In this document: one piece after another, positions 1 through 64,000 of the stretch
Position numbering within the stretch: position 1 is the first letter of the stretch
How the letters are laid out: every line of letters starts with the position of its first letter
Assembly (NCBI GenBank): GCA_036141575.1
Contig: JAYZXF010000017.1
Coordinates: 78,077 to 142,076 of the forward strand
Origin: Pseudomonadota bacterium
GTDB taxonomy: Bacteria; Pseudomonadota; Alphaproteobacteria; UBA2136; JAPKEQ01
Reading direction: 5' to 3'
DNA: 64,000 nt
The notes under the pieces: model-generated
Told to the model about the DNA's origin: nothing
What the model saw: only the letters and a program-made list of their open reading frames with translations
The model's database searches: none
Position numbers and translations under genes: made by a program

Positions 1-732
1 TTTATTGATCATCAATCCAGTGGTTTGCAGTCTGCTGCGTTTATTAACCATGACACAAAAAAGGTGATTATTGGTTTTGCATGCCTCAATGAGGCAAACG
101 CAACAGGCATTAAAGAAGCTTATGAAGCTGTTGGTAAAAATAGCCTCACTCAGGTAGAGATGGCGACACTTGAAGTACAGTACGCTATTGCAAACCTGAA
201 ACGTCATGCAGAAACAAAAGATTACGATATTGTGATTGCAGGGCAAAGCCTTGGCGGAAATGTGGCGAGCGGTATTGGTATGGAAGTGCTGAAACAGTTT
301 GATGGCGTTGAAATTCATAGCTATGACCCGCCAGTACTCCGTGTGAAGCCAAATTCTGCAACGCATATGGATCCATCTCTCCATAAAACATATGTGATTG
401 AAGGCAGTATTATTTCAGCAGAAGGTAGCTTTACAGACCGTGCAGGCCAGCTGCTTGGTCATGTAGATAAGGGTGCCAGTCGTGTAGGGACAGAAATTAT
501 TCTACCCGCAGCAGAATTACCAGAAGGTTCTTTAGAGTGGCGCATTGCTGAACGATTTAGAAAAGCCAACCCAATGGCGCGTTATAATGAGCATACTGCT
601 GGCTCTTTATTTGATGCTGCTTCGCGTGCCCATATTACCGGGCAAGAGCTCAAGGTCAATATCCATGAAATTGATATGGAAACAGAGCGTGATAGAGAAG
701 ACGCCATGGTAGAAATGGGTGCAAGGGGTTGA
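1..732 (+). CDS. alpha/beta-hydrolase, lipase class 3-like protein (5' partial; reading frame open to window start)
   Basis: GxSxG nucleophile elbow 'IVIAGQSLGGNVASG'. No in-frame stop before position 25. The ORF track starts at TTG 25. Confidence 0.55.
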   Translation, partial: FIDHQSSGLQSAAFINHDTKKVIIGFACLNEANATGIKEAYEAVGKNSLTQVEMATLEVQYAIANLKRHAETKDYDIVIAGQSLGGNVASGIGMEVLKQFDGVEIHSYDPPVLRVKPNSATHMDPSLHKTYVIEGSIISAEGSFTDRAGQLLGHVDKGASRVGTEIILPAAELPEGSLEWRIAERFRKANPMARYNEHTAGSLFDAASRAHITGQELKVNIHEIDMETERDREDAMVEMGARG

Positions 733-818
733 TCGTCTAAGCAATCATTCATATACCTTTTATATAACTGTATAAGACTCTCTTCGTTCCTTTCCTTATC
801 TAAGCGAGGTAACTTCCT

Positions 819-1184
819 ATGTCTGCTATTCTTGATCGTGCTGCACAGATGAATTGGAATATTCAGGATATCAATCTGGTTGGCGCGTCCTTCAACCAGA
901 TTCAGGCTTACTGGGGCCAAGATCTTCTGGCTCATGAACACACTTTTCCTGAGCGCCCGTTCGGCTGGAACGTGCATCTGCTCAAGTATGTTTTCACGCA
1001 CAGCAACTACCACAATGCCGTGAATGCGTTGCGCTACATGGTACGCTGCGGCTTGGTTGTTGATTGCGGGAACGGCCAAATCCGCTCTGCATCTGGCAGT
1101 GCTACGCGGGATTTTCTGAACACGATGGTTGGCGCGCCGCCACCGCTTCAAGGCTCAGGCGTTCAGCCAGCACAAATGCACTAA
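819..1184 (+). CDS. hypothetical protein
   Basis: 121-aa ORF. GC is slightly above the window average. A hairpin follows at 1195-1217. Confidence 0.4.
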   Translation: MSAILDRAAQMNWNIQDINLVGASFNQIQAYWGQDLLAHEHTFPERPFGWNVHLLKYVFTHSNYHNAVNALRYMVRCGLVVDCGNGQIRSASGSATRDFLNTMVGAPPPLQGSGVQPAQMH

Positions 1185-1194
1185 CGATGCAAAA

Positions 1195-1217
1195 AGGCTC
1201 CCCCAAATGGGGAGCCT
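1195..1217. terminator. stem-loop 'aggctcccc-aaat-ggggagcct'. The T-run is on the minus-sense side, so it probably terminates the 1233-1667(-) gene.
   Basis: Perfect 9-bp stem between convergent genes. Confidence 0.5.
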
Positions 1218-1232
1218 TCTGCATGTGATCGA

Positions 1233-1667
1233 TTATCCTTCTGTTTTGTGCATCTTTTGAGTGATGCTATCTTTCAGAAGTTTGTAAATTTCAGCAACCA
1301 TGCGAATGCTGATCTTTTGGTCATCAGAGCGATTGTCATTATCGCTGATGATATCTGCGCTATTTTGCCAGTGCATATGGGTTTTGCTGGTTTCATGGAG
1401 CATGCTGGCCACATCTGCGCGTTTGATTTCAAAAATAGGCGCAACGTCCAGCGGATCGCCACCTGAGAGCAAGTAAACCTCAAGGGTTTGTCTGAGTGTC
1501 AGCATGGCAGCCGCAGCGTTGGCTTGATTGCTTTCATTGCCATATTTATGGCGCCAAAGCACACGCATCAGGTCTGTTGCGCGGCGCCTTTCAATATGCA
1601 TATGCAGAGAGTTGAGCATAATTGTGGGTTGAGTCATTGGAAAGTCCGTACAATGAGGAAACGTCAA
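1233..1667 (-). CDS. hypothetical protein (start may be the internal Met 'MTQPTIML' near 1637)
   Basis: 144-aa ORF at the 3' end of the minus-strand cluster. Confidence 0.45.
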   Translation of the reverse strand: MTFPHCTDFPMTQPTIMLNSLHMHIERRRATDLMRVLWRHKYGNESNQANAAAAMLTLRQTLEVYLLSGGDPLDVAPIFEIKRADVASMLHETSKTHMHWQNSADIISDNDNRSDDQKISIRMVAEIYKLLKDSITQKMHKTEG

Positions 1668-1774
1668 AAGAGATGTGGTGTGGGCTGAATGTAACGGCCT
1701 TTGGCTCTTGCAGCAACTTCTTTTCCTGAAAACAAAATCACCCCACGTAAAACGCAGGGTGAAAAATCGATTTT

Positions 1775-2488
1775 TTAAGGGTAGATCTGATCTCTGAAAT
1801 ATTCACGAACAATCGAGACAATTTCAGCTTTCAGGTTCCAGTAGGACTTAACCTGCGGATTGCTTTCTGCCTCTGCATGTGCACGGCAATTGCGAACCAG
1901 ATCCAGCAAGTTTGTCAGCAGTTCATTCGGCGTATCGCCAGGAACATTCATCATGTTCACCAGCTTTTCAGCGCTTCCTGCGGTGGAGATAAAGCTCTCT
2001 AGCCGTGAGCGAGCCTTCTTGAGGCTCCAAATACTGCCATCAATGTCCAGTTCAGGGTTATGACCATCCTCAAAGTGTCTGAGGAAGGTGGTCATGTATT
2101 GATCCTGCATCTGGGTGCTTTCAGGCTCTTTATCGGCATTCTCATCAAAGATGGTAATGGTAAAGCCAAGCACCATACCCAGATCCACAAGGTCTTGGAT
2201 AATGGTATTGCACACCTTCAGGTTTTGCGTATCGCCCATATAGGCAAGTGCCATTTGCTTTTCCAGCATCAGGCTGAGAGAACCATACAGAAAATTCACA
2301 GCATCAGGGTCACCAGCAAACGGGTTGGTTTCGCCTTTTTCATGGCTTGCGACCAGTGTGTCCAGCGCCTTTCTTGCAGATTGGCGTTTCAAGGACGCGG
2401 TACCCATTTGATCGTGGTAGAACTCTATGGCAGCATCGCCAAGGCGTTCAAAAACCAAGTTTGTCAGTTCAAAGAGGTTTTGAGACAT
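1775..2488 (-). CDS. hypothetical protein
   Basis: 237-aa ORF with no recognisable motif. Lies on the same strand as the RuBisCO-like cluster. Confidence 0.5.
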   Translation of the reverse strand: MSQNLFELTNLVFERLGDAAIEFYHDQMGTASLKRQSARKALDTLVASHEKGETNPFAGDPDAVNFLYGSLSLMLEKQMALAYMGDTQNLKVCNTIIQDLVDLGMVLGFTITIFDENADKEPESTQMQDQYMTTFLRHFEDGHNPELDIDGSIWSLKKARSRLESFISTAGSAEKLVNMMNVPGDTPNELLTNLLDLVRNCRAHAEAESNPQVKSYWNLKAEIVSIVREYFRDQIYP

Positions 2489-2499
2489 CTGAAAACCTT

Positions 2500-2889
2500 T
2501 CAGGAAGGATCAAAGATAGAGGAAAGGCGGCATGATTCATCATAGTAATCACACAGCTTTTTAAAGAAGCTTAGCAGCTTGTTATAGAGAGACTCGCCAC
2601 AGGTTCCCGGAGGGGGGAGCACTTTGAGTGTTTCACCAATCACTTGGACCATAAGCCCGATGCGTTCAATGTTGGTTCGGAACTCATCGTCTTTTTCAAA
2701 CATATGCTCAAACGCAGGATGTTTGGCTTTCAGTGCAAGCGCTTTATCCATTTTTACAATGGCCAAGTCCAGTTTCAAGCTCGCAACGCTAAAATCCTCA
2801 GCTTTGATGAGGGTGAGTGACTCTCCCCAGAGTTCAATAGACTCTGCAGCAATAGCCATAATGTCAGTGGTTGACATGGTGGGCCTCAT
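2500..2889 (-). CDS. hypothetical protein
   Basis: 129-aa ORF. Only an 11-nt gap to the 1775-2488 gene, suggesting co-transcription. Confidence 0.5.
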   Translation of the reverse strand: MRPTMSTTDIMAIAAESIELWGESLTLIKAEDFSVASLKLDLAIVKMDKALALKAKHPAFEHMFEKDDEFRTNIERIGLMVQVIGETLKVLPPPGTCGESLYNKLLSFFKKLCDYYDESCRLSSIFDPS

Positions 2890-2999
2890 AAGTTGGAGAA
2901 AAAGAAAAACAGATATTGAATAAAGCCACCCTACGAGTGGAAAATGTATACGTCAAATGAAAAGCAGCCCTTGAAAAAGGGCTGCTTCGAAAAATCGAT

Positions 3000-3422
3000 T
3001 TATTTGCCTCCAGGGTTCAGCAGACCAGTCAGAAAGTTTTCAAAAATTTTCTGTTGTTGGGCCACATAGGCCTGAGCCAGCATGCCGGCCATCACAGACA
3101 TGTTCTTCAGCTGCTGCAGTTGTGCAGAACCGAGGCCATTGGCTTTGACGGTTTTTTCGAAGTCTTCAGCGAACTCGTTCACAGCGGCTTTGGCTTCTTC
3201 AAACATTTCCAGTGGCGAACGCGGACCTTGCGCCAGAGCTTTCATCAGCTCAAGGAAGTCAACATCGTCACGCTTCAGATACTCTTCCAGCAGAGCAATC
3301 AGCTCTTCTGAGGTGGTATTGGCGGCTTCAAATTCGCCTTCGCTACCATGTTCCGTCATGCGGCGGGTTGTCTCTTGAATAGCTTCCAAAAGCTCTTCAT
3401 TTGTGCGGGTATCAGTCATCAA
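3000..3422 (-). CDS. hypothetical acidic helical protein
   Basis: 140-aa ORF, Glu/Ala-rich. Similar in size and composition to the neighbouring 3482-3895 ORF. Confidence 0.5.
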   Translation of the reverse strand: MMTDTRTNEELLEAIQETTRRMTEHGSEGEFEAANTTSEELIALLEEYLKRDDVDFLELMKALAQGPRSPLEMFEEAKAAVNEFAEDFEKTVKANGLGSAQLQQLKNMSVMAGMLAQAYVAQQQKIFENFLTGLLNPGGK

Positions 3423-3481
3423 ACTCTCCAGTCAATGGGGTGAGGGAAACAGGCTCTTACTTGTTAAGAGCCTGAACAGAT

Positions 3482-3895
3482 TTAGCCAATGCCGTTGGCT
3501 TCCAGGAAGGCGTCGTAGTATTTGGCGCGCTCTTCAAACAGGGCTTTGGTCAAAATCACAAGCAGCTGCATGGTGCTATTAACCACCTGCAGTTCAGCTT
3601 CGCCAGCTTCGCCTCTGGCCTGCAGTTTTGCTTTTTCTTCTGCATATTCTGGCAGGAGGTATTCCAGCTGTTGCAGAACCTCAAAAGCTTCACCACTGAA
3701 AACGGTTTGTGCAAGGTTCGAGACGGTGGTATTGGGCAGAGCTACATACTCCTGACAAAGTGCAACCAAATTGGCCAGAGGCTCAATTGCGCCAGCATCA
3801 TCGTCGCGTTCTGCAGCAGCCATCATATTGGAGGCTTCCACTTGAATTTTTGCCATCAGCAGTTCAGGGGATTGTTCAGACATAAGAATCTCCAT
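3482..3895 (-). CDS. hypothetical acidic helical protein
   Basis: 137-aa ORF. Probable paralog or partner of 3000-3422. Confidence 0.5.
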   Translation of the reverse strand: MEILMSEQSPELLMAKIQVEASNMMAAAERDDDAGAIEPLANLVALCQEYVALPNTTVSNLAQTVFSGEAFEVLQQLEYLLPEYAEEKAKLQARGEAGEAELQVVNSTMQLLVILTKALFEERAKYYDAFLEANGIG

Positions 3896-4029
3896 TGTCT
3901 AAAAAAAGGGAAGGGTGATAGATCAAAATCACCCCTGTTGTATACGCCAAGGTGTTGCATTGTCAAACTTAAATGGGAAATGAAAAACAAAAAAGCTCCC
4001 CAAATTGGGAAGCTTTGCTTTCGAGTGAT

Positions 4030-4263
4030 TTAGAAGGACTGGCCAATGGCTTTGGAAAGCGTGATGGTGTTTTCAGTCTGCTGCTGGATGAGTGCTGCAG
4101 CCAGCTTGGCTGGTGGCGTTGGTGCAAAGTTCACCATCAGGGCACTGCATTGACGCATAGGCGTAAAAACAAGTTGTTCTTGCGCTTGCCGTGTTACGTT
4201 GGCGTAAGCCTGCGTGTAAGTATGCATGGCTTGAAGAGTACCCAAAGGCGTAAATAGAGTCAT
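4030..4263 (-). CDS. small hypothetical protein
   Basis: 77-aa ORF inside the cluster. Weakly supported. Confidence 0.3.
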   Translation of the reverse strand: MTLFTPLGTLQAMHTYTQAYANVTRQAQEQLVFTPMRQCSALMVNFAPTPPAKLAAALIQQQTENTITLSKAIGQSF

Positions 4264-4380
4264 AGAACCTCTCTGTAAAACGGTATGGTGGGTTGTTAGG
4301 AGCGCAGAAAGTAGGGGAAAGCAGGAGATCTGTCAATATATAAAAACAGCCCCCTTGCGAGAGCTGTCTTTGATTTCGAT

Positions 4381-4959
4381 TTAACCGAGGCCTTGGCCTT
4401 CTTCTGGCCAGAGGCGTGCACTGGCGCGGTCGCAGTTGCCAACATGGGCTGCAAGCGGGCAAGAGACACGGTGGGTGTTGGTGTAATCATCACCTTCACC
4501 ATGGGTATATTTCAACGCGTTCCACTCATTATCAGTCAGTTCAAAATCATAAGTTTTCATGAGCTCAAGAATGATACGCTTCTTAATGAATTCCCAATAT
4601 TTTGGAACAACATGTTGAAGCTCTGTATGCCAGTGTGCCACGCGCGGATCAGTAGGGTCTGCAAATTTGAAGATCTTCTCAATGTCATGGAAGAAAAACG
4701 TAACCGCAGCACTGCCTTTGGTAAAAGGCAGTGGACGAATCTGTTCCATGCCGTCATAGGTCACATCGTTAATGCGAAGGCCTTCTGCAATATGGTCTGC
4801 ATAGCCGCCAGGCCAAGCTTGGTGGTTATGGGTAGAGCCTGGAGCAGTATGGAAGAGGTCGTGGAAATCACGGTAAATTTGCAAGAGGACATTCTGGCGC
4901 GGATCATTGATCTGCTGAATGAGCCCTTTAAGCTTTGTGTCTAACAGAGACATAAGCAT
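4381..4959 (-). CDS. hypothetical protein with a His-rich motif, possibly an HD-type phosphohydrolase
   Basis: Motifs 'STHNHQAWPGGYADH' and 'FFFHDIEK' (H...HD pattern). The call is tentative. Confidence 0.45.
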   Translation of the reverse strand: MLMSLLDTKLKGLIQQINDPRQNVLLQIYRDFHDLFHTAPGSTHNHQAWPGGYADHIAEGLRINDVTYDGMEQIRPLPFTKGSAAVTFFFHDIEKIFKFADPTDPRVAHWHTELQHVVPKYWEFIKKRIILELMKTYDFELTDNEWNALKYTHGEGDDYTNTHRVSCPLAAHVGNCDRASARLWPEEGQGLG

Positions 4960-5107
4960 CTCCTTGTATAAAACGTGTTCAAAGATTGAAGAGTTCTTTT
5001 TTTATATCGTGGCTTTAAACATGTGGCAATGAAAAAGCCCCTTTATAGGAAGGGGCTTTATCTCGATTTAGCAGTACTGCGTATGGTCTCCTAAGGTAAG
5101 GGTGGGG

Positions 5108-5461
5108 TTAGCCGCGGGCCAGCTCAAGGAACGTGCGCATGGCTTCTGCCAGCGGGTTCAAACCAATCAGAGCACCAGGGTTCTCAGTTTTGGTTCTTTC
5201 AATCAGATCCTCAAGGCCTTTCAGGCCTTTTTCGCCGGTTGCCAAGGCATGTGCTGGCATACCAATCATAGTGGCAATCTCTTCAGCGCTCACTTCACCG
5301 CGGACAATCATGTTTTTCACTTCGGAAAACAGGCCAAGGGCGGCTTCTGCAGTTGCAGTGAGCATAGCAAGATTATCGGCTTTGAGTGCTTTACTGGCTT
5401 CACGTACAGCCATTTGGGCTGCACCAAGAAAGTTTTCAGCTTTAGCAAGATTCATATTCAT
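5108..5461 (-). CDS. hypothetical helical protein
   Basis: 117-aa ORF. A terminator-like hairpin lies downstream at about 5037-5060. Confidence 0.45.
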   Translation of the reverse strand: MNMNLAKAENFLGAAQMAVREASKALKADNLAMLTATAEAALGLFSEVKNMIVRGEVSAEEIATMIGMPAHALATGEKGLKGLEDLIERTKTENPGALIGLNPLAEAMRTFLELARG

Positions 5462-5636
5462 AGGAATATCTCCTGAGAAAAAAGGAAAAAGAAACAGATT
5501 TATAAAACAGAGCTGACCCTACGGGGCAGAGTCGTATACGTCAAGCGTAATGCTGAAACTTGAAGATGATCAAAATAATACCCAGCCATATAGGCTGGGT
5601 ATTTCAAGCTTAAGCTTTATTCCAAGAGATATGAAG

Positions 5637-5951
5637 TTAGTTCATTTCCAGTGGAATTTTCACAAGGAAGCTCTGACCGTATGTTTTCTTCTTCGGATCA
5701 AATCCGCTGAGTTTAACGTACGAGTACGGGAAGCGACGGCTGCAAGCATCAACCTGCGTCATCACCCAGCTCGCGCTGACTTCTTTGTGCTCTGGAATTG
5801 GCCAGATTTTCCAGTACACCTCTTCAGGTGTTGGTGCATCTGAGAACTCAATCATTGGCACTTGGCCTTCTGCAAGCATGTTTTGTGCTTGCATGTGCAC
5901 TTGGTTACTCGTCAGAGGCGGTAGGAATGAAAATGTTTCAAAACGTCTCAT
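5637..5951 (-). CDS. RuBisCO small-subunit-like protein (divergent RbcS/CbbS homolog)
   Basis: 'ETFSFLPPLTSNQV...IEF...YWKIWPIP...VKLSGFD' aligns with RbcS 'ETLSYLPPLTTDQ...LEF...YWTMWKLP...IRIIGFD'. Located 15 nt downstream of the large-subunit-like gene. Confidence 0.8.
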   Translation of the reverse strand: MRRFETFSFLPPLTSNQVHMQAQNMLAEGQVPMIEFSDAPTPEEVYWKIWPIPEHKEVSASWVMTQVDACSRRFPYSYVKLSGFDPKKKTYGQSFLVKIPLEMN

Positions 5952-5966
5952 TGTTTTTATCCTTTC

Positions 5967-7670
5967 TTAGTCATCCAAACCTGGACGAGTGTCATCAGTT
6001 ACGGGTTTCAGTGGGGTTACAACTTTTGGCGCTGTTGTTGTTTCTTCAATCTTAGCACCTGTTGCTGCGTCACCTTTCACAACACCAAACAGGAAGGCTC
6101 CTTCGTTCCAGAATTCTAGAGCGGCTTTCAGTTCGCTGTTGTAGCGGGCTGCACGTTGTAGAATTGTACGACCGTCAACACTTAGGTTATGACCTTCACC
6201 ACGGGCTTGTGCAATGGCTTCAATCGCCGTACGGCAAGCTGTTGCACCGCTGCCTAGGCCCCAAGGGTGACCCATTACTGATCCACCACACTGGATGATC
6301 ATGTCATCGCCCATTGCGTCCATCAGGCGAGGGAAGTGCCATGGGTTGTGTCCACCACCCACAGCAGGCCATACAGTGGCACCACCTACAGAGGGTTGGT
6401 CAAACATGATACCTGTTTCAACAGATGTTTTTGGTGCATCTTCAACAAGCATATCAACAATACCTTTCACGTGACGGCGGTTACCCGTATCACCACGCAG
6501 TGGACTACCGATACTTACCATGTCACAACCTGTGAAGCGAAGAAGCTTCGCAATCAGGCCTTCTGTCATTGTTGCGCTCATGAGGCTACGTCCGCCCATG
6601 GCACCAATAATCACATCGTTGTTCTGACACCAGTTCACCATGCTTGCAAGAGCACTCCAGCCGACAGCAGAGCTATCAACAATCATCATGTTGATGCCAA
6701 GCTCTTTTGCATATTCTGCACGAGCTGTCATATCTTCAACTGTTGGGGCACTAATGTTCACAGCGTGGTATTTCACTTCGCCCGTTTCTTGCTGTGCAGC
6801 AAAGGCAGCTTCAGCCACAAAACGGAAGCGACGGCGCCAGCTATTGTCTGGCAGGCTGTGCATCATGGTTGGGTCGGCAGTCATATCTACACCGCCTTTA
6901 AGTGTTTCGTACACCGCACGGCCGTACATCTTAGGTGATAGGCCGTTCATTGGGCGCATTGTGCTACTTAGCAGTGGGCGACCGTACTTGCTGGCAAGGT
7001 CACGCATACCAATCACACCGTATGAAGGTGTTTTAAATGTACGTGCAAGCCCAACAGGAATGCGGGCATCAACAATACGTGCACCTGTAGATGTAATAGG
7101 GGCACTGATCACGCTAATAAGGCTGACCATAGAGCCTGCTTCTACCATTTCTTGTGGGATGATCAGGCTTACGTTAACTGTAGAGCTATCTACGCGCTTT
7201 GTTTCAAGCAGTTTTACTTGTGGCACTGTCTCGTGGTCTACAAGAGAACCTGTCCAGCTTTCCACCCAGTCACCGTTTGCTGCGCTTACAAGAAGGTTAC
7301 CGCATTCGTTTTGGCTGAATGTTGTGTTCTCGTACTGGTAGCTAACAAGGATGTCTTGTTCTGGGTTAAAGCCTTGGTCTTCCTTACGGCGACCACGTGA
7401 GTCTGGCTTTTCATCAGTCGTTGGGGCTGCTACGGCTGCAAATGATGTCGTGCCGCCTGTTAGGCTGTCTAGCGATACACCAAGAACCGTGGCGATTTTA
7501 ACCACGTTATCTAGAGAAGGGCTTACTTGTCCGCCAAGGATGCGTGAGAGCGTTGCCATCGACACACCAGACTGGCGAGACAGGTCAGATGCAGACATGC
7601 CGTTCTTTTCCAAAATCTTTTTTAGAGCCTCAGGTAGGTTGTAAGGGCTCTCTGTTGTTTTCTTTGTCAT
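5967..7670 (-). CDS. fusion protein: N-terminal XRE-family HTH domain plus RuBisCO large-subunit-like domain, with carboxylase active-site residues substituted (the ORF could alternatively start at 7715)
   Basis: HTH_3-like segment 'SASDLSRQSGVSMATLSRILGGQVSPSLDNVVKIATVLGVSLDSL'. RbcL-like blocks 'DILVSYQ', 'KYGRPLLSSTMRPMNG', 'YGRAVYETLKGGVDMTADP', 'GGGHNPWHFP', 'QCGGSVMGHPWG'. SD 'AAGGA' lies 7 nt before the ATG at 7668-7670. Confidence 0.85.
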   Translation of the reverse strand: MTKKTTESPYNLPEALKKILEKNGMSASDLSRQSGVSMATLSRILGGQVSPSLDNVVKIATVLGVSLDSLTGGTTSFAAVAAPTTDEKPDSRGRRKEDQGFNPEQDILVSYQYENTTFSQNECGNLLVSAANGDWVESWTGSLVDHETVPQVKLLETKRVDSSTVNVSLIIPQEMVEAGSMVSLISVISAPITSTGARIVDARIPVGLARTFKTPSYGVIGMRDLASKYGRPLLSSTMRPMNGLSPKMYGRAVYETLKGGVDMTADPTMMHSLPDNSWRRRFRFVAEAAFAAQQETGEVKYHAVNISAPTVEDMTARAEYAKELGINMMIVDSSAVGWSALASMVNWCQNNDVIIGAMGGRSLMSATMTEGLIAKLLRFTGCDMVSIGSPLRGDTGNRRHVKGIVDMLVEDAPKTSVETGIMFDQPSVGGATVWPAVGGGHNPWHFPRLMDAMGDDMIIQCGGSVMGHPWGLGSGATACRTAIEAIAQARGEGHNLSVDGRTILQRAARYNSELKAALEFWNEGAFLFGVVKGDAATGAKIEETTTAPKVVTPLKPVTDDTRPGLDD

Positions 7671-7684
7671 TAAATTTTCCTTAT

Positions 7685-7702
7685 ATGGTAGCGAGCTACC
7701 AT
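7685..7702. promoter_or_regulatory. perfect 18-bp palindrome ATGGTAGCGAGCTACCAT immediately upstream of the RBS of the HTH-RuBisCO-like gene; candidate operator
   Basis: Read directly: the halves atggtagcg and cgctaccat are exact reverse complements. Confidence 0.5.
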
Positions 7703-7916
7703 TACGGTTATTCATTTACCTATTAAATGTAGTATCGCACAGGCTGTGCTTTTGCACAAATGGAAATATTGCAGATGTGGAAGAATTTCAAGGGCTGAAA
7801 TCAAAAAAATATCAAAAAAATAAAGGTGACTTTGTTTTTGTTGACAAATTAAAGGTGGATTGTATGCTGCCCTGCAACATTTATCTTCTCTTTCTTTTTC
7901 TAGGAGTACTTAATCA

Positions 7917-8381
7917 ATGGTATTCAGCTTTCTTGAGCCGTTGCTGCCTTATGTTGGTTTGGGGTTTCAAATCTTTGGAATGTGGATTGCTGCCTCGTGG
8001 CTTATGGAGCAGGCCTTCCTTAAAGTAAACGCTTTTTATGAGGCCCGGCAGCCTGAAAGGGACAAAGAGCGCTACCGGAAAAGCTTAGACCATTTTGCCT
8101 GCTATGATGAAGACATTGTTTCTGGAAATGGTGAACACTACAACCGGTTAACCATTGTGGAGCAGATTACAAAAACGCCTCGTAAGCAGAATTCGCGTTT
8201 TAAGCCTGTTGTAACAGAGGTGCGCTATACGTTTCTGACCCTGGATGAATCCGAATGGTTTTGGGAGGAGACGATGGAAAAAATGACGGCAGAGTCAAAA
8301 CCATACTCTAAAGAGCGTGTTGAACGCATGCTCGCGCGTTATAAAGCTGGCAAAATTAGACATGTTGATGCTGCAAAATAA
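7917..8381 (+). CDS. hypothetical protein, divergent from the RuBisCO-like gene
   Basis: 154-aa ORF. Confidence 0.4.
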   Translation: MVFSFLEPLLPYVGLGFQIFGMWIAASWLMEQAFLKVNAFYEARQPERDKERYRKSLDHFACYDEDIVSGNGEHYNRLTIVEQITKTPRKQNSRFKPVVTEVRYTFLTLDESEWFWEETMEKMTAESKPYSKERVERMLARYKAGKIRHVDAAK

Positions 8382-8420
8382 ACAGTATATGGCCCCCCTT
8401 TACAGGGCGGTCTTTTTCTT

Positions 8421-8657
8421 TTGTGGTTGACAGGTCTGGGAAATCCAGTATATTCGCCCATTCTGAAATACTTATTGAGTACCTGTTTACCTTTTTATTT
8501 GTCACCTGCTATGGAGGATAACTTGCTAACACCTGTTGCATTTTGCGTTGGACTGGCTTTTGGATATTTCGTGCTTCCGCTTTTGCTTGCCGCTCGGGCT
8601 TTGCCTGACTCAAGCCTAAGCCTGATGCCCGAAAAGGACGAAGAAGGCACGCCTTGA
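8421..8657 (+). CDS. small hypothetical membrane protein (start uncertain)
   Basis: Hydrophobic segment 'VAFCVGLAFGYFVLPLLLAA'. A terminator hairpin lies at about 8686-8710. Confidence 0.3.
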   Translation: MWLTGLGNPVYSPILKYLLSTCLPFYLSPAMEDNLLTPVAFCVGLAFGYFVLPLLLAARALPDSSLSLMPEKDEEGTP

Positions 8658-8769
8658 TGCCTGTATGTGATTGAATCGAAATGGAAGTCGCCCTGTTGGG
8701 CGGCTTTTTTATTTGTGTTACGCTCTATAAGAAATCAGGTTGGTTATAAATGACTAAGGGAATATCTTA

Positions 8770-9582
8770 ATGAGACACACAGTATGGATTGCGTCGTTGG
8801 CGCTTTTGTGTGCAGTAAATGCGCAAGCTTCAGAAGGAATTGCAAGGCAAATTCAGTCTCTTAAAACAGCAATGGATGGGTTTGCAGCAACTGCAAGAGC
8901 GCAAATTGCGTCCAATACAGCGAGTATTACTGAAAACGTAAGAATTATTGACTCTTTTGAGACCTGTGCTGAAAGCGGGATGATGTATGCCCCTGATGAT
9001 GTGACAGCGAATGCAGATGGCTGTAAGCGCGTCACCTCAACACAAGCGCTCAATGAAATTGATGTGTCAAGCCAGCTTGTGGCAACAGGCCGGTGGCTAC
9101 ACCCTTATAACTTTAGTGAGCATTCATCAAATGGGTCTCCATCAAAACGTGGCCGTTCTTATGCGCAGATTTATCGTATTAATGATCCTGATAATTATAA
9201 CAACTACCTGATTTCTGGTAATCTTTTTGGTGGTGGTAGTCGTTCTCATGATGAGGGTCAGTTCAGTTGTTGGAATGCTAATACTTATGTAAAGATTGGT
9301 AGTGGTTGGGTTTCTACAAACGGTGATTCTATTAAAATTGAACAGCTTGCCAATGTGTCTAAAACGCGTGTGGCAGGCCATGTTTATAATGGCACATTCC
9401 AAAACCAAATTGCGATTGTAAAGCGTACATCTCATAGCTGTTATAATAACGGAGGGGATTTAAATATGGGAATGAAGGTTAATTACATTACGTATCACAA
9501 TGGTATGAATGCACGTGCATCTTATCATGATAGTGACTCGCGAGCTTCAACACTGCGTGTGACAAACATTATTGGTTTTTAA
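8770..9582 (+). CDS. secreted protein, member A of the 'EG-ARQ' family
   Basis: Signal peptide, then 'SEGIARQIQSLKTAMDGF', then the two-Cys loop 'FETCAESGMMYAPDD...DGC'. Paralog of 12161-13015. Confidence 0.7.
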   Translation: MRHTVWIASLALLCAVNAQASEGIARQIQSLKTAMDGFAATARAQIASNTASITENVRIIDSFETCAESGMMYAPDDVTANADGCKRVTSTQALNEIDVSSQLVATGRWLHPYNFSEHSSNGSPSKRGRSYAQIYRINDPDNYNNYLISGNLFGGGSRSHDEGQFSCWNANTYVKIGSGWVSTNGDSIKIEQLANVSKTRVAGHVYNGTFQNQIAIVKRTSHSCYNNGGDLNMGMKVNYITYHNGMNARASYHDSDSRASTLRVTNIIGF

Positions 9583-9633
9583 ATTAATGGAAGTTCCTAT
9601 AAATAAGCATGAAATGGGAGGTTTATAGATTTC

Positions 9634-10206
9634 ATGAGTAAAGTATTTAAAGGGAGTGCAGCTGTTGGCGCTTTAATGGCGGCGACAAGTGCTGCTGCAC
9701 ATGACCACGACTTTCCGAACTTGAATTACGATGCCAATGCACCTGTGCCTGATGGCATGAGCGAGGTGTGCTCTCCAAGTGATCTGGAATACTTGCAGTG
9801 GCAAGCCAATGATTTTGTGGTTGATAATCAAGTTCAGTTTCAGCCTAAAGATGATGCGGCACAGGGCTATATGCAAGCTTATGCCGAGCTCCATGAAGGG
9901 GACAATGCATTTGAGGCTTATAAAGGTTATAGTGATCGTGCTTTTGAGCACTATAAAGAGTTTGATAATGTTGCTAAGCAGGTTGAGCGCGGCATGGTCA
10001 GCTATGATGAAGTAGATCAACAGATTCTTGGTCGTATTAATGAGCTTGGTCACCTTGAGCAGTTTTATATTAATTCTATTCAGGCTGAGAAGATTGCAGC
10101 AAACTTTGAAATGCAGTACGGCGAGGGGTCTTTTGCCCGTTACGCTGGTATGCAGGTTGAAGTGGAGCTTGGAGAGCTCAACTGCGATATTGAAGCTGAG
10201 CGCTAA
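9634..10206 (+). CDS. hypothetical secreted protein
   Basis: N-terminal signal-like 'AAVGALMAATSAAA'. 190 aa. Confidence 0.5.
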   Translation: MSKVFKGSAAVGALMAATSAAAHDHDFPNLNYDANAPVPDGMSEVCSPSDLEYLQWQANDFVVDNQVQFQPKDDAAQGYMQAYAELHEGDNAFEAYKGYSDRAFEHYKEFDNVAKQVERGMVSYDEVDQQILGRINELGHLEQFYINSIQAEKIAANFEMQYGEGSFARYAGMQVEVELGELNCDIEAER

Positions 10207-10217
10207 AGGATTTATCT

Positions 10218-10255
10218 AAAAAAAAGCCACCCCGAAGGGTGGCTTTCTTTATTTA
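10218..10255. terminator. bidirectional rho-independent terminator 'aaaaaaagccaccccgaagggtggctttcttt'
   Basis: 10-bp stem with a GAAG loop, an A-run on one side and a T-run on the other. Lies between convergent genes. Confidence 0.75.
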
Positions 10256-10275
10256 CGTCGATTTGCTTTGGCGTT

Positions 10276-10851
10276 TTAGTCGTTGTTGCCGAATGGGTTG
10301 ACGCCGCCATCTTCACCAGTCTCGAAAGTCTGGCTGGTTGCGGCGCTGACCACCGGAGCACAGACGCTGCCGGGCTCTTTTTGCTTCGGGTCGACCTTGG
10401 CCGGGAAGTTCATCAGGCCGTAGACCAGGTTGCCGGGGAATTTCTCCAGCGAGTTGGTGTAGGCGACGCACTTGTCAATCAGCAGTTTCTGCGCATTGGC
10501 GAAGGTGGTCCGGCCGATTTCGATCTGATCCTGAATGGTTTTGTACAGGGTCATGTCGACTTCGGGGTTGTCTTCGGTCAGGGCCAGCAGCAGGGCGCTG
10601 GCACCGCCATCACCGTAGCGGTTCTGGAGTGCACCAGAAATCACTTCTGCGACCGCGTCCTTGTAGGCATCGGCCACGCCAGCGGATTCGGTCACCGACT
10701 GAGCGAACGCGTTGTATTTGATTTTGTTTTCATCGTAGGTGCCCATGATGCCATTCTCATGGCTGATGCCGGTGTTGTACGTGGAAATGGCCACGCCACC
10801 TGCCAGAGCCAGAGGGACTGCGACGATTGCTGCGATAATAAGACCTTTCAT
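10276..10851 (-). CDS. hypothetical exported protein encoded by a markedly GC-rich gene (ORF extends to 10920; likely start is 'MKGLIIAAIVAVPLALAGG')
   Basis: N-terminal hydrophobic signal or TM segment. GC is visibly about 58-60% against about 46% for the window. Confidence 0.5.
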   Translation of the reverse strand: MKGLIIAAIVAVPLALAGGVAISTYNTGISHENGIMGTYDENKIKYNAFAQSVTESAGVADAYKDAVAEVISGALQNRYGDGGASALLLALTEDNPEVDMTLYKTIQDQIEIGRTTFANAQKLLIDKCVAYTNSLEKFPGNLVYGLMNFPAKVDPKQKEPGSVCAPVVSAATSQTFETGEDGGVNPFGNND

Positions 10852-10942
10852 GATGATTCTCCATGATGTGAAAGGTTGAGAAGGAAGGGTGAAAGCTTGG
10901 CCGGAAAACCGCCCAAGCAAGTATTATATTTCCTGTGTGCTC

Positions 10943-11998
10943 CTAGAGGAAACGCACGTCGTTGCGATGGAAGTAACGGGTTAGACCGAGACTTGCGCCC
11001 ATCCCAACAAGGAAAAGCATGACCAGAGCCCATGTTGGTGGGTTGATCTGGGATTTGAGGTAGGCAAACTGTTTCATCTGTGGGCGTACAAAGTGTGCGT
11101 CCACCTCTTCGGAGATGGCGTGCACAATTGCATGCGGGTCAGAAATAGTGCCAATGTTTTGAAGTTCATCACGCAGATACACTGCCATTTCTTCGTTGCC
11201 GTATCCGCCAGCCCAAGTGAGCACATGGGCCCAATTGATAGTGTCGGTTGCGTCAACACTCAGAATAACCACCACATCATTCTTGTTGAGACCATCCCAT
11301 GCGGCTTCAACTTTGAAGACATATTCACGGGATTTCTCTGTGGTGATGATCAGGTTCACGTTGGCCTGTTTACTTGGGCCAAGGTGAATCAGTTCCTGAT
11401 TCAGCAGATCTTGCCAGTGGTCAGCATCTTTCAAGCTGAAGCCTGAAGTCAGCACCCGGTGTGCACGGTAGTAGTCGAACACGCGTGGGTACTCAGGCAC
11501 GTCGGCCAGATGCTCATAGTCCAGCATTTGCGTTTTGTAGAGGCTGCCGTTGGCGGCCTGTACGTAGTTATCATAGGTGTGCTCAGTTGCAGCAGGTTCA
11601 CCAATAACCACTTCCGTGAAACGGGGTGGCTCTTTGGTTCCCTGACGGTTGATACGCCGAATGTTGAAGTCGCCAACATTGGTGTAAACACGCCAGTCAT
11701 AGTCGTGAGAGTGCTCATAGCATGTTTGGCAGGTCTGTTTACCGTCTTTGTCGGTGACACAATTGCATTGGTAGCTGTGTTCGCAGGAAACGCGAACACG
11801 CTTTTTGTCTGCAATTGAGCCGTTCCAAATTTCGGTATCAGCCATCATGCCTTTTTCGGTCAGCTTGTAGCCGCCAAAAACCAGCGCTGTCACGAGAACG
11901 AGCTGCATGAGGATTTCTTGCCAGTTCAGGTCATACTTCAATGCTTTTGCAATGAGAGGTGTGAGAAGGGGCAAGAGAAGAAGCCATGCAAGATACAT
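10943..11998 (-). CDS. hypothetical membrane protein with a Cys-rich extracytoplasmic segment
   Basis: N-terminal and C-terminal hydrophobic helices. Cys-rich stretch 'SCEHSYQCNCVTDKDGKQTCQTCYEH'. Confidence 0.55.
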   Translation of the reverse strand: MYLAWLLLLPLLTPLIAKALKYDLNWQEILMQLVLVTALVFGGYKLTEKGMMADTEIWNGSIADKKRVRVSCEHSYQCNCVTDKDGKQTCQTCYEHSHDYDWRVYTNVGDFNIRRINRQGTKEPPRFTEVVIGEPAATEHTYDNYVQAANGSLYKTQMLDYEHLADVPEYPRVFDYYRAHRVLTSGFSLKDADHWQDLLNQELIHLGPSKQANVNLIITTEKSREYVFKVEAAWDGLNKNDVVVILSVDATDTINWAHVLTWAGGYGNEEMAVYLRDELQNIGTISDPHAIVHAISEEVDAHFVRPQMKQFAYLKSQINPPTWALVMLFLVGMGASLGLTRYFHRNDVRFL

Positions 11999-12160
11999 GT
12001 GTTTTCTCCTTAAAATGTACGAAAGATTACAGTAGTGATGAAATTGTGATCATCCCTTTAATGAAATTCAAGGTTTTGGGTGTTTTTTTTAGGAGATATG
12101 AGCTTGTGTGTTAACCTATAAGAGAAAGCAGGGTTATAAAAAAGAGGGGTCCCTTACAAA

Positions 12161-13015
12161 GTGAGGCATATGCTTAAAGTATCAGCATTAACTGCTGTGT
12201 GTGTGATTGGAATCGTGAATTATGTGCAAGCGAGTGAAGGAATTGCTCGTCAAGTACAAGCCTTAAAGTCCTCTATGGATAGTTTTGCTGCGACTGCTCG
12301 TGCTCAGCTTGCTGCTCAGGCGGTAAGCATTACAGAGAATGTACGTATGATTGACGCTTTTAAAACCTGTGCAGATAAAAACATGCTGTATACGCCTGAA
12401 AATCAGGCGGCAGATGTGGATGGCTGTTCTGCGATGTCTGGCTCTGGGGAAGTAAATGAAATTGATATGGCAACAGAGGTTGTGCCAACAAACCAATATT
12501 TTAATGTGGAACATGGCAGGGAGCAAACTGGAGGCGGTGGAGTAACTCGTGGCTCTCCTGCACGTATCTATCAGATTAATGACTCTGGAAATTATCAAAC
12601 ATATCAAGTTGTCGGTAATATCCGAGGCTGGGGTTGGCAATGGGATGATGAAGATCATGCTTATGACCATTGTTATGCTTATCAGCCTTATGTGAAAATT
12701 GGCGGGAGATGGCATGTCTCTGACTCTGATACTGTGACAATCCGTACTGTTGCAAACCAAAATAAAACCATTCTAAATGGCCGTATGGTGAATGGAAGTT
12801 TTGATAAAAGAATAGCTGTTGCTAAAGGAACAGCTTTCAGATGTGGTCGTCGTGGGGATACAAATGCTTTATATCAGATTTTTAATGATATGCGTAAGAG
12901 CCATGTGACTTGGTCTGATGCTTTAGCTTCTGGTCAAAGGGCTTGTTCTCATCATGACCCTCTTAATTGCAGAAATAGTGCATCGCTTGGTATACACTAT
13001 ATTGTTGGCTATTAA
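12161..13015 (+). CDS. secreted protein, member B of the 'EG-ARQ' family
   Basis: Signal peptide, then 'SEGIARQVQALKSSMDSF', then 'FKTCADKNMLYTPEN...DGC'. Shares 'IY(R/Q)IND..NY' and 'YVKIG' blocks with member A. Confidence 0.7.
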   Translation: MRHMLKVSALTAVCVIGIVNYVQASEGIARQVQALKSSMDSFAATARAQLAAQAVSITENVRMIDAFKTCADKNMLYTPENQAADVDGCSAMSGSGEVNEIDMATEVVPTNQYFNVEHGREQTGGGGVTRGSPARIYQINDSGNYQTYQVVGNIRGWGWQWDDEDHAYDHCYAYQPYVKIGGRWHVSDSDTVTIRTVANQNKTILNGRMVNGSFDKRIAVAKGTAFRCGRRGDTNALYQIFNDMRKSHVTWSDALASGQRACSHHDPLNCRNSASLGIHYIVGY

Positions 13016-13114
13016 GTTAAAAATTAAAAAAGAACTACCCAATTTTAAAAAACGCCTTTAGGTTAGAGATATCTTAAATCTTCTTTAATGTTTCCTAACT
13101 GACGAGGCGTTATC

Positions 13115-14146
13115 ATGCGCTATACAGTTCCTGCTGGGCGCAATGAAGCGCCCTATGCCCTATGGCATGAAAAAAGCATACAGGCGCGAAGCTGGTATTT
13201 AGCTTTAGGTATGATGTATCCCGTGATTATATGTATTGCCCTTGGGCTGCATGGCGGGGTAGGAACCTTTATGAGTGCCATTTTCTACGCAGTCTTGCTT
13301 TTTGGTGTTTCTCGCTTTCAAGCCTATAAAACGGTGCGCTCAGCACCTGAAGAATTTGCGCGTAAGGCTATTCCTGAAACCTCACCTCAATATCGTCAGG
13401 CTCTCCTTATGATTGAGGAGCTTTGCCAGCGTGCAGGTGTGGATTGGAGGCCTCAGCTTATTGTGTTTGAAAGTGAAGGCTTTGACGGTTTTGCAAGCCA
13501 TCCCCCTGGACGGGACCCCTATATTATCCTGAGTACAGGTGCTTTTCTTTATGGGAAGAGAAGTGTACGTGCTGTGATCGCTCATGAGCTGTCTCATATG
13601 CTGCACGGGGATATGACCCTTGTTGAGAGGGCAACCATCCTGCATATGGTGACAATGGCTATGCTTGCTCTTATTTTGTCTGTTCCAATGGCTATGGCTG
13701 GTGGAGAGTCTGCTGACAGTGTTTTCTTTCTTGTGTTTTTATTGGGGTTTACCTTCATCTATTTACGTGGATTGAAGATTGCGCTCAATACGCACTCACG
13801 CTACCGAGAGTATTTGGCTGATGGTGGTGCTGCCGCTTTAATTGGCTGGGAAAACCGTATGGATATGGCGGTTGCACTGCACTGGACTTTTGTTGCCTTT
13901 AAAGAGCTTCTGAAAAAGAAGGTGAGGCAAGGGCAGCTCTACAAAGATTTCCGTCACCCTCAAACTGGGGCACCCCCTAGAGAAGGATGGCTTGAAGACA
14001 TGCAACAAAAAGCGCTGGATGCGATTGATGAAATGGAGGAAACCTCTTCCATTATGAATACGCACCCAACCAATAAAGAGCGCTATGCTGCGCTCGATAT
14101 TACCGAAGACGAGCTGAAGCAAGCTCTTGAGGATCATGCGCTATAA
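13115..14146 (+). CDS. M48-family zinc metalloprotease (HtpX-like), membrane-associated
   Basis: HExxH motif 'VIAHELSHMLHGD' plus multiple TM segments. Confidence 0.75.
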   Translation: MRYTVPAGRNEAPYALWHEKSIQARSWYLALGMMYPVIICIALGLHGGVGTFMSAIFYAVLLFGVSRFQAYKTVRSAPEEFARKAIPETSPQYRQALLMIEELCQRAGVDWRPQLIVFESEGFDGFASHPPGRDPYIILSTGAFLYGKRSVRAVIAHELSHMLHGDMTLVERATILHMVTMAMLALILSVPMAMAGGESADSVFFLVFLLGFTFIYLRGLKIALNTHSRYREYLADGGAAALIGWENRMDMAVALHWTFVAFKELLKKKVRQGQLYKDFRHPQTGAPPREGWLEDMQQKALDAIDEMEETSSIMNTHPTNKERYAALDITEDELKQALEDHAL

Positions 14147-14149
14147 AAA

Positions 14150-14185
14150 ATCGAGAAGCCCCCTGTGTTGGGGGCTTTTTATTTG
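14150..14185 (+). terminator. rho-independent terminator 'gaagcccccTGTGTTgggggctttttatttg'
   Basis: G/C stem followed by a T-run after the M48 gene. Confidence 0.7.
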
Positions 14186-14326
14186 CGCGCTGCTGAAGTT
14201 TTTTTTAAATAGTTTTTTTCATTGAAAGGTATAGAGCGGCTCTGTAAAGTTGACGCATTCTATAGAAAATATGTCTTCCGTTTTCTTATCCTTGATCTGA
14301 GGTGTTTCTATTTTTGTGAGGTCATT

Positions 14327-14827
14327 ATGCTTAAGACCTGTCTGCGCGGCTTTTTGCTGCTCTCTTTTCTTGTTCTGTCTGCTTGTGCCGTCGCTATTCC
14401 TGAAGAAGACTGGTATATCACTCTTGCCAAACGCAATACACAAAACGGTGTTGTTACCATTACTGAAGATGATGGTGGGCTGGTTTATCCGCGTATTCAT
14501 TACATTGAAAATGTGATTGAGGCCCGTAACCAAAGTGTACGTATTATTGCACCTGAATGCATTTCGGCTTGTACGATGTATCTTGGGGTCAGCAATGTGT
14601 GCACTGCGCCTTATACTCGCTTTATGTTCCATGGCCCTTGGGATAGTTCAGTAGCTAACTATACTGAAACGCCTGCATTTCAGCATACGTCACGTGCCAT
14701 TGCACGTTACTATCCAGCGCCTATCCGTAGAGCCTTTATGAAAAGTTATCGTCATTTGGGACCCTATGAGTTTCATACAATTACGGGCGAAGAGCTTATT
14801 GCCGCAGGGCATATAAGAGCCTGCTAG
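14327..14827 (+). CDS. putative lipoprotein (the ORF track starts upstream at 14222)
   Basis: 'MLKTCLRGFLLLSFLVLSAC' with a lipobox-like LSAC. Terminator hairpin at 14848-14872. Confidence 0.5.
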   Translation: MLKTCLRGFLLLSFLVLSACAVAIPEEDWYITLAKRNTQNGVVTITEDDGGLVYPRIHYIENVIEARNQSVRIIAPECISACTMYLGVSNVCTAPYTRFMFHGPWDSSVANYTETPAFQHTSRAIARYYPAPIRRAFMKSYRHLGPYEFHTITGEELIAAGHIRAC

Positions 14828-14886
14828 ATGAATCGAACACAACAAAGCCTCCCAAATGGGAGGCTTTGCTTTATCGATGAAAAGAG

Positions 14887-15465
14887 TTACATGCGGAAGC
14901 GGGTTGCTTCTTTCACTGTGCCGTAGACCCATTGGAACCACATGATGCCAGCCAGAGCCGGCAGAACCCAGTCCATTTCATTGGTGATAGCGTCAGCATG
15001 AACATGGCCAGATGCGGTGGTCAGCCAAAAGGCAAACAAGCCTGCCATCAGGTAGAGCTCATTGGGCTCCATGGCACGCACGGCGGTAATTGCACTGGTA
15101 AGCGCAATGGCGCCAATCCAGATCATAGCAAAGATACCAGCGTTTCCGAAGGTGTTCAGCATGTAGCCAGTACCAAAGTAACCTGCAACACTGATCGCGA
15201 TGGTCAGCAAAAAGCGCAGGCCCAGATTCTCCAGACGGGTAATCTTGGCAATCAGGCGGGCAGCACTGCCAACAACCCAGTCCCAGCCGATCAGAAAGAT
15301 GGTTGGAACCAGCTCGCCAGATGTTTTGTGGCTGGTGGTTGGGCGTTCTTCATCCAGTGTGGTATTGCCGACCAAACGGTCAAATAGGATGAACGCGCCG
15401 ATGATCAGGCCCACAAGAAGGAGCACAAAAAGGAAGGGGTTTGAGAAAATCACAACAGACCTCAT
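14887..15465 (-). CDS. hypothetical polytopic membrane protein
   Basis: Five or six hydrophobic helices. Confidence 0.5.
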   Translation of the reverse strand: MRSVVIFSNPFLFVLLLVGLIIGAFILFDRLVGNTTLDEERPTTSHKTSGELVPTIFLIGWDWVVGSAARLIAKITRLENLGLRFLLTIAISVAGYFGTGYMLNTFGNAGIFAMIWIGAIALTSAITAVRAMEPNELYLMAGLFAFWLTTASGHVHADAITNEMDWVLPALAGIMWFQWVYGTVKEATRFRM

Positions 15466-15569
15466 AGGTTAGGGAAGCGTTAATTCAGATGATAGATACT
15501 TTTTGTATACGTATTATGTATTTAAATGTCAAGGGGAGGTGAGAAAACAAATAAAATCAGAAAAATCTA

Positions 15570-15598
15570 TTGACTTTTTATCCTACTTCACCTAAATA
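15570..15598 (+). promoter_or_regulatory. candidate sigma70 promoter for rplM-rpsI (TTGACT, 17 nt, TAAATA)
   Basis: -35 'ttgact' at 15570-15575 and -10 'taaata' at 15593-15598, about 105 nt upstream of rplM. Confidence 0.4.
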
Positions 15599-15704
15599 CA
15601 CAGAACATGTGCGAAAACCCTAGCTTTTTAGGGGTATAAGAAATTATATAAGTGGCACAAAAAATATTTGTTAAAACGACCATTATAAAAGAGTAAAGAC
15701 CGTC

Positions 15705-16169
15705 ATGAAACTGACTGAAAGTTTGAAACCTGCAAACGCTGAAAACAACTGGTACGTTGTTGACGCGACTGATGTGCCTCTAGGCCGTCTATCAACTGTA
15801 ATCGCATCACACCTACGTGGTAAGCATAAGCCTAGCTTCACTTCACACGTTGACTGTGGCGACAACATTGTTGTTGTAAACGCTGAGAAAGTACGTCTTA
15901 CAGGCCGTAAGATGGGCACAATGGAATTCTTCTGGCACACAGGCTTCCCAGGTGGAATCAAATCTGTGATCGCAGGTAAAGAACTTGAAGGTAAGCACCC
16001 TGAGCGTGTTGTTCAGCGTGGTGTGAAGCGTATGCTTCCAAAAACTAAGCTTGGTCGTGCTCAGTTTGGTCGTCTATACGTGTACGCGGGTACTGAACAC
16101 CCACATACTGCACAAAAACCTGAAACTCTTGATGTAGCCGGCATGGTTGCTAAGAAAAACCACAAGTAA
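15705..16169 (+). CDS. rplM: 50S ribosomal protein L13
   Basis: 'WYVVDATD...LGRLS...VVNAEKV..TG.K' is a typical L13 sequence. Confidence 0.95.
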   Translation: MKLTESLKPANAENNWYVVDATDVPLGRLSTVIASHLRGKHKPSFTSHVDCGDNIVVVNAEKVRLTGRKMGTMEFFWHTGFPGGIKSVIAGKELEGKHPERVVQRGVKRMLPKTKLGRAQFGRLYVYAGTEHPHTAQKPETLDVAGMVAKKNHK

Positions 16170-16184
16170 GCGGGGAATAAGTAA

Positions 16185-16610
16185 ATGAGCATTGCACAAA
16201 ACATTAAAGCCGCTAACAAAAAAGCTGGTAAGTTTTACTCAACGGGTAAGCGTAAAGACGCTGTCGCTCGTGTATGGCTAACTAAAGGTAAAGGTGAAGT
16301 GACAATTAACGGTCGCTCTATGGAAACTTACTTTGGTCGTCCAGTATCTCGTATGATTGTTAGCCAACCTTTCCAAACTGTGGAAATGGAAGGCAAATTT
16401 GATGTGAACGTAAACGTACACGGTGGTGGTCTATCTGGCCAAGCTGGTGCAATCCGTCACGGTATCACTAAAGCGCTTATCGAATACGATGAGAGCCTAC
16501 GTCCAGCACTTAAAGCACGTGGCTTTATCACTCGTGACTCTCGTGTTGTTGAGCGTAAGAAATACGGTCTTAAGAAGGCTCGTCGTAGCCCTCAGTTCTC
16601 GAAGCGTTAA
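16185..16610 (+). CDS. rpsI: 30S ribosomal protein S9
   Basis: C-terminal '[18 protein letters not shown]'. Conserved rplM-rpsI pair. Confidence 0.95.
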
Positions 16611-16633
16611 TCTTTCGAGACCGACACATTCAA

Positions 16634-16662
16634 AAACCTCCGCACTGCGGGGGTTTTTTGTT
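16634..16662 (+). terminator. rho-independent terminator after rpsI ('cctccgcactgcgggggttttttg')
   Basis: GC stem followed by T6. Confidence 0.6.
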
Positions 16663-16745
16663 GCTTAAATATTTTCATTTGTATACAGTGTGGAAGATTT
16701 CATCTTTATCTGACTTTTTTCTCGACTCTAACGGAGGATATATCC

Positions 16746-16994
16746 ATGTCGAATCTTTGGACCCTTGTTGAAAAACAAGAAGCCCGTGCCACAAACCCCA
16801 ACCGTACCCGCGCTGAAGAACTGATCAGCCATGGCCAAAAAACGGGGCGCCTGTCCAACTCGGACTACCGTGACCTGAAGAGCGCACTGCGTTCTGGCAA
16901 TCTGTGCTATGAAGATTTCGGTGTTCACAAAGGCAATGTGAATGACTGGAATGCACGCTGGATGGGCGAAAACGGCTGTGGTCCTCGCGACTAA
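16746..16994 (+). CDS. small hypothetical protein
   Basis: 82-aa ORF. GC is elevated relative to neighbours. A terminator follows. Confidence 0.4.
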   Translation: MSNLWTLVEKQEARATNPNRTRAEELISHGQKTGRLSNSDYRDLKSALRSGNLCYEDFGVHKGNVNDWNARWMGENGCGPRD

Positions 16995-17015
16995 GCTGTG
17001 CGTAATCGAAAAAAA

Positions 17016-17048
17016 GAACCCCGTAGCTTATGCTGCGGGGTTTCTTCT
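17016..17048. terminator. bidirectional terminator 'aaccccgtagcttatgctgcggggtttcttctt'
   Basis: Stem ccccg(c/t)agc/gctgcgggg. Between convergent genes. Confidence 0.65.
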
Positions 17049-17055
17049 TGTCGTT

Positions 17056-17577
17056 TTATTTTCCGCGCACGTGAATGATGCGGATAATGGATGTGTCGCT
17101 CAGATCAGAGACATCGCCAAGCGACATGACTTGGCGCCGAATGAGGTTTCGAAGAAGTTCTTCTTCTTTATAGCTCACATCAATGAAAGGGTTGTGGCTG
17201 CTTCCAGCTTTGAAAAAAGTGCCGCCATATTGGTTGTCTTTGAGGGCAATATAAAAATATTTATGAGTCGCCGATTTCAAAAACTTCATTTCTTCAGATG
17301 TAAAGGGCACCAGTTCAATGCCGTTGTCCTTAGATTTTTCTGCCATGGCTTGCATGTAGCTTTTACCCTCTACCACACGGCAGATATTGGGTTTAAGTGC
17401 GCTATAGCCAGCGTTAATGACATCGCACAGTGCTTGCCACTCTCTCGGCGGAATGGGTTTAAGTTCATCGCCTTTGTGGGCATCGCGGTAATAACCGTGC
17501 TCTTCATTCACAAAGTAGAAACGCTGATGCGTATAAATGCGGGCGTAAACCAAAAGGGCGTCGTTGTTGAGTCGTTT
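17056..17577 (-). CDS. hypothetical protein, tandem paralog 1 (EWQxLC family; ORF extends to 17655)
   Basis: 'PIPPREWQALCDVI' and 'EEELLRNLIRRQVMSLG' are shared with the next two genes. Confidence 0.55.
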   Translation of the reverse strand, partial: KRLNNDALLVYARIYTHQRFYFVNEEHGYYRDAHKGDELKPIPPREWQALCDVINAGYSALKPNICRVVEGKSYMQAMAEKSKDNGIELVPFTSEEMKFLKSATHKYFYIALKDNQYGGTFFKAGSSHNPFIDVSYKEEELLRNLIRRQVMSLGDVSDLSDTSIIRIIHVRGK

Positions 17578-17667
17578 CATGGAGAGGCTCCAGAGAAAAA
17601 GAAAATCAAAGATATGAGTTGCCTTATTTTTACAAGGAGTAGAGAGGCTTGGCAAGGTGTTTCCTGC

Positions 17668-17700
17668 AAAACAAAACAGCCCCGAAGGGCTGTTTAGGTT
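17668..17700 (-). terminator. terminator hairpin 'aacagccccGAAgggctgtt'
   Basis: Perfect stem downstream of paralog 2. Confidence 0.6.
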
Positions 17701-17703
17701 CGT

Positions 17704-18276
17704 TTATTGGTCCCAGTAGACCCGCTGGTGCGGTTCTTGGCTCCAATAGTCTTCAAATGTGCCACCTGTATGGAGCAGGCCACGTTTGACGAGCTGCTGA
17801 ATGCCTTGTATCTCTGTGGGAGAAAGCTGGCTTTCGCGACGGCGAGGGGAACCTTCCTCTACCTCATAAAACCAGTGATAAATGCCCGTTTCCGGCTGAA
17901 AAATGAGAGCGCTTGCTTCACGGTGCTGAATGGCACGCAGAAGAGGAATCACGTTCTGTTCTTCTTTGCTGAAGGCGCGAGGGGTCACAAATGGTTCAGG
18001 GTTTGCGTGGATATAGTTCCCCAAAATAACCTGAAAAAGGGGCAGGCCTTCTACGTAACGGCCTTTTGTTGAGAGGGTTGTGAGTGCGTTACAAGCAAAG
18101 GCTTCGCACAGCACTTGCCAGTCTCGCAGGCTAATAGCAGGCAGTTTGGATTCACCAAGATGACCCTGCTTTTTAGGCTGGTTGATGTAAACGCCATGTG
18201 AGACTGTGATGAAGAATTGAACATCCATCTCATGGATGCGCTTCACCATTTCAGCAACCGCTTGAGATTGAGACAT
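17704..18276 (-). CDS. hypothetical protein, tandem paralog 2 (EWQxLC family; ORF extends to 18396)
   Basis: 'ISLRDWQVLCEAF' and 'TEIQGIQQLVKRGLLHTGG'. The likely start 'MSQSQAVAEMV' places the 18365-18380 hairpin in the intergenic region. Confidence 0.55.
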   Translation of the reverse strand: MSQSQAVAEMVKRIHEMDVQFFITVSHGVYINQPKKQGHLGESKLPAISLRDWQVLCEAFACNALTTLSTKGRYVEGLPLFQVILGNYIHANPEPFVTPRAFSKEEQNVIPLLRAIQHREASALIFQPETGIYHWFYEVEEGSPRRRESQLSPTEIQGIQQLVKRGLLHTGGTFEDYWSQEPHQRVYWDQ

Positions 18277-18357
18277 GTGAGATCCTTTCAGAAAAGGGAG
18301 GGAGATGTAAGATGTTGGGATTGTATTCAGTTTGGTGGTGTTATGCAAGTACACAAA

Positions 18358-18388
18358 TGAAAAACAGCCCCGAAGGGCTGGTAATAAT
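18358..18388 (-). terminator. terminator hairpin 'cagccccGAAgggctg' after paralog 3
   Basis: Same hairpin type as at 17675. Confidence 0.55.
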
Positions 18389-18392
18389 CGCT

Positions 18393-19121
18393 TCAATCAT
18401 CTGCCGTCCAGAACGAAAAGATGCTCTGAGCTTCGAGGTGATAGTAAGGGGTCTTTTCACCAAGGGTGACAACGCCTTTATCAATCAGGCTTTGTAGAAT
18501 GACCATTTCATTCTCATCAAAGTCAAGCTCAACGCCCCAGTCGCCTGCAAACCAAACACCATGGTAGGGTTTGTTGTCTCTCCATTTATGGATCAGGCAG
18601 CAGGCATTCATATGCTCTGATGTAGAGTAAGCGTCATGGTCTTCCATGAGGTGAGAGGTGTCTTCGCCTGCATCCTCTGCGGCGTAGTACTCCTTAATGC
18701 ACCCCCGCTTAACATGCTGACCAGCAGGGAAGTGCCGTACGCGCGGGCCTGCGCCTGTCATGGCTTTAAGGAGCATGATCTCATCATTGCTGAGAGCTGT
18801 TGGCGAGGCTGGAGGCGGCGTTTCGGGCCTGTCGAGCGCGGACGCCTCAAGAATTTGATAGAATGTGGCGCCTTGCTCTTTCATGAGGCTAAGCTTCCAG
18901 TTACTATTTAAATGGGCGCGACCATCAGAGATGATTTTGCAGAGAAACTGCCACTCTTCAAGTGTAACGGGGAGTAGGTCGTCTTCATTGACGGGCACAT
19001 TTTCTTGGGTGTTCTGTGCAGCAAGTTTATATGCTCTTGTGTCTGACACAAAGTAGTAGCACAGCTGTTTTTCAATGCTGGCAACAATGTACTCTTCAAG
19101 GGCGATGCCTGAAAGTTTCAT
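18393..19121 (-). CDS. hypothetical protein, tandem paralog 3 (EWQxLC family)
   Basis: 'VTLEEWQFLCKII' and 'ENEMVILQSLIDKGVVTLGEK'. Confidence 0.55.
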   Translation of the reverse strand: MKLSGIALEEYIVASIEKQLCYYFVSDTRAYKLAAQNTQENVPVNEDDLLPVTLEEWQFLCKIISDGRAHLNSNWKLSLMKEQGATFYQILEASALDRPETPPPASPTALSNDEIMLLKAMTGAGPRVRHFPAGQHVKRGCIKEYYAAEDAGEDTSHLMEDHDAYSTSEHMNACCLIHKWRDNKPYHGVWFAGDWGVELDFDENEMVILQSLIDKGVVTLGEKTPYYHLEAQSIFSFWTADD

Positions 19122-19239
19122 AAGAGAGCCTCCAAAAGAAAAAGGGAAAAGATAGATTTTGTGTATCCCTTTGTTACCTGAGAGGTTTTATTTTGCCAAG
19201 TGAATTATTTGAAAATGAGCATGGAAAAATCGGCATAGT

Positions 19240-20031
19240 TTGTGTATCATCCGGCTCATGGCATACCACATTACCATCTTCACACAAGATAACACCAGCA
19301 GAGGCGGGCGTCATTTTAAGATCCGTAAACCTTTGTTTTGGATATGCTTAATGCTGTTTTTGGTGCTGCCATCTCTGGCGCATTACACAATTATTTTCCA
19401 CATTATGCCAACGTACGCCGTTAAAAAGGCGCAGGGTATGGAAGAAGAGATTACAGGCCTAGCCAGTGGTGTATATACTCTGGAAGAAGAGAACACTCTT
19501 CTAAAGGCGAGGCTCAAGAGCATTACAACAGAGCTTGAAGAAGAGCAGGCTGTACGTAGTGAGCTTGCAGCCCGCATTGCCATTGCTGAAAATGCGCGTT
19601 CATCTTTTGCCAATAAAGCCCAGCAGCTTGAGCAAGAAGTGATTGATCTACGTGCCAGCACCAAGTTTTACGAAGATATTCTAAACCCATCAGAAACAGT
19701 GGGTGAGCTTCAATGTTATAACATTACCACCAGTCTGAATAAGGGAACGCTTAAGTATGGCGTCAATTTCCTCCATCAAAACCAGAACAATACAACGTCT
19801 AAAAAATATAAAATTGTTGTCAATGTGATGAGTGGTGTGAAAGCATCAGATCTTGAAAATATGGAAATTCAAGACGGCGATGATGTGAAAGAAGTGAAGT
19901 TCAAGAAGTCTTACACAATGAAGGGCAGTCTCGATGTGACTTTGCCTGATAATAAGCTCCGCATGCTTGATGTGCGTGCTTACAAAGATGGGACAAATGA
20001 GCTTGTCGGTCATTGCTGGAAAGCTTTCTAG
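19240..20031 (+). CDS. hypothetical coiled-coil protein (start uncertain)
   Basis: Heptad-like stretch 'LEEENTLLKARLKSITTELEEEQAVRSELAARIAIAE'. Confidence 0.45.
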   Translation: MCIIRLMAYHITIFTQDNTSRGGRHFKIRKPLFWICLMLFLVLPSLAHYTIIFHIMPTYAVKKAQGMEEEITGLASGVYTLEEENTLLKARLKSITTELEEEQAVRSELAARIAIAENARSSFANKAQQLEQEVIDLRASTKFYEDILNPSETVGELQCYNITTSLNKGTLKYGVNFLHQNQNNTTSKKYKIVVNVMSGVKASDLENMEIQDGDDVKEVKFKKSYTMKGSLDVTLPDNKLRMLDVRAYKDGTNELVGHCWKAF

Positions 20032-20142
20032 CATATATAAAAATCATCTTTTACACGCTTCATTGCTTATGTATTGGTCCATACATGGCGCTCTTTATCC
20101 TGCAAAAATTGCTTTTTTATATATGCTAGAAATATATTAAAA

Positions 20143-20348
20143 GAAGTCTTCGTGGTGCTTCATAAACGAGTGCGTAGTGAAGCGGAGCCAAAACCTTAAG
20201 AGGTTTTGAGCGGTTTAAAGCATTTAAAAATAAGGCGGAGCATTATTTTTGAAAGTAAGGGGTTTAAACCAAGACCATGCTTTGCGAGTTATCGCCTTTT
20301 TGGAGCAGCGTAGCGAATGAAAAAAGCGAGAACATGAAGCAAAGAATT
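20143..20348. repeat. intergenic repeat element, module B copy (near-identical to 58357-58555)
   Basis: Shared string 'gagccaaaaccttaagaggttttgagcggttt(a/g)aagca.ttaaaaataag...ggtttaaaccaagac...ctttgcg.g.tatcg.ctttttgga/agcag...gaatgaaaaaagcgaga'. Confidence 0.8.
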
Positions 20349-20467
20349 AAGAAATCTCTGATTGGAATTTATCCGCATATTTGCTATATTAAGAAGGTTA
20401 AGGGACGCGCATTCTGTAGCGTTCTTGGGGAAAAATAACAATTATAATGCGTTAAGGGAAACACTTC

Positions 20468-21058
20468 ATGTGGCCATTTAAGAAGAAAGAGAACACAGGC
20501 TCACTCGACATTGTAGAAGAGCCAGGTCTACACGACGGACACTGCTATATGGCAGGGAGCATGCGTGTAACCGGTGATGTTGTCTTTTCTGGTACATTCC
20601 GTATTGACGGCCGTATTGACGGTAAAGTTGGCGTACATGCAGGTAAAAACGGCTCTGTGATCCTCTCTAAAGGGTCTGTTGTTAATGGCCCTGTGCAGTG
20701 TAGCAATTTGGTGTGTGACGGTGCAATCCTTGGCGATGTAAATGTTTCTGGACGCTTAGAGTTACGTGCAAGCGCAGTCATCCGCGGTTCTGTACAGTAT
20801 GGTTCAATCCACATTGCTGAAGGGGCTCGCCTAGAAGGTCGTTGTGTTCAGCATAGCTCAATTGCTAAAAACTCTGGCCCTGTTCTGCAAAAGAAAGCGC
20901 CAACGCATGGCGGTTTTGAAAAGGCAGCAGAACAGCTTTCACAGCAAACACCTCGCGTGGTTGCAGGAACATCTCTAAATACACAAGAAACGCAGCAGAA
21001 AACGGCTTCAACAGCTGAAGCGCCAGCAAGTTTCCTGAAAAAAGCGCAGAATTCTTAA
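20468..21058 (+). CDS. bactofilin family cytoskeletal protein
   Basis: Bactofilin/CcmA (DUF583) beta-helical repeats 'VTGDVVFSGTFRIDGRIDGKVGVHAGKNGSVILSKGSVVNGPVQCSNLVCDGAILGDVNVSGRLEL'. Confidence 0.8.
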   Translation: MWPFKKKENTGSLDIVEEPGLHDGHCYMAGSMRVTGDVVFSGTFRIDGRIDGKVGVHAGKNGSVILSKGSVVNGPVQCSNLVCDGAILGDVNVSGRLELRASAVIRGSVQYGSIHIAEGARLEGRCVQHSSIAKNSGPVLQKKAPTHGGFEKAAEQLSQQTPRVVAGTSLNTQETQQKTASTAEAPASFLKKAQNS

Positions 21059-21061
21059 AAT

Positions 21062-21580
21062 ATGGCGTTTATCCTACCATTCAAGGGAACGCTTCCAGCT
21101 ATTGATGAAACAGCTTACGTGGCGCCAAGTGCCACAATTGCGGGTGATGTCCACATTGGGGCAGGGACCAGCATTTGGTTTAATGTTGCCATTCGTGGTG
21201 ATGTGCATCATGTGCGTATTGGTGAAAACGTAAACATCCAAGATGGCACGGTTTGCCATGTAACAAACAAAAAGTTCTCTCTTGAAATTGGTGACCGTGT
21301 CACGGTTGGGCATGGCGCTATCTTGCATGGCTGTGTGCTTGAAGAGGAATCATTTGTTGGTATGGGTGCAATTGTTATGGATGGAGCGCGTGTAGAAAGT
21401 GGTGCTATGGTTGCTGCTGGTGCACTCGTTAGCCCGGGTAAGGTTGTTAAAAAGGGCGAGCTTTGGAGTGGAATGCCAGCGAAAAAGATGCGTGATATGA
21501 CACAAGATGAGATTGACTATCTTCCTTGGTCAGCTGAGCATTACAGGGTGCTTGGTGCTCAATATAAGTCTGAAAGCTAA
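21062..21580 (+). CDS. gamma-carbonic-anhydrase-like / hexapeptide-repeat (LbH) protein
   Basis: Left-handed beta-helix repeats 'AYVAPSATIAGDVHIGAGTSIWFNVAIRGDV...VRIGENVNIQDGTVCH'. The start is 4 nt after the bactofilin stop. Confidence 0.75.
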   Translation: MAFILPFKGTLPAIDETAYVAPSATIAGDVHIGAGTSIWFNVAIRGDVHHVRIGENVNIQDGTVCHVTNKKFSLEIGDRVTVGHGAILHGCVLEEESFVGMGAIVMDGARVESGAMVAAGALVSPGKVVKKGELWSGMPAKKMRDMTQDEIDYLPWSAEHYRVLGAQYKSES

Positions 21581-21685
21581 AAAGACTTAAAGTTTAAATA
21601 CTTTACCCTGTCAGGAATGGCAGGGTTTTGCTTTTTCTACACACTATAAATACTCAGGGTAGTTAGGTTTAGGAGGAATCTGCAC

Positions 21686-22255
21686 ATGCGTGATCAAAAT
21701 GGATACAGATCCGTAAAAGGAGAAATGGTCGTTGGATTTACCAACGACGGTAAGATGTATTCTACTCCTTTTAAGGAACATGACCCAAACTATGTTGGGC
21801 TTTCACATGAGGATAAAACAAGAGAACGTTACGTTGTGACGTTTAAAGAGCATGAAGATGGTAAGCTTGTTGTAAATTCACTTACACGTGACGATGCCTA
21901 TACAGATGAGATTAAAGCAGCCTTTGCAAGAGGTGAGGCCACAGAGCGTGATGTTGAGTATCATGTTAAGCCTGAAGGAAAAGAAATTCATGGTATGCTC
22001 CTTAAAGAAGGTCATGAAATTACCATGGTAGATCCAGATAAAGCAGGGGATTACCAAGCACAGCGAGAATTCGATGAAATGCGCGCAGATTTTAGTCAGT
22101 CACAGGAAGCTTTCGGTGAAAAAGTCCCTGTCACTGTAGATATGAATGAAATGGTTGTGACTCAATCACGCCAACAGTGGAGTGAAAGGGTGCACGGTAC
22201 AGAAGACCGTGATGCTGGTAACCAGCCAACTCGAGAATTTGAACAGTCTATGTAG
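21686..22255 (+). CDS. hypothetical acidic protein
   Basis: 189 aa, D/E-rich. Confidence 0.5.
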   Translation: MRDQNGYRSVKGEMVVGFTNDGKMYSTPFKEHDPNYVGLSHEDKTRERYVVTFKEHEDGKLVVNSLTRDDAYTDEIKAAFARGEATERDVEYHVKPEGKEIHGMLLKEGHEITMVDPDKAGDYQAQREFDEMRADFSQSQEAFGEKVPVTVDMNEMVVTQSRQQWSERVHGTEDRDAGNQPTREFEQSM

Positions 22256-22276
22256 GCCTTAGGGAGGAACAGTAAA

Positions 22277-23194
22277 ATGTCTGAAAAGCACACAATGGTT
22301 TTTGAAAGAGATCTGGATAACGGAACTTTTGAAGCTTTGCACAAAGGTACAATGGAGCAGCGCGCAAAAGCGACTGAAGGTCAGGCTATGTCTGCTGCTG
22401 ATGCTCCAAACAAAGATACCTATTACATTACTGGTTCTAAAGGTGAGGATGGTGCATTTGTTATTGATGAAATTCATCGCTCTGGTGCATCTACAGTACG
22501 TTTTGCTCAACGCATGCAAGCTGATGAAGGCCTAAGCCAAGACCGTAGAAATGAAGAGTTTGAAGCTTATACACATCCAGAACATGTTGATGTTGAAGGT
22601 GTACGTTTTTCTGTTGGTGGCCCCATGTCTGGTGAGGTAAAGGACCTTGAACTTGCGACCTCTGACAGAGCGTATAAAACATTTGAAAATGCGGAGAAGT
22701 ATCTAGAGACTGCTGCCGTACATATTAACCATGGTGTTGGTGAAGCAGTACATGCGAATCAAAAAGCAGAGCGAGAGGCACCTGGACATGTATTTGAGAA
22801 GCAAATTGCATTTGGTCTAGAGCAAGATGGCCAGCTGTTTGCTGAAGAAGTATATAGCCAAGATCATATGCCTGGTAGAGATGAGTGTATGATGCAGCTT
22901 GGAAGAGATCATGACGGTCAAGTTGTTGTGACTCAGCTTTCTCGTAAAAGTGCTGTTTCAGGTGAGGAACCTCAGCTACAAGATTCAGTACATTTTATGG
23001 GGCAAAAGTTTGAGGTCGGCCAGCCGGTTGGAGAGCTAGAAGCGCATGGTAACTTTAGCCCGGAGCAAGCTGAAAAAGTACAGGCAGTGATGACGAATAT
23101 GCGTCATAGCTACATTCGTACAACAGGTGAAGCCCCAGAGCTTAAGCCGGGACGTGAGATGGAAATGCAAGTTGACGACGGTATGTCTCGTTAA
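22277..23194 (+). CDS. hypothetical acidic protein
   Basis: 305 aa, with an RBS-like 'ggagg' upstream. Terminator at 23205-23232. Confidence 0.5.
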   Translation: MSEKHTMVFERDLDNGTFEALHKGTMEQRAKATEGQAMSAADAPNKDTYYITGSKGEDGAFVIDEIHRSGASTVRFAQRMQADEGLSQDRRNEEFEAYTHPEHVDVEGVRFSVGGPMSGEVKDLELATSDRAYKTFENAEKYLETAAVHINHGVGEAVHANQKAEREAPGHVFEKQIAFGLEQDGQLFAEEVYSQDHMPGRDECMMQLGRDHDGQVVVTQLSRKSAVSGEEPQLQDSVHFMGQKFEVGQPVGELEAHGNFSPEQAEKVQAVMTNMRHSYIRTTGEAPELKPGREMEMQVDDGMSR

Positions 23195-23321
23195 TATCAA
23201 AATATTCAAAAGGCCTGCTCGTCAGGCCTTTTTTACGCCGAGAAGCTATTGCTTGCGTCAATGGCACTTTAGGCGTACCCTTTTAACCAATAATTTTTAA
23301 CAAGAAGAAGGCACATCTCTT

Positions 23322-24377
23322 ATGGATAAAGCAGCTCTTAAAACCACCGCAGATAATCTGGTGAAATCAGGAAAAGGTATTCTTGCCGCTGATGAAAGCA
23401 CAGGCACAGCTGGTAAGCGCCTTGCGAGCATTGGTATGGAAAACACAGAAGATAACCGTCGTGCAATGCGCGATCTATTCTTTAGCACAAGCGGTGCAGC
23501 TGAATACATTAGTGGTGTAATTCTATTTGATGAGACTCTTCGTCAAGAACGCCTAGACGGCAAAATGACATTTGCAACAGATATGATGGCGCATGGTGTC
23601 ATTCCAGGTATTAAAGTTGACCAAGGTCTAGAAGATGCTTTTAAGCCGGGTGAAAAAGTAACAAACGGCCTAGATGGTTTACCTGAGCGTTTGGCTGAGT
23701 ACTTTGAGCTGGGTGCACGTTTTGCCAAGTGGCGCAGCGTATTTAGCATTACAGATACGCTGCCAAGTGCTGAGTGTGTTGAAGAAAACTGTGACCGCCT
23801 CGCGCGCTACGCAAAAATGTGCCAGCAGGCGGGTATTGTGCCAATCGTTGAGCCTGAAATGCTGATGGATGCCGCAGATGCTGTTCATACAATTGACCAA
23901 GCTTACGCAGCAACAACACGTGTGCATAAAGCACTCTTTGCTAAACTTAAAGAGCATGGTGTTTACCTTGAAGGTGTTCTGCTAAAGCCGAGCATGGTCA
24001 TTGAAGGTCATGTGTGCGACGTGTGCGCGACAACGCAGCAAGTGGCAGAGATGACTGTTAAATGCCTGAAGGAAAGCGTGCCTGCAGACGTTGCTGGTGT
24101 TGTGTTCCTATCTGGTGGTCAAACAGATATCCAAGCAACTGAGCACCTGAACTTGATGAACAAACTTGATGGTGACCTACCTTGGCCACTCAGCTTCTCT
24201 TACGGACGTGCACTTCAAGGTGCGGCTCTACAAGCTTGGGGCGGACGTGATGATGCTGTTGAAAACGCGCGTGCAACATTCCTGCACCGCGCTAAAATGA
24301 ACAGCCTAGCCACAAAAGGCCTGTACACTGCAGATAAAGAAGACGGCCTTTGCCTTGGCAAATGTGCGTGCGCTTAA
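23322..24377 (+). CDS. fba: fructose-bisphosphate aldolase, class I
   Basis: 'KGILAADESTGT..KRL' and the overall class I FBA pattern. 351 aa. Confidence 0.85.
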   Translation: MDKAALKTTADNLVKSGKGILAADESTGTAGKRLASIGMENTEDNRRAMRDLFFSTSGAAEYISGVILFDETLRQERLDGKMTFATDMMAHGVIPGIKVDQGLEDAFKPGEKVTNGLDGLPERLAEYFELGARFAKWRSVFSITDTLPSAECVEENCDRLARYAKMCQQAGIVPIVEPEMLMDAADAVHTIDQAYAATTRVHKALFAKLKEHGVYLEGVLLKPSMVIEGHVCDVCATTQQVAEMTVKCLKESVPADVAGVVFLSGGQTDIQATEHLNLMNKLDGDLPWPLSFSYGRALQGAALQAWGGRDDAVENARATFLHRAKMNSLATKGLYTADKEDGLCLGKCACA

Positions 24378-24393
24378 GTTCTTAAAGAACACA

Positions 24394-24424
24394 GAAAAGG
24401 GGCCTCATGGGGCTCCTTTTTTAT
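24394..24424 (+). terminator. rho-independent terminator after fba
   Basis: 'aggggcctcatggggctcc' followed by T6. Confidence 0.6.
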
Positions 24425-24515
24425 GAATAGCATTTCAGTTTGACAGCGTCGTAGTGAATCTTTACGATGAGGGTGTATCTCAATCTAATTCTTTCTTTTT
24501 CTAAGGACTAACCTC

Positions 24516-24902
24516 ATGCCTTTAGGTTTTGAACGGTGGGAAGACGCGACGCTAGAGCAGCTTTATGAAGCGATTATGACGTATTTTGACGTAGTGCTCA
24601 AAGAGGCTGAAGAGCTTGACTTTGAAATATTTAGCGTAAGCGAAGACGGAGCTGTGACCCATAAAGGGACCACCACTTTAAATTTGATGTTTGTTTGCCT
24701 TGCTGTAGACGTGCTGCGTAAACATCACCAGATGAGCAGTGCCAGTGTGGCTCATGCTCTGAGTGATCTTGGTTATAAGCCGTGCCGCGAGGCCGTGCTC
24801 AAACTCATTGATGCTTATGATGGTGACGGTGTTGAATCAGAGTTCAAAGTAAGCCGTGATCGCGTATTTGACGTGGCACGCCTTTTGAGCTCTGCAGACT
24901 AA
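24516..24902 (+). CDS. hypothetical protein
   Basis: 128-aa ORF. Terminator at 24906-24935. Confidence 0.45.
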   Translation: MPLGFERWEDATLEQLYEAIMTYFDVVLKEAEELDFEIFSVSEDGAVTHKGTTTLNLMFVCLAVDVLRKHHQMSSASVAHALSDLGYKPCREAVLKLIDAYDGDGVESEFKVSRDRVFDVARLLSSAD

Positions 24903-25015
24903 ATCGAGAAAAGCCCCTTTTGTGTAAGGGGCTTTTTGTTTGACGTTACATGAGTGGCTCGCTATGTTGAAATCAATTCTGATCTCTTATCTTTTGTTTT
25001 CAAGGAGTTTTTCTG

Positions 25016-25381
25016 ATGCAGTTTTCACTTCCTCAGAAGATTAAATTCGCACTTTTTGACCGTAAAGGCAAAAAGGCGGCTAAACGTATCCAAGTGTTGT
25101 GTGAGACAACAATGGATTTGTATAAATCTGGCCCGGGTCATGATAAGGGCATGTTCTTCGTTATGAGTACTATGGGTTTATCTCATGCTGTTGCTGTGCT
25201 GAGAGCTCGCTTTGGTGATGATGAATCCTTGCGTATGTTACGTGCCCAGAGCTATGCCATTGACGGTGATGATGTGGACAAGATTATTGCCACCTTGGAC
25301 GGTGTAAAAGAAGGTAATGCGGAGCGTGAGGCCATTGTGATAAACCTGACGTTTTTGCGTAGTGCCTTTAATGGGCAGTAA
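25016..25381 (+). CDS. hypothetical protein
   Basis: 121 aa. Stop/start overlap TAATG with the next gene. Confidence 0.45.
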   Translation: MQFSLPQKIKFALFDRKGKKAAKRIQVLCETTMDLYKSGPGHDKGMFFVMSTMGLSHAVAVLRARFGDDESLRMLRAQSYAIDGDDVDKIIATLDGVKEGNAEREAIVINLTFLRSAFNGQ

Positions 25382-25764
25382 TGGAGGGTCGTATCCAAGA
25401 ACGCCATGTGAAGGCGCTGATCCATTGCGCCAATGAAGCGTTTCGTCTCGCGAAGCAGCATCATTATAGGTTTTTCATCCCGCCTTACAAAGACACGCAA
25501 GCCCTCATGCATTTGCATTTTGTGCCTTTCTTTTATGAAGGGGCAGTCAACATTATGGGTGAAGCATTTGTAGAGAAGGAGCTTGCGATTTGTTTCCAGT
25601 ATCGGGGCAAAGACGTGAAGACCTTCAAAAGAGCTTATCAACGCCATCTGGAAGAGTTTCCTGATAAAGAAACACCAGAAGCTATTGCTGCGGCATATGA
25701 AGCCTTAAACCTGCTTGGAGCTGTTCTTCAGTCTCCCCATCGAAAGAAAAAGTCCCGTCAGTAG
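25381..25764 (+). CDS. hypothetical protein
   Basis: 127 aa, translationally coupled to the previous gene. A terminator follows. Confidence 0.45.
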   Translation: MEGRIQERHVKALIHCANEAFRLAKQHHYRFFIPPYKDTQALMHLHFVPFFYEGAVNIMGEAFVEKELAICFQYRGKDVKTFKRAYQRHLEEFPDKETPEAIAAAYEALNLLGAVLQSPHRKKKSRQ

Positions 25765-25788
25765 CGGGACTTTTTAAATTTTGAAGGC

Positions 25789-26373
25789 TTAGAACTCTTC
25801 AGGCATGTCATCTGTGAGTGAGTCCATCATCGGCTCATTCATTGGTTCCATCATCGGCTCCATCATTGAGTCCATGTGAGTATCCATAGAAACTTTATCA
25901 GGTGTAAGACCTGTCATTTCCATCATGCTGTCTTCCATCATTTTAAGCTCTTTACTGATTTCTTCCATTTGCTCGCTTACGTCTTCGCCGCGTGCTTCAG
26001 CTTCTTCAAGCTCTTTTGCTTTTATAGCAAGTTCATCAAGAACCTTCATCATGTCGTCAACAATGCTCAGGCTGCTGTTCAGTTCATCTAGGCTACCTTG
26101 TAGGTTATCTAACTGTGGGCCACCAATGGCGTCTAGGCTAATTGGAGCAGGGATTTCATTGTTCATGTAAACGCTTTGTTTTGCTTCAAGCTGGCCAAGA
26201 GATTTTGAGAAAATATCAAGGTTAGACTCAAGGCGGGTAATTTCTTGCTGAGCAATTTCAATTTTTACTTTCTGGCTCATCATTGTGAAGAGCAGGTAAG
26301 CGACCGCAATTGAAAGTGCCAGAATAATCACAGATACAATATTAATTTGGCGCTTTTCTGATTCGTAAGACAT
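25789..26373 (-). CDS. membrane-anchored coiled-coil protein with a C-terminal (M)(M)EP repeat tract
   Basis: N-terminal TM 'IVSVIILALSIAVAYLLFTMM', a long heptad region, and C-terminal 'MMEPMMEPMNEPMMDSL'. Confidence 0.5.
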   Translation of the reverse strand: MSYESEKRQINIVSVIILALSIAVAYLLFTMMSQKVKIEIAQQEITRLESNLDIFSKSLGQLEAKQSVYMNNEIPAPISLDAIGGPQLDNLQGSLDELNSSLSIVDDMMKVLDELAIKAKELEEAEARGEDVSEQMEEISKELKMMEDSMMEMTGLTPDKVSMDTHMDSMMEPMMEPMNEPMMDSLTDDMPEEF

Positions 26374-26485
26374 GGTTTATGTTCTTTTTCTTGTTCAAAA
26401 TTAGGTTTGTTACCATACTAGTAAAAACGAATTTTCTTAAAAGAACAAGCGCCAATAGATAAATTGGCCAAGGGGAGAGATAAAA

Positions 26486-26818
26486 ATGCTACTCACAACA
26501 ACACCTTATGTTGAAGGTTACACCATTCGCCGTTACGGCCCAATGGTAGCCAGTGAAGCGGTCATGGGTACCAACCTGTTTAAGGATTACTTTGCAAAAG
26601 TACGTGATATTGTTGGTGGACGCTCTGGTGCGTTCCAAAATGCTCTTGCAGATGCGCGTGAATCTATTCTTCATGAAATCCAAGTGCAGGCTCAGCAATC
26701 TGAGTGTAACGCCATTATCGGTATTGATATTGACTACGGTGAGGTATCAGGTGGTGATAAGACAATGCTTCTTGTTGCTGCAACAGGTACAGCGGTTTAC
26801 ATTGAGCCGATTACTTAG
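26486..26818 (+). CDS. YbjQ/UPF0145 family protein
   Basis: 'MLLTTTP.VEGY.I..Y.G.V.SE.V.G.N.F.D......D..GG.S..' and a C-terminal 'ATGTAV' pattern. 110 aa. Confidence 0.75.
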   Translation: MLLTTTPYVEGYTIRRYGPMVASEAVMGTNLFKDYFAKVRDIVGGRSGAFQNALADARESILHEIQVQAQQSECNAIIGIDIDYGEVSGGDKTMLLVAATGTAVYIEPIT

Positions 26819-26825
26819 TTTTTTG

Positions 26826-27012
26826 TAGCTTGCTTCCTGTCTTTTATTTTTCAAATATAAAATTTGTAAAATAAAATTCAACGCAAGCTAGAGTCTTGGT
26901 TTAAAACCTTCCTTGTAAAAACAGTACTCCGTCCTGCTTTTAGCTTTTTTAAACCGCCCAAAACGCCTGAACGTTTTGGTTCGGCTACTCGCCTCACACT
27001 CTCATAGGCCAA
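26826..27012. repeat. intergenic repeat element copy: module A hairpin core (26842-26876) plus an inverted fragment of module B (26973-27012)
   Basis: 'ttttatttttcaaatataaaatttgtaaaataaaa' matches the palindromic core of the 58160-58220 hairpin. 'gttttggttcggctactcgcctcacactctcataggccaa' is the reverse complement of 58357-58396. Confidence 0.7.
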
Positions 27013-27295
27013 CACTTCTATTGTGTCCTAGTACTTTGCGGAGCAAAGCGCAGCCGGCGCTTAAGGGCGCCGAGCGCAAAGGTACAAAGTAGGGTAAGCT
27101 GCAGAGCAGCCGTGCCTTTGCAAGATATAAATAAGGTGTTAAATGGCAGGCAGTGTGTCTGTGCGCAGGGCACCGCCTCAACCTGACAGGCCGAGAGTCA
27201 AGAAAGGAAAAAATAACCAAAACAGCTCTTGTCACTTAGGCAGATACACGTTAGTTTATTCCACATTCAAAAGTTTCAAAAATAAGGGATAAGTC

Positions 27296-27544
27296 ATGCA
27301 TATCGAGTCTGATCACGATAGACAAAAAGTAAAAGAATATTTCAAGCAAGCGCTGAACGTAAACCGCAGTGTTGAAGAAGCAAAAGCTGAACTGAAAGAT
27401 ATTCTAGACGTTCTTAACGAACAGCATGAAATCAAGCCATCAATTGCACGTAAAGTGATTAAAGCTATGGAGAAGGGCAACATGCCTGAGATCCGCCATC
27501 AGAACGAACAGTTCGAAGATCTTTACCAAGCAGTGATTCGCTAA
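27296..27544 (+). CDS. small hypothetical protein
   Basis: 82 aa with RBS 'aagggataag'. Terminator at 27569-27588. Confidence 0.4.
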   Translation: MHIESDHDRQKVKEYFKQALNVNRSVEEAKAELKDILDVLNEQHEIKPSIARKVIKAMEKGNMPEIRHQNEQFEDLYQAVIR

Positions 27545-27563
27545 GGTTGAATTGATCTTGACT

Positions 27564-27594
27564 TAAAAAGGCGCCACATTGGCGCCTTTTTAAA
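27564..27594. terminator. bidirectional terminator 'aaaaaggcgccacattggcgcctttttaaa'
   Basis: Perfect 8-bp stem between convergent genes. Confidence 0.7.
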
Positions 27595-27608
27595 TGCGAC
27601 ATATCCCT

Positions 27609-27923
27609 CTATTGTAGTGGTATGCATGAGGATCCATTAAAAAGCATGCCATTATTGGCACATGAGTGAGAATGGCTCTGATTACTCGAGATGCGATCAG
27701 CATCAGCTCTCAAACTTGAGAGTTCTGTATCTAAGACATCAAGCTGACCTGCCAGCACGGTCTTCCAGCTTTTTAGAGCAATACTGAGCGTATTCACTTG
27801 TCTTGAAAGGTTTTCTGTTTCTGCTTTTTGTGCAAGGGCGTCTGCAGGGAATGCCAGCAGTGCCGGTGCTGTAAGTAGAATAAAGGCTTTCTTGAGTTTC
27901 ATATCATGCACTCTTTTTAGCAT
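27609..27923 (-). CDS. secreted protein, member C of the 'EG-ARQ' family (short form)
   Basis: Signal peptide, 'LSRQVNTLSIALKSW', then the C-terminal loop 'HSCANNGMLFNGSSC'. Confidence 0.55.
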   Translation of the reverse strand: MLKRVHDMKLKKAFILLTAPALLAFPADALAQKAETENLSRQVNTLSIALKSWKTVLAGQLDVLDTELSSLRADADRISSNQSHSHSCANNGMLFNGSSCIPLQ

Positions 27924-28579
27924 TGCGTGCCGCTTGTGCAGCTTGCAGTTGGGTTTGAGATATTATTTGTATTGGCGTAGTTTAGATAATTGACTGTTTC
28001 TTCCACAGACATAGCACCTGTTGTGGCTTCATTAGAGCCTGCAATATGTTGGCGCACTTCTGCAGCGGCTTGCGCTGCTGTCATGCCTGAACCTTGAAGT
28101 CTGTCCATCTCACCTTGCCAAAAATGTGCTCCAGCTTGGTCTGGTGCGCGGCCGAGCTCATCGCTATAAATTGCGCAAAGCTCAGGTGATGCTGTGCATG
28201 TGTTTTGTGTTGGAGTTGGTGCTGAGGCAACAGTTGGTGCTGAAGCTGATGGGGCAGGCGCTGCGCTGGCTGTTGGTAGCCCTATGCAGTGCGAACCATT
28301 ATAAAGCATATGGCTGTTGGCACAGTCATATGCATTACTTTGTTGCTGAAGCAATCTATCTGCCTCTGTTCTCAATCCCGAAATACTATTGCTGAGTGCT
28401 GTAAGCTCACTGTTTACATTTTGACGAAAGCCGTCAATGGTATTTCTAAGTGAGCCAACTTGCCTAGAAACACCCTCAACAGGCGTGAGCTGTGCTTGAG
28501 ATTCTAGCGTTGTAAGTAGTAGTGTTGGTGTAATAGCAAGTAATGCTTTTCTAAGTAATGCTTTTCTGTTTTTTGACAT
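27917..28579 (-). CDS. secreted protein, member D of the 'EG-ARQ' family
   Basis: Signal peptide, 'VEGVSRQVGSLRNTIDGF', then 'YDCANSHMLYNGSHC', followed by an Ala/Pro/Ser-rich linker. Confidence 0.6.
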   Translation of the reverse strand: MSKNRKALLRKALLAITPTLLLTTLESQAQLTPVEGVSRQVGSLRNTIDGFRQNVNSELTALSNSISGLRTEADRLLQQQSNAYDCANSHMLYNGSHCIGLPTASAAPAPSASAPTVASAPTPTQNTCTASPELCAIYSDELGRAPDQAGAHFWQGEMDRLQGSGMTAAQAAAEVRQHIAGSNEATTGAMSVEETVNYLNYANTNNISNPTASCTSGTQC

Positions 28580-28801
28580 ATCTAACCCCTAATAGTTCCT
28601 TAAGGTCTTATAGGTGCCACAACAACTATAGGTATCACTTTGCTGACAGTGTGAAATTTTATAAATAGTACATGTGTTGTGCTATTTTAAAGCTTGCTAT
28701 ACAAAATTCTCTCATGTATATGTTGAAGTACGCATAAAAACGCTCTATTGTGAGCACACTAAATTTTGGTTTCTAAAGATATATAAAAAAGAAATAACCA
28801 T

Positions 28802-29917
28802 ATGAGCTTAACATTTGGATTTGTAAAAGAAACAGCAAAAGGCGAGTGCCGTGTGGCGATGACGCCTGAAGGCATTGGTAAGCTTCTTAAAAGCTACCCA
28901 GACGCAAAGGCTGTGATTCAAAAAGGTGCCGGTGAGGGCGCAGATTTTTCTGATGACGCTTACAAGAAGGCAGGCGCGATTCTTGTTGCCAGCGCAGACG
29001 ATATCTACGCGACATCTGACATTGTGGTGCGCGTAACGCCACCAGCAATGGGTGTGGCTGCACAAATGAAAAAAGGTGCACTTCTACTTGGTAACCTAGA
29101 CCCATTTAACAGCACGAAGCTTTTTGCAGCTCTTGCTAAAAATAAAGTGAACGCGCTGTCTATGGAGCGCATTCCACGCACAAGCCGTGCACAGGCAATG
29201 GACACGCTATCGTCTCAGGCCTCACTTGCAGGCTACCGTGCGGTTATTGAAGCCTCTAGCCTCTACAAAGGCTACTTCCCACTGATGATGACCTCAGCGG
29301 GGAGCTCTCGCCCAGCAAACGTGATTGTGCTAGGTGTGGGTGTTGCGGGCCTTCAAGCCATTGCAACAGCGCGCCGCCTTGGTGCTGCTGTACAAGCGTT
29401 TGACGTACGCCCTGAAGTGAAAGAGCAGGTAGAAAGCCTTGGCGCTAAGTTTATTGATATTGACCTTGGTGAAGATGGTTCAGGTGAGGGCGGTTACGCC
29501 AAAGAGCTGAGCGCTGATGCCAAAGCAAAACAGCAAGCGGCTCTACAAGAGGTTCTGAAGAAGGCTGACGTTGTTGTGACAACAGCGCTGATTCCAGGCC
29601 GTGAAGCCCCTGAGCTGATTACAGAAGACACTGTAAAAGGTATGAAGGACGGTAGCATTATTGTAGATATGGCTGCTGCTGCAGGCGGTAACTGTAAGCT
29701 GACTGAAGCAAACAAAATTGTGATTCGCCATGGTGTTAGCCTTGTGGGTCACACTAACTACCCAAGCATGGCGGCAACGGATGCCAGCCACTTCTACGCA
29801 GGTAACGTACTGAACCTTATGGCGCTCCTTGTGAAGGATGGCCGTCTGGTTTACGACCGTGAAGACGATATTGTTGATGCGGCTCTGAGCGTGTTTGAAG
29901 GGAAGGTGGAATCATGA
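28802..29917 (+). CDS. pntAA: NAD(P) transhydrogenase subunit alpha part 1 (dI, AlaDH/PNT domain)
   Basis: N-terminal 'FGFVKET..GE.RVA.TPE' and the NAD-binding GxGxxG 'VIVLGVGVAGLQAIATA'. Confidence 0.9.
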   Translation: MSLTFGFVKETAKGECRVAMTPEGIGKLLKSYPDAKAVIQKGAGEGADFSDDAYKKAGAILVASADDIYATSDIVVRVTPPAMGVAAQMKKGALLLGNLDPFNSTKLFAALAKNKVNALSMERIPRTSRAQAMDTLSSQASLAGYRAVIEASSLYKGYFPLMMTSAGSSRPANVIVLGVGVAGLQAIATARRLGAAVQAFDVRPEVKEQVESLGAKFIDIDLGEDGSGEGGYAKELSADAKAKQQAALQEVLKKADVVVTTALIPGREAPELITEDTVKGMKDGSIIVDMAAAAGGNCKLTEANKIVIRHGVSLVGHTNYPSMAATDASHFYAGNVLNLMALLVKDGRLVYDREDDIVDAALSVFEGKVES

Positions 29918-30351
29918 TGATGCCTTGGTATTTCTTTGCAAGCTGGGCTGTTGTTGGTATTGCCATCTTTAACATTGCAGCAAAAAGCATTACAGGCCTT
30001 ACGCCAGCGCTGTTTAACATGCTCTACAGTGGTGTGGTGCTACTTGTGTCTATTAGCTACTTTGCGTTTAGACACTTTACAGGTGAGGCACCGTTTAACG
30101 TGCCAACAGATGCAAAAAGCTGGATGTATGTGATTCTTGCTGGTGTGGGTGTAAACATGATTAACCTTGGTTATGCCGAAATGTATGGCCGTGGTGTTGA
30201 AATTAGTATCGGTGCCAATGCCATTATTATGGCCAGCCTCGTAACCGCCACTCTTATTGGTGTATTTGTATTTAAAGAGCAACTGTCGATGATGAAAGGC
30301 CTTGGTTTATTCCTTGGTGTCATCGCCCTTATTTGCTTCATGAAAGGATAG
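29914..30351 (+). CDS. small 4-TM membrane protein (DMT/EamA-like) inserted between pntAA and pntAB
   Basis: 145 aa with four hydrophobic helices. ATGA overlap with the pntAA stop. Confidence 0.5.
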
Positions 30352-30353
30352 AG

Positions 30354-30677
30354 ATGATGGAACTTTCAATGCTAACCGTACTGATTATGGTTTTTGTTCT
30401 GGCCTGCTTTATTGGTTACTTTGTTATTTGGAATGTAACGCCAGCGCTTCACACGCCGCTTATGGCTGTAAGTAATGCCATTAGTGGTATCGTTATTGTG
30501 GGTGCCATTCTGGTGGCAGGTACAGTGGTTTACACAGATGCTCAAGTGATGGGTATCGAGCTTTACAAAATTATCGGTTTCCTAGCGGTCTTCTTTGCAA
30601 GCATTAATATTTTTGGCGGCTTTACAGTCACGCGCCGCATGCTTGCGATGTTTAAATCTAAGTCAAAACCACGCTAG
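30354..30677 (+). CDS. pntAB: NAD(P) transhydrogenase subunit alpha part 2
   Basis: '[26 protein letters not shown]' is the characteristic PntAB / PntA C-terminal segment. RBS 'aaagga' upstream. Confidence 0.85.
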
Positions 30678-30824
30678 GACATGGCTGCAAATGATCGCTT
30701 GCTCCACTTCCGTTGCTCATGTATCTCAAATACACTGCGCTACGGCTCTCGCAAGCCCTCATTTTCGCTCATGCCTACCATATTTTGAAATGAAATTAAT
30801 ATTAAACTGAAAAGTTAATTTGAT

Positions 30825-32240
30825 ATGCTAAATAGTTATTTTGAAACAATTAAAAACACTTTAAATCTAAATGCAGATGCCTTTGCGCTGCTGTATCTAG
30901 CTTGTGGTGTTCTCTTTATTCTTGGCCTGAAAGGTCTCTCACACCCACGCAGTGCTCGCCGTGGTAACTTGCTTGCGATGCTCGGTATGGGCCTTGCGAT
31001 TCTCACAACGCTGATGCATCCAAGTGTCACTGACTACACATGGATCGTTGCGGGTATTGTTGCTGGTGCCATTGTGGGTGTGCCGATTGCCCTTAAAATT
31101 AAAATGACCTCTATGCCGCAGCTTGTGGCAATCCTCAACAGCTTTGGTGGTCTTGCTGCAGCCCTTATTGGTATCGGTATGCACTTTGCGCTGGCTGGTG
31201 ACACAGCAGGGGACCGCACAGAGATCTTTATGGGTGCATGGATTGGTCTACTTACATTCAGTGGTTCTATCATCGCTTTCTCTAAGCTGAGTGGCTACAT
31301 GAAGAGCGCAGCGATTACCTTCCCAATGCAGCACGTGTTTAACCTACTTGTTGGTTTTGCGATGATTGCAACGGGTGTGCTCTACATTCAGCACGGTGAT
31401 GTCAACATGCTGTACGCATTTGCAGCCATCGCTTTTGTACTTGGTATTCTCATTATTATTCCAATCGGTGGCGCAGATATGCCAGTGGTTGTGAGCCTTC
31501 TCAACAGTTATAGTGGTTGGGCAGCTGTGGCAACAGGCTTCACGCTTGAAAACACGCTTCTTATCATCACTGGTTCTGTTGTCGGGTCTTCTGGTGCCAT
31601 CCTGACGTACGTAATGTGTAAAGCGATGAACCGTAGCTTCTTTAACGTTCTGCTTGGCGGTTTTGGTGCTGACGATGATGCAGGCGCAGCAGCTATGGCG
31701 ACAGGTGGTACAGTTAAGCAAGCCAGCGCAGACGATGCAGCCTTCATGATGGAAAACGCAAACAGCGTGGTTGTTGTACCGGGTTACGGTATGGCGGTGG
31801 CGCAAGCACAGCATGCTCTACGTGAGGTGATGGATATTCTGGATGAGAAGAACATTAAAACACGCTTTGCCATTCACCCTGTTGCGGGTCGTATGCCAGG
31901 GCATATGAACGTTCTTCTCGCTGAAGCAGATGTACCATATGAGAATGTGGCTGAAATGGATAATATCAACGCAGACTTCTCAACAACAGATGTTGTGTTG
32001 GTAGTGGGTGCAAACGATGTTGTGAACCCTGACGCCAAAAATGTGAAGAGCAGCCCACTATACGGTATGCCGATTCTTGAAGCGTACAAAGCGAAGACAG
32101 TTTACGTTGTAAAGCGTAGCATGAACGCAGGTTACGCAGGCGTAGATAACGCACTCTTTACAATGGATAACACCTCTATGATCTTTGGAGACGCCAAGGA
32201 AGTTGCAGAACGCCTTGCCGCCGCTCTTAAGATGAACTAG
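30825..32240 (+). CDS. pntB: NAD(P) transhydrogenase subunit beta
   Basis: 471 aa with a polytopic N-terminus and a C-terminal dIII NADP-binding domain ('VVVPGYGMAVAQAQH', 'VLLAEADVPY'). Confidence 0.9.
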   Translation: MLNSYFETIKNTLNLNADAFALLYLACGVLFILGLKGLSHPRSARRGNLLAMLGMGLAILTTLMHPSVTDYTWIVAGIVAGAIVGVPIALKIKMTSMPQLVAILNSFGGLAAALIGIGMHFALAGDTAGDRTEIFMGAWIGLLTFSGSIIAFSKLSGYMKSAAITFPMQHVFNLLVGFAMIATGVLYIQHGDVNMLYAFAAIAFVLGILIIIPIGGADMPVVVSLLNSYSGWAAVATGFTLENTLLIITGSVVGSSGAILTYVMCKAMNRSFFNVLLGGFGADDDAGAAAMATGGTVKQASADDAAFMMENANSVVVVPGYGMAVAQAQHALREVMDILDEKNIKTRFAIHPVAGRMPGHMNVLLAEADVPYENVAEMDNINADFSTTDVVLVVGANDVVNPDAKNVKSSPLYGMPILEAYKAKTVYVVKRSMNAGYAGVDNALFTMDNTSMIFGDAKEVAERLAAALKMN

Positions 32241-32251
32241 AGAGATACAAA

Positions 32252-32288
32252 AGAAAAAGCCCCTGCAATAGCGGGGGCTTTTATCGAT
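32252..32288. terminator. terminator 'aaaaagcccctgcaatagcgggggcttttat'
   Basis: Stem-loop with flanking A and T runs. Between convergent genes. Confidence 0.7.
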
Positions 32289-32613
32289 CTTCAATGATCC
32301 AGAAAAATTTAGCAATTTCTGGAATCGGTTGGCCAAGGAGGCGTCTTTCAATGATGTGATCTGGCGCGTGCCCACTTATTCCAAAGAAATGGCAGGCGTC
32401 AAAATAGCCCATAAATCTAAGAATAAGAAGATGCCCAACAAACAAAAAGAAAGAGGGGACAATAAAAACCATAAGGAGTGCTTCACTATACCCAACAAGG
32501 AGGCTAGAAAAAATAAGCATCACCAGCAAAACACCTTCACCATAGGTTTTATATTTGCGAACTTCGAGGCCTTTTCGAATGGTCTTTTTATATTCAGGGA
32601 TTTTATCCCACAT
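32281..32613 (-). CDS. small membrane protein, member of the 5-gene tandem family (ORF extends to 32703)
   Basis: C-terminal 'ACHFFGISGHAPDHI' resembles 'LCKQYDIPHYYNVFAI' and 'LCKERGIKPHWNVFAV' of the neighbours. Confidence 0.4.
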   Translation of the reverse strand: MWDKIPEYKKTIRKGLEVRKYKTYGEGVLLVMLIFSSLLVGYSEALLMVFIVPSFFLFVGHLLILRFMGYFDACHFFGISGHAPDHIIERRLLGQPIPEIAKFFWIIEDR

Positions 32614-32743
32614 AAGGATTGCTCCTGAGACTTGGAAAAGGAAAACATATTTGAATGACTCGAGTGTAGGGGAGATAGGCTGGAATGAAAAGGGGAAAAG
32701 CAAAACACCCCGCTTTTAGGCGGGATGTTCTGGTTGTCGAGTG

Positions 32744-33049
32744 TCAGGCGATGGCCCGGGCGATGGCAAATACATTGTAGTAATGCGGAATATCATACTG
32801 TTTGCACAGGGCATCTGCACGATTCCTAACGTGCATGAACTTGAGGTTCATGGCGAGTGCGGCCAAACCGGCAATCACAGCAATAGAGTTGTTGAAGCCC
32901 ATGAAGCTCAGAGCCACACTGATGGTCGCAATAACCACCAGAATGTAGGCGACAGTTTGAAACAGAACGCCTTTGGCGATGGCGCGACGATCTTCCATGG
33001 GGATGGGGTGTGCGTTGGACATGTTGTCCTCCTTTTGAAAACGGTGCAC
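32744..33049 (-). CDS. small 2-TM membrane protein, tandem family member
   Basis: '...ALCKQYDIPHYYNVFAIARAIA' at the C-terminus. Own terminator hairpin at 32704-32730. Confidence 0.5.
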   Translation of the reverse strand: MHRFQKEDNMSNAHPIPMEDRRAIAKGVLFQTVAYILVVIATISVALSFMGFNNSIAVIAGLAALAMNLKFMHVRNRADALCKQYDIPHYYNVFAIARAIA

Positions 33050-33151
33050 TGAGTGAGAAAGTACCTATCATATGGTGATAGTTCTTTGAGAATTCAAGAC
33101 TTTCATAGATAGCAACACCCCACATAAATGCGGGGTGTTGTAGAAGTTCGC

Positions 33152-33430
33152 TTATTTGGATGTGCTTTTGATGACAGCAAAAACGTTCCAGTGGGGCTTG
33201 ATGCCGCGCTCTTTGCAGAGTTGGACGTATTTCCGGTCATTGCGGTGCGCATCCATTTTGATGCAAAGCGCGACGCCAATGATGAAATAGGGCAGGTACT
33301 GGTAGTAAATGCCGAACATCCAGTTGCTGAGCAGGTAGAACAGGGTAAAGCCGACCAGCGCGTAGTACATCAACAGGGTGCGAACACCTTTATTGAGCAC
33401 TTTGCGCTCAGACTTCGTGAGCTTAGCCAT
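33152..33430 (-). CDS. small 2-TM membrane protein, tandem family member
   Basis: 'QLCKERGIKPHWNVFAVIK'. Terminator hairpin at 33113-33137. Confidence 0.5.
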   Translation of the reverse strand: MAKLTKSERKVLNKGVRTLLMYYALVGFTLFYLLSNWMFGIYYQYLPYFIIGVALCIKMDAHRNDRKYVQLCKERGIKPHWNVFAVIKSTSK

Positions 33431-33442
33431 AGGGATGATCCT

Positions 33443-33751
33443 TTAAAGCTTGATGCGAAAGGCTTTTACACCTTGCCAGATTGTGAGCACAGGGTTCCAA
33501 CCATACGTTTTGCATACAGAAAAGAAGTCTGTCATGGTGAAAACGCATGCAGTGACAGTGCTCAAGGCGATGGCAAGCGTGATAGTGTTAATCTTCAGGG
33601 CTTCCCAAATGCTTAAATCTGCAATGAAGCACATGTACAGCATTGAGATTACTGTCACAATGCACATTGCATGGATAGAAGCGGCAAAAGCAAATAACCC
33701 TTGCTTGAAAGCCTTGAACTCATCTTGCGAGAGAACTTCAGAGAGTTGCAT
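33443..33751 (-). CDS. small 2-TM membrane protein, tandem family member
   Basis: 'SVCKTYGWNPVLTIWQGV'. Only a 12-nt gap to the next gene. Confidence 0.5.
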   Translation of the reverse strand: MQLSEVLSQDEFKAFKQGLFAFAASIHAMCIVTVISMLYMCFIADLSIWEALKINTITLAIALSTVTACVFTMTDFFSVCKTYGWNPVLTIWQGVKAFRIKL

Positions 33752-33873
33752 GAGTTATCCTTTCAGGATGAAAACGGTGAACAGAATAGGTCGTATGCAA
33801 TATATGGTTCTTAAAATCTTTGTTTTCAAGCCTATAAAAGCAAAACACCCCCGAAGGGGTGGCTTGCTCGCTT

Positions 33874-34170
33874 TTATAGCCAGTTTGGAAGACCAAACTT
33901 ACGGAACAAAATTGCAAGATTTTCATTCCCTTTAAGGCCATACTCTTGGCAAGCTTCTTTAAAAAAGATGCTGCGGAGTTTCCAGTGGAAGAAAGCGAGT
34001 TGCGCAGCGATGCATAGCAGGATGGTCAGTGTTGCGGTAAGGCTCAACAGACCGAAGTAATTGCCAGCCACCATCATGGCACTCAGCGCAGAGCTGAACA
34101 TAAACTGCATAATTTTCAACTCAATTCCTTGTTGGATGGAGCTTTCAGTAATTGTCATAACTGTCCTCAA
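33874..34170 (-). CDS. small 2-TM membrane protein, tandem family member
   Basis: 'EACQEYGLKGNENLAILF'. Terminator 'acacccccgaaggggtggc' at 33846-33866. Confidence 0.5.
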   Translation of the reverse strand: MRTVMTITESSIQQGIELKIMQFMFSSALSAMMVAGNYFGLLSLTATLTILLCIAAQLAFFHWKLRSIFFKEACQEYGLKGNENLAILFRKFGLPNWL

Positions 34171-34286
34171 CGGTAAACAGGGTGATTTTATTAAATTATG
34201 GTTATGGTTTATGATTTTTCAATGTGAGGTAGCAGAATCTTTTTGAGTTGTGCTAAACTTTGCCAACTAAAAAAGAAAGAATAAAT

Positions 34287-34601
34287 ATGTCTCTCAAGCT
34301 GGTTTACACAACATGTAGCGCACAAGATAACCCTCATGCATGGGCAGAGGACCTCATTGGCCAAGGCCTTGCGGCTTGCGTAAATATTTTGCCAACGGTC
34401 GATAGTGTTTACATGTGGCAAGGCCAAGTGGCTGATGCCCAAGAACGCCCATTGATTATTAAAACACGTGCTGATAAGATCGCGGCGCTGGAAAATGAGA
34501 TCAAACGACTCAGCCGTAATGAAAACCCAGCCTTCATGATTTTAGATATGACAGCAGGAGAGGAATTTGGCACATGGATGCATCAGGTATTGGGTTCATA
34601 G
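34287..34601 (+). CDS. cutA: divalent-cation tolerance protein CutA
   Basis: The 104-aa CutA1 fold signature 'KLVYTTC...AACVNILP...S.Y.W.G' matches. Confidence 0.75.
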   Translation: MSLKLVYTTCSAQDNPHAWAEDLIGQGLAACVNILPTVDSVYMWQGQVADAQERPLIIKTRADKIAALENEIKRLSRNENPAFMILDMTAGEEFGTWMHQVLGS

Positions 34602-35059
34602 ACCAGCTTGTACTGCAAGGCTTTTTTAGAGGGACAATCGTAGCAGCGACTCTCATTATACTTTGCACATTTGTGCATTTCTATACGTTTGCATCACTTA
34701 ATAAAGTGTTGAAAAAGATTGAGAAGAAGCATCACCTTAAGCAAACACTTGTTTTGCTCTTCGCACTCTTTTTCGCGCATAGCATTCAGGTTTGGTTATT
34801 CGCTGGCGGTTATATGATACTGATCAACGGTTTTGAAATTGGCCATTTTGTGACAGAGAGTGGTGATATGTATCACGCAGGCTTTGTTGATGCGTTGTAT
34901 TACTCTATCGTGACTTATACCTCTCTTGGCTTTGGGGATATTATTCCAACACAGGCAGTGCGCCTTCTTACAGGAATTGAGGCCTTGCTTGGTCTCTTGA
35001 TGATTGCTTGGTCAGCATCGTTTACATACATCTCTATGGAAAAACGCTGGCGCAACTAA
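34574..35059 (+). CDS. 2-TM potassium channel (Ion_trans_2 family; start uncertain, overlaps the cutA 3' end)
   Basis: Pore/selectivity filter 'SIVTYTSLGFGDIIP' flanked by two TM helices. Confidence 0.65.
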   Translation: MDASGIGFIDQLVLQGFFRGTIVAATLIILCTFVHFYTFASLNKVLKKIEKKHHLKQTLVLLFALFFAHSIQVWLFAGGYMILINGFEIGHFVTESGDMYHAGFVDALYYSIVTYTSLGFGDIIPTQAVRLLTGIEALLGLLMIAWSASFTYISMEKRWRN

Positions 35060-35085
35060 GCGTAGAAGCTAAAAAAGAAGAGCAA

Positions 35086-35676
35086 TTATTGCTCTTCTTT
35101 TTCAGCCTTATCAAGATCAGGATTATAATTTGTAATACTAAACAGCTTTTTAGCAAGCTCAGGAGAGCAGGGCACAACATCACCAGATGCGATAAACTTC
35201 TTCAGTTTATCCTTGGCAATTTCAAGTGTTGGTGAGTTAGAAATCAGTTTTGTGAAGACCATGTTCTGCAGCTCGTTGAAGCGCTTTGTCATCACGTGAC
35301 CCGCATACTCAAGCAGTTTAATAGCGATCATTGGGTGTTCGCTACGAATCTTCAGGAAGTCATCATACTCAAGCATAAAGTACTTGGCTTGACGGCTGAC
35401 CAGAATGGTTGCGTTACGCTCTTGTTGAAGTAGAAGGTTACCTTCTCCAAGCAGAAGAGGGGCTTCAAGGCTGGCAACTTTAAGGGCCGCAAGGCGGTTA
35501 GAATATTGAACTTTACGGTAAATTTCATAGTTACCACTAATCAGAAAATAGAGGTCACGATCTGTCTGACCATATTCGATCAGAATAGACCCCACTGGGG
35601 CGGTCTTCGCTTTAAAGTACGGCTTTAGAATTTGTCCTTCTTCTGGAGTAAGGCCTGGTATGAGCTTTTCAAGCAT
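35086..35676 (-). CDS. cyclic-nucleotide-binding domain protein
   Basis: cNMP-binding-like 'GQTDRDLYFLISGNYEIYRKV......LLLGEGNLL'. Convergent with the K+ channel. Confidence 0.6.
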   Translation of the reverse strand: MLEKLIPGLTPEEGQILKPYFKAKTAPVGSILIEYGQTDRDLYFLISGNYEIYRKVQYSNRLAALKVASLEAPLLLGEGNLLLQQERNATILVSRQAKYFMLEYDDFLKIRSEHPMIAIKLLEYAGHVMTKRFNELQNMVFTKLISNSPTLEIAKDKLKKFIASGDVVPCSPELAKKLFSITNYNPDLDKAEKEEQ

Positions 35677-35886
35677 CTTGTTTTTCTATCCCGTATTCAA
35701 TTAACCTGCCCATGATATTATGTTTCTTTCTCCAAATATCCAAGTAAAAATTTTTAACCCTAAAGAGTGGTTGTGCCCTATATGCAACGGATTTTTGCGG
35801 TTTTCGTTGTCTAAGTGCTTGCCAAATATCAGACTTCGCTGCATATTGTTCTGACAAATAATACGAAATGAGTACTCTATTTTATT

Positions 35887-36465
35887 ATGACTGAAGATGT
35901 AATGACAATCCGCACCGAGCGGACACCTAACCCTAACAGCCTGAAATACAAGCTAGGTAAACTCATTTTGCCGGGCGGTAGCGCGAACTTTCCAACACCT
36001 GGAACAGCAGAACGCTCACCTCTTGCAAAGCGTTTGTTTACAGTGTCTGGCGTAACAGGTGTGTTTATTGGGAGTGATTTCTTCACCATTACAAAAGATG
36101 AAGAGTTTCTATGGCCGGCCATTAATGAAGGGATTGCTCCAGTCCTTGAAGAGTTCTTTGAGAGTGGGGACCCTGTACTGCAAGGTTCAGCGGAAGCACC
36201 AAAGCTAGAAGATATTGGCGATGGCGACGCGGACCCTGTTGTGATTTCTAAAATTAAAGAGCTGATTGATACGCAAGTGCGTCCTGCTGTGGCACAAGAC
36301 GGTGGTGACATTGTTTACCGTGGTTATGATGAAGGTATTGTTTACCTAGAAATGCATGGCGCATGTAGTGGTTGCCCAAGCTCTAGCGTAACGCTTAAGC
36401 AGGGGATTGAAACCATGCTTCAGCATCACTTGCCTGACGATGTGAAGGAAGTACGAGCAATTTAA
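35887..36465 (+). CDS. Fe-S cluster scaffold/carrier protein, NifU/Nfu-type
   Basis: Nfu_N-like N-terminus plus a C-terminal 'VYLEMHGACSGCPSSSVTLKQGIE' CxxC motif. Confidence 0.8.
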   Translation: MTEDVMTIRTERTPNPNSLKYKLGKLILPGGSANFPTPGTAERSPLAKRLFTVSGVTGVFIGSDFFTITKDEEFLWPAINEGIAPVLEEFFESGDPVLQGSAEAPKLEDIGDGDADPVVISKIKELIDTQVRPAVAQDGGDIVYRGYDEGIVYLEMHGACSGCPSSSVTLKQGIETMLQHHLPDDVKEVRAI

Positions 36466-36495
36466 AAAAGCGCCCTTGCGGGCGTTTTTTTTTGA
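36464..36495 (+). terminator. terminator 'aaaaaagcgcccttgcgggcgttttttttt'
   Basis: GC stem followed by T9. Confidence 0.75.
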
Positions 36496-36529
36496 AAAGT
36501 TAATTTTTAAACTAAGCAAATAAAACAAG

Positions 36530-38041
36530 CTATCTTTCTATAGCTTGTTCTTGGTCTTCTAACCAATCTGAAACCCGTACAGAACCATCAGGATAAGCTT
36601 CCGCCATTGGAGTATGATAAAAGTAAACAGTCTCTTCTGGCGGTGCACCTTCTAAGCTTTCAAGCTGGCTTGTATCAAAGTCAAGGCATCCAGTAATATC
36701 TTGGGCAACACCTTTCAAATCACGAATATTGGTTTTGCCAGCATAGTAAGCGCCCTTGACTACCTGTGGTCCTCCTTCTAGAGACTCAAGTGGGGTACAA
36801 GAGCAATCAAAAGAGCCCTCAACAATTTCTGGGCAGCCTTTTAAGGTTGTAAGCTGTGTTTCTGACAGGTTCAAACCTTTATTGCGGACATCGCGCATAT
36901 CTGGTAGCTGCATAATCTGCTGGCCTTTGAGGTCAATCACATCTGGCACATGAATTGTACCGTCTTCATGCTCCGTGTAAGGCATCTGGAAGAAATCTAA
37001 AAACTCTTCAGCTGTACAAGCACCATGGCGAATATAAGAAGGGATGAGCTTTGCTTTTTCACCTGTGACTGGTGTGAGCGTTCCTTCATCATTTAGCTTA
37101 AACTCGCTGATTCCATCTGTTTGTATGTTATTGATCTTTTTAAAGCTGCCTGTTAGGCCTGCATTATGTTCTGCACAAAAAGCATCCATGGCTTTACAGA
37201 AGTACATATCACTAATGCCGTAATCCTTATCAGCCAGTAGAGCAACTTGGCCTTCATGGTTCATAAAAGGTTTCAGCAGGATGCGAGACCTGGGGTTATG
37301 AAGGTCAGGGTCGCTCTTTGTGGTTAGGTAAGCGATCATGCTGCCTTCTTCTGCGAGGGGAATCAGTTTATCTGCGTAACCATCTTCTGAGCGTTCATCA
37401 ATGCAGCTTGTCCAACGGCGTGCTGTGCTGGCGCGGGCGATGTCACCCGGGTTACGGCTTAAAACCACCATACCATCTTTTTGTAGACCGCCTGTCGCTT
37501 TAGACCAGTCTTTTAGGAGGTCATCTTCACCAAGGCGTCTGAGAAGTTTGCCAACTTTGGTATTGTTCTTACCGCCGTCATCTGTGGCAGTGCGCTCTTC
37601 CATGTTTGTTTCGTAGCCGTGCTCAGCAAGGGCGTCTGTTACTTTACGAGATGTGCGTGTCATGAAAGGTGAATCTTCCACCTCAAACTCAAAGTAAAGG
37701 CGGTCATTGCCTTCACCAAAGATTTTCTCAAGGTGAGGGGCGCGTGACATGGGCATATTGCGCACATGATTCAGCGTTTTAGATTCAATATTTTCTGGAA
37801 GGTCTGTTATTTCTTGCTGAATAGCCTCAGTGTCAAGTTCTGCCATAGATGTGAGGGCTTGAACCGAAGGAAGCTTGCCTCTGCTTTCTAAAAAAGCATC
37901 CGCATACGCGAGGCTGTAATCCATGAGGGCGTCTTTTTTCTCAGGAAAGTGAGCGCATGCCTCATCTACGCGGCGTTCAATTTCATCCGCGACCTCAAAA
38001 CCAAGAGCCGTAACCTCTCTGTTTTCTAAGGGTTTTTGCAT
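36530..38041 (-). CDS. large hypothetical protein with C-terminal Cys-containing leucine-rich-type repeats
   Basis: 503 aa. C-terminal repeats 'LKGCPEIVEGSFDCSCTPLESLEGGPQVVKG..' and 'LKGVAQDITGCLDFDTSQLESLEGAP'. Confidence 0.55.
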   Translation of the reverse strand: MQKPLENREVTALGFEVADEIERRVDEACAHFPEKKDALMDYSLAYADAFLESRGKLPSVQALTSMAELDTEAIQQEITDLPENIESKTLNHVRNMPMSRAPHLEKIFGEGNDRLYFEFEVEDSPFMTRTSRKVTDALAEHGYETNMEERTATDDGGKNNTKVGKLLRRLGEDDLLKDWSKATGGLQKDGMVVLSRNPGDIARASTARRWTSCIDERSEDGYADKLIPLAEEGSMIAYLTTKSDPDLHNPRSRILLKPFMNHEGQVALLADKDYGISDMYFCKAMDAFCAEHNAGLTGSFKKINNIQTDGISEFKLNDEGTLTPVTGEKAKLIPSYIRHGACTAEEFLDFFQMPYTEHEDGTIHVPDVIDLKGQQIMQLPDMRDVRNKGLNLSETQLTTLKGCPEIVEGSFDCSCTPLESLEGGPQVVKGAYYAGKTNIRDLKGVAQDITGCLDFDTSQLESLEGAPPEETVYFYHTPMAEAYPDGSVRVSDWLEDQEQAIER

Positions 38042-38188
38042 GGCCCGTTTGTCCTTTTCCTCGGTTCCATAAGTAAATAAGAAGGAAAACTGCCTATTTC
38101 AAGGGCAAAGCAATAAAAACTGCACTTGAAAAAATGGCGGATAACTCCCATAATATAAGTTAATAAATAACTCAAGAGGGATGAGAAA

Positions 38189-38656
38189 TTGGCTCATATG
38201 GATAAGGGCGCTATCGACAGACGCGGACTAGATGAAAGTACAGTGAACAAGCTCACTGAGGCTTACCGTATGGGTTGGCTCCATAATGTCCTGTCTCGTA
38301 TTACTCCTCTTACAATGCGTCGTCGTGATGATTACCTTAACATGGCAGACCTGTTTATTGATACACCTGAAGCAGCTCACAAGCTGTTAGATCGCTTTGA
38401 TGCAGACCTAGAAATGTTCTGCTCAGTGGCAGAAATTCAAGTAACAGAGCACATGACAAGCAAAACGGTTTCAGATGAGCTGAAAGCGCACGTTGAACTC
38501 TACAACGACATTGCTGGTGTTCTTTACGGTAAGTTTAAAGGTGACGTTGAAAAGCGTGATCCTATTCAAAGTCTCGCAATGACGCCGATTACAACGGATA
38601 GCACAAACCCGTTTATTGCAGAATTCATGAAAGAGAAATTCCCGAAAAAAAATTAA
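38189..38656 (+). CDS. hypothetical protein
   Basis: 155-aa ORF with an RBS-like 'aagaggg' upstream. Confidence 0.45.
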   Translation: MAHMDKGAIDRRGLDESTVNKLTEAYRMGWLHNVLSRITPLTMRRRDDYLNMADLFIDTPEAAHKLLDRFDADLEMFCSVAEIQVTEHMTSKTVSDELKAHVELYNDIAGVLYGKFKGDVEKRDPIQSLAMTPITTDSTNPFIAEFMKEKFPKKN

Positions 38657-38727
38657 ACGGCGCCTTTAAGCGAAGTTTTATGGTATCTGTCTCGTGTTGT
38701 GATAATAAACTCTGCGCTCAGATTTTT

Positions 38728-38890
38728 CTTTGCTTGCTTTCCATCTTTTATTTTTCAAACATAAAGTCCAATGCAAGCTCTTGGAAAGCGTGAAGCATTC
38801 AACAGCATGGGCATTTTCAAGATAACCTTCACGGGGGCTATCATTTTACAAATTTTACATTTGAAAAATGATAGGGTGAGAGTGAAGAAG
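38728..38890. repeat. intergenic repeat element copy (module A forward segment plus an inverted hairpin at 38827-38887)
   Basis: 'ttgcttgctttccatcttttatttttcaaacataaa' matches 26830-26870. The hairpin 'cttcacgggggctatcattttacaaattttacatttgaaaaatgatagggtgagagtgaag' is the reverse-orientation equivalent of 58160-58220. Confidence 0.7.
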
Positions 38891-38895
38891 AATAA

Positions 38896-40164
38896 CTATC
38901 TAAAATATCTACCCGCATGCAGTGTGAGGCCAACACCGACACTCCCAAACGCATCACCTGTTACCACATGTGCATGTGGAAAAGGCTCAAGCAGGGCTGC
39001 ACGAATCATTGGGAGTTTTGTTGAGCCACCAGTGAGGAATACGCTTGAAATTTGTTCGGCTGTCACGCCTGCATCATCAAGAGTTTCCTGTACTGTACGC
39101 TGCAATGAGTCACACGAATCAGACAAGCTCGGGCGAAGGTGATTGTTGTTTGTTACAGGAACACTTAGGCCTTTTTCAACAAAGTTCATATCAAGAATAT
39201 TCTCATCAGATGCAGACAGGGCAATCTTGGTTTCTTCAACCTTCATGGCCAGCGTGTGGCCGCTTTCATCCTCAAGAACGTTCAAATAGCGTTCAAGCTT
39301 GTCAGGGTCTAATGCATGGTTGAGTGTGTCTTCAACAAGGCGTACTGTCTTTTGGTTATACAGCGTGTGAATTTTTGGCCATGTCGCCAGCGTAAAGAAC
39401 AGCCATGGCGCAATTTCAATATCTTTATCAGAAAACGGTGCACGCATAAGGCCTTTATGACCAAGCTCAGGCATTGCACACATCAGGCTGAGAGCTTTAT
39501 CAAAGTCTGTACCACCAATATGTACACCGTGGTTAGAAAGAATGTCTTCTGAGCGGTTCTCTTTGTGTTTATGCTCTGGTGACAGGCGAATCACTGTAAA
39601 GTCAGACGTACCACCGCCAAGGTCAATAATCAGAGCGAGTTCTTCTTTCTTGAGCGTATCTTCGTAAGTATAAGCAGCGGCCAGAGGCTCAGGCAGGAAG
39701 GTTACATCTTTAAAGCCTGTGCTTTTTACAATCTCTTCCAGCATGTTTTGCGCCTCAGCGTCAGCCTTAGCGTCCCCATCAATAAAGAAGACCGGTCGAC
39801 CAATAGTTGCACGCGTGAGCTCTTCACCTGCGGTGGTGTCTACATGCTTTTTAATGTCGGCAATAAAGCTCCCAAGAATATCTGTAAAGGCAACTTGGCG
39901 GTTTCCAATACGTGTGCTTTCACGGGCAAGGTCTGTCCCTAGAATACTTTTAAGAGCGCGCATAAAGCGTCCATCATCCCCGCGTGTGTAGGCTTTTACA
40001 GCTGATCGACCAAAGCTTCTTGTGCTGTCATCATCAATAAAAATGGCACTCGGAATAGTGTTTTCATCGCCTTCCAAGTTACAAAGTGTTGCTGTGCCGC
40101 CTGTGAATAGGCCTGCTGTTGAATTGGATGTGCCGAAATCAATACCGCAAACTGGGGACGTCAT
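38896..40164 (-). CDS. Hsp70-family ATPase (YegD-like: actin-like ATPase domain only)
   Basis: 'CGIDFGTSNSTAGL', 'IIDLGGGTSDFTVI' and 'VFLTGGSTKLP' are the Hsp70 phosphate-1, phosphate-2 and adenosine motifs. 422 aa with no substrate-binding domain. Confidence 0.8.
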   Translation of the reverse strand: MTSPVCGIDFGTSNSTAGLFTGGTATLCNLEGDENTIPSAIFIDDDSTRSFGRSAVKAYTRGDDGRFMRALKSILGTDLARESTRIGNRQVAFTDILGSFIADIKKHVDTTAGEELTRATIGRPVFFIDGDAKADAEAQNMLEEIVKSTGFKDVTFLPEPLAAAYTYEDTLKKEELALIIDLGGGTSDFTVIRLSPEHKHKENRSEDILSNHGVHIGGTDFDKALSLMCAMPELGHKGLMRAPFSDKDIEIAPWLFFTLATWPKIHTLYNQKTVRLVEDTLNHALDPDKLERYLNVLEDESGHTLAMKVEETKIALSASDENILDMNFVEKGLSVPVTNNNHLRPSLSDSCDSLQRTVQETLDDAGVTAEQISSVFLTGGSTKLPMIRAALLEPFPHAHVVTGDAFGSVGVGLTLHAGRYFR

Positions 40165-40527
40165 TTGATAAGCCTTTCTTTGGAAAGCATGGAAACTATC
40201 AAAGTTTCAGGCGTTTGTCATGAGAAAGTTCTTAAAAACGGTGAAGACTTCTTCTTTGAAGTGCCCAAGCACCCTGCCAACAAAATGTTTGCAGATCGCT
40301 TGCAGCACCTTGGCTTTGAGCGTTCCCCTCTGATTGCTCATGACGATTGTGATCGGTTCTATATGCCTGAAGGCACAGACTTGGCGCAAGTCACGCTGGA
40401 ATATCAGGAATACTTCAAAGCTGGCGAAGCGCCGACACCAGCCATTGTTCCACTGGGGCACTTGTCGCCCACGGTACAGGATAAGTCTCGTGGTATGGAT
40501 GTCGAAGACTGGCCGCCTGAGAATTGA
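40165..40527 (+). CDS. hypothetical protein
   Basis: 120-aa ORF divergent from the Hsp70-like gene. Terminator at 40549-40578. Confidence 0.4.
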   Translation: MISLSLESMETIKVSGVCHEKVLKNGEDFFFEVPKHPANKMFADRLQHLGFERSPLIAHDDCDRFYMPEGTDLAQVTLEYQEYFKAGEAPTPAIVPLGHLSPTVQDKSRGMDVEDWPPEN

Positions 40528-40624
40528 TTTGAAAACGAAAATAAAGGCACCCCGTCAGAAACGGGGTGTCTTTATTTTTGTGGGGGACTCATAAACCTTT
40601 AAGGTTGTAAGGGAGGTTCCTGTA

Positions 40625-41143
40625 ATGGGAGAAACTTTAGGCTATATATCACTTATCCTTTATGTAGTCGCATTATTATTTCATAAGCCACGCCATAGCT
40701 TTATTTGCTTTATTATCGCGAATCTCTTCTTTATTGCACAATGTATTGTTTCAGAAATGTATGTTGCAGTTATGGGACCTATTGGGCTAACAGCTCTTAC
40801 TGTCTTTATTTTAAATGTTAAGAAGAAAAATTGGACTGCTTATGTAAAAGGTTATGCAACTTTTACTGTATGTGTTGGGGTGTATTTTGCGTCTAGTGTA
40901 AGTGAGTATATTGTTGTAAGTGCTATGTGTATAGATGCTCTATCTCGCCTAGGTAGAGACCATTTTTACCTATTTAGAACCTTGTCTTCTTTAGGAAATA
41001 TACTATGGTTTACATCTTTTTACATAGAGGGAGTAACTTCTATTATGTTGATGAGCGCTTTGATGGTTTCTTTAAATGTGATTTATATGGTCAGACATGC
41101 GTTGAGAGATGAGGTGCTCTTTAAGCAAAAGGTAAATGAATAA
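40625..41143 (+). CDS. hypothetical membrane protein
   Basis: Several hydrophobic helices and AT-rich codon usage. Confidence 0.4.
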   Translation: MGETLGYISLILYVVALLFHKPRHSFICFIIANLFFIAQCIVSEMYVAVMGPIGLTALTVFILNVKKKNWTAYVKGYATFTVCVGVYFASSVSEYIVVSAMCIDALSRLGRDHFYLFRTLSSLGNILWFTSFYIEGVTSIMLMSALMVSLNVIYMVRHALRDEVLFKQKVNE

Positions 41144-41268
41144 AAGCATGAGATGTTTTTGCACCTCTATTCAATTTGAAAACATTTATTTTAGAGTGAG
41201 ATACCTGTAAGTTTTATATTTATAGTATACTACATAAATAGATGTAAACGTTTATGAGGTAATTTTTT

Positions 41269-42108
41269 ATGAGGTTATTTGCAATTGTATGTATGTGTTG
41301 CGCACTGTTTGTCAGTGTGGCAGCCGTTTCTCAAACACGTGCAGGTGAAGGACTTTCACGCCAACTTCAATCTGTAAAATCAATGCTTGAGAGTTTCCGT
41401 AGCCATATAGATGGTGAAATCGCTCGTGTGGATAGTGAAATTAATACAGTGGATAGCAGAGTAGATGCTGCAAATACTAGAATGGATACCATGGACGGTC
41501 GTATGGATGGTATAGACACTCAGATTGGTGGCCTAAACTCGAGTATTAATTCACACGATAACCGTATTACAGCCCTAGAAAATGGGGAAACAGGTGTGCA
41601 AGTTTACAGAAACTGTGCACAACGTAATGTGACATGGGGCAGTGGAAATTGCCGAGGTACGCAGGGGCCCATTCCTCATGGCACAAGTATAACGGTTAGA
41701 GACACCGTTCAAGGTGATATTTGTACAAATAGATATCAATATGTTGGCTATGCTGTGTATAGTTGTAATGATGGTGTGGTAACGCGTAACGGGCAAGCTT
41801 GTCAGCGAACAGATTTCTACAATGAAAATCTATGTGAATCTGGCAGTGGTGGCGATAGCTATGCAAACTGTCAAGGTACAACAAGGACATGGTCAGAAAC
41901 GTATAATGGTCTAACTTCAACCTGTTCTGGATCAATTGGTTCTGTGCCACATGGTACAACCGCTACAGCAACAGACCCTAGAACTGGTTGTGACCGTCGA
42001 GACTTCACAGGTGGATCATCGACTTGGCTATGTGATAATGGTACTCTCAGAAGACAAGGTACTGCAACATGTAGAACCTGGGGCAGCTGGGGTAGCGACT
42101 GTCGATAA
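41269..42108 (+). CDS. secreted protein, member E of the 'EG-ARQ' family, with two Cys-rich ~65-aa modules
   Basis: Signal peptide, 'GEGLSRQLQSVKSMLESF', a coiled coil, then modules 'C..RNVTWGSGNC.G..G...HG....D..C......G.....C.NG.......C' twice. Confidence 0.7.
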   Translation: MRLFAIVCMCCALFVSVAAVSQTRAGEGLSRQLQSVKSMLESFRSHIDGEIARVDSEINTVDSRVDAANTRMDTMDGRMDGIDTQIGGLNSSINSHDNRITALENGETGVQVYRNCAQRNVTWGSGNCRGTQGPIPHGTSITVRDTVQGDICTNRYQYVGYAVYSCNDGVVTRNGQACQRTDFYNENLCESGSGGDSYANCQGTTRTWSETYNGLTSTCSGSIGSVPHGTTATATDPRTGCDRRDFTGGSSTWLCDNGTLRRQGTATCRTWGSWGSDCR

Positions 42109-42288
42109 TTGAATAAATGAAAGCAGAAAAGGAGGGCACATGCCCTCCTTTTTGCAACAGGGGATATATTTATTTTTCTTGAAGTATCAATGTATTGCAA
42201 TTTTTACTCACCTATTTGTCAGGGATATGTTTATTTAAAGTTGTGGTTATATATATAAATAAAATGTGATTTATAAAAGGGGTTTAAA

Positions 42289-43374
42289 ATGAGAGCTTTT
42301 CCGATAGTAATGATTTTATCCTGTTTAGTTTTACTAACAGGCGTAGCTGGTGCGCAGAGCACGCGCTCTGGTGAAGGTATTGCAAGGCAGTTAATGTCTG
42401 TTAAAAGTATGATTGAAAATTTTGCTGATAACATCCGCACACGTGTGCAGACCGTTGAAAATGAAATGGATGCGGTAGAAACACGTATGGATACAGTGGA
42501 AGCTGATGTTGCAAGCGTACTTGCAACCGTTGCAACACATGAAACACGGTTGAGCTCGCATGATTCATCTCTATCTGGCCATGGTCGCCGTATTCGAGCA
42601 CTCGAAGAGCGCGAGCCAACAGGTGGTGGAGGTAGTACAGCACCAACACCAAGTGCGTGTAACGGTAGAAACATGTCATGGGGAGGGGGATGTAGTGCTT
42701 ATGTACAATCTCTACCTGATGGGGGTGCTGTCGTTCTGAGAGATCAAGTTGCTGGTGATGTATGTACAAATAGACAGCAGTATGTTGGTCAAGTTCGTGT
42801 GGCTTGTAACAATGGTCAAATTTCTACAAAGAACGCCTCTTGTGAGCTGAGAAACGTTTATAACGCAACTCAGTGTAGTGGTGGCACAACACCAACACCG
42901 AAGAAGAGATGTGCAGCAAAAGATGTGAGCTGGAAGAACAATGCTGGTACAGTCACATGTCGTGGTAGAATTGTTGCAGCTGATCATGATTCAACACGTC
43001 GTGTAACATTTGATAACAACAATACAAAACCTGGTGGAAAACGTATTACTGGTGCAGCAAACTTTATTTGTGACAACGGTGTGTTCAAACGTACATCTAA
43101 GAACTGTAAAGAAACTGTTAACCCTGAGCCTCCTAAGCCTTGTGCAGGCAAGTCTGTGAGTTGGACTAGTAATGGTGTTACATGTCGAGGAACTGTTTCG
43201 AATACGCCACATGGTTTAACTTCAAGTGTAACAGACCCTAACCGAACACGAGAGTGTGAGAACATTATAGATACAACAGGTAGCGCAAGCTTCAGGTGTA
43301 CAAATGGATCGTTCAAGAAGGTCTCTGGCTCTTGCAGGCAGGTACGGAGTCGTCGAACAGGTGACTGTCGATAA
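42289..43374 (+). CDS. secreted protein, member F of the 'EG-ARQ' family, with three Cys-rich modules
   Basis: Signal peptide, 'GEGIARQLMSVKSMIENF', then three modules ('CNGRNMSWGGGC...', 'CAAKDVSWKNNAGTVTC...', 'CAGKSVSWTSNGVTC...'). Confidence 0.7.
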   Translation: MRAFPIVMILSCLVLLTGVAGAQSTRSGEGIARQLMSVKSMIENFADNIRTRVQTVENEMDAVETRMDTVEADVASVLATVATHETRLSSHDSSLSGHGRRIRALEEREPTGGGGSTAPTPSACNGRNMSWGGGCSAYVQSLPDGGAVVLRDQVAGDVCTNRQQYVGQVRVACNNGQISTKNASCELRNVYNATQCSGGTTPTPKKRCAAKDVSWKNNAGTVTCRGRIVAADHDSTRRVTFDNNNTKPGGKRITGAANFICDNGVFKRTSKNCKETVNPEPPKPCAGKSVSWTSNGVTCRGTVSNTPHGLTSSVTDPNRTRECENIIDTTGSASFRCTNGSFKKVSGSCRQVRSRRTGDCR

Positions 43375-43384
43375 GGACTCTATA

Positions 43385-43416
43385 AAAGAAAGCGGCGCAA
43401 GAGCGCCGCTTTTTTG
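43385..43416. terminator. bidirectional terminator 'aaagcggcgcaagagcgccgctttttt'
   Basis: Perfect 8-bp stem between convergent family genes. Confidence 0.75.
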
Positions 43417-43434
43417 TAACTCGAACGGCTCGCT

Positions 43435-43992
43435 TTATTTACATGGATCTGATGAGTAAGAACAAACTGGATTAGAAATAACAAAGTCACCATTACGACA
43501 AGTTACTGTAGCAGAGCCTGAAATATGGTTACCACAACGTGGGCGTGGGTGGGTAACTGTTGCAGTATCACCTTCATTGGCACCCCATGCAGTACTTGTA
43601 CATGTTGGATTACCATAGGCACCAGTCCATTGCACAGGTCTGCTTGTACAGCCAGACACTGTTCCAGAGCTGCCTGTCATATCATCGTGGGAAACGCAGC
43701 CTCGTCCATCTGCATCTGGGTGTGTTGGCCAGTGAATGCTTGGATCACCAGATGTATTGATACATGCTGTTCGTTGGTTCTCTCGTGTTTCAAGATTTGT
43801 TACACTGTTTTCAACGTTTGTCATGCGGGGTCTCATATCATTTGCAAATGCTTCCATCATATTTTTAAGAGATGTAAGCTGTCTGCTGATACCTTCACTT
43901 GTACGTGTCTGTGCATCAGAGTTAGAAATAACGATGAGGGATGCTGTTGTGAGAATTGCCGTAAAAATGAGGCAAGATTTTTTCAAATTCAT
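43435..43992 (-). CDS. secreted protein, member G of the 'EG-ARQ' family
   Basis: Signal peptide, 'SEGISRQLTSLKNMMEAF', 'TACINTSGDPSIHWPTHPDADGRGC', then one Cys-rich module. Confidence 0.65.
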   Translation of the reverse strand: MNLKKSCLIFTAILTTASLIVISNSDAQTRTSEGISRQLTSLKNMMEAFANDMRPRMTNVENSVTNLETRENQRTACINTSGDPSIHWPTHPDADGRGCVSHDDMTGSSGTVSGCTSRPVQWTGAYGNPTCTSTAWGANEGDTATVTHPRPRCGNHISGSATVTCRNGDFVISNPVCSYSSDPCK

Positions 43993-44104
43993 AATCTTTA
44001 TCCTTTACTTTTACCGGTTGATGCTACGCCTGTGTATGGGGGTGGTCAAATTAAAAAATGAAAAAGACCTAGAAAAATCTAGGCCTTATCACGTTTAAGT
44101 TGTT

Positions 44105-45106
44105 TTATTGAGGTTCACCATTATGCTCTTTAGAGAGTGGGTATTTTCCTTTTTTGTCTGGAATAGAGCCGTGGACAAGAATACCGTTTGCATAGTAAGT
44201 GTGGTCACCATCTAGCATAAGGTTGTAGAGGCGGCGGTCTTCTTCTTCCTGTGGGACAATCATGATGGATTCAATAAGCTGACGCTTGCCTTGTGCCATA
44301 ATGAGTGTTTGGCCAATTTCAAGCTGACCAATGTTACCAGAAAGTTGGTCGTAAGCTTCTTTCTCAGCCATATCTGGGTTAAGGGCCTTCCAGCCGTCTG
44401 TTGTCATAAGAGGGTGGTTATCTGTTGTAAAGGCAGTTTCACCGTTAATCTCAATAAGGTGCTGGTTTTTACCTTTGCGCAGAAGAGGGCGGTCAAGGTC
44501 TAGCACGGTGTTAATTGCACCGTCACGGCCCATCAGCTTATCACCAATTTTAACTTTATGAATTTCAAGGTCACTACCATCCGCCATAAGTACTTTTGTT
44601 TCAGCCGTAAAGCATGAGCCGCGGCAAACTGCTGCACAATTTTCCATACTATTAGGCGTTAGGTTTGTATTACAGCGGCAGGCACATCTCCACCCCACCC
44701 AAACTTGGTCGCTTGGGCATGTAGGAGGCGTGTAGGTGCCACCACCTGTTGGGCCTTCAATATCTGTATGTGTTACACAGTTATTGCTATCAGCATCTGG
44801 ATGGTTTGGCCAATACAGGCTTGTTGTTGATCTGTTATGGCAGAACGTTTGCCTATTAATAACTGTCTGGAGGTCTGAAATATCCGTTTGTGCTGTTGAG
44901 AGCTGTGTTTCTAGAGTGCTAATTCTAGAGCTCATGCCAGTAGACATGCTTTCCATCATGTTTTTAAGGGAGAGAACTTGCCTTGAAAGTGCTTCACCCG
45001 CACTTGTTTGTGCCCATACATTGGCAGCTAAAATGATTGTGCAAAGAGAGAGAAAGATTGCAATGGATTTAAGTATTTTACCCTTGAAAAACATAGTGGC
45101 CACCAT
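44105..45106 (-). CDS. secreted protein, member H of the 'EG-ARQ' family, with a C-terminal Hint (Hedgehog/intein-like, BIL-type) domain
   Basis: Signal peptide, 'GEALSRQVLSLKNMMESM', 'QTFCHNRSTTSLYWPNHPDADSNNC'. Hint blocks 'CFTAETKVLMADGS', 'TTDNHPLMT' and 'YNLMLDGDHTYYANGILVHGS'. Confidence 0.7.
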   Translation of the reverse strand: MVATMFFKGKILKSIAIFLSLCTIILAANVWAQTSAGEALSRQVLSLKNMMESMSTGMSSRISTLETQLSTAQTDISDLQTVINRQTFCHNRSTTSLYWPNHPDADSNNCVTHTDIEGPTGGGTYTPPTCPSDQVWVGWRCACRCNTNLTPNSMENCAAVCRGSCFTAETKVLMADGSDLEIHKVKIGDKLMGRDGAINTVLDLDRPLLRKGKNQHLIEINGETAFTTDNHPLMTTDGWKALNPDMAEKEAYDQLSGNIGQLEIGQTLIMAQGKRQLIESIMIVPQEEEDRRLYNLMLDGDHTYYANGILVHGSIPDKKGKYPLSKEHNGEPQ

Positions 45107-45197
45107 ATGTAGTTGTTAATTATTAACAATAGCTTATGCATACCTGCACAAAGGGTCAATATTTTTTATATAGAGTAGAAAAAGAAAGAGAGAAGCG

Positions 45198-45527
45198 TTA
45201 CTTCTTGATACTGACAACAAGACTGTTTGTCGGTGCATCTTTAAGCTCTTCTTCAAGGACGATGTTTGTCTTGAGTTTGCCCTCAAGGATGTCGCGTAGC
45301 ACGATCAGGCGCTCAATAGATGTATTACGATCAGTATCATCAGGAAGGGCAACCATAAAGTAATCTGCTTTTTGCTCTTTTGCAGCCTTTAGGAATGCAC
45401 GCAGAGACTTTGCATCATCCTGTGCCACCCAGTGGTTGCTCTTTTGATATTGAAGCGTGTAAGACTCAGCAAAAGAAACAAAAGGAGCCAGCACCAGAAC
45501 AGTCAGTAAAGTGAATGTACGTTTCAT
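45198..45527 (-). CDS. small secreted hypothetical protein
   Basis: Signal peptide 'MKRTFTLLTVLVLAPFVSFA'. 109 aa. Confidence 0.5.
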   Translation of the reverse strand: MKRTFTLLTVLVLAPFVSFAESYTLQYQKSNHWVAQDDAKSLRAFLKAAKEQKADYFMVALPDDTDRNTSIERLIVLRDILEGKLKTNIVLEEELKDAPTNSLVVSIKK

Positions 45528-45565
45528 ATGCGGTGGCTCCTTGTTTTTATTCTTTAAATCCAGTG

Positions 45566-47452
45566 TTATAGCGCGTTCAGACGGAAGTCTGGACCAAACA
45601 CCTGGCGGAGTAGGTTGCCGTTTGGCTTCACACTCGCTTCAGCGCGCTTTTTAACAATATACTGGAATTCAAGGTCTTGACGCAAGCTTGCAGATAGCTG
45701 CTGTTGCATGGCTTCAACTTGAGAGGCCGTTGGGTTTGGCGTATTTTTAGCGTTTAGCTTAAGCAGAGCGTAGCCTGTAGGCGTTGCAACAGGGGTTGCG
45801 TAAAACTCATTTGCATCGAGGCTAAACAGCTTAAGTAGAGCTGCCGCGTTCACCCACTGAGGTGCATTTGTACGGCTGCGCGTTACACCCATCACAGTAT
45901 CAAGAGGCTTTGTCAGGTTTAGTTCACGCTCAACCTGAGCAAATGTCTTACCTGCTTTAAGGTCGCTCAATGCTTTGTTTGTTGTACGCAGTAGCTTTTC
46001 TGTACGTGCTTCATCCTGAAGGGTATCAATAATATCAATTTGAGACTCTTCAAAAGATTTTGTACGGCTTGGCGTTACAGCTGTTACATGCACAACATGT
46101 AGAACGCTCTCATCTGTAATAGGGTCAGATACATCGCCATTATTGAGGTTGAAGATTTCATCACGTACCACAGCAGCAAGTTCACGCTCTGCTTGAGTAA
46201 TGCTATCAACTTTAGTCACTTCAAGGTTAAGGGCTTCTGCAATAGCGGCAACACTTTGGCCTTCAAGAACCATGGCATCAATTTCGTTCAGTGCATTGTC
46301 AAACGCGTTTGCAGCTTTATCTTCAGACATCATCGCAATGATCTCTTCACGTACGTCTGCAAGGGCAGGGATAGCCGGCGCTTTCACTTCTGTCACTTCA
46401 ATAAGGTGGAAACCAAATGGTGTTTCAACTGGCTCAGATACCATGCCTGTTTCTAGAGAGAAGGCTGCATCAGCAAATTCAGCAACCATGTCATCACGTT
46501 TGAAGAAACCTAGGTCACCGCCTTTAGCTTTACTAATTGGGTCATTACTGAATTCAGTTGCAAGTTCAGCAAAGTCAGAGCCATCTTTAAGTTGTTGGTA
46601 TAGCTTTTCAGCTTCAACGTAGTCAGATACAAGAATATGACGTGCTTTACGCTCTTCTTCAGTTGTAAAGTCTGTTTTGTTGGCTTCGTAGTAAGCCACA
46701 AGCTCTTCTTCAGGGATGTCTATACCTTCAGCAAGCATGTCGTAAGAAAGAGTGATCACATCAGCGCTACGCATTTCAGGTACAACAAATGAAGCTGTGT
46801 ACTTGTTGTAGTACTCACGTTGAGCATCTTCAGTTGGCACGTCTACGTCTTTAATATCAGCTGTGTTGATGTAAAATACGCTGAGGTCTAGGCTTTCTAG
46901 GCCTGTTTTAGCCAGCTGTGCAGCTGTCTGCTCTGAAACAGGTAGGTTTAGAAACGCACCACTCATAAGAGACTTGGTGAGGTCTTTACGGATTTGCGCT
47001 TCAAAGCTTTCAGTTGTGTAGCCTTGCGCACGAACCAGGTTTTTATACACAGTTGCGTCAAACTCACCGTTTTCGCCGTTAAATGCGCCTGTGTTTACAA
47101 TGCTGTTGTGCAGCTGTTGGTTTGAAACACGCAGGTCAAGGTCGCTCGCAGCACCTGTAATGAGGGTATCTGTAATCAGGCTCTCTAGAACTTGTCTATC
47201 AATGCCAGCAGCGCTAATAAGCTGTGGCTCAAGCTTACGACGGTATTGTTTTTCAAGCGCCTGTACGCGATCTCTAAACTGGCGGTTTACGTCGTAAACA
47301 GAAATGCCTTCACCATTCACTTCAACAGCTGTTGTGTTGTTTGCGCCTGTGAAAAAGTCACTTGCACCCCAAGCCACAAAGCTAAGAGCCAGAATAATAA
47401 GGAAGGCTTTAAAGAAATTTGAATTTGAACTATTGCGTAGAGCTTCTAGCAT
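45566..47452 (-). CDS. ppiD: periplasmic chaperone PpiD (parvulin-type PPIase domain; ORF extends to 47572)
   Basis: N-terminal 'MLEALRNS...FLIILALSFVAWG' TM anchor and the parvulin motif 'GGDLGFFKRDDMVAEFADAAFSL..GMVSEPVETPFGFHLIEV'. Confidence 0.8.
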   Translation of the reverse strand: MLEALRNSSNSNFFKAFLIILALSFVAWGASDFFTGANNTTAVEVNGEGISVYDVNRQFRDRVQALEKQYRRKLEPQLISAAGIDRQVLESLITDTLITGAASDLDLRVSNQQLHNSIVNTGAFNGENGEFDATVYKNLVRAQGYTTESFEAQIRKDLTKSLMSGAFLNLPVSEQTAAQLAKTGLESLDLSVFYINTADIKDVDVPTEDAQREYYNKYTASFVVPEMRSADVITLSYDMLAEGIDIPEEELVAYYEANKTDFTTEEERKARHILVSDYVEAEKLYQQLKDGSDFAELATEFSNDPISKAKGGDLGFFKRDDMVAEFADAAFSLETGMVSEPVETPFGFHLIEVTEVKAPAIPALADVREEIIAMMSEDKAANAFDNALNEIDAMVLEGQSVAAIAEALNLEVTKVDSITQAERELAAVVRDEIFNLNNGDVSDPITDESVLHVVHVTAVTPSRTKSFEESQIDIIDTLQDEARTEKLLRTTNKALSDLKAGKTFAQVERELNLTKPLDTVMGVTRSRTNAPQWVNAAALLKLFSLDANEFYATPVATPTGYALLKLNAKNTPNPTASQVEAMQQQLSASLRQDLEFQYIVKKRAEASVKPNGNLLRQVFGPDFRLNAL

Positions 47453-47566
47453 GAGTATGTACCCTAATTTTTTATCTTGTTTCAGTAGCTTCTTATGAAA
47501 AGCCGTGGCATGATGCCAACGTTTATAAAAAAATACAACGCCAAACAATAAAAAAGGTGCAAAAAC

Positions 47567-48337
47567 GTGCAAGATTTTGTGAGACCTCTGCTCGCTGGAA
47601 ACTGGAAGATGAACGGAAACGTTGGCTTTTGGCGCCAGCTGACAAGAGATATTGCAGAAACAACGCTTGATTTTGATACCTTAGATATGATGGTGGCTCC
47701 ACCGTTTGTTGGTCTTGGCACAGTCTCAGATGAAATTTCAATGAACATGGGCACAAGCCTTGCTCTTGGTGTGCAAAACATTCATGCCGAGAAAGAGGGG
47801 GCTTACACGGGGGAAACCTCTCTACCGATGCTACGCGACTTTAAAGTCTCTTACGCCATTGTTGGCCATAGTGAGCGCCGTGAAATGTTTGGAGAGAGCA
47901 GCATTGATGTGGCAACCAAAGCTCGTGCGTCTCTTATGGCTGGTGTCAAACCTGTTGTGTGTATTGGTGAGCCGCTCTCTATCAAAGAAGGCGGTAAAAC
48001 AGAAGATTACATTCTGCATGAACTTGCAGAAAGCTTGCGTGGTGTGTTTATTCGCAGTGCAGATGATTTGGTTGTCGCTTATGAACCTGTATGGGCCATT
48101 GGCAGCGGGCACGCAGCAACACCGCATGATATTGCGCCAGTTATGCTGTCTATCCGCAATTACCTTATTAGCAAATATGGTGAAATGGGCTCTGGCGTAC
48201 GTATTCTATATGGTGGTTCAGTTAAGCCTGAAAACACTGAAGAGCTGATGGCGGTGCCAAATCTAAACGGCTTCCTTGTGGGTGGCGCAGCATTGAAATC
48301 AGAAAGTTTTCTTGGCATTGCTGAGAAAATGCGTTAA
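47567..48337 (+). CDS. tpiA: triosephosphate isomerase (GTG start)
   Basis: 'AGNWKMN', 'IVGHSERR' and 'YEPVWAIGSG' are canonical TIM motifs. Confidence 0.9.
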   Translation: MQDFVRPLLAGNWKMNGNVGFWRQLTRDIAETTLDFDTLDMMVAPPFVGLGTVSDEISMNMGTSLALGVQNIHAEKEGAYTGETSLPMLRDFKVSYAIVGHSERREMFGESSIDVATKARASLMAGVKPVVCIGEPLSIKEGGKTEDYILHELAESLRGVFIRSADDLVVAYEPVWAIGSGHAATPHDIAPVMLSIRNYLISKYGEMGSGVRILYGGSVKPENTEELMAVPNLNGFLVGGAALKSESFLGIAEKMR

Positions 48338-48413
48338 AAAACAAACCGACTTATATAGATAAGAGATAAAAAATTAGCCTAAAACGGCAGAATAAAAGGA
48401 TTTAGAGAACATC

Positions 48414-48818
48414 ATGCTTTACGATATTCTTATGCTAGCTCAAGTTATTATTGCAGCTTTTCTTGTGATTGTAATTCTCCTACAACGTAGCGACGGTGGT
48501 ATGGGTGCCCTTGGTGGTGAAGGTGGCGGCGCGCTTATGAGCGGTAAAGCTGTTGGTGACACTCTGACACGCGTAACAACATGGCTTGGTGTAGCGTTTA
48601 TGGGTATTTGCCTTGTTCTTGCAACACAAAGCAGCGGTAAAGGCGCTGAAAGCAGTGTTGTTGACGCAATGGTCGCTGAAGAAGCTGCTATGGAAGAGAA
48701 GTCAATGACGCCAACTATTCCAGCAGCAGTAACAGACGCTGCCACTGATGCGAAGGACGCAATCGGTGGCCTACTAGAAGGCGCTGAAGCAGCTCCACTG
48801 AACCCAGTTGATCAGTAA
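48414..48818 (+). CDS. secG: preprotein translocase subunit SecG
   Basis: 'AAFLVIVILLQRSDGGMGALGG' signature. Conserved tpiA-secG adjacency. Confidence 0.85.
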   Translation: MLYDILMLAQVIIAAFLVIVILLQRSDGGMGALGGEGGGALMSGKAVGDTLTRVTTWLGVAFMGICLVLATQSSGKGAESSVVDAMVAEEAAMEEKSMTPTIPAAVTDAATDAKDAIGGLLEGAEAAPLNPVDQ

Positions 48819-48845
48819 TTTTCTTTAAAAGACGAGGGATACACA

Positions 48846-49646
48846 ATGGCAACTCCAAAACTCGTCGATTTTTACGAAAAGAAATATGAAAATGAAGCAG
48901 GTCGGGATTACACAATCCCGACCTTTGATTTGGTTAAAAACCCACATAACCGTTTTGAAGCTACAGTGGATGCTATCCACAAGCACTTTAAAGGCGGTAA
49001 AATTCTAGAAGTGGGTGCAGGTAGCGGTATCGTTGCCTCAAGCCTTCTTAAAACAGGTTTAGAGTTTGAGAGTTACACGCTTTCAGATCTCTCTTCTCCA
49101 CGTATTGAAGCCGCGAAGCAAGCCATTGGTGATGAGCGCTTTACAACGGCTGTACTGGACGTAGAAGGGGATAATTGGCCATTTAAAGAAGATGAAAAGT
49201 TTGACTGCATCCTTGTTGTAGCCCTTATTGAGCATCTGATTGACCCAATCAGTGCGATGAGCCGCCTGCGTAATCACCTGAGTGAGGACGGCTTTATGTA
49301 CGTTCTTACGCCTAACGTGGCCCGCTGGGTGAAGCGTATTCGCCTGATGGGAGGATATTTCCCAGCAACGGCAAGCCGTGATGAAGGCCTCACAACATAT
49401 GACGGCAAGCCTGTAAGCTTGCATGATGAAGGACACATCCATTATTTCACATATCGCTCTCTTGATAAGCTGCTCACCCAATATTGTGGCTTTTCTCACA
49501 CAGTGAAGGCGCCATACTTTGAGGGGACCCGTATGGGACCTAAAGGATTTGAGTCATTTATGGCACGTCTATGGCCTGAGATGTTTGCAGAACTTGCCCT
49601 TGTCGCTTACAATAAAGCCAATGGGGAAGAGTCTGAAACAGCTTAG
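48846..49646 (+). CDS. class I SAM-dependent methyltransferase
   Basis: Motif I 'KILEVGAGSGIVASSLL' and a motif II-like 'FDCILVVALIEHL'. Confidence 0.7.
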   Translation: MATPKLVDFYEKKYENEAGRDYTIPTFDLVKNPHNRFEATVDAIHKHFKGGKILEVGAGSGIVASSLLKTGLEFESYTLSDLSSPRIEAAKQAIGDERFTTAVLDVEGDNWPFKEDEKFDCILVVALIEHLIDPISAMSRLRNHLSEDGFMYVLTPNVARWVKRIRLMGGYFPATASRDEGLTTYDGKPVSLHDEGHIHYFTYRSLDKLLTQYCGFSHTVKAPYFEGTRMGPKGFESFMARLWPEMFAELALVAYNKANGEESETA

Positions 49647-50175
49647 TCTATTACTGGGAGCATCTGCTCTCCTTTCTGGCTGTTTTCTCCTGCCACAAGA
49701 AACTATTCAAACCCGTAACAACTTTGGTAACTATAACCATGCACGCGATACATTTGATCGTGTAGTTCTTGGTTATACCAGTCGTGATGATCTTGAAATG
49801 TTTGGTTTTGCGCCTGGGCGTGCAGCAAACGTCCATGTGTTGAACTATTTGCAAGTGGCAAACCGTTTAAGTCCGTTACTACGTGGTAACCTGCCGTACG
49901 GGGTTCAACAGTGTTTTAAAGCACAAGACCATTGCCAAGCTTATGTGGTTTCTGTCAACGATATCAATAAGAGACGTTACGGTAACCCAGCGTTTGACCT
50001 TATGAATTTCCAACGTAAAACCCGTACAACAGGGTGGAAAATGGAAGCGATGTTTGTGATGGTTGGCGATATTGTTGTGCATAAGAGTTGGGATGGTACG
50101 CCTGAAATTGAAGAGTACCGTAAACGTACAAACCCACTGGGTCCTTTCCAGAACGCCAGGGGGCTTATTCGTTAA
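49621..50175 (+). CDS. putative lipoprotein (paralog of 50186-50752)
   Basis: 'MGKSLKQLSLLLGASALLSGC' lipobox. The C-terminal half aligns with the convergent neighbour ('NYLQVANRLSPLL', 'KSWDGTPEIEEYRKRTNPLGPFQNARGLI'). Confidence 0.5.
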   Translation: MGKSLKQLSLLLGASALLSGCFLLPQETIQTRNNFGNYNHARDTFDRVVLGYTSRDDLEMFGFAPGRAANVHVLNYLQVANRLSPLLRGNLPYGVQQCFKAQDHCQAYVVSVNDINKRRYGNPAFDLMNFQRKTRTTGWKMEAMFVMVGDIVVHKSWDGTPEIEEYRKRTNPLGPFQNARGLIR

Positions 50176-50185
50176 TCTTTAGGGC

Positions 50186-50752
50186 TTAAGTGCCTGGAAT
50201 CAATCCACCTACATTTTGCATAGGGCCAAGCGGTTTCACTTTTTTCTCGTACGCCTTAATAGATGGCGTTCCGCTCCAGCTTTTATAGACAACGATGTCA
50301 TCTACAAAGAGCAGTGTACTTGAGGCTTTCCAGCCTGAAATCTCTGTATTACGCCTAAATGCGAGGAAATCGACAACAATATTACCGTATCGATCACGTT
50401 GAATATCACTCACATCAACAACGTAACCAACACATTTCAGCTCTGCATCGAGGCATTTTTTAACACCTTTTGGTAGTTTGCTCTGGAATAGAGGGCTCAT
50501 GCGGTTAATCACGTCTACATAATTGAGAATCTCTATATTGGGAAGATTATCTAAATCAATATCAAAATTTAAGAAATCAGCTTTTGAAGTTTTATCCACT
50601 TCAATAAGGTCATACGCGGCTTTTGCCGCTTCATAGCTTTCCCAAATGCTATCGGTATGTGTGCTTTGTTGAGGAAGTACTCCTCTACAACCCGTAATAG
50701 AAAGGCCTAAAATCAAACACATAGCCAAACGGCTTGTTAAATACCTCTGCAT
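50186..50752 (-). CDS. putative lipoprotein (paralog of 49621-50175)
   Basis: 'CLILGLSITGC' lipobox, plus 'NYVDVINRMSPLF' and 'KSWSGTPSIKAYEKKVKPLGPMQNVGGLI'. Confidence 0.55.
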   Translation of the reverse strand: MQRYLTSRLAMCLILGLSITGCRGVLPQQSTHTDSIWESYEAAKAAYDLIEVDKTSKADFLNFDIDLDNLPNIEILNYVDVINRMSPLFQSKLPKGVKKCLDAELKCVGYVVDVSDIQRDRYGNIVVDFLAFRRNTEISGWKASSTLLFVDDIVVYKSWSGTPSIKAYEKKVKPLGPMQNVGGLIPGT

Positions 50753-50848
50753 ATAGCATTTTCTCCCTCTTATTCTACAATCTTATGTATGTGAACAAAA
50801 ATGGTTCTATATATGTCATTTTGGCACAGTGCTTGTATGTAAAATCAC

Positions 50849-52951
50849 GTGATGGCTATAAAAAGAACAAGAAATATCGTCCTAAGCGCTGTTTTAACGG
50901 CGGTTTTCTTGCATTCTGAAAGCCTTTACGCACAAAATTTCCCAGATAGCGCTCGTACAGAAAGCATTCTAAAGAGCTTAGAGCCTGTCAAAACACCTGA
51001 TGCAGACCTTGAGAGAAGCACGCTTCCAGATAAACCTGAGCCTATAGCCACACAACCAAAGGCACAGGAAAAGTCTGACAGCGAGCCACAAAAGGCTGAT
51101 ACAAAAGATGAAAAACTTCCTGACGTAGAGACAGAGGATATCAGTAGCGGTCTTGGTATCGCCAAAATTCAAAAAGCTGTGCCGTCTGAGCCTGAGTTTG
51201 AGGTAAAAACCATTGAGGTGAAGGGAAGTACTGTATTTGATGAGCGGGCACTTCGTCCATACCTTGCTGCGATGGAAGGAGACTGGCAAACCTTGTCTAA
51301 ACTTAAAGGCCTAGCCGACACACTGACACGCTTGTACCAATCTGAAGGGTACATTTTGTCGCGTGTGGTGGTGCCAGCGCAGGAAATTACATCTGGCCAC
51401 GTTGTTCTACAAGCGGTGGAAGGCAGCATTCAAGATATTCACTTTGTGGGTGATCTCCCAGAAGAGGGACGCTTGATCCAGAAGTATGCAGAAGAAATTA
51501 AAAAGTCAGTGCCTCTTAACATTAAGCAACTTGAGCGCTCAACGCTTCTTATGAATGACCTACCGGGTCTGAGCGCAAAGGCGGTACTTAGCCCTGCAAA
51601 AGATGTGACACAGCGTTTTGAAACGGGTGTAGATACAACGCAGCAAAGCTATAAGCTTCGTCAAACGCTCAAAGCGATGGGGCTTACTGAAAACCAAATT
51701 GGTAACTATGTGGATATTGTTGGCGCTGTACAGGCTGCTAATGTGAAGCAAGTTCAAGCGACAGACCTATCTCTCATCCTGCAAGGTATGGGTATTCCTG
51801 ATAACCAACGTAAGATTCTTGTAAAGAAAGCTGTTGAAGCTTCAGACCGTAACCGCTTGCAAAGCAATACACAGCAAGTGACAGAAGCACTCGTGTCTCT
51901 ATCTGACCTCAATATTTACATTGAGAGCAAAGAGAAAACAGCAAGCCTAGCCATTGATAACTTCGGAACCAAGTTTGTGGGCCCAATTCAAGTGACGGGT
52001 GCGCTGAGTATTGCCCATGACGATGAGGCCCGTAGTGAAACCTCTCTAGGCTTTAGTACATCTGCTGATATGAAAGAGATGAAGTTTGGTGAAATTAAGC
52101 ACAAACGCCAAATTGGCGATAAAGGAACCACTGTAGAAGGGACATACAGTATTGCACGCTCTGAGCCGGGCAGCACGCTTGCTGACCTTGAGTTTGAAAG
52201 TGCATCTGATGTAATTGGCGTAACGGTAGAACATCCTGTAATCCGTAGCCGTAGTAAAAACCTAAAGGTTCGTGCCACAGCTGATGCGCGTAGCAGTGAG
52301 GTGAAAACACTTGGTGACCGCTTTAGTAAAGATACCACGCGTAGTGTGCGCCTTGGTGCAACATATGACTTTGCTGATGAGTACAAAGGAATCAACCTTA
52401 TTGATGTGGAATTGAGTAAAGGCCTAGATATTCTTGGTGGTGACGATAGATCAACAACGTCACGTGCAGATGGCCAGCAGGACTACACAAAGGTTGCTGC
52501 TCAGCTTTCGCGTCTGCAACGACTTGGTAAGTTTACCAACCTTCTCGCCACTGTACGCGGTCAGTATGCCTTTAACCCACTTCTAGCGAGTGAAGAGTTT
52601 AGCTTTGGTGGCGCGTCTCAGGGGCGTGGATTTGACCCAGCAGAGCTTACGGGTGACCATGGTATTGGCGGTACACTACAGCTTTCGTATGACTTGCCAA
52701 TGTGCCGTAAGTGCCTGAAAGATATTAGTATGTACGGTTTCTATGATGCGGGTATGGTCTGGGAAGAAAATGGCGGTACTGGTGATGATAGAAGCTTTGC
52801 TTCAAGTGCGGGTCTTGGTGCAAGTATGAACTTTACAGATAAGCTTAGCGGTAAGATTGAGTTTGCCAAGCCTTTGGTTGGTTCGCGTGGCAATGATAGC
52901 GAAGATGCAAAAGCACCTGTGGTGTTAATGCGCCTAAAAGGACAATTATAA
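50849..52951 (+). CDS. two-partner secretion outer-membrane transporter (TpsB, ShlB/FhaC/HecB family)
   Basis: Signal peptide, POTRA-like region ('IEVKGSTVFDERAL', 'VVLQAVEGSIQDIHFVGD'), a C-terminal beta-barrel, and position immediately upstream of a TPS-domain exoprotein gene. Confidence 0.8.
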   Translation: MMAIKRTRNIVLSAVLTAVFLHSESLYAQNFPDSARTESILKSLEPVKTPDADLERSTLPDKPEPIATQPKAQEKSDSEPQKADTKDEKLPDVETEDISSGLGIAKIQKAVPSEPEFEVKTIEVKGSTVFDERALRPYLAAMEGDWQTLSKLKGLADTLTRLYQSEGYILSRVVVPAQEITSGHVVLQAVEGSIQDIHFVGDLPEEGRLIQKYAEEIKKSVPLNIKQLERSTLLMNDLPGLSAKAVLSPAKDVTQRFETGVDTTQQSYKLRQTLKAMGLTENQIGNYVDIVGAVQAANVKQVQATDLSLILQGMGIPDNQRKILVKKAVEASDRNRLQSNTQQVTEALVSLSDLNIYIESKEKTASLAIDNFGTKFVGPIQVTGALSIAHDDEARSETSLGFSTSADMKEMKFGEIKHKRQIGDKGTTVEGTYSIARSEPGSTLADLEFESASDVIGVTVEHPVIRSRSKNLKVRATADARSSEVKTLGDRFSKDTTRSVRLGATYDFADEYKGINLIDVELSKGLDILGGDDRSTTSRADGQQDYTKVAAQLSRLQRLGKFTNLLATVRGQYAFNPLLASEEFSFGGASQGRGFDPAELTGDHGIGGTLQLSYDLPMCRKCLKDISMYGFYDAGMVWEENGGTGDDRSFASSAGLGASMNFTDKLSGKIEFAKPLVGSRGNDSEDAKAPVVLMRLKGQL

Positions 52952-53016
52952 ACAACTGACAGGCGGAAACATTAATAAAACCGCTTATAAGAACTTAAGG
53001 AAAGTAAAACATTAAC

Positions 53017-56000
53017 ATGCTGAAAATGTTGAGGGAAAGTAAGAGTCTAACGGCCCGTTATATCCGTGGTCTGCTTTCTGCTGTGCTGACATTTTCACCG
53101 GTACTTTCTTATGCTGGCCCAACTGGCGCGGCAGTTCAAAGTGGCAATATCATTATTTCTCAGCCAGATGCAGCAAGTACACTTATCCAGCAAGGTACCC
53201 ATAAAGGGATCATTAACTGGCAAGACTTTTCCATTGGTGCAGGTGAGAGTGTTCAGTTCCAAGTGCCTTCAGCTCAGGCAAAAACATTAAACCGTGTAAT
53301 CGGTCATAATGTTTCTGATATCCAAGGCGCACTCAGCAGTAATGGACAGCTTTATCTTGTAAACCCGAACGGGGTGATCTTTGGGGCTGGCTCTCGCGTA
53401 GATGCGGCAGGCCTCCTGGTTACAACTTCTAATGTTTCAGATGAAGATTTCCTAAATAACTTTTTGAATTTACAAGAGGCTTCTGAAGGTTCTGCCATTG
53501 TGAACAATGGTGATATCTCGATTAAAGATGGCGGCTTTGCCTTGCTTGTTGCCCCACAAGTGGTGAACAACGGAACCATTATTGCGCGCTTTGGTAAAGT
53601 GGGTATTGGTGCAGGTTCTAAAGGAACCATTGATCTTTATGGTGATGGGTTGATTCAGTTTGAACCATCAAGCGATGTTGCAAATCTTGTGAATAACGGC
53701 GTCATTCGCGGTGGTTATGTAGAGCTAACCGCAGCAGATGTAGACGCCCTCCTTAAAGGTGTTGTGCGTGTAAACGGTTTTGTAAGTGCAGACCATGTGG
53801 TGATTGAAGGGGGCGAAAACTCTATTGTACGCCTGAATGGTTCAGTCATAGCGCAGCGTGAAGCTGAGCAAATTGGTGGTCGCGTAGATGTACTGGGTGA
53901 CCTAGTTTCTCTACTTGAAAATACTGATATTGATGTTTCTGGTGAACTTGGCGGTGGTCAAGTCCATGTGGGTGGAGACTACCAAGGTAAAGGTACGCTT
54001 AAAACAGCTACAACTACATATATGACTGCAGGCGCAGAGATTGATGCCAGTGCTATCCGTATGGGTGATGGTGGTAAAGTGATTCTTTGGGCTGATGGCA
54101 CCACACACTTTGCAGGCGATATTGTCGCGACTGGTGGTTCTGATGGCGGTGATGGTGGTTTTGTTGAAACCAGTGGTAAGGGGCAACTTGCCTACCGTGG
54201 TGCAGTGGATGTAACTGCTGAAAATGGTGATATTGGTTCACTGCTTCTTGACCCTGAAAATATTACAATTTCATCTGATCCATTTACACCAACTGATCTG
54301 GCAGGTGGTGTGTATTGGTTTGACCCAAGCGCCGTTGGTGGTGTGAACACAACGGGTAGCAATGTGACTCAGATTAATGACCTGATTCCAGGCGTGGGTG
54401 GTTCTAATAACGCCACGCAAGGCTCTGCAGCTCTTCAAGCTGAACTTGTAGCAGCAGGCCTTAACGGTCGTGATGCGCTCGATTTTGATGGCGCAGATGG
54501 TTATGACATGGCCAACAATGCATCTATCAACACCTCAGGAAGTACCGACCGTATTATCCTCATTGCCTTTAGAACAGGCGCAGACGTAACAAGCCAGCAG
54601 TACCTGTATGAGCAGGGTGGTGGCTCTAACGGTTATGGTATGTATATTGAGGCAGGGCAACTTGTTGTCGCGGGTTGGCGTAACAGTAGCGGTAGCTGGA
54701 ACAACTACGCAACAACTGCAGTTACACCAAATACCACTTACGTGGCAGGTTTAAACCTAGATAACAACACCATGAGTGCATGGGTAAACGGCGATAAGTT
54801 CCAAACATATAACAACACCAATGGCCAAAATGCCCATAGTGGTGGTATTGACCTCGGTCGTAACGGAGATACCCGTGACGCTTCAGGGAGCCTTGGCGCT
54901 TGCTGTAACTTCCTTGGTCAGATAGGTGAAGTAATTCAGTACAACACAGCCGCAACAGATGCTGAAATGCAGGAAGTGTCTCAGTATCTTGCGCTTCAGT
55001 GGGGTGCAACGCTAGATTCACCAGGCACAGATTACACAATTTCACTTGAGAACCTAGAGGCACAGCTTGCTGGCGCAAACATTACCCTTCAGGCTGAAGA
55101 TAACATCACCATTGATGATATTGCTGATGATAGCCTAGACCTTGCCATGGACGGCACAGGCAGCTTTACACTGATTGCTGATAATGATGCAGACGGTGTG
55201 GGTACCATTAGTATGGACGCCTCAGACGCCATTGTGACCCAAGGTGGTGATATCACCATGACGGGTGCCGTGATTGATGTGAATAATATTACAAGTAACG
55301 GCGGTGACGTAACACTCAGCGCAACAGCAGCCCTTACAGCCGATGTAATTAATGCCGGTGCAGGTAACATTGCCCTGACAGCTGACAGCAATAACGATAG
55401 CGCAGCTGTGGCTCTTACAACGTCTGATCTGACTGCTGATGGCATTACGCTAACTGGTGGGTCGGATAATGATGATATTCTCAACCTCTCTGGCACCATT
55501 AGCAGTGGAGCGGGGGGCTTAAGTCTCAATAATTTTGCAAGTGGTGACCTCGATAACGCCACAATTGATACAAATGGCCAAGCCTTTAACAGTGCCATTA
55601 ACTTTACGCTAAGCGGCGCAGGGGTAAGTACGATTCAAACTGGCGGTGGTGATATTACGCATTCTGGAACCTTTGATGGTACGGAAGGACTTATTTTAAA
55701 CGCTGGCGCTGGTAATATTGACCTCAGTGGTGCAGCTGGTGGTGGTACAGCTCTAACCAGCCTCACAGCAACAGGTTCTACTATTCAGCTGGATGATGTG
55801 ACAACGGTTTGGCATCAAAACTATACGGGTGCAACCACAACCAATGGCGACCTTGCTGCCACGGGTGCAGGTAATGTGCGCTTTGTAAATAATGTTACGT
55901 TGGGTGCGGATACCAACATCACAACCAATACTGGAGATATTGACTTTGGCGGCACGGTTGATGGTGGGCAAGCGCTTGTGCTAAATTCGACATCTGGTGA

Positions 56001-57291
56001 TTTGATTACGACAGGTGACTTTGGTGGCGGTGCAGCACTGACATCTTTGAATGTGGGCACAGCCAATGCCGACCTACAAGAAGTGACAACAACGGGCGGC
56101 ATTACAGTTTCTGGTATTACAACATATAACGATGACCTTAACGCTGGCGGCGCATTAAATCTATCAGGTACAGGTACGCTTGCTGCTGATACAGTCTTCC
56201 AAAGTACGGGCGGCGGTATTGTAACGCTTGGCGGCACTCTTAATGGTGCCCAAAACCTAACGGTTACAACAGGTGGGCTTTTAAATCAGGGCGCAACAAT
56301 TGGGGGCGGTACACGCCTTACAAGCCTTACTTTAAATGGAGCAAACACACAGCTTACCGGTGATATCTACACAGCGAATGCTCTCAGCTTTGGCCTGAAT
56401 ACCAACCTTGGTGCACGTGTGGACTCTCTAGATACGGTCATATTTAACAACGCCCTAACGCTTGCGGGTGCAAGTACTGTTGTAGGAGCTAATGGTATTA
56501 CCTTTAACGATACCGTTAATGGGGCACAAGATCTAACTGTAGAAAGTTCAGCAGGTGACATTAGCTTTGCAGGTAATGTGGGGAATAGTTCTGCCCTGAA
56601 TACGCTGACAATTACAGATACAGGCAACCTTACATTTGGTGCCGATGTGACCCTTGCAGCGCTTGACCAGCAAGCTGGCCGTGCAACAACAAGCCTTGGC
56701 TCTAACTTTAACAGTACTGGTAACGTAGATATTCTTGGTGTGAATATTAATGGTGATATTCTCAGCGCTGGGGATGTGATGTTTAATGTAACAGGGAGCG
56801 TCACAGGTCAATTGTTTGCAAACAGCTTTGCACTCCAAGCAGAAAACAGTGACCAAACCGGTGAAGTGAATAGTATTGGCGGCTTGGATGCTCTAAAAGA
56901 GATTCAGTTTACGCAGTTTGGTGCAGGCCCACACTTGTTTAACGGCTTTATTCTACCGTATGAAACCATTATTCAAGCCACATCTACTGGATATGAAACA
57001 ACGCAAATTAACCGTGCGGGTCGCTCGCTATCTGGTGGCTTTGTAAGAACCATTTCAGATCTACCAGATCTTGAGATTCTTAAGAGTGCAGGGCGTGCAC
57101 GTGTAAGCCGCATTGCGCCAACAGATGCCAGCTTTGCTAAACTTGCTCTAGGTTCAGATAATAGCCTCGTTGTGAACCCTTTCCTTATGGACTTTAGAAG
57201 TGTGGATATTGAACCTGGCACAGAGCTCTTCTATAACCCATACCCATACCTAGAAAAGAGCGTGTGGAACTGGCTCTCTTACAGAGACTAA
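53017..57291 (+). CDS. large exoprotein of a two-partner secretion system (TpsA, filamentous-haemagglutinin-like) with an internal laminin-G/ConA-like domain
   Basis: N-terminal TPS domain ('INWQDFSIG', 'LNRVIG', 'LYLVNPNGVIFGAGSRVDAAGLLVTT'), long Gly/Thr/Asn beta-helical repeats, and a LamG-like segment 'RIILIAF..GADVTSQQYLYEQGG...GMYIEAGQLVVAGW'. Confidence 0.85.
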   Translation: MLKMLRESKSLTARYIRGLLSAVLTFSPVLSYAGPTGAAVQSGNIIISQPDAASTLIQQGTHKGIINWQDFSIGAGESVQFQVPSAQAKTLNRVIGHNVSDIQGALSSNGQLYLVNPNGVIFGAGSRVDAAGLLVTTSNVSDEDFLNNFLNLQEASEGSAIVNNGDISIKDGGFALLVAPQVVNNGTIIARFGKVGIGAGSKGTIDLYGDGLIQFEPSSDVANLVNNGVIRGGYVELTAADVDALLKGVVRVNGFVSADHVVIEGGENSIVRLNGSVIAQREAEQIGGRVDVLGDLVSLLENTDIDVSGELGGGQVHVGGDYQGKGTLKTATTTYMTAGAEIDASAIRMGDGGKVILWADGTTHFAGDIVATGGSDGGDGGFVETSGKGQLAYRGAVDVTAENGDIGSLLLDPENITISSDPFTPTDLAGGVYWFDPSAVGGVNTTGSNVTQINDLIPGVGGSNNATQGSAALQAELVAAGLNGRDALDFDGADGYDMANNASINTSGSTDRIILIAFRTGADVTSQQYLYEQGGGSNGYGMYIEAGQLVVAGWRNSSGSWNNYATTAVTPNTTYVAGLNLDNNTMSAWVNGDKFQTYNNTNGQNAHSGGIDLGRNGDTRDASGSLGACCNFLGQIGEVIQYNTAATDAEMQEVSQYLALQWGATLDSPGTDYTISLENLEAQLAGANITLQAEDNITIDDIADDSLDLAMDGTGSFTLIADNDADGVGTISMDASDAIVTQGGDITMTGAVIDVNNITSNGGDVTLSATAALTADVINAGAGNIALTADSNNDSAAVALTTSDLTADGITLTGGSDNDDILNLSGTISSGAGGLSLNNFASGDLDNATIDTNGQAFNSAINFTLSGAGVSTIQTGGGDITHSGTFDGTEGLILNAGAGNIDLSGAAGGGTALTSLTATGSTIQLDDVTTVWHQNYTGATTTNGDLAATGAGNVRFVNNVTLGADTNITTNTGDIDFGGTVDGGQALVLNSTSGDLITTGDFGGGAALTSLNVGTANADLQEVTTTGGITVSGITTYNDDLNAGGALNLSGTGTLAADTVFQSTGGGIVTLGGTLNGAQNLTVTTGGLLNQGATIGGGTRLTSLTLNGANTQLTGDIYTANALSFGLNTNLGARVDSLDTVIFNNALTLAGASTVVGANGITFNDTVNGAQDLTVESSAGDISFAGNVGNSSALNTLTITDTGNLTFGADVTLAALDQQAGRATTSLGSNFNSTGNVDILGVNINGDILSAGDVMFNVTGSVTGQLFANSFALQAENSDQTGEVNSIGGLDALKEIQFTQFGAGPHLFNGFILPYETIIQATSTGYETTQINRAGRSLSGGFVRTISDLPDLEILKSAGRARVSRIAPTDASFAKLALGSDNSLVVNPFLMDFRSVDIEPGTELFYNPYPYLEKSVWNWLSYRD

Positions 57292-57302
57292 GTACAGAAC
57301 AT

Positions 57303-57336
57303 GCGAAAGCCACCCCGAAGGGTGGCTTTCTTTTTA
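57303..57336. terminator. bidirectional terminator 'aaagccaccccgaagggtggctttcttttt' (28 nt identical to 10221-10248)
   Basis: Perfect stem with a GAAG loop. Between TpsA and the convergent GC-rich gene. Confidence 0.75.
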
Positions 57337-57342
57337 TATCGC

Positions 57343-58062
57343 TTACGCCGCCTGAGCGTGCATGCTGTCGAAGTGTTCTTTGCGCAGATATTCCAGCAGC
57401 GGCCCGAAGACGTGGTCTCCATAGGTCGTGCGGTTCTCTGAGTTGGAACGGACGGCATCGTGCACCAGATGGCAAGCTTCCAGGCGTGCTTGGACGTGAG
57501 GCTTGCGATCTTTGGCGTTGTAGATGCACTCATCATCAGAGCTCAACTGTTGTGTGTAACGGCTGTAAGCCGTCATCACGAAGTTGAAGCGCTGACGCAT
57601 CATGTACGACATCATGGGGTTGGCCAGATGCACCATGGCATCAGCAACCCAGTCGGCGAACATGAAGGGAATGGTGTGGTCGTTGCGGCTGATCAGGTTC
57701 TCGTACTTGTCGAGGTGTGCGGCCATGGCGGCATCAACGCGTTTCTGTTCAGCAAGCAAGCGCGCCCGACGGGTGTCTTCATTCTCTTGCATGTCATCTG
57801 CAATTTGTGCGCAGATAGCATTGGAGAGGGGAGACGGGGTTGGCACCACAGTGGGCATCGACAGCCGGCGCAGTGCGGCCATGATTTGGCGTTTGGTATT
57901 ATCCGGAACGCTCATGGCGTTATAGAACACTTCAACACCGTAGTAGGTGAAGGTTGCGGTGTTCTCCGGCAACTGCGTAACAGCCTGTTTGGCTTCCTCC
58001 AGAAGTTCATCCAGAGCGCGCTGAGTTTGGCCGTAGCCAGACCAAAGTTTCATGAGAGCCAT
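57343..58062 (-). CDS. hypothetical protein encoded by a GC-rich gene
   Basis: 239-aa ORF. GC is visibly about 55%, above surrounding genes. Confidence 0.5.
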   Translation of the reverse strand: MALMKLWSGYGQTQRALDELLEEAKQAVTQLPENTATFTYYGVEVFYNAMSVPDNTKRQIMAALRRLSMPTVVPTPSPLSNAICAQIADDMQENEDTRRARLLAEQKRVDAAMAAHLDKYENLISRNDHTIPFMFADWVADAMVHLANPMMSYMMRQRFNFVMTAYSRYTQQLSSDDECIYNAKDRKPHVQARLEACHLVHDAVRSNSENRTTYGDHVFGPLLEYLRKEHFDSMHAQAA

Positions 58063-58154
58063 AGCGGCCTCCTGTGTCTAAAGTGAAGTTAAAGATAGTT
58101 CTAGTGAATAAATTATGGTGATGGTGAGGTGTTTATTCAAGATGTGTTGTTTTT

Positions 58155-58565
58155 TTACTCTTCACTTTCATTCCACCATTTTTCAAATTTAAAATTTGTA
58201 AAATGGTGGACCCCGTGAAGTAAGTCTTGGTGCGCAAGTTTTTAAGTATTTTAGGTCTGCTTACATCCCTAAAATAGCTCTTGTGCACCGCCGTAGCGTC
58301 TGAACGCTACGGCTCGCTTTTTCAGCTCGCGAAGTACTAGGAGATAACAGAGATATTGGCCTGATAGAGTGTGAGGCGAATAGCCGAGCCAAAACCTTAA
58401 GAGGTTTTGAGCGGTTTGAAGCAGTTAAAAATAAGACAGAGGATTATTTTTACTATAAATGCTTTAAACCAAGACTGTACTTTGCGGGCTATCGTCTTTT
58501 TGAAGTAGTGAAACGAATGAAAAAAGCGAGAGCGTAAAGCAAAGAGAGAAAAAGAGAGTCTAGGA
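58155..58565. repeat. full-length intergenic repeat element (module A hairpin 58160-58220 plus module B 58357-58555)
   Basis: Long hairpin 'cttcac tttcatt ccaccattttt caaatttaaaatttg taaaatggtgg acccc gtgaag'. Module B is near-identical to 20160-20345. Confidence 0.8.
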
Positions 58566-58596
58566 AGCGCCAAGGTGCAGGCTTGATCTCCAACAT

Positions 58597-58633
58597 ATAA
58601 AAAAGCCACGCAATTGGCGTGGCTTTTTCTGGG
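58597..58633. terminator. terminator 'aaaaaagccacgcaattggcgtggctttttc' downstream of the helicase gene
   Basis: Perfect 9-bp stem, an A-run and a T-run. Confidence 0.7.
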
Positions 58634-58645
58634 GTTTAGGAACCG

Positions 58646-60676
58646 TTAGTTAAACACAGCAGTTGGGCCTTTGGCACCTGTGCCGCCTTTAAAACGTGCT
58701 TTTTTGAAAGCTGCGTTTGAGCCAGCGCCTTTGCTACCTTTAAAGCTACCGCCTTTGCCCTTAAATGGCTTGTTGCCAGCAGATGAACGATCATCGCCAT
58801 CACGCTTATTGAAGCCACCGCTCATGCGCTTACCAGCTGGTGTACCGCGTCCGCGTGTACCGTAAGTGCGTGCGCCATCATCCTTTTTGAATGGGCTCTT
58901 TTTACGTGTTGAGTCTGTTTGCGTCATGCGCTTCTTCTGCTTGTCGTGCATTTTAGCTGGTGCGCGAGACTCACTGCGATCTTCTCCGAAAGAACGGTTA
59001 CCATCGCGGTCGCCGAAGCTGCGCTTCTTGTCGCCGTAAGAGCGGTTACCATCGCGGTCGCCAAAGCTGCGCTTCTTATCGCCGAAAGAGCGGTTACCAT
59101 CGCGGTCGCCAAAGCTGCGCTTCTTGTCGCCGAATGAACGGTTGCCATCACGGTCACCAAAGCTGCGCTTCTTGTCGCCGAATGAACGGTTGCCATCGCG
59201 TTCGCCAAAGCTACGCTTCTTGTCACCGTATGAACGGTTGCCATCACGGTCACCAAAGCTGCGCTTCTTGTCACCGTAAGAGCGGTTGCCATCGCGGTCA
59301 CCAAAGCTACGCTTCTTATCACCGAAGTCGCGCTTGTTACCAAACTCACGCTTGTCGCCAAAGTCGCGCTTTTCAAATGAACGCTCACCATCTTTACGGA
59401 AGCTCTTACGCTCGCCGTCTTTTTTGAATGAACGTCTGTCATCTCTATCGCCGAAGCTACGCTTCTTATCGCCGTATGAATCACGGTTACCATCTTTAGC
59501 GCCGTAGCCGCCTTTGCGGTGTGATTTTGCCTTACGATCTTGGAATGTACGCTCTTTGCGAGGCTTAGATGTTGGTGCGTTAGATGTTTCACCACCCCAT
59601 ACAAGGCGTTCAATTGCTTTCCACTTGCCGTTTTCTTTCTTGGTAATGTACGCCAGAGCGTGACCCGTAGCACCGGCACGTGCTGTACGGCCAATACGGT
59701 GGATGTAATCTTCTGGGCATTGTGGAAGGTCATAGTTAATCACGTGCTGAATGTGAGGAATATCAAGACCACGTGCCGCAACGTCTGTTGCCACAAGGAT
59801 TTGGTATTTCTCTTTTCTGAATGCATCTGTTACGCGCTCACGTTTGTTGTGACGAAGGTCACCGTGGATTGCAGCTGCTTTAAAGCCTTCTTTCTTCAGC
59901 TTATCAGCCATGCGCTCAGTGCCGTACTTTGTCTTTACGAACATGATGATTGAGCCTTCACGGCCTGAGAGTTCACCAAGCAGGTCGTCGTACTTCTCAG
60001 CATCAGTCACGCGTTTTGTTTGGTGATCAATGTTTTCAGCAGGCTTTGTTGTTGCGCCAATGGCAATACGCTCAGGGTTGTTGAGGTAGTTCTTCGCAAG
60101 AGACATGATGTTCTTTGGAAGTGTTGCACTAAATAGAAGCGTTTGGCGCTCGGCTGGCATGTGGCTCACAATTTCTTCAATCTGAATGCTGAAGCCCATG
60201 TCGAGCATGCGGTCTGTTTCATCAAGAACCAGGAAGTGGCAGTTGTTAAGCTTGAGGCTGCGACGGTTCAGGTGGTCGTTAATACGGCCTGGTGTACCAA
60301 CAATAATACGTGGACGGAATGAAAGGCTTTTCAGCTGTTTGTGCATAGAGTCACCACCAATAAGTAGGCATGTGTTAATGCCAGAGCGGTGAGGGAGGAA
60401 GCCTTTAATGTTGTCTTGTACCTGCGCGGCAAGTTCACGTGTTGGTGTCACAACAATAGCTGTGTCTTCTTCGTTTTCAAGGAGGTGGTTCACCATCGGA
60501 ATACCGAAAGCACCTGTTTTACCCGTACCTGTTTGGGCAGAACCAAGGATATCGCGACCTTGCATCGCGAAAGGAATTGTTTTTTCTTGAATTGGAGTTG
60601 GAGATTCAAAACCCAGTTTTGTTAGGGCATGAGTCAAATCTTCAGAAAGCCCAAGTTGGGCGAATGTTTGCGTCAT
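58646..60676 (-). CDS. DEAD-box ATP-dependent RNA helicase (RhlE/DeaD-like) with a long repetitive RG/D-rich C-terminal tail
   Basis: Q-motif 'FESPTPIQ', motif I 'AQTGTGKT', 'DEAD' context 'LVLDETDRMLDMGF', motifs 'SAT' and 'ARGLD'. About ten tandem 'KRSFGDRDGNRS(F/Y)GD' repeats. Confidence 0.9.
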   Translation of the reverse strand: MTQTFAQLGLSEDLTHALTKLGFESPTPIQEKTIPFAMQGRDILGSAQTGTGKTGAFGIPMVNHLLENEEDTAIVVTPTRELAAQVQDNIKGFLPHRSGINTCLLIGGDSMHKQLKSLSFRPRIIVGTPGRINDHLNRRSLKLNNCHFLVLDETDRMLDMGFSIQIEEIVSHMPAERQTLLFSATLPKNIMSLAKNYLNNPERIAIGATTKPAENIDHQTKRVTDAEKYDDLLGELSGREGSIIMFVKTKYGTERMADKLKKEGFKAAAIHGDLRHNKRERVTDAFRKEKYQILVATDVAARGLDIPHIQHVINYDLPQCPEDYIHRIGRTARAGATGHALAYITKKENGKWKAIERLVWGGETSNAPTSKPRKERTFQDRKAKSHRKGGYGAKDGNRDSYGDKKRSFGDRDDRRSFKKDGERKSFRKDGERSFEKRDFGDKREFGNKRDFGDKKRSFGDRDGNRSYGDKKRSFGDRDGNRSYGDKKRSFGERDGNRSFGDKKRSFGDRDGNRSFGDKKRSFGDRDGNRSFGDKKRSFGDRDGNRSYGDKKRSFGDRDGNRSFGEDRSESRAPAKMHDKQKKRMTQTDSTRKKSPFKKDDGARTYGTRGRGTPAGKRMSGGFNKRDGDDRSSAGNKPFKGKGGSFKGSKGAGSNAAFKKARFKGGTGAKGPTAVFN
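58975..59335. repeat. 45-bp tandem DNA repeat (about 8 units) inside the helicase 3' region, encoding the 15-aa repeat
   Basis: Unit 'gtcgccgaa(a/t)ga(g/a)cggtt(a/g)ccatc(g/a)cggtc(g/a)cc(g/a)aagctgcgcttctt' repeats head-to-tail. Confidence 0.8.
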
Positions 60677-60869
60677 ATCAATTTTCTTTCATGTGCGGCA
60701 GGATGTCTCCCTGCGGCATGTCTCAGTTTTGGGGTATGCGACCGAGAGCGAAAACGATTTTTATTAAGACGCAAGCGGTGGCATCAGTGGCATCTATTGC
60801 CGACTGGAATTATTTTTTGTTGAAGAAGGCGGGGGCACTTGCTCCCGCCTTTTCACAAAGGGAAACGAA

Positions 60870-61076
60870 TTAGTTTACCTGTAGGTTTGTCGCAGAAGTT
60901 TTGCCGCGACTCTCTTCAAGTTCAAATGATACTTTTTGACCATCTTCTAGAGTTTTCAGGCCAGCTTTTTCTAGAGCTGTAATGTGCACAAACACATCGT
61001 TGCCGCCGTCTTCAGGTTGAATGAAGCCGTAGCCTTTAGTTGTGTTAAACCATTTTACTGTGCCAGTTGTAGACAT
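60870..61076 (-). CDS. cold-shock protein, CspA family
   Basis: '[27 protein letters not shown]' RNP motifs. 68 aa. Confidence 0.9.
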
Positions 61077-61261
61077 TATCTTAGTACTTTCTTTGCAGGA
61101 GAGGTATTTTCCTGCGGATCTTTAATTGATGAGTCTATTCTTGATCTTTTGGATTACCTTTACCCTGAGATCATTTTCCTAAAATAGGAGCCTGAAAAAA
61201 CTCTACTGACTCTGTGTATAGGCTATGTTGAATACAATTACAAGGGAGGAATGAAAATTAA

Positions 61262-61657
61262 TTATTCGCCCATGACAGAACTAATGAGTTCTACAACGCC
61301 AACAACGCCAAGCATATGGCCGTGTTCCGTTACAACAGGTAGGTGACGAATTTTATTTTTAGACATCAGAAGAAGAGCTTCTTGTGCGTCCGTTAAAGGC
61401 GGGGCAACAATCAAACTCTCTGTCATAATTTCATGAATGGAGATTTCGGCAGCTTCTTTACCAAACTTACCTACGGCTTTTACAATGTCGCTTTCGCTGA
61501 CCATGCCAACTAGGTCGCCGTTGTTTTCAGTTACAAGAATAGCCTTACGCTTCGTGTCCAGAAGTTTGTCGATAATATCGCTGAGCTTCTTATGCTCATT
61601 AATGGTCATCAGGCCCAGATTTTGTTTTTGGAGGACCTGGTCGAGAGTTGTACTCAT
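61262..61657 (-). CDS. CBS-domain pair protein
   Basis: Two CBS-like segments ('AILVTENNGDLVGMVSESDIV' and 'HLPVVTEHGHMLGVVGVVELI'). Confidence 0.7.
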   Translation of the reverse strand: MSTTLDQVLQKQNLGLMTINEHKKLSDIIDKLLDTKRKAILVTENNGDLVGMVSESDIVKAVGKFGKEAAEISIHEIMTESLIVAPPLTDAQEALLLMSKNKIRHLPVVTEHGHMLGVVGVVELISSVMGE

Positions 61658-61665
61658 TGACGCGT

Positions 61666-61971
61666 TTACCTTTCTGCGCTTTTTACTTCGAGGGCATCAG
61701 CCATTCTTGTTATATCAGAAAATGAAATTTGTTTAACGCTGTCGTCGGCACGCTTTTCAATGTAGCCAATACCACGGCGGAAAATATCTTCTTTAAATTC
61801 TTTTAAAAGGGCGTCGCTTTTGCATTCAAACTGCATAATCCACCCGAATGGATTTTTATTACATTCTTCAAACCATGTACGAACAGGTGCATCAAAGCCA
61901 TGTTTGAACTCAACTTGAATAGTTTCAGTTCTTTCAACACGTTTGAGACGATTCCTGAAAACAGCTTCCAT
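61666..61971 (-). CDS. hypothetical protein
   Basis: 101-aa ORF, 8 nt upstream of the CBS gene. Confidence 0.4.
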   Translation of the reverse strand: MEAVFRNRLKRVERTETIQVEFKHGFDAPVRTWFEECNKNPFGWIMQFECKSDALLKEFKEDIFRRGIGYIEKRADDSVKQISFSDITRMADALEVKSAER

Positions 61972-62151
61972 GCTTCGTTTTCGACCTTATTTAATTGAAT
62001 ACTCTGAAAGTGTAGCATCCCCTGACGGCATGACAATCTTTCCATATATATTTATGGGGGTAGAGAGTAATGAAAAACTCACGGTGTGTGTTATGTATGC
62101 AAAAAGCCCCTCGTTAGAGGAGCTTAATGCATTTTCGATTCCTGACAGGCT

Positions 62152-62868
62152 TTATTTGTTGCCAATCAGGCAGAGAAGCAAGATGAACTTGAAAGCATCA
62201 CTTTCAAAAACGCTGTCATCAATAGCGCCAATGATACCTGCGCCTGCAACGCATTCTTTCTGCTTGTCTGTCAGATTATTCCAACGCCCATAGTTGCCAC
62301 CTCGCTGTCTGCGATCGTAGCGACGGTCATAGCCAAGTTCACGAACTTCACCATTGCTGCAGTTGGTGGTATTGATCCGGCAGCTGGTGCGCACCTCATA
62401 GAGGTTGCCATTGCGACGGGCAAACTTGACCCACGCAGACTCACGGTTTCCGCGAATCCTATAATTGCGTTGGCTGATATAGCGGTCATCTGTATTGATG
62501 GGCTTGCGGGCCACGGTGCCGTTGCCAGTGTATGGCGTGGGCTCAGGTACAGATGTTGCGCCGCGAAGCTCTACCACGGTATTTTTGGCCGAACAGCGGC
62601 GGGGTTGGTCTAGTTGGCACCATGTGTAACGCTTGTAGCGAGACCCATTGGGACGCTCCCAAACAATATGCGCTGTTTCGTAGCGTTTGCCGTCTGTGGA
62701 GCTTCTGAACGTGCGATACCCTTCTTGCCGAATCAATTGGTGATTGGAATGAAGGCGCCAGTTGTAGATGCCGTTGTTGCCGATATTGGCGGCAGCACTT
62801 GTTGCAATGAATGCGGTTGCCAGGCTTGCAAGCACTGTGAGTGTTCTCAAAAAGCGCATGAAATGCAC
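62152..62868 (-). CDS. hypothetical secreted Arg/Asn-rich protein
   Basis: Signal peptide 'LRTLTVLASLATAFIATSAAA' plus multiple Cys. Confidence 0.5.
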   Translation of the reverse strand: MHFMRFLRTLTVLASLATAFIATSAAANIGNNGIYNWRLHSNHQLIRQEGYRTFRSSTDGKRYETAHIVWERPNGSRYKRYTWCQLDQPRRCSAKNTVVELRGATSVPEPTPYTGNGTVARKPINTDDRYISQRNYRIRGNRESAWVKFARRNGNLYEVRTSCRINTTNCSNGEVRELGYDRRYDRRQRGGNYGRWNNLTDKQKECVAGAGIIGAIDDSVFESDAFKFILLLCLIGNK

Positions 62869-63021
62869 TCCTTTGTCTGAAAAATGAAAGAAGAGATAGG
62901 TGTATTTAAGAGTGTTATAGGCCTGAATACTCTTTTTTGCAAGGGCTTCGCAGATTGTGTGCCTATCTTCATCATAGGGTTACCTCAACCATATAGATGT
63001 AAGAAGATAGGGAGAATACAT

Positions 63022-64000
63022 ATGCCTGCTGTTGTTGTTGCGGCTGCTGGATACGCAGCTGCTCAAGGAGCTGCCGCTCTTGGACTCAGTGCAGCCACTG
63101 CTGCTTTTGCTGCTACTGCTGCCAGTACTGTGGTTGCAGCCTCTATGGCGCCAAGCAGAAGTGCATTAACTGGAAATCCTGGCCTTTCAACAACACTTAG
63201 AAGCAGCACCGAGAGCCATAAGGTGATTTATGGAACAGCCCGTACCGGTGGCGTGATTGTGCATATTAATACGGCAGATTCAACCGTGTACCCTGTTATG
63301 AATATAGAGGGGGAGGAAGAAGATTTCCTATATAAGCGTACCAACGGTATCCTTTATATGGTTGTGGCCTTTGCAGGCCATGAGGTTGAGAGTCTAGAGA
63401 CGATTTACCTTGATGGTATTCCCCTTACATTAGATGCAGAAGGAAATGTGACCAATACAGACTTTATTGGCCCAACAGATCAACATCTTGTGAATGTGAA
63501 GTTCTATACAGGGGAGAGTACTCAAACCGCAGATCCTGATATGATCCGTGATTTAGAGGAGTGGACAGACGCACACCGTCTGCAAGGTATCGCCTATGCC
63601 CGTATTAGACTTATCTATAATGATAAAGCCTACCCAAACGGTATTCCAAACATTACCGCTAAGATTAAAGGCAAGAAGCTTTATGACCCACGCACAGGCA
63701 GTACGGCTCACTCAGATAACTGGGCCCTTGCTGTAAGAGACTATCTAACGAACCCTACATATGGCCTTGGGTGTCATATCGATGAAATTCATGAAGACTC
63801 TATTATCGCCAGTGCAAATATCTCAGATGAGAGTATCCCCCTTAAAGAAGGAGGCACGATTAAGCGCTACACAGTGAATGGTGTTCTGGATACAGGGAAT
63901 ACACCGCTTATGCTCCTTGAAACTCTTACAGGGGCAGGTGCGGGTGCCTTGCCATATATTGATGGAACCTTCCGTGTGCTTGCTGGGGTATATGATATGC
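63022..64000 (+). CDS. phage-tail / host-specificity protein J-like protein (GTA ORFg15-like), 3' truncated by the window end
   Basis: Ala-rich N-terminus 'MPAVVVAAAGYAAAQGAAALGLSAA' and 'SDNWALAVRDYLTNPTYGLG', which matches the lambda gpJ / GTA g15 block '..NMAWCLWDMLTHPRYGMG'. No stop before 64000. Confidence 0.6.
   Translation, partial: MPAVVVAAAGYAAAQGAAALGLSAATAAFAATAASTVVAASMAPSRSALTGNPGLSTTLRSSTESHKVIYGTARTGGVIVHINTADSTVYPVMNIEGEEEDFLYKRTNGILYMVVAFAGHEVESLETIYLDGIPLTLDAEGNVTNTDFIGPTDQHLVNVKFYTGESTQTADPDMIRDLEEWTDAHRLQGIAYARIRLIYNDKAYPNGIPNITAKIKGKKLYDPRTGSTAHSDNWALAVRDYLTNPTYGLGCHIDEIHEDSIIASANISDESIPLKEGGTIKRYTVNGVLDTGNTPLMLLETLTGAGAGALPYIDGTFRVLAGVYDM

Follow-up and report, generated by a model that had tools for sequence, protein, structure and literature searches.

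A pseudo-RuBisCO fused to an XRE-type helix-turn-helix domain: a likely self-regulating transcription factor of an uncultured alphaproteobacterial lineage

The operon and the layout of the fusion protein

Two adjacent minus-strand genes in the window (the whole stretch of DNA analysed here, 64,000 nucleotides in length) encode, respectively, a fusion of an XRE-type helix-turn-helix (HTH) domain with a RuBisCO large-subunit-like (RbcL-like) body, and a RuBisCO small-subunit-like (RbcS-like) protein. The features of the locus are listed below, with domain residues numbered along the longest open reading frame of the first gene (582 aa; 5967–7715, minus strand).

5967–7670, minus strand: HTH/RbcL-like fusion gene, 567 aa from M16 (reading frame, translation, gene callers, family alignment, Pfam, NCBIfam)
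7464–7625, minus strand: XRE-type HTH_3 DNA-binding domain, residues 31–84 (Pfam, AF2)
7356–7457, minus strand: variable, disordered linker of Ala, Pro, Thr and charged residues, residues 87–120
6081–7355, minus strand: RbcL-like body, N-domain and TIM barrel, residues 121–545, with the carboxylase and Mg residues all replaced
5970–6080, minus strand: C-terminal extension, residues 546–582 (AF2, tail comparison over 89 members)
5637–5951, minus strand: RbcS-like gene, 104 aa (Pfam RuBisCO_small, PDB RbcS)
5577–5603, minus strand: predicted intrinsic terminator closing the two-gene operon, an 11-bp stem followed by a T-rich tail (terminator scan)
7769–7782, no strand: operator-like palindrome 1, TTCCACATCTGCAA, 112 nt upstream of the ATG
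7752–7765, no strand: operator-like palindrome 2, TTCCATTTGTGCAA, 95 nt upstream of the ATG and 17 bp from palindrome 1
7685–7702, no strand: previously noted palindrome ATGGTAGC-TC-GCTACCAT, in the 5' leader, immediately ahead of the ribosome-binding site

The longest reading frame is open throughout, without interruption. Because both the gene callers and the family alignment begin at M16, the fusion gene is taken to be 5967–7670, and an AAGGA ribosome-binding site can be read 7 nt upstream of its ATG. An HTH domain, a linker and a complete RbcL fold within one frame had been proposed by a sequence-only reading of this DNA, and the reading frame, Pfam, NCBIfam and the AF2 model all bear this out. 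The possibility that a frameshift had merged separate HTH and RuBisCO genes can be set aside, as the fusion is never split among the aligned members.

The HTH_3 match (E = 4e-13; 49.5 bits, cut-off 23) has HigA, HipB and SinR as its nearest PDB sequences, and in the AF2 model the domain comprises five helices over residues 27–86, with block-mean pLDDT of 85–96 over residues 31–80. Its recognition helix, S-M-A-T-L-S-R-I-L, shows nearly no variation across the family, and S52, S57, R58 and P66 vary little or not at all. The AF2 monomer model combines this confident HTH with a confident RbcL body, separated by a disordered linker (pLDDT below 50 for residues 88–113) that has the highest column entropy within the fusion protein (3.18 bits). 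The C-terminal extension is likewise modelled with pLDDT below 50; it carries a short hydrophobic-Thr-Pro-Leu/Phe element and an acidic end, and it is absent from the clade without RbcS (89 members compared).

The identity of the body is supported by several profiles and by structure. From the three Pfam domains that had been expected, HTH_3 and RuBisCO_large (residues 234–536, E = 3.5e-62) were recovered, and RuBisCO_large_N gave no Pfam match on the window's fusion protein; the N-domain is seen by other means, being covered by the NCBIfam rbcL model (PRK04208, residues 118–545, 303.8 bits, under the cut-off of 438) and by PDB RbcL alignments, with PF02788 matching in many homologs. NCBIfam ranks rbcL (304 bits) above form III (180 bits) and MtnW (102 bits), the matches to MtnW and OiaX being partial. 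The best PDB sequence matches are form I RbcL proteins (phmmer E = 7e-88), and Foldseek aligns the AF2 model to form I RbcL with TM of 0.85–0.90 at 34–36% identity.

Loss of catalytic residues and conservation of the remodelled pocket

All of the catalytic substitutions listed in the sequence-only reading hold when the protein is aligned to PDB form I RbcL by HMMER and by MAFFT. TIKPKLG has become TMRPMNG, replacing K175 by R and K177 by M, and DFTKDDE has become DMTADPT in the window protein. H294 is replaced by G or M, according to the alignment used, H327 by S and K334 by G. Across 16 members, K201 is replaced by A, C or F, D203 by P (A in one of the 16) and E204 by T, V or S. Taken together, K175, K177, K201, D203, E204, H294, H327 and K334 are replaced in all 16, whereas form I controls keep every one of them. 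The structural glycine motifs GGGH and QCGG are present in the fusion protein, as had been noted, and T173 and the phosphate-binding glycines G380, G381 and G403 are also retained from RuBisCO. Furthermore, the phosphate-binding arginine R295 may persist as the invariant R376, since MAFFT pairs the two, while HMMER aligns R376 with H298.

On the barrel side, most of the new residues show no variation over the about 88 protein clusters of the family. R254, P282, T283, S401 and an S-P-L-R-G loop 6 are fixed in the family, G453 is invariant, and conservation is higher at the 20 active-site positions (mean entropy 0.71 bits) than in the remainder of the body (1.37 bits, P = 8e-4). The N-domain residues that complete the active site of RuBisCO (E60, T65 and N123) vary in the family, which makes a classical, closed pocket for a ligand harder to argue. 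Conserved positions identical to form I RbcL number 54, with glycine, proline and similar fold-type residues predominating among them.

The small-subunit gene and the transcription unit

The RbcS-like gene begins 15 nt past the large-subunit stop codon and has its own AAAGGA ribosome-binding site. Its product matches RuBisCO_small (E = 1e-25, 90 bits), finds its best PDB matches among cyanobacterial RbcS proteins (E = 2e-21) and conserves the RbcS motifs. Its relatives, about 95 clusters found on contigs with the fusion gene, constitute a family distinct from canonical RbcS. The predicted terminator downstream of the gene would make the operon a transcription unit of its own. The close pairing of the two genes, pointed out from the sequence alone, stands here and in 25 of 29 loci, in which the RbcS-like gene lies downstream of the large-subunit gene; it fails in sub-clade P0080–P0086, which has no RbcS gene beside the large-subunit gene and on whose contigs no RbcS-like gene was found. 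The small subunit is thus not indispensable, given that one clade does without it. The RbcS-like protein also gives a faint match to a CcmM model (E = 0.044).

Palindromes upstream of the fusion gene

A 14-bp palindrome, TTSCA-N4-TGSAA, has two exact matches in the 64-kb window, both at 7752–7782, upstream of the fusion gene. In 474 kb of sequence around 26 loci, 13 of the 15 exact matches fall within 150 bp upstream of the fusion gene (P = 8e-26), as do 28 of the 104 matches with one mismatch (P = 4e-34), and 20 of the 26 intergenic matches are upstream of that gene. With up to two mismatches allowed, the site is present at 25 of the 26 loci, usually as two copies 17–21 bp apart, and the near-invariant recognition helix goes in step with this conserved half-site. 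Searches for further targets were negative: beyond the gene's own promoter, one-mismatch matches in the window do not exceed expectation (14 observed, 16.7 expected), and no second recurrent target appears in the 474 kb of flanks. Moreover, no sigma-70-like promoter was found on the gene's strand in the intergenic region 7671–7916, and no Rfam family reached its gathering score within the window.

The palindrome at 7685–7702, earlier suggested as a binding site for the HTH domain, does exist. Its conservation is limited to the half-sites, shared with a single relative, L001, at 92% identity; it is not family-conserved, and the role of candidate operator passes to the TTSCA-N4-TGSAA sites at 7752–7782. 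As an RNA hairpin it was also rejected, showing no significant gain in stability over shuffled sequences (z = −1.56).

Distribution, neighbours and phylogeny

The sequence-only reading had named conservation of the HTH fusion and its synteny in relatives as a check, and the outcome is positive. The fusion is found in about 88 clusters at 90% identity, which are 42–99% identical, and at 29 genome loci, and 34 aligned family members share 64 invariant positions. All sequences come from metagenome-assembled genomes (MAGs) or metagenomes, and the family is confined to one uncultured lineage of Alphaproteobacteria; its contigs reach 1.78 Mb in length and stem from many independent studies. An L13 search returned matches from uncultured lineages only, several of them on contigs with the fusion gene, and no cultured relative.

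At other loci the neighbours are housekeeping genes, named by reading their sequences as dnaE, lolCD, proS, glmM, ftsH and tilS, and in the window the operon is flanked by open reading frames without Pfam matches. No Calvin–Benson–Bassham (CBB), carboxysome or chaperone genes lie near the operon in the window or at the other loci, and no CBB genes were found anywhere in the 64 kb. Unrelated genes of the window encode a class I aldolase, PntAB, a two-partner secretion system, SurA and a DEAD helicase. An origin in defence systems or mobile elements was rejected: PADLOC gave generic HTH matches only, with none for the RbcS-like gene or the neighbours, and no relatives of the family were found among 2.9 million viral contigs.

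A neighbour-joining tree recovers the family as one clade, with catalytic form I as its sister group (94% bootstrap support). The family stands apart from all other superfamily representatives of the tree, in which the non-form-I sequences are not individually labelled. A RuBisCO phylogeny, which the sequence-only reading had called for, therefore places these proteins beside form I and not among the RuBisCO-like proteins (RLPs).

A proposed function and its alternatives

The loss of the CO2-fixing residues, the added HTH domain and the conserved candidate operator together make the protein look like a self-regulating transcription factor. We consider it probable that the operon encodes a RuBisCO-derived, autoregulated one-component regulator of the XRE type, in which the pseudo-RuBisCO L and S subunits would serve as a sensor and oligomerisation module. 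A RuBisCO-derived transcription factor or pseudoenzyme had already been suspected from the sequence, and the suspicion gains support from the family-wide operator-like palindrome and from the conserved, substituted pocket residues. In the mechanism that we propose, an HTH dimer would bind TTSCA-N4-TGSAA ahead of its own gene, usually at two sites, and would thereby autoregulate the operon, most likely by repression; it may conceivably act on targets beyond the operon as well. The RbcL-like body, judged by its residues, would have lost Mg2+ binding, carbamylation and the ability to enolise a substrate. With the co-translated RbcS-like protein as partner, this body could act as a scaffold, dimeric or of higher order, on which the HTH domains are brought together in pairs. 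The remodelled, strongly conserved pocket of the barrel is probably the binding site of a small molecule, anionic and possibly phosphorylated, that would modulate the binding of DNA. A more specific version, to which we commit ourselves only tentatively, is that a form I descendant has kept its small subunit, presumably in an L2 or L8S8 assembly, and has been turned into a multivalent metabolite-sensing transcription factor that is a lineage-wide core gene of the clade.

Other readings share parts of this evidence. The dead large subunit, with or without S, might be purely a scaffold, a ligand-free dimer or hexadecamer that multimerises HTH domains for cooperative tandem binding or for DNA bridging. 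Such a structural role would suit the mostly fold-type character of the positions shared with form I, the spacing of the tandem candidate operators fits a multivalent binder, the pocket residues supplied by the N-domain of the partner subunit are variable, and the RbcS-like partner, whose counterpart in RuBisCO is a subunit of assembly and stability, has been retained. However, the substituted positions of the barrel pocket rank with the most conserved of the whole protein (R254, P282, S401, G453 and the new loop 6 do not vary), and since a functionless pocket is hard to reconcile with invariant residues, we regard a pure scaffold as rather unlikely. A trigger enzyme, for which PutA and BirA are precedents in coupling an enzyme to transcription, would make use of the pocket: a new, Mg-independent reaction would proceed through R254, H286, S401, H456, C476 and R413/R414, with the HTH domain linking occupancy to transcription. 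Polar, potentially catalytic residues are indeed fixed across the family, and it is generally known that the RuBisCO superfamily has diversified functionally in the RLPs, the fusion protein itself giving partial matches to the MtnW and OiaX models. Every RuBisCO or RLP chemistry known to us, however, relies on the carbamylated K201 together with the Mg2+ site, from which K201, D203 and E204 have all gone, and no pathway genes lie beside the operon at any locus, which leaves a trigger enzyme improbable.

It might also be asked whether some other regulator owns the upstream palindrome, the HTH domain being engaged in protein–protein contacts or at unrelated sites, so that the pair would be regulated and not regulating. 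The 5-N4-5 geometry of TTSCA-N4-TGSAA is indeed that of FNR/FixK boxes (TTGAT-N4-ATCAA), but its TTSCA/TGSAA core departs from their consensus, the recognition helix is conserved in parallel with the motif, and the motif is almost confined to the region upstream of the fusion gene in 474 kb, as is typical for an autoregulated gene but not for the sites of a global regulator. We therefore judge a foreign owner of the site very unlikely. As for a decaying relic of a CO2-fixation operon, or an artefact of assembly or annotation that joined two genes, the lost catalytic residues and the restriction of all sequences to MAGs or metagenomes might seem to invite it; it is effectively refuted by the conservation data, namely the in-frame fusion, kept in about 88 clusters even where identity falls to 42%, and the 64 invariant positions among 34 members, and it is further opposed by long contigs from many independent studies and by the operon's own candidate operator, ribosome-binding sites and terminator.

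Comparison with known systems and significance

Like green-type (IA/IB) form I RuBisCO, the family has a two-domain RbcL fold and an adjacent gene for a short RbcS of cyanobacterial type; unlike form I, it has replaced its catalytic and Mg residues, rewritten loop 6 and acquired an N-terminal HTH domain with a linker and a C-terminal tail, and the window protein scores under the NCBIfam rbcL cut-off. Form IV RLPs (the MtnW/YkrW enolase, the Chlorobaculum RLP, OiaX) are superfamily proteins that do not carboxylate RuBP; they act as enzymes, as a rule with the K201/D203/E204 metal site intact and without a small subunit, and they make up a clade of their own. The present proteins would resemble them in being non-carboxylating, to judge from the lost residues, but differ in grouping with form I, in lacking the metal site, in having an RbcS-like partner at most loci and in carrying a DNA-binding domain.

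One-component regulators built on an enzyme fold are exemplified by MocR, GabR and PdxR, in which a GntR HTH is joined to an aminotransferase fold. Among XRE regulators, autoregulation through palindromes is common (PMC12565409), and the XRE-cupin regulators PuuR and PsdR combine an HTH with a sensing domain and are autoregulated through palindromes in their own promoters (PMC7901475, PMC10965056). The fusion protein shares with the MocR and XRE-cupin regulators an N-terminal HTH, a flexible linker, a large enzyme-derived domain with a putative dimerising and sensing role, and predicted own-promoter palindromes; it departs from them in using a RuBisCO L as the putative sensor fold and in having its S subunit separately encoded, a combination not known to us from any described regulator. 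A non-catalytic role for a RuBisCO subunit fold also has a precedent in the SSUL modules of CcmM, which are RbcS-like, act as linkers in beta-carboxysomes and bind active RuBisCO, whereas the RbcS-like protein described here is free-standing, of canonical length and paired with a dead large subunit, with no carboxysome genes nearby. The HTH–RbcL architecture was not described in the texts reached by full-text literature searches or in a 2025 preprint on rubisco diversity, a coverage of the literature that is incomplete; within that coverage, the earlier statement that no such protein had been described agrees with our searches.

To our knowledge, the RuBisCO superfamily has been known only as enzymes (carboxylases and, among RLPs, isomerases, enolases and decarboxylases), and the small subunit has been tied to form I carboxylation. 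A sister clade of form I that keeps L and S without the chemistry and adds a DNA-binding domain would widen the uses of the RuBisCO fold and would provide a natural test of the role of RbcS apart from the support of catalysis. On the regulator reading, RuBisCO would be added to the few enzyme folds known to serve one-component regulators as sensor modules, and the predicted operator makes that reading directly testable. If the more specific, metabolite-sensing version is true, it would be the first case of a RuBisCO holoenzyme with a non-enzymatic, DNA-binding function, and no earlier instance of RbcS being kept outside carbon fixation is known to us. In addition, IMG and NCBI annotate such genes as "ribulose-bisphosphate carboxylase large chain" or "small subunit", and with these labels marker-gene surveys could score heterotroph-like MAGs as CBB autotrophs.

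Gene pair and domain architecture

An open reading frame runs without interruption through 5967-7715 of the minus strand, and a 104-codon frame begins 15 nt after it. On near-identical public contigs, gene callers start the longer gene at its second Met, which also fits the family alignment and has an AAGGA ribosome-binding site 7 nt 5′ of the ATG. Since an intrinsic terminator follows the small gene, the two constitute their own transcription unit. Residues are numbered on the full 582-aa frame.

5967-7670, minus strand: HTH_3/RbcL-like fusion gene (large subunit, L), 567 aa
5637-5951, minus strand: RbcS-like gene (small subunit, S)
5577-5603: intrinsic terminator with an 11-bp stem, 3′ of the S gene

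The sequence-only reading had claimed a helix-turn-helix (HTH) domain and a RuBisCO large-subunit fold in a single protein, with an RbcS homolog 15 nt downstream, and Pfam bears out both. HTH_3 (residues 31-84, 49.5 bits, cut-off 23) and RuBisCO_large (residues 234-536, E = 3.5e-62) lie on one frame, and the S product matches RuBisCO_small with 90 bits. The full-length NCBIfam rbcL model covers residues 118-545 with 303.8 bits, falling short of the 438-bit cut-off; scores are far lower still for the form III, MtnW, form II and OiaX models. An AlphaFold2 model built from a 34-sequence family alignment (mean pLDDT 82) predicts a five-helix HTH at 27-86, a disordered linker at 88-113, a confident two-domain RbcL body at 121-540 and a disordered C-terminal tail at 545-582. 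The top Foldseek matches in the PDB are all form I RbcL (TM 0.85-0.90, target-normalised; 34-36% identity), and phmmer against PDB sequences gives E-values of 7e-88 to 5e-86 for ancestral-reconstruction form I and cyanobacterial RbcL. The best PDB match of the small protein is a cyanobacterial-type RbcS (E = 2e-21).

Family extent and phylogenetic position

Conservation of the fusion in relatives and its placement by phylogeny had been proposed as checks, and both now have an answer. A search of 5.8 billion proteins recovered about 88 clusters (90% identity) with the HTH plus RuBisCO_large architecture, 42-99% identical to the window protein; after a steep drop in score come ordinary RbcL sequences at 35-39% identity. 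A library clustered at 50% identity holds about six representatives of the family (610-839 bits), ahead of a form I RbcL with 353 bits. A neighbour-joining tree of 99 superfamily sequences (408 columns) finds the family monophyletic (100% bootstrap) and in a clade with form I (94%), apart from the form IV RuBisCO-like proteins (RLPs), so that an RLP identity was rejected. Catalytic form I makes a clade of its own without the family (100%), and the family joins neither the green-like nor the red-like subgroup alone. By this method, in which long-branch attraction is possible, the family comes out either as sister to catalytic form I or as an early branch that evolved fast. Its RbcS is short and of cyanobacterial type, which suggests that the family arose once the small subunit had already been acquired.

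An RbcS-like gene lies downstream of the L gene in 25 of 29 genome loci; at one locus (L028) three unrelated genes sit between them, and two sequences (L003, L011) end too early to be scored. The RbcS-like proteins retain the hallmark motifs ETFSYLPPL, YW..W and C....P, make up a separate family of about 95 clusters well apart from canonical RbcS, and share contigs with the large-subunit family. A clade of marine metagenome-assembled genomes (MAGs) labelled Magnetococcales (P0080-P0086, including loci L026 and L027) has no RbcS gene adjoining the L gene, and none was found on contigs of matching length. The same clade is without the distal C-terminal tail, in which a hydrophobic-Thr/Pro motif leads into an acidic end, and this joint absence hints that tail and S subunit are linked in some way.

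Databases give these proteins nothing but automatic names, among them 'RuBisCO large subunit C-terminal-like domain-containing protein' and 'helix-turn-helix domain-containing protein'. IMG wrongly calls L 'ribulose-bisphosphate carboxylase large chain' and its partner 'small chain', and NCBI names the latter 'ribulose bisphosphate carboxylase small subunit'. Carboxylase names on dead L and S genes could yield false calls of Calvin cycle (CBB) autotrophy in MAG surveys. Searches of the full-text literature and a recent rubisco-diversity preprint returned no HTH-RuBisCO fusion and no non-catalytic L+S pair. Other RuBisCO-superfamily fusions occur in public data: P0187 carries TIR_2 before RuBisCO_large_N and RuBisCO_large, P0179 and P0181 an IF-2B (ribose-1,5-bisphosphate-isomerase-like) domain before RuBisCO, and P0178 an APH phosphotransferase domain after it. 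Of these, it is above all the TIR fusion that may put the fold to another non-canonical use.

Loss of catalytic residues and remodelling of the pocket

Substitutions were read from HMMER alignments to PDB RbcL and a MAFFT alignment with ten catalytic form I sequences. Both uphold the residue-by-residue account of lost catalytic residues given by the sequence-only reading.

Form I active-site residues (spinach numbering) and their counterparts in the family
K175: R, invariant
K177: M/L/I
K201 (carbamylated): A/C/F
D203: P (A in 1/16 members)
E204: T/V/S
H294: G or M, depending on the alignment
H327: S, invariant
K334: G/E
S379: G
E60, T65, N123 (partner subunit's N-domain): variable

T173, W66, G380, G381 and G403 are kept, and the invariant R376 corresponds to R295 in the MAFFT alignment but stands opposite H298 in the HMMER alignment. 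To our knowledge, all RuBisCO and RLP chemistry needs the K201 carbamate and the Mg2+ site; as the family lacks these residues, carboxylation and enolisation are excluded, judging from the alignments.

An alignment of 34 members has 64 invariant positions. Well-conserved positions are identical to form I in 54 cases, and a further 19 are conserved in both groups yet different, mostly in the active-site region (K175R, D203P, E204T, N207H, H327S, T330S, V332L, K334G, S379G, I382H, H383N, F402C). The 20 classical active-site positions are more conserved than the whole RbcL-like body (mean entropy 0.71 vs 1.37 bits; Mann-Whitney P = 8e-4), and loop 6 is rewritten to a fixed motif, S-P-L-R-G. The pocket was therefore reshaped and has since been maintained by purifying selection; its decay was rejected.

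A conserved palindrome upstream of the operon

When the upstream regions of 26 orthologs were aligned by eye, a 14-bp palindrome, TTSCA-N4-TGSAA, recurred. Its only two exact matches in the 64-kb window lie in front of the fusion gene:

7752-7765: palindrome, 95 nt 5′ of the ATG
7769-7782: palindrome, 112 nt 5′ of the ATG, 17 bp from the other

Over the 26 loci (474 kb), the 150-bp regions upstream of the family gene make up 0.8% of the sequence and hold 13 of 15 exact matches (binomial P = 8e-26) and 28 of 104 one-mismatch matches (P = 4e-34). Matches in intergenic DNA number 26, of which 20 precede the family gene. When up to two mismatches are tolerated, a site is present at 25/26 loci, frequently as a pair spaced 17-21 bp apart. 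In step with the constant half-site, the recognition helix of the HTH (S-x-A-S/T-L-S-R-I-L) hardly varies. XRE regulators commonly control their own genes through palindromes (PMC12565409). The pattern seen here is what autoregulation by an XRE-type dimer would be expected to leave, and the conserved motif is a predicted operator. The sites of many orthologs fall at 15-50 nt from the start codon, a position suggestive of repression. A sigma-70 scan returned no promoter on the gene's strand in the upstream intergenic region; a hand-picked candidate, TTGTGC-N17-GATACT, agrees with the consensus at 7/12 positions. The palindrome noted earlier at 7685-7702 does exist, in the 5′ leader of the fusion gene, but what recurs is limited to its half-sites and to one 92%-identical relative; as RNA its stability is not unusual.

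Proposed function

The best-supported reading, which we consider probable, is a one-component, autoregulated transcription factor with a RuBisCO-derived L body and S. The body, together with S, would provide dimerisation or oligomerisation, and its conserved, anion-capable pocket probably binds an effector; anion binding is suggested by the retained P1 glycines and T173, the presence of R254 and the possible retention of R295. In RuBisCO, loop 6, the C-terminal strand and the partner's N-terminal segment become ordered on ligand binding. The family protein is extended at both ends, by the linker and HTH at the N-terminus and by the conserved tail at the C-terminus, and these additions would be a plausible coupling route. 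MocR/GabR and XRE-cupin regulators likewise use a co-opted enzyme fold as sensor and are similar in concept; an HTH-RuBisCO regulator would be without precedent in the RuBisCO field.

A ligand-free scaffold would share the oligomerising role of the body and would leave the extra conservation of the pocket to be explained otherwise; we hold it to be unlikely. A trigger enzyme would need new, Mg-independent chemistry, and we give this little credence. The palindrome could belong to a different regulator, which is improbable beside a recognition helix as constant as the half-site. A relic or artefact is effectively refuted by the conservation of the family.

Host and genomic context

Every carrier of the family is a MAG or metagenome contig; the labels read Alphaproteobacteria, Proteobacteria or Magnetococcales, and a few species labels are evidently wrong. 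Ribosomal protein L13 of the window likewise has its nearest relatives in uncultured bacteria, and several of these relatives are encoded on contigs that also bear the family gene (432,291, 517,983 and 505,967 nt), which suggests vertical inheritance in one deep uncultured lineage. At many loci the operon is flanked by dnaE-lolD-lolC-proS and glmM-ftsH-tilS-ybgF (names by sequence reading); the window ORFs around it have no Pfam matches. Neither CBB, carboxysome nor RuBisCO-chaperone genes were found in the window or loci, and searches gave no viral relatives and no defence-system signal. The rest of the window is ordinary chromosome, with L13/S9, class I aldolase, PntAB, SurA, a DEAD helicase and a two-partner secretion system:

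50849-57291, plus strand: ShlB/FhaC-type transporter (700 aa), then a 1424-aa TPS-domain exoprotein

One MAG, MFD03283_ilm_asm_bin13, holds two family members (L005 7536-9182, with 52% identity to the window protein, and L011 878-2434, with 49%), reflecting either two paralogs in some genomes or a mixed bin. Directly downstream of the operon terminator lie small same-strand ORFs (1233-5461, minus strand; 117-237 aa), mostly acidic and, by sequence reading, helical; those tested have no Pfam or PADLOC matches, and the run recurs, likewise unannotated, in the near-identical contigs L031 and L033 and is absent from more distant loci. Two paralogous predicted secreted proteins (8770-9582 and 12161-13015, plus strand), the former without a Pfam match, have a common N-terminal motif, ASEGIARQ(I/V)Q(S/A)LK. 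Three tandem ORFs of 199, 230 and 242 aa (17056-19121, minus strand) are paralog-like by eye, and L026 carries three tandem paralogs of 261-262 aa (11901-14523); these lineage-specific expansions are reminiscent of effector arrays.

Follow-up and report, generated by a model that had tools for sequence, protein, structure and literature searches.

Regulators of the XRE family commonly autoregulate through palindromes that adjoin their own gene (PMC12565409; PMC7901475). In the XRE-cupin repressors PauR, PsdR and ErfA, an N-terminal HTH_3 domain is followed by a domain that does not bind DNA, and palindromic motifs lie in the intergenic region beside the regulator's own gene (PMC7901475). The locus described here, contained in a 64-kb window (the whole stretch of DNA that was analysed), resembles these repressors in both respects. 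Autoregulated XRE-type regulators with palindromic operators are ordinary; the novelty of this locus is the putative sensor or scaffold, a homologue of the RuBisCO large subunit that has lost its catalytic residues and retained its small-subunit partner. A full-text literature search found no paper describing such an HTH-RbcL-like fusion. The fusion gene, its translation signals and the partner gene are located as follows:

5967–7670, minus strand: HTH-RbcL-like fusion gene, 567 aa, starting MTKKTT (from Pfam, homologue N-termini, the AlphaFold model and PDB matches)
7668–7670, minus strand: ATG, strongly supported as the true start codon; the family N-termini align here, and it is the sole in-frame start in group-B orthologues
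7678–7682, minus strand: Shine-Dalgarno (SD) sequence AAGGA, inside box 3 (see below), identical in groups A and B
7713–7715, minus strand: upstream in-frame ATG, rejected as start
5637–5951, minus strand: RbcS-like gene, 15 nt downstream of the fusion gene (Pfam RuBisCO_small, 1e-25)

Comparison with homologues strongly supports translation of the fusion gene from the ATG at 7670, as the first-pass annotation had proposed in preference to 7715. The N-termini of the homologues (MTKK.../MTKQ.../MAKQ...) align at this codon, and the database protein that is 99% identical to the fusion is likewise called with a length of 567 aa. In the group-B relatives (~92% identical), the upstream ATG is out of frame owing to a 1-nt indel, and the frame is shut by a TAA four codons ahead of MTKK. 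The same annotation had read the SD signals correctly: AAGGA (7682–7678) precedes the ATG (7670–7668) with a 7-nt spacer, whereas the ATG at 7715 has no usable SD, being preceded only by AGG at 3-nt spacing. The 15-residue extension that would result from the latter start was found in no homologue in the N-terminus alignment.

The fusion protein begins with an XRE-type HTH (residues ~10–72), which matches Pfam HTH_3 (PF01381) above the gathering score (score 49.5 bits, cut-off 23; E 4.4e-13; residues 31–84 of the 582-aa reading, that is, 16–69 of the 567-aa protein). In the AlphaFold model, this domain consists of five helices (12–23, 27–34, 38–45, 53–63 and 67–71; pLDDT 79–91) and is separated by a disordered linker of ~26 residues (73–98) from the RuBisCO-large-subunit-like body (~99–528), after which comes a disordered tail. 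The closest solved relatives of the HTH are the dimeric operator-binding proteins HigA, HipB and SinR. Across the HTH-RbcL-like family, the segment S[MV]A[ST]LSRIL of the recognition helix hardly varies, which fits a conserved DNA target.

The body matches Pfam RuBisCO_large (3.5e-62), and its best PDB matches, covering residues ~105–531, are large subunits of form I (7qsw, 6.4e-88; 1rsc, 4.8e-86). Judging from the alignment to 7qsw, this form-I-derived body is catalytically dead: K175, K177, K201 (the carbamate lysine), D203, E204, H294, H327 and K334 are all replaced, with TIKPK changed to TMRPM, DFTKDDE to DMTADPT, LHLHRAMH to IGAMGG-R, DHIHTG to DMVSIG and VGKLEG to LRGDTG. Because the catalytic residues are replaced, the fold is probably no more than a sensor or scaffold. 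Set against form I RuBisCO, the locus has the large-subunit sequence and fold and an adjacent small-subunit gene but not the catalytic residues; set against form IV, it has lost the carboxylase residues, yet it has a small-subunit gene, and the solved sequences nearest to it are those of form I rather than form IV. At nearly every locus of the family, the fusion gene is followed by an RbcS-like gene; in the window, the two are presumably co-transcribed. The remnant active site of the body retains phosphate-binding glycines; in the same alignment, G380–G381 and G403–G404 are retained.

The HTH-RbcL-like architecture is found in about 80 protein clusters, mostly from metagenome-assembled genomes (MAGs) of uncultured Alphaproteobacteria and other Pseudomonadota. 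A phage origin of the locus was considered and rejected: megablast of positions 5000–9000 against phage records came back empty, the relatives lie on bacterial contigs with rpsI/rplM close by, and among the window's genes are those for PntAB, a SurA/PpiD-like protein, a DEAD helicase and TPS secretion.

A pseudo-palindromic box of 14–16 bp, aTTSCA-N4-TGSAAa, recurs upstream of the HTH-RbcL-like genes throughout the family. The strict pattern TTSCA-N5-GSAA has 24 matches in 4.2 kb of upstream DNA compared to 8 in 198 kb of other DNA of these loci, an enrichment of about 140-fold, and de novo EM on the upstream regions converges on aTTCCATATATGCAAa. The half-sites are TT[C>G>T]CA, most commonly TTCCA, with C (0.97) and A (0.97) at positions 4 and 5 of the 14-bp core, and the box centres mostly lie 8–60 nt ahead of the start codon (29 loci). 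Of the 34 sites, only 11 have complementary bases at the degenerate S positions, which points to action of the box at the DNA level rather than at the RNA level. We scanned the window with a matrix that was built only from distant relatives, with the window's own clade excluded; among the 127,970 positions scored, the top three all lie upstream of the fusion gene, and these are the only matches of at least 14 bits in the 64 kb. The elements upstream of the start codon are as follows:

7768–7783, minus strand: box 1, CTTCCACATCTGCAAT, 14.4 bits, conserved in groups A and B and in L001, an 86% identical orthologue
7751–7766, minus strand: box 2, TTTCCATTTGTGCAAA, 14.1 bits, conserved in the same three, overlapping the candidate −35 element
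7731–7759, minus strand: candidate sigma-70-type promoter, identified by eye, with −35 TTGTGC (7759–7754), a 17-nt spacer and −10 GATACT (7736–7731)
7685–7702, unstranded: inverted repeat ATGGTAGC-GA-GCTACCAT (8+2+8), self-complementary at 16 of 18 positions
7676–7691, minus strand: box 3, CTACCATATAAGGAAA, 14.7 bits, the best score in the window, owed partly to the SD-like AAGGAAA; covers the SD

Box 2 fits the strict pattern on both strands. The centres of boxes 1 and 2 are 17 bp apart and those of boxes 2 and 3 are 75 bp apart, or about 7 helical turns, and the three boxes spread over 108 bp. Between groups A and B, box 3 is identical at 16 of 16 nt and the upstream 140 nt retain 84–87% identity, while fourfold-degenerate sites differ at 47–52%; by this measure, the ~125-bp region upstream of the fusion gene is shown to be under strong purifying selection. 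L001 lacks box 3, which is therefore not essential in every lineage.

Beyond the window, the box accompanies the gene family across very different MAG lineages, and in the 13.7-kb loci of the relatives, matches of at least 13 bits occur only upstream of the fusion gene. The boxes are present even in L030, where the recognition helix is divergent, and a phage-like contig (L089) carries six of them immediately ahead of the gene for a stand-alone XRE HTH with 30% identity to that of the fusion. Scanning metagenomes for twin boxes (TTCCA-N5-GCAA-N3-TTCCA-N5-GCAA) yielded 75 stretches, most of which are 17-nt tandem repeats or matches by chance; none of the 75 adjoins an HTH-RbcL-like gene, and only L089 is informative.

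We infer the identity of the box-reading protein from co-occurrence only, and we estimate the probability that the XRE-type HTH of the fusion binds these boxes and autoregulates its own operon, including the RbcS-like gene, at roughly 0.58. Under this scenario, dimers of the N-terminal HTH would bind the boxes, with the flexible linker tethering each HTH to the dead RuBisCO-like body, and the body together with its RbcS-like partner would probably act as a ligand sensor and oligomerisation scaffold. Boxes 1 and 2 would overlap the candidate −35 element and box 3 would occupy the 5'-UTR DNA over the SD, with a spacing between boxes 2 and 3 that would permit looping. By binding, the fusion would control its own operon, most likely as a repressor. 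A bolder and rather improbable extension is that the HTH-RbcL-like and RbcS-like proteins form an L8S8-type particle with up to eight tethered HTHs, which would grip boxes 1, 2 and 3 at once (perhaps, also an orphan half-site in the distal arm of the inverted repeat), wrap or loop about 110 bp of its own promoter and vary in occupancy with the binding of a sugar-phosphate to the remnant active site; if so, the RuBisCO holoenzyme architecture would have been re-used as a multivalent transcription factor.

The predicted transcription start site (TSS) lies about 54 nt upstream of the ATG. Groups A and B have conserved −35 and −10 hexamers around a variable spacer, and L001 has TTTACG-18-CATAAT (9/12) at the equivalent place. 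In the consensus scan, the window's own hexamers fall below the threshold, and only a divergent plus-strand promoter (7841–7868) is reported; a relaxed scan identifies clear promoters in few family loci. The promoter and TSS positions are therefore guesses that do not decide between repression and activation. The idea that some relatives are leaderless, with a box on the −10 element, failed once the hexamers were strictly aligned. No intrinsic terminator (a GC-rich stem with a T-run) was found in 7600–7960.

The inverted repeat was the feature that first drew attention to this region, having been described as a perfect 18-bp palindrome with 9-bp half-sites. The quoted sequence, ATGGTAGCGAGCTACCAT, is indeed present at 7685–7702, but the arms are only 8 bp long and flank a non-palindromic 2-nt centre. 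At 18 distinct sites, the window contains inverted repeats with arms of 8 bp or more and spacers of up to 4 nt, compared to 5.6 ± 2.7 in Markov simulations, so that one near a gene start is unremarkable by itself. The further copies that would define a regulon did not materialize: the 64 kb contain none even with 3 mismatches, and ATGGTA-N6-TACCAT was found only at the orthologous spot of close relatives. Group B keeps only the outer 6-bp arms, with CATTAC or TATTAC at the centre; L001, with an identical recognition helix, has no repeat and yet retains boxes 1 and 2; and all family members at a greater distance (relatives with at most 55% identity) lack the repeat. Positions 7685–7691 of the start-proximal arm (7685–7692) coincide with the left half of box 3, which thus includes 7 of the 8 bases of this arm. 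Most likely, the inverted repeat itself is not the operator, and its start-proximal arm supplies the left half-site of box 3. The distal arm would be a lineage-specific complement, which may fold into a small 5'-UTR hairpin or act as an orphan half-site; the 16-mer that ends at this arm reaches less than 4 bits when scored with the family matrix, and a fourth box was rejected on this ground. The distal arm belongs to a 19-nt block, ATGAATAACCGTAATGGTA, that is 100% conserved between groups A and B and is left unexplained by the box model. This block is identical although neutral sites have diverged by about 50%, which implies that the DNA there is under selection for something.

The repeat might also act as RNA, in a small 5'-UTR stem-loop just ahead of the SD that affects mRNA stability or translation initiation, apart from or besides the boxes. 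With a TSS near −54, the repeat would be transcribed, and conservation throughout the 5'-UTR far exceeds that of neutral sites. Groups A and B share the stem but differ at 4 of 6 loop positions, with the group-A changes adding two G:C pairs. In the window, the hairpin alone folds at −8.1 kcal/mol (UTR z-score −1.96), and L001 has at the same place a different, stronger structure (z −2.47) that includes an SD-sequestering hairpin. The group-B hairpins, however, are weak (−5.3 kcal/mol, z about −0.35; 64–67 of 200 shuffles fold as well), the shared stem has no compensatory change, the RNAalifold covariation term is zero across three sequence states with an unconvincing L001 alignment, and Rfam gives no match at E ≤ 1 in 7550–8000. 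On balance, we consider a role of this stem-loop unlikely.

A different concern is whether the box is read by the fusion at all, rather than by a global regulator of the CRP/FNR type or as part of an alternative-sigma promoter. The FNR consensus is TTGAT-N4-ATCAA and FixK-type boxes follow the scheme TTGN-N6-NCAA, which the subset TTGCA-N4-TGCAA of the family boxes loosely fits; furthermore, the boxes overlap the promoter region. Nevertheless, TTGAT half-sites of the CRP/FNR type are not found in the boxes, in which TTCCA predominates and the nearly invariant C and A stand where the FNR consensus has A and T, and the GG-to-GC spacing, examined by eye in 7751–7783, is unlike that of the sigma-54 promoter TGGCAC-N5-TTGC. 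The invariant positions and the spacing led us to reject the FNR and sigma-54 readings. Strong matches confined to the DNA upstream of the fusion gene, in the window and in the relatives' loci, together with the co-occurrence of the box with the gene family and, in the phage-like contig, with a related stand-alone HTH, make any other factor of this kind quite improbable.

It is very improbable, too, that the repeat itself, ATGGTAGC-NN-GCTACCAT, is an operator bound near the ribosome-binding site by a dimer of the fusion's HTH, as the first-pass annotation had suggested. The repeat does lie 15 nt upstream of the true start, its arms ATGGtA/TaCCAT resemble the box half-sites ATGGAA/TTCCAT, and conservation of the outer arms in groups A and B with a variable centre fits contacted half-sites around an uncontacted spacer. 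The half-sites, however, are everted, with 12 bp from centre to centre against ~9 bp in the family, and the imperfect palindrome, the commonness of such repeats in the window, the weak score of the distal arm and the absence of the repeat in L001 and the other family members all count against it. A palindromic site that lies upstream of its own gene and is conserved among orthologues is found in the family box, not in the 18-bp repeat. What stands of the original proposal is an autoregulatory site at the promoter and ribosome-binding site, which is plausible given a family box over the SD and two more in the promoter region; the family-wide conservation falls on that box and not on the specific 18-bp element. 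That the repeat is a functionless by-product, arising by chance or by hairpin-templated mutation next to box 3, is compatible with the excess of such repeats, with its absence in L001 and with the overlapping group-B repeats GTAATG-gta-CATTAC and ATGGTA-N6-TACCAT, which look like templated copying, but is highly unlikely given that the distal arm is part of the invariant 19-nt block.

The start codon, the 14–16-bp box with three mapped copies and the non-conservation of the palindrome make the re-use of a RuBisCO fold as a transcription factor a directly testable proposition and steer binding assays away from the wrong site. In the absence of any other strong box in the 64 kb, the apparent regulon is local, as in the case of the XRE-cupin repressors. 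Unlike these, the fusion has as its putative sensor a ~430-residue form-I-derived homologue of the RuBisCO large subunit instead of a cupin, a conserved RbcS-like partner gene and three boxes that spread across 108 bp, including one on the SD. The fusion also resembles HipB, HigA, SinR and 434 Cro/CI in its five-helix HTH and in inverted half-sites about one helical turn apart, and the proposed autoregulation via operators overlapping its own promoter is theirs as well; these small XRE/Cro proteins dimerise via the HTH or a short tail, whereas the fusion would dimerise or oligomerise via the RuBisCO-like body. To our knowledge, TTSCA-N4-TGSAA is not assignable to any characterised small XRE/Cro-type member. 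The trigger enzymes PutA and BirA join an enzyme fold to an N-terminal DNA-binding domain that acts on operators in their own control regions, as predicted for the fusion, but they are active enzymes, whereas the catalytic residues of the fusion are replaced. In canonical RuBisCO regulation, a dedicated DNA-binding regulator, CbbR, is likewise tied to rbcL/rbcS-like genes through upstream intergenic sites. CbbR, a LysR protein, is encoded by a gene of its own that is transcribed divergently, and it recognises T-N11-A motifs; the locus described here has an unrelated motif, and its DNA-binding domain forms part of the RbcL-like protein.

The fusion gene (minus strand, 5967-7670) encodes a 567-aa protein in which an HTH_3 domain (Pfam, 4e-13) precedes a RuBisCO_large domain (3.5e-62). 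Protein searches yielded about 88 clusters at E <= 4e-125, mainly from alphaproteobacterial or "Proteobacteria" MAGs, and nearly all of these combine the two domains; full-text literature searches turned up no description of such a fusion. In nearly all of the ~30 family loci examined, a gene for a small-subunit (RbcS-like) homolog follows the fusion gene; none was detected in loci L030 or L031. A phage origin of the window was rejected, the DNA being bacterial chromosome. Among solved structures, form I large subunits are closest to the RbcL-like body (7qsw, 6.4e-88). Because K175, K177, K201, D203, E204, H294, H327 and K334 are all replaced in the 7qsw alignment, the fusion protein is, judging from sequence, not a carboxylase; the phosphate-binding glycines G380-G381 and G403-G404 are kept. 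The AlphaFold model (mean pLDDT 81.8) comprises a confident five-helix HTH (residues 12-71), a disordered linker (73-98), a confident RbcL-like body and a disordered tail (529-567). Close relatives were assigned to group A (the window, L002, L042-44), group B (L005, L007, L036-41, L045-49; ~92% amino-acid identity) and group C (L001 alone; 86%).

Genes and translation signals in the window
5637-5951, minus strand: RuBisCO small-subunit homolog (Pfam, 1e-25), the next gene after the fusion gene
7670-7668, minus strand: start codon ATG (MTKKTT...), from the sequence
7682-7678, minus strand: Shine-Dalgarno (SD) sequence AAGGA, 7-nt spacer to the ATG at 7670
7715-7713, minus strand: upstream in-frame ATG, with only AGG ahead at 3-nt spacing

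The first-pass annotation favored a start at 7670 over 7715, and this call is correct; its geometry, with a good SD at the former ATG only, also holds. A 99%-identical protein in the databases has 567 aa and opens with MTKK, and relatives at ~55% identity show MTKQK, MAKQK or MTKEH where the alignment places this start. The upstream ATG is thrown out of frame in group B by a 1-nt indel (GGAAATTTTAAAATG), and the in-frame codons ahead of the start read TAA-GGA-AAT-TTT-AAA-ATG, so that MTKK is the sole possible start there. In these genomes (L005/L007/L036-L049), the upstream ATG, ~45 nt before the start, opens a 16-codon uORF (MNNRNGILLPYKEILK, then a stop) ending in a TGA that overlaps the main ATG (as ATGA); in the window, this upstream ATG shares the frame of the fusion gene. 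At this site (7713-7715 in the window), conservation thus concerns the nucleotides, not any reading frame.

The same annotation proposed, as an autoregulatory operator, an exact palindrome with 9-bp half-sites at 7685-7702. The position of the 18-mer and the minus strand of the gene are correct; the symmetry is not exact, with 16 of the 18 positions matching the reverse complement and 8-bp arms around a non-complementary centre (ATGGTAGC-GA-GCTACCAT). At 18 distinct sites, the window carries inverted repeats whose arms span 8 bp or more and whose spacers do not exceed 4 nt, compared to 5.6 +/- 2.7 in first-order Markov simulations, so that a single one near a start codon is weak evidence on its own. 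A search of the window for further copies of the 18-mer retrieved none at up to three mismatches. Within 7660-7810, four inverted repeats with arms of 6 bp or longer are packed into 150 nt (ATTTCA-gccct-TGAAAT, GCACAG-c-CTGTGC, CATTTA-atagg-TAAATG, plus the repeat at 7685-7702), whereas group B has only one or two. Elsewhere in the window, a 20-nt hairpin sequence, AGCCACCCCGAAGGGTGGCT, is present in identical copies at 10225-10244 and 57308-57327, and a different one, CAAAACCTTAAGAGGTTTTG, at 20189-20208 and 58390-58409; shared terminators are one possible explanation of these pairs, a small dispersed repeat another.

In group B, the outer arms of the palindrome (ATGGTA...TACCAT) persist around CATTAC or TATTAC, where the window has GCTCGC. 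The palindrome is absent from L001, although the DNA further upstream is conserved, and from all remaining family loci. The helix-2/helix-3 segment of L001 (SASDLSRQSGVSMATLSRIL) is identical to that of the window; an unchanged recognition helix should not lose its operator, and the loss thus counts against the operator role. At the place of the palindrome, L001 carries a larger stem (GCUGA...UCAGC), and a 7-bp hairpin at 5985-6003 of that locus (AUAAGGG-ACUC-CCUUAUG) pairs the SD with the start codon.

Alignment of the 100 nt before the start codon in 29 loci revealed a recurrent 14-bp pseudo-palindrome (for example, TTCCATATATGGAA, TTGCATTTATGCAA, TTGCATAAATGCAA and TTCATATATGAA). Counted on both strands, the strict pattern TTSCA-N5-GSAA has 24 matches in 4.2 kb of upstream DNA and 8 in 198 kb of other locus DNA, an enrichment of about 140-fold, and unsupervised EM on 26 non-redundant upstream regions converged on aTTCCATATATGCAAa. 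The box centres mostly lie 8-60 nt ahead of the start codon, and two copies 17-21 bp apart are frequent. To avoid circularity, the matrix was rebuilt without the window, L001, L005 and L007, using distant relatives alone, and was scanned over both strands of the full 64-kb window (127,970 positions). The top three positions all fall within 108 bp upstream of the fusion gene.

Family boxes in the window
7676-7691, minus strand: box 3, CTACCATATAAGGAAA, 14.7 bits
7768-7783, minus strand: box 1, CTTCCACATCTGCAAT, 14.4 bits
7751-7766, minus strand: box 2, TTTCCATTTGTGCAAA, 14.1 bits

The next-best match anywhere else in the window scores 13.9 bits, and in the 13.7-kb loci of close relatives, all hits of at least 13 bits lie upstream of the fusion gene. 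Only 11 of 34 sites show complementarity at the degenerate S positions, C/C being the commonest combination; the symmetry is thus not maintained through base pairing in RNA, suggesting that the box is recognized as DNA. The FNR consensus half-site is TTGAT, and an FNR reading was rejected, as core positions 4 and 5 of the box are an invariant C and A; a sigma-54 reading was rejected on the GG-to-GC spacing. A second strong box in L031, a Magnetococcales MAG (TTTTCATATATGAAAA, 4686-4701, 17.7 bits), lies ~100 nt past the end of the fusion gene and ahead of the next ORF, and may mark a second regulated promoter.

The left half of box 3, CTACCAT (coding strand, 7691 to 7676), shares 7 of the 8 bases of the start-proximal palindrome arm, and the SD lies within its right half, AAGGAAA. 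The idea of binding at the ribosome-binding site has support, the element there being the family box; the operator itself was probably mis-assigned to the palindrome. The distal arm (7695-7702) belongs to no box: the 16-mer that ends at this arm stays under 4 bits. L001 has boxes 1 and 2 (20.6 and 16.2 bits) but lacks box 3 as well as the palindrome. Between groups A and B, 47-52% of coding fourfold-degenerate sites differ, whereas the upstream 140 nt are 84-87% identical. No changes are seen in boxes 1 and 2 and the TTGAAA next to them, in the candidate -10, over the full 16 nt of box 3, or in a 19-nt stretch, ATGAATAACCGTAATGGTA, that takes in the distal arm; this arm is thus under selection for something outside the reach of the box model. 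The variable patches are the spacer of the promoter, a few positions around the predicted TSS and the palindrome centre. A divergent sigma-70-like promoter, graded good (TTGACA-16-TATGCT, 7841-7868, plus strand), drives a 154-aa ORF (7917-8381, plus strand) with no Pfam match; this neighbor is confined to group A genomes, and the boxes are therefore not tied to it.

Alternatively, the repeat might act in the 5'-UTR RNA, where it would lie if transcription starts near -54 from the candidate promoter TTGTGC-17-GATACT (L001 has TTTACG-18-CATAAT at the equivalent position). The palindrome hairpin alone reaches -8.1 kcal/mol in the window, with a UTR fold z-score of -1.96, but only -5.3 kcal/mol and about -0.35 in group B; the L001 UTR (-2.47) folds into its different, larger structure and the SD-sequestering hairpin. 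Rfam gave no match, and with three sequence states only, covariation is unusable. The repeat may still have a modest post-transcriptional role, one compatible with the box model.

Metagenome hits to twin boxes were for the most part noise, from which the phage-like contig L089 (JAEIGA010019876.1) stood out. In the region 3975-4616, six family-type boxes within 380 bp (11.9-15.4 bits; for example, ATTCCACTTGTGCAAG) directly precede a 76-aa stand-alone XRE protein set between large phage-like ORFs. This protein is 30% identical to the HTH of the window and shares T[IL]SRxLxGQxxPS with it. The arrangement resembles an immunity region built on this type of box. The contig provides an independent, if anecdotal, link between this HTH subtype and the box.

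We regard the start codon, the family box, its three positions in the window and the upstream constraint as established. HTH dimers of the fusion protein would bind the candidate boxes, with the RbcL-like body supplying dimerization or oligomerization and, possibly, ligand sensing; looping between boxes 2 and 3, 75 bp (about seven helical turns) apart, is conceivable. Binding would autoregulate the operon, most likely by repression, which we favor because the boxes overlap the candidate -35 and the 5'-UTR and by analogy with XRE-cupin local repressors (PMC7901475) and with the autoregulation that is general among XRE proteins (PMC12565409). The region offers a defined, testable candidate operator set for an undescribed fusion family, in which a RuBisCO holoenzyme-like gene pair appears to have turned into a transcription factor. 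The HTH of the fusion protein most resembles those of the dimeric operator binders HigA, HipB and SinR.

Follow-up and report, generated by a model that had tools for sequence, protein, structure and literature searches.

Eight genes in the window (the whole 64,000-nt stretch of DNA analysed) encode a paralogous, apparently exported family in which a constant coiled-coil head is joined to diversified, Cys-containing tails, an arrangement that a sequence-only reading had proposed and that the analysis supports. We put at about 0.5 the probability that these are Sec-exported, disulfide-bonded, probably trimeric stalk-and-head proteins of a lineage-restricted, previously undescribed family, in which one common oligomerisation/docking module would display varied binding domains.

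The signal peptide would be cleaved, often leaving an N-terminal Gln, and after a few residues a helix would start with E-G-h-S-R-Q and continue as an unbroken parallel coiled coil, most likely a trimer. The coil would reach a disulfide-closed neck loop, beyond which would come one or another of many unrelated small Cys-rich domains. The constant head-coil-neck unit would serve as the oligomerisation module common to the family, and the tails would give diversified adhesin- or lectin-type binding, whether in the periplasm, at the cell surface or beyond it. Diversity arises from four sources, (i) domain swapping of the tails, (ii) change in the number of 65-aa repeats, between one and four copies, (iii) lengthening or shortening of the stalk by whole heptads, (iv) gain or loss of genes between strains.

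A constant head, a stalk of whole heptads and diverse tails

The eight open reading frames are present and translate as had been described, each opening with a predicted Sec-type signal peptide and carrying the head motif directly after it.

8770..9582, + strand: gene 1, 270 aa; signal peptide (1-20) followed by the motif at residue 22 (nt 8833-8862), then a 44-residue coil leading to the long neck loop CAESGMMYAPDDVTANADGC and a beta-rich orphan tail of 185 aa with -IIGF at its end
12161..13015, + strand: gene 2, 284 aa from GTG (likely start ATG 12170, with GAGG upstream, 281 aa); motif nt 12236-12265
27609..27923, - strand: gene 3, 104 aa (97 aa with the more probable start M8, ATG at 27902); head-only member with signal peptide, motif at nt 27786-27815 and a 51-residue coil, its last element being the short neck loop CANNGMLFNGSSC
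27917..28579, - strand: gene 4, 220 aa; motif nt 28448-28477, then a 51-residue coil that leads through the short neck loop CANSHMLYNGSHC and an Ala/Pro/Ser linker to a DUF4214-like tail
41269..42108, + strand: gene 5, 279 aa; motif nt 41347-41376, 89-residue coil with repeated R-hxxh-[DE], two 65-aa Cys-rich repeats (nt 41611-41802 and 41866-42072)
42289..43374, + strand: gene 6, 361 aa; motif nt 42373-42402, 95-residue coil, three 65-aa Cys-rich repeats (nt 42655-42846, 42910-43107 and 43141-43335)
43435..43992, - strand: gene 7, 185 aa; motif nt 43867-43896, RMTNVE within the 44-residue coil, and a single Cys-rich repeat (nt 43453-43656) after the long neck loop CINTSGDPSIHWPTHPDADGRGC
44105..45106, - strand: gene 8, 333 aa (may start at 45094, 329 aa); motif nt 44966-44995, RISTLE within the 51-residue coil, then the long neck loop, a short Cys-rich segment, Hint/bacterial-intein-like domain (residues 165-312, nt 44171-44614), 20-aa tail

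Gene 2 is a paralogue of gene 1, with 39% identity overall and 63% in the head. The overlap described for the pair at 27.6-28.6 kb probably does not exist, the downstream gene being more likely to begin at M8, which gives the form annotated by NCBI.

In the eight frames the motif reads E-G-[ILV]-[SA]-R-Q-[VIL]-x-[AS]-L-[KR]..[ML][ED]S[FYW]. Only its E, R and Q are invariant among them and the rest is a conserved pattern, so that 'nearly invariant', as it had been called, was too strong. As a chance control, the regular expression E-x-[ILV]-[SA]-R-Q-[ILVM]-x-x-[ILVM] was run in six frames over the 64-kb window and matched exactly eight sites, each just behind a hydrophobic leader; a degenerate DNA pattern of the motif matched 6/8 genes, where 100 shuffles gave an expectation of 0.00. 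With 42 family members as its input, a head HMM matches the eight window proteins with E = 6e-21 to 8e-15 and finds no ninth copy in the window. Across the 42 members, the column statistics are E0 39/42, G1 34/42, R4 41/42, Q5 42/42 and L9 39/42. The constant head is thus a specific module rather than a signal-peptide or low-complexity resemblance.

Export signals were scored by three features: a basic n-region, a hydrophobic stretch of 12 residues or more, and an AXA-like site lying 0-8 residues ahead of the motif. They are predicted in 8/8 window proteins, as the earlier description of a signal peptide in every member had it, and in 37/42 members overall. At the end of the leaders stands an AXA-type site, with Q, S or T as the next residue, and the leaders suggest that these Cys-rich proteins of ~100-460 aa are exported. 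A route across the outer membrane was not identified, so the proteins may simply stay in the periplasm.

The head spans 45 residues and forms an ungapped heptad repeat: hydrophobic residues occupy alignment columns 2, 6, 9, 13, 16, 20, 24, 27, 31, 34, 38 and 41 of the 42 members, an a/d pattern with one stutter. The coiled coil is most likely a parallel trimer. In 21/42 members the trimerisation motif R-hxxhE lies in heptad register, R23-h24-x-x-h27-E28 falling at positions g-a-d-e as defined in PMC3653964, where the motif is also found in some dimers. The a positions are mixed I/L/V/M and the d positions mostly L, so these residues do not specify the oligomeric state. The trimer that had been raised as a question gains support only at the level of the motif, and half of the members are without it. 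The distance from the head motif to the first neck Cys is quantised, being 37, 44 (17 members), 51 (7 members), 58, 65 or 72 residues in 30 of 41 members and 34, 41, 55 or 62 in 7 more, which indicates that the stalk changes by whole heptads. The invariant E, R and Q sit off the predicted core positions, so the head-coil-neck unit is possibly a docking or sorting module as well; the E/G/R/Q set could instead be a coiled-coil trigger or helix-capping element and not a docking surface.

The 'two-cysteine loop' of the sequence-only reading is not a single feature. Genes 1, 2, 7 and 8 have a long neck loop, C..[IL]Y[AW]P..GC, and genes 3 and 4 a short one, C..ML[FY]NGSxC; what had been quoted as the loop of genes 5 and 6 belongs to the 65-residue repeat domain, as its first disulfide. 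The mature proteins have an even Cys count in 39/42 cases. Of the three exceptions, two are Hint members whose single additional Cys is the catalytic one (gene 8 has nine, 8 + 1). This parity is consistent with disulfide bonding.

The diversification of the tails is borne out, with at least 15 unrelated classes by blastp. They include DUF4214, Hint, VOMI and the 65-residue Cys-rich repeat, a new domain that occurs in 1-4 copies per protein and has no structural neighbour in the PDB or BFVD. In gene 7, which carries one copy, the AF2 model shows a helix at 28-79 and a beta domain at 115-185 (pLDDT about 88), and this model, too, has a neighbour in neither database. The AF2 model of gene 1 is of low confidence (pLDDT 55.5), with a helix at 21-68 and strands after it; only two clusters of gene 1 homologues were found. 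DUF4214 (PF13946) is matched by 4/42 members, with a best E of 3.7e-15; the tail of gene 4 scores 16.2 bits, below the gathering cut-off of 23.2, and blastp places gene 4 in a group with four other members. Pfam for the 42 members and Pfam/NCBIfam for the eight return only DUF4214, Hint, VOMI and generic coiled-coil matches.

The Hint domain of gene 8 scores above threshold for PF05203 (50.2 bits, cut-off 32.1) and TIGR01443 (23.6, cut-off 15.6). Its sequence has Cys165 at GS|CFTAET, a block-B TDNH and a C-terminal VHG|S; true splicing needs a C-terminal His-Asn plus a +1 nucleophile. With Gly in place of Asn at the C-terminus, intein-type protein splicing is not expected, and N-terminal cleavage or Hedgehog-like transfer is expected instead. 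The C-terminal Hint of the members that bear one probably cleaves itself off at Cys165.

Distribution, selection and strain variation

An exhaustive HMM search over 1.84 billion representative proteins found about 40 clusters that share the family layout, and those that can be traced come only from a narrow clade of uncultivated marine Alphaproteobacteria. Members also occur beyond the window, at least two in the same MAG and another in a sister genome; the eight window genes are accompanied by at least two or three elsewhere in the genome, and the paralogues number ten or more per genome. The head is covered by no Pfam, NCBIfam, PHROG or PDB family, in agreement with the earlier remark that no established family was recognisable. 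Generic similarity and an existing Pfam/DUF family, the two outcomes named beforehand as fatal to the proposal, both failed to appear. At the loci compared, no conserved neighbour gene points to a partner.

The family genes are under purifying selection, with dN/dS of 0.02-0.30, which indicates that they are real. Values are 0.3 for gene 3 (from only 4 substitutions), 0.2 for gene 4, 0.16 for gene 5, 0.29 for gene 6 and 0.02 for gene 7. Gene 1 shares 90% amino acid identity with its counterpart in the sister genome (dN/dS 0.09), and the allele is highly divergent: its dS is 0.60, whereas the non-family genes compared have a median of about 0.10. The head module is autonomous, as the head-only gene 3 is conserved with few substitutions, and the tandem of genes 3 and 4 is kept in four assemblies. 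Gene content varies among strains: an orthologue of gene 2 is missing from the sister genome GCA_035092365.1, in which about 190 bp separate the flanking genes, and the L006 species has another set of members at the same locus.

Alternative explanations

The proteins could be periplasmic structural or spacer proteins, analogues of Braun's lipoprotein whose fixed-length trimeric coils bridge or measure the envelope and whose tails bind peptidoglycan or outer-membrane components, a reading that we consider unlikely. With Sec export and no outer-membrane route identified, the periplasm would be the default destination. The variation of the stalk in whole heptads and a weak Lpp-like coiled-coil match (PF04728, E = 0.23) point the same way, and Alphaproteobacteria are not known to have Lpp. 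However, the proteins have neither a lipobox Cys nor the C-terminal Lys/Arg attachment pattern, and at least ten paralogues with unrelated tails and strain-variable content fit a core envelope structure poorly. Hint and VOMI-type domains, both present among the tails, are usual in extracellular proteins.

Polymorphic toxins or bacteriocin-like effectors, in which the head would traffic or bind a receptor, toxic tails would hit competitors and Hint would be a pre-toxin release device, offer an improbable account, weaker than that of stalk-and-head binding proteins. Constant heads with variable tails speak for it, as do strain-variable gene content and the divergent gene 1 allele, and a two-partner secretion system lies 6 kb away. 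Gene 8 also has a PT-HINT match just under the Pfam cut-off (26.0 bits against 27.7), a family listed for its L006 relative as well. Yet the tails have no toxin-family match in Pfam/NCBIfam (eight proteins) or Pfam (42 members), and are small, Cys-rich and repeat-like, with one member tail-less. Hint extends to residue 312 of the 333 in gene 8 and only 20 residues follow, so there is no toxin there to release. No small downstream gene recurs as an immunity candidate: the downstream neighbours are heterogeneous; some are convergently oriented, and others encode an M48 peptidase, a 190-aa secreted protein or a further family member. The low dN/dS also speaks against toxins. The label 'polymorphic' thus suits the architecture and the strain-level gene content, but not in its toxin/immunity sense.

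Domesticated phage receptor-binding proteins or tail fibres, in which a conserved N-terminal module for attachment carries a trimeric shaft and, at its tip, a variable receptor-binding part, would have an analogous architecture. The coil regions weakly match tail-needle/adhesin PHROGs and Phage_tail_NK, and in L003 two members come after a 2536-aa fibre protein with a Peptidase_S74 domain. This origin is nevertheless very doubtful, given that the members carry predicted Sec signal peptides, that housekeeping genes occupy the window, in which no phage genes were found, that IMG/VR, INPHARED phage records and BFVD gave zero matches, and that the PHROG and Pfam matches are confined to generic coiled coil with E >= 5e-5.

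An artefact of signal-peptide or low-complexity coiled-coil resemblance among unrelated frames is refuted: the 213 HMM matches with E <= 0.001 from the representative library consist mostly of generic multi-stretch coiled-coil proteins, but these cover only profile positions of about 17-60, whereas true members match in a single stretch from position 1-4 right behind the leader, and the off-core E/R/Q, the DNA-pattern control, the conserved neck loop, the Cys parity and the dN/dS all contradict it.

Comparison with known systems

Polymorphic toxin systems (CdiA/Rhs/MafB-type with PT-HINT) resemble the family in having a constant N-terminal module with exchangeable C-terminal domains, repertoires that vary between strains, clustered paralogues and Hint in some members. 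They differ in that the family is without a recognisable toxin domain, immunity gene or dedicated secretion partner, its proteins are small and Cys-rich, and the Hint of gene 8 is essentially C-terminal. The periplasmic trimeric coiled coils of the Braun's lipoprotein Lpp/SadB type are likewise small exported bacterial proteins, mostly parallel coiled coil, for which length matters; the family, in contrast, has no L-x-x-C lipobox or peptidoglycan-attachment Lys, its C-termini vary and its paralogues number ten or more. The phage tail needle gp26 and tail fibres share with the family a conserved N-terminal module, a coiled-coil shaft that is probably trimeric here too, a variable C-terminal knob and weak coil profile matches, whereas the family has Sec leaders, lies among chromosomal housekeeping genes and is without relatives in phages or on viral contigs. 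As regards trimeric autotransporter adhesins, a C-terminal YadA_anchor or related Pfam match is absent from the eight proteins and the 42-member set.

The proposed stalk-and-head layout is also that of collectins (SP-D, MBL), tetranectin and C1q/TNF-like proteins. The family is bacterial, with a presumed trimer and presumed ligand binding and tails of many unrelated classes, and the eight proteins contain no C-type lectin, collagen or C1q domain (Pfam, E <= 1). What the two groups would have in common is a signal peptide, a probably trimerising parallel coiled-coil stalk, a disulfide-stabilised junction and a C-terminal globular domain in multiple copies. Gene 8 and its relative P0060 alone share the N-terminal catalytic Cys and block-B TxxH of BIL/Hedgehog-type Hint proteins. 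BIL domains, reviewed in PMC7765530, likewise sit in variable secreted proteins; the difference is that the N-terminal cargo of gene 8 is the coiled-coil family module.

Family members in the window and beyond

Eight ORFs, with products of 104-361 aa, lie where the sequence-only reading had placed a family of exported proteins:

8770-9582, gene 1
12161-13015, gene 2
27609-27923 (- strand), gene 3, a head without a tail
27917-28579 (- strand), gene 4
41269-42108, gene 5
42289-43374, gene 6
43435-43992 (- strand), gene 7
44105-45106 (- strand), gene 8

Each product opens with a basic n-region, a 13-20-residue hydrophobic run and an AXA-type site, and the motif E-x-[ILV]-[SA]-R-Q-[ILVM] begins 0-8 residues past that site. 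In a six-frame regular-expression search of the 64 kb, the motif occurs at exactly eight sites, which are the eight genes; a degenerate DNA pattern of the motif matches six of the eight (0.00 expected from shuffles). A head HMM built from 42 members (the family protein set, including the eight window proteins) scores the eight at E = 6e-21 to 8e-15 and detects no further divergent copy in the window. Artefactual similarity is excluded. The description of the motif as 18-20 nearly invariant residues holds as a conserved pattern and is overstated as strict invariance, because only E, R and Q are the same in all eight. The reported overlap of genes 3 and 4 at 27.6-28.6 kb is probably a longest-ORF artefact: the 97-aa form annotated by NCBI starts at M8, which removes it. 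A GAGG stands ahead of the ATG at 12170 in gene 2. Three readings of the motif were rejected from the sequence: prepilin-like (the hydrophobic segment comes before the motif), lipoprotein (no lipobox) and N-terminal peptidoglycan attachment (no Ala-Asp N-terminus).

The window, with locus tags VX730_07895 to _08135 on a 297,750-bp MAG contig, is ordinary chromosome; a close sister genome, GCA_035092365.1, has a contig of 1,262,185 bp. The window encodes ribosomal proteins L13 and S9, a class I aldolase, PntAB, triose-phosphate isomerase and SecG, together with a PpiD-like protein, a DEAD helicase and a two-partner secretion pair; tRNA and Rfam scans across it gave no match. The family genes are dispersed among ordinary chromosomal genes, with four clustered at 41.2-45.1 kb, and across six genomic contexts there is no conserved neighbouring partner gene. 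The first gene of the secretion pair (50849-57291, + strand) encodes a ShlB/FhaC-type transporter of 700 aa, and the second a 1424-aa exoprotein in which an N-terminal TPS domain is the only domain recognised. In a 194-aa ORF (25789-26373, - strand), a membrane anchor at the N-terminus is combined with a coiled-coil region and with an acidic tail rich in methionine (MMEPMMEPMNEPMMD). Fusions of a helix-turn-helix to the RuBisCO large subunit are unusual; one is encoded at 5637-7715 (- strand) as a 582-aa ORF with HTH_3 (residues 31-84) and the large-chain catalytic domain (residues 234-536), and a RuBisCO small-subunit gene comes after it. Both proteins are 100% identical to those of the sister genome, with a dS of 0.12 (46 synonymous differences) for the fusion gene and zero differences for the small-subunit gene.

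That no established family is recognisable in the head was borne out: Pfam, NCBIfam and PHROGs do not cover it, and generic coiled-coil families (DUF1664, Baculo_PEP_C, DUF7310, XhlA, tail needle) give sub-threshold coil matches only. PDB sequence searches with two family profiles yielded no match below E = 0.05. Word-indexed protein searches returned one hit for the head alignment, two for gene 1 and none for the 65-aa repeat profile, being apparently insensitive to short profiles; the family came to light when 1.84 billion cluster representatives were searched exhaustively by hmmsearch with the 64-aa head alignment, which gave 213 hits at E <= 0.001. About 40 of these hits are short proteins (78-459 aa) with a single-stretch match, from profile position 1-4 and protein residue 17-52, that begins directly after the leader; all have the full family layout. 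Many others are long proteins in which multiple stretches match the generic coil part of the profile only. The top-scoring library protein, P0033 (4364 aa, E = 1.7e-46), owes its score to 32 separate coil-only stretches and is thus a giant repetitive coiled-coil protein, not a family member.

Members were traced to the window MAG, the sister genome, several JAYKC… assemblies, Logan runs and one JGI sample. Among GTDB species representatives they occur in 'Alphaproteobacteria bacterium ANT-120', where one 24-kb contig carries three, and in 'uncultured Magnetococcales bacterium'. The degenerate DNA pattern found 13 stretches in GTDB genomes, of which three, on two MAG contigs, are true; translation and the head HMM showed the other 10 to be chance matches, as were all 10 on JGI metagenome contigs. 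A related-locus scan of GTDB genomes matched 41 stretches and confirmed none. At least two more members lie outside the window in its MAG (VX730_07115 and VX730_05805), and in the sister genome another adjoins rpsO, ~750 kb away, so a genome carries at least 10-11 copies. The protein family is real and previously undescribed, follows the 'constant head, variable tail' theme of secreted proteins, and is traced to a little-known marine lineage.

Head, stalk and neck

For column statistics the 42 members were anchored gap-free on the motif, with its first residue, E0, as position 0. Conservation is high at E0 (39/42), G1 (34/42), R4 (41/42), Q5 (42/42) and L9 (39/42), with S, T or G at position -1. 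Hydrophobic residues recur at positions 2, 6, 9, 13, 16, 20, 24, 27, 31, 34, 38 and 41, a 3-4 heptad pattern with one 4-4 stutter, which places the invariant E, G, R and Q at b, c, f and g, off the predicted core. These off-core residues at the mature N-terminus are compatible with a mundane coiled-coil trigger or helix cap, or with a docking or sorting surface. Positions 23-28 read R-h-x-x-h-E in g-a-d-e register, the parallel-trimer motif of Kammerer, Steinmetz and colleagues (PMC3653964); at least one canonical copy is present in 21 of the 42 members, mostly at position 23, and long-stalk members have up to four. Because this motif is in register and many a positions are beta-branched, a trimer is the best guess for the oligomeric state.

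The first cysteine lies 44 residues from E0 in 17 members, 51 in seven, 58 in two, 65 in one, 72 in two and 37 in one; a second set of members has it at 34, 41, 55 or 62. Modulo 7, six distinct stalk lengths thus fall in one residue class and four more in another, so the stalk grows and shrinks in whole heptads, and such changes keep tip and neck in fixed helical phase. This heptad-quantised stalk is a clean natural example of coiled-coil length tuning.

The neck that follows is a putative disulfide loop, for the most part either long (C-x-[ND]-R-x(3-5)-[IL]-Y-[AW]-P-x-H-P-[DE]-A-[DN]-x-x-G-C) or short (C-A-x-x-x-M-L-[FY]-x-G-[ST]-x-C). In genes 5 and 6 the stalk passes straight into the repeat domain, with no neck loop. 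The AF2 model of gene 7 has one helix (residues 28-79), then a loop, then a beta domain. The products of genes 3 and 4 match in stalk length (51 residues) and both have the short neck loop, a likeness suggesting that they could form mixed oligomers; the tandem of gene 4 followed by gene 3 is kept in four assemblies (27609-28579, - strand, in the window; related loci L036-L039).

Tails and turnover

Tail classes, defined as blastp clusters of the regions past the neck
65-aa Cys-rich repeat / Hint: 11 members; window genes 5, 6, 7 and 8
Unnamed: 7 members; no window gene
DUF4214-like: 5 members; window gene 4
Unnamed: 3 members; no window gene
Pair: 2 members, window genes 1 and 2
Singletons: 10; no window gene

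The unit of the largest class spans 65 residues, C-x6-W-x(2-9)-C-x7-PHG-x-T-x3-TD-x(5-7)-C-x(6-8)-GSA-x3-C-x-NG-x(8-10)-C; gene 7 has one copy, gene 5 two, gene 6 three and the family member P0039 four. Pfam domains among the 42 members are DUF4214 (4/42), Hint (2/42) and VOMI (1/42). Genes 1 and 2 have an orphan tail, for which only two further clusters turned up, and the AF2 model of gene 1 (pLDDT 55.5) is too poor for a fold search. The mature proteins have an even number of cysteines in 39 of 42 cases; the exceptions are the two Hint members (8 + 1 each) and P0045, which looks frameshifted relative to P0050. These counts are consistent with an oxidising compartment in which every cysteine except the Hint nucleophile is paired in a disulfide.

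Among the eight, a real known domain is found in gene 8 alone: Hint (PF05203, 50.2 bits against a cut-off of 32.1; TIGR01443 above cut-off). The profile begins at Cys165 (GS, then CFTAETKVLMADGS), block B is TDNH, and the domain ends at VHG, before an S; the 20-residue tail that follows is conserved in P0060, a Hint-bearing relative. As the terminal Asn is missing, the domain is not expected to splice like an intein; its likely reaction is N-terminal cleavage, as has been described for the BIL domains of variable proteins that bacteria secrete (PMC7765530).

Amino acid identity to the sister genome is 90-99.5% for family genes versus 90-100%, mostly at least 94%, for their neighbours. The corresponding dN/dS values are 0.02-0.30 (median 0.15 across five family genes) versus a median of 0.06, and the family genes are therefore functional and somewhat less constrained than their neighbours; gene-wide positive selection was not found in them. 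The non-family genes in the comparison have a median dS of ~0.10, the immediate neighbours of gene 1 have 0.02 and 0.15, and gene 1 itself has 0.60; this last value suggests a divergent allele acquired by recombination (allelic replacement) or the long maintenance of divergent alleles. A segment of ~900 bp with gene 2 (11999-13114) is absent from the sister genome, where the 351-aa gene and the M48 peptidase gene flanking the site are ~190 bp apart.

In another species, the locus at the corresponding position (L006) has a different set of members, and a 111-codon open frame (1475-1807, + strand) between two intact members matches head positions 1-28 only; it is probably a truncated or decaying member. 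The gene directly upstream of the window cluster (40625-41143, + strand), for a 172-aa multi-pass membrane protein, is a hypervariable or replaced gene at the cluster edge: its best match in the sister loci, where a 188-aa gene holds the same position, is 55% identical, whereas most genes near it are at least 98% identical to the sister genome. On the Logan contig L003 (364-9333), a secreted, fibre-like protein of 2536 aa, with repeated Cys-containing modules and a C-terminal Peptidase_S74 intramolecular-chaperone domain, is followed immediately downstream by tandem members of 212 and 225 aa.

Possible roles of the family

The common module would be an autonomous, exported, parallel coiled-coil oligomerisation unit shut by the disulfide neck, and its diversification would proceed by domain swapping, changes in repeat number, heptad insertions and deletions, and gene turnover. 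A role as a periplasmic spacer like Lpp is possible, since no outer-membrane route was identified. An origin in phage fibres is not supported: a scan of viral contigs and tblastn against phage records and plasmids found no relative. Polymorphic toxins have their architecture in common with the family, but that reading fails three defining tests, because the family has neither a recognised toxin domain nor an immunity gene, and only the 20-residue tail follows the Hint domain.

A bolder, rather unlikely proposal concerns the invariant tip (pyroGlu?-x4-6-E-G-h-S-R-Q). It would be a new sorting or docking signal through which at least 10 different exported proteins of each cell reach a single receptor, or a single outer-membrane machine for export or anchoring; the paralogues, having head and heptad register in common, might also form mixed trimers, for instance from the products of genes 3 and 4, giving combinatorial surface display in this marine alphaproteobacterial lineage.

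Lineage-specific secreted families without an assigned function are common in metagenomic data. If the proposed architecture is right, this one amounts to a compact, easily recognised bacterial scaffold (leader, 45-residue trimerisation head, adjustable stalk, disulfide neck) to which evolution has fitted at least 15 unrelated small domains. It would count as a new protein family, with at least one 65-residue disulfide-rich domain that is new as well, and open a way into the biology of the cell surface or periplasm in a marine lineage known from metagenomes only; the practical limit is that the organism is uncultivated.

The tails resemble small extracellular binding modules more than enzymes. 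Taken with the module, this resemblance favours a family of stalk-and-head display proteins, adhesin- or lectin-like, which by analogy would resemble the collectin type of architecture.
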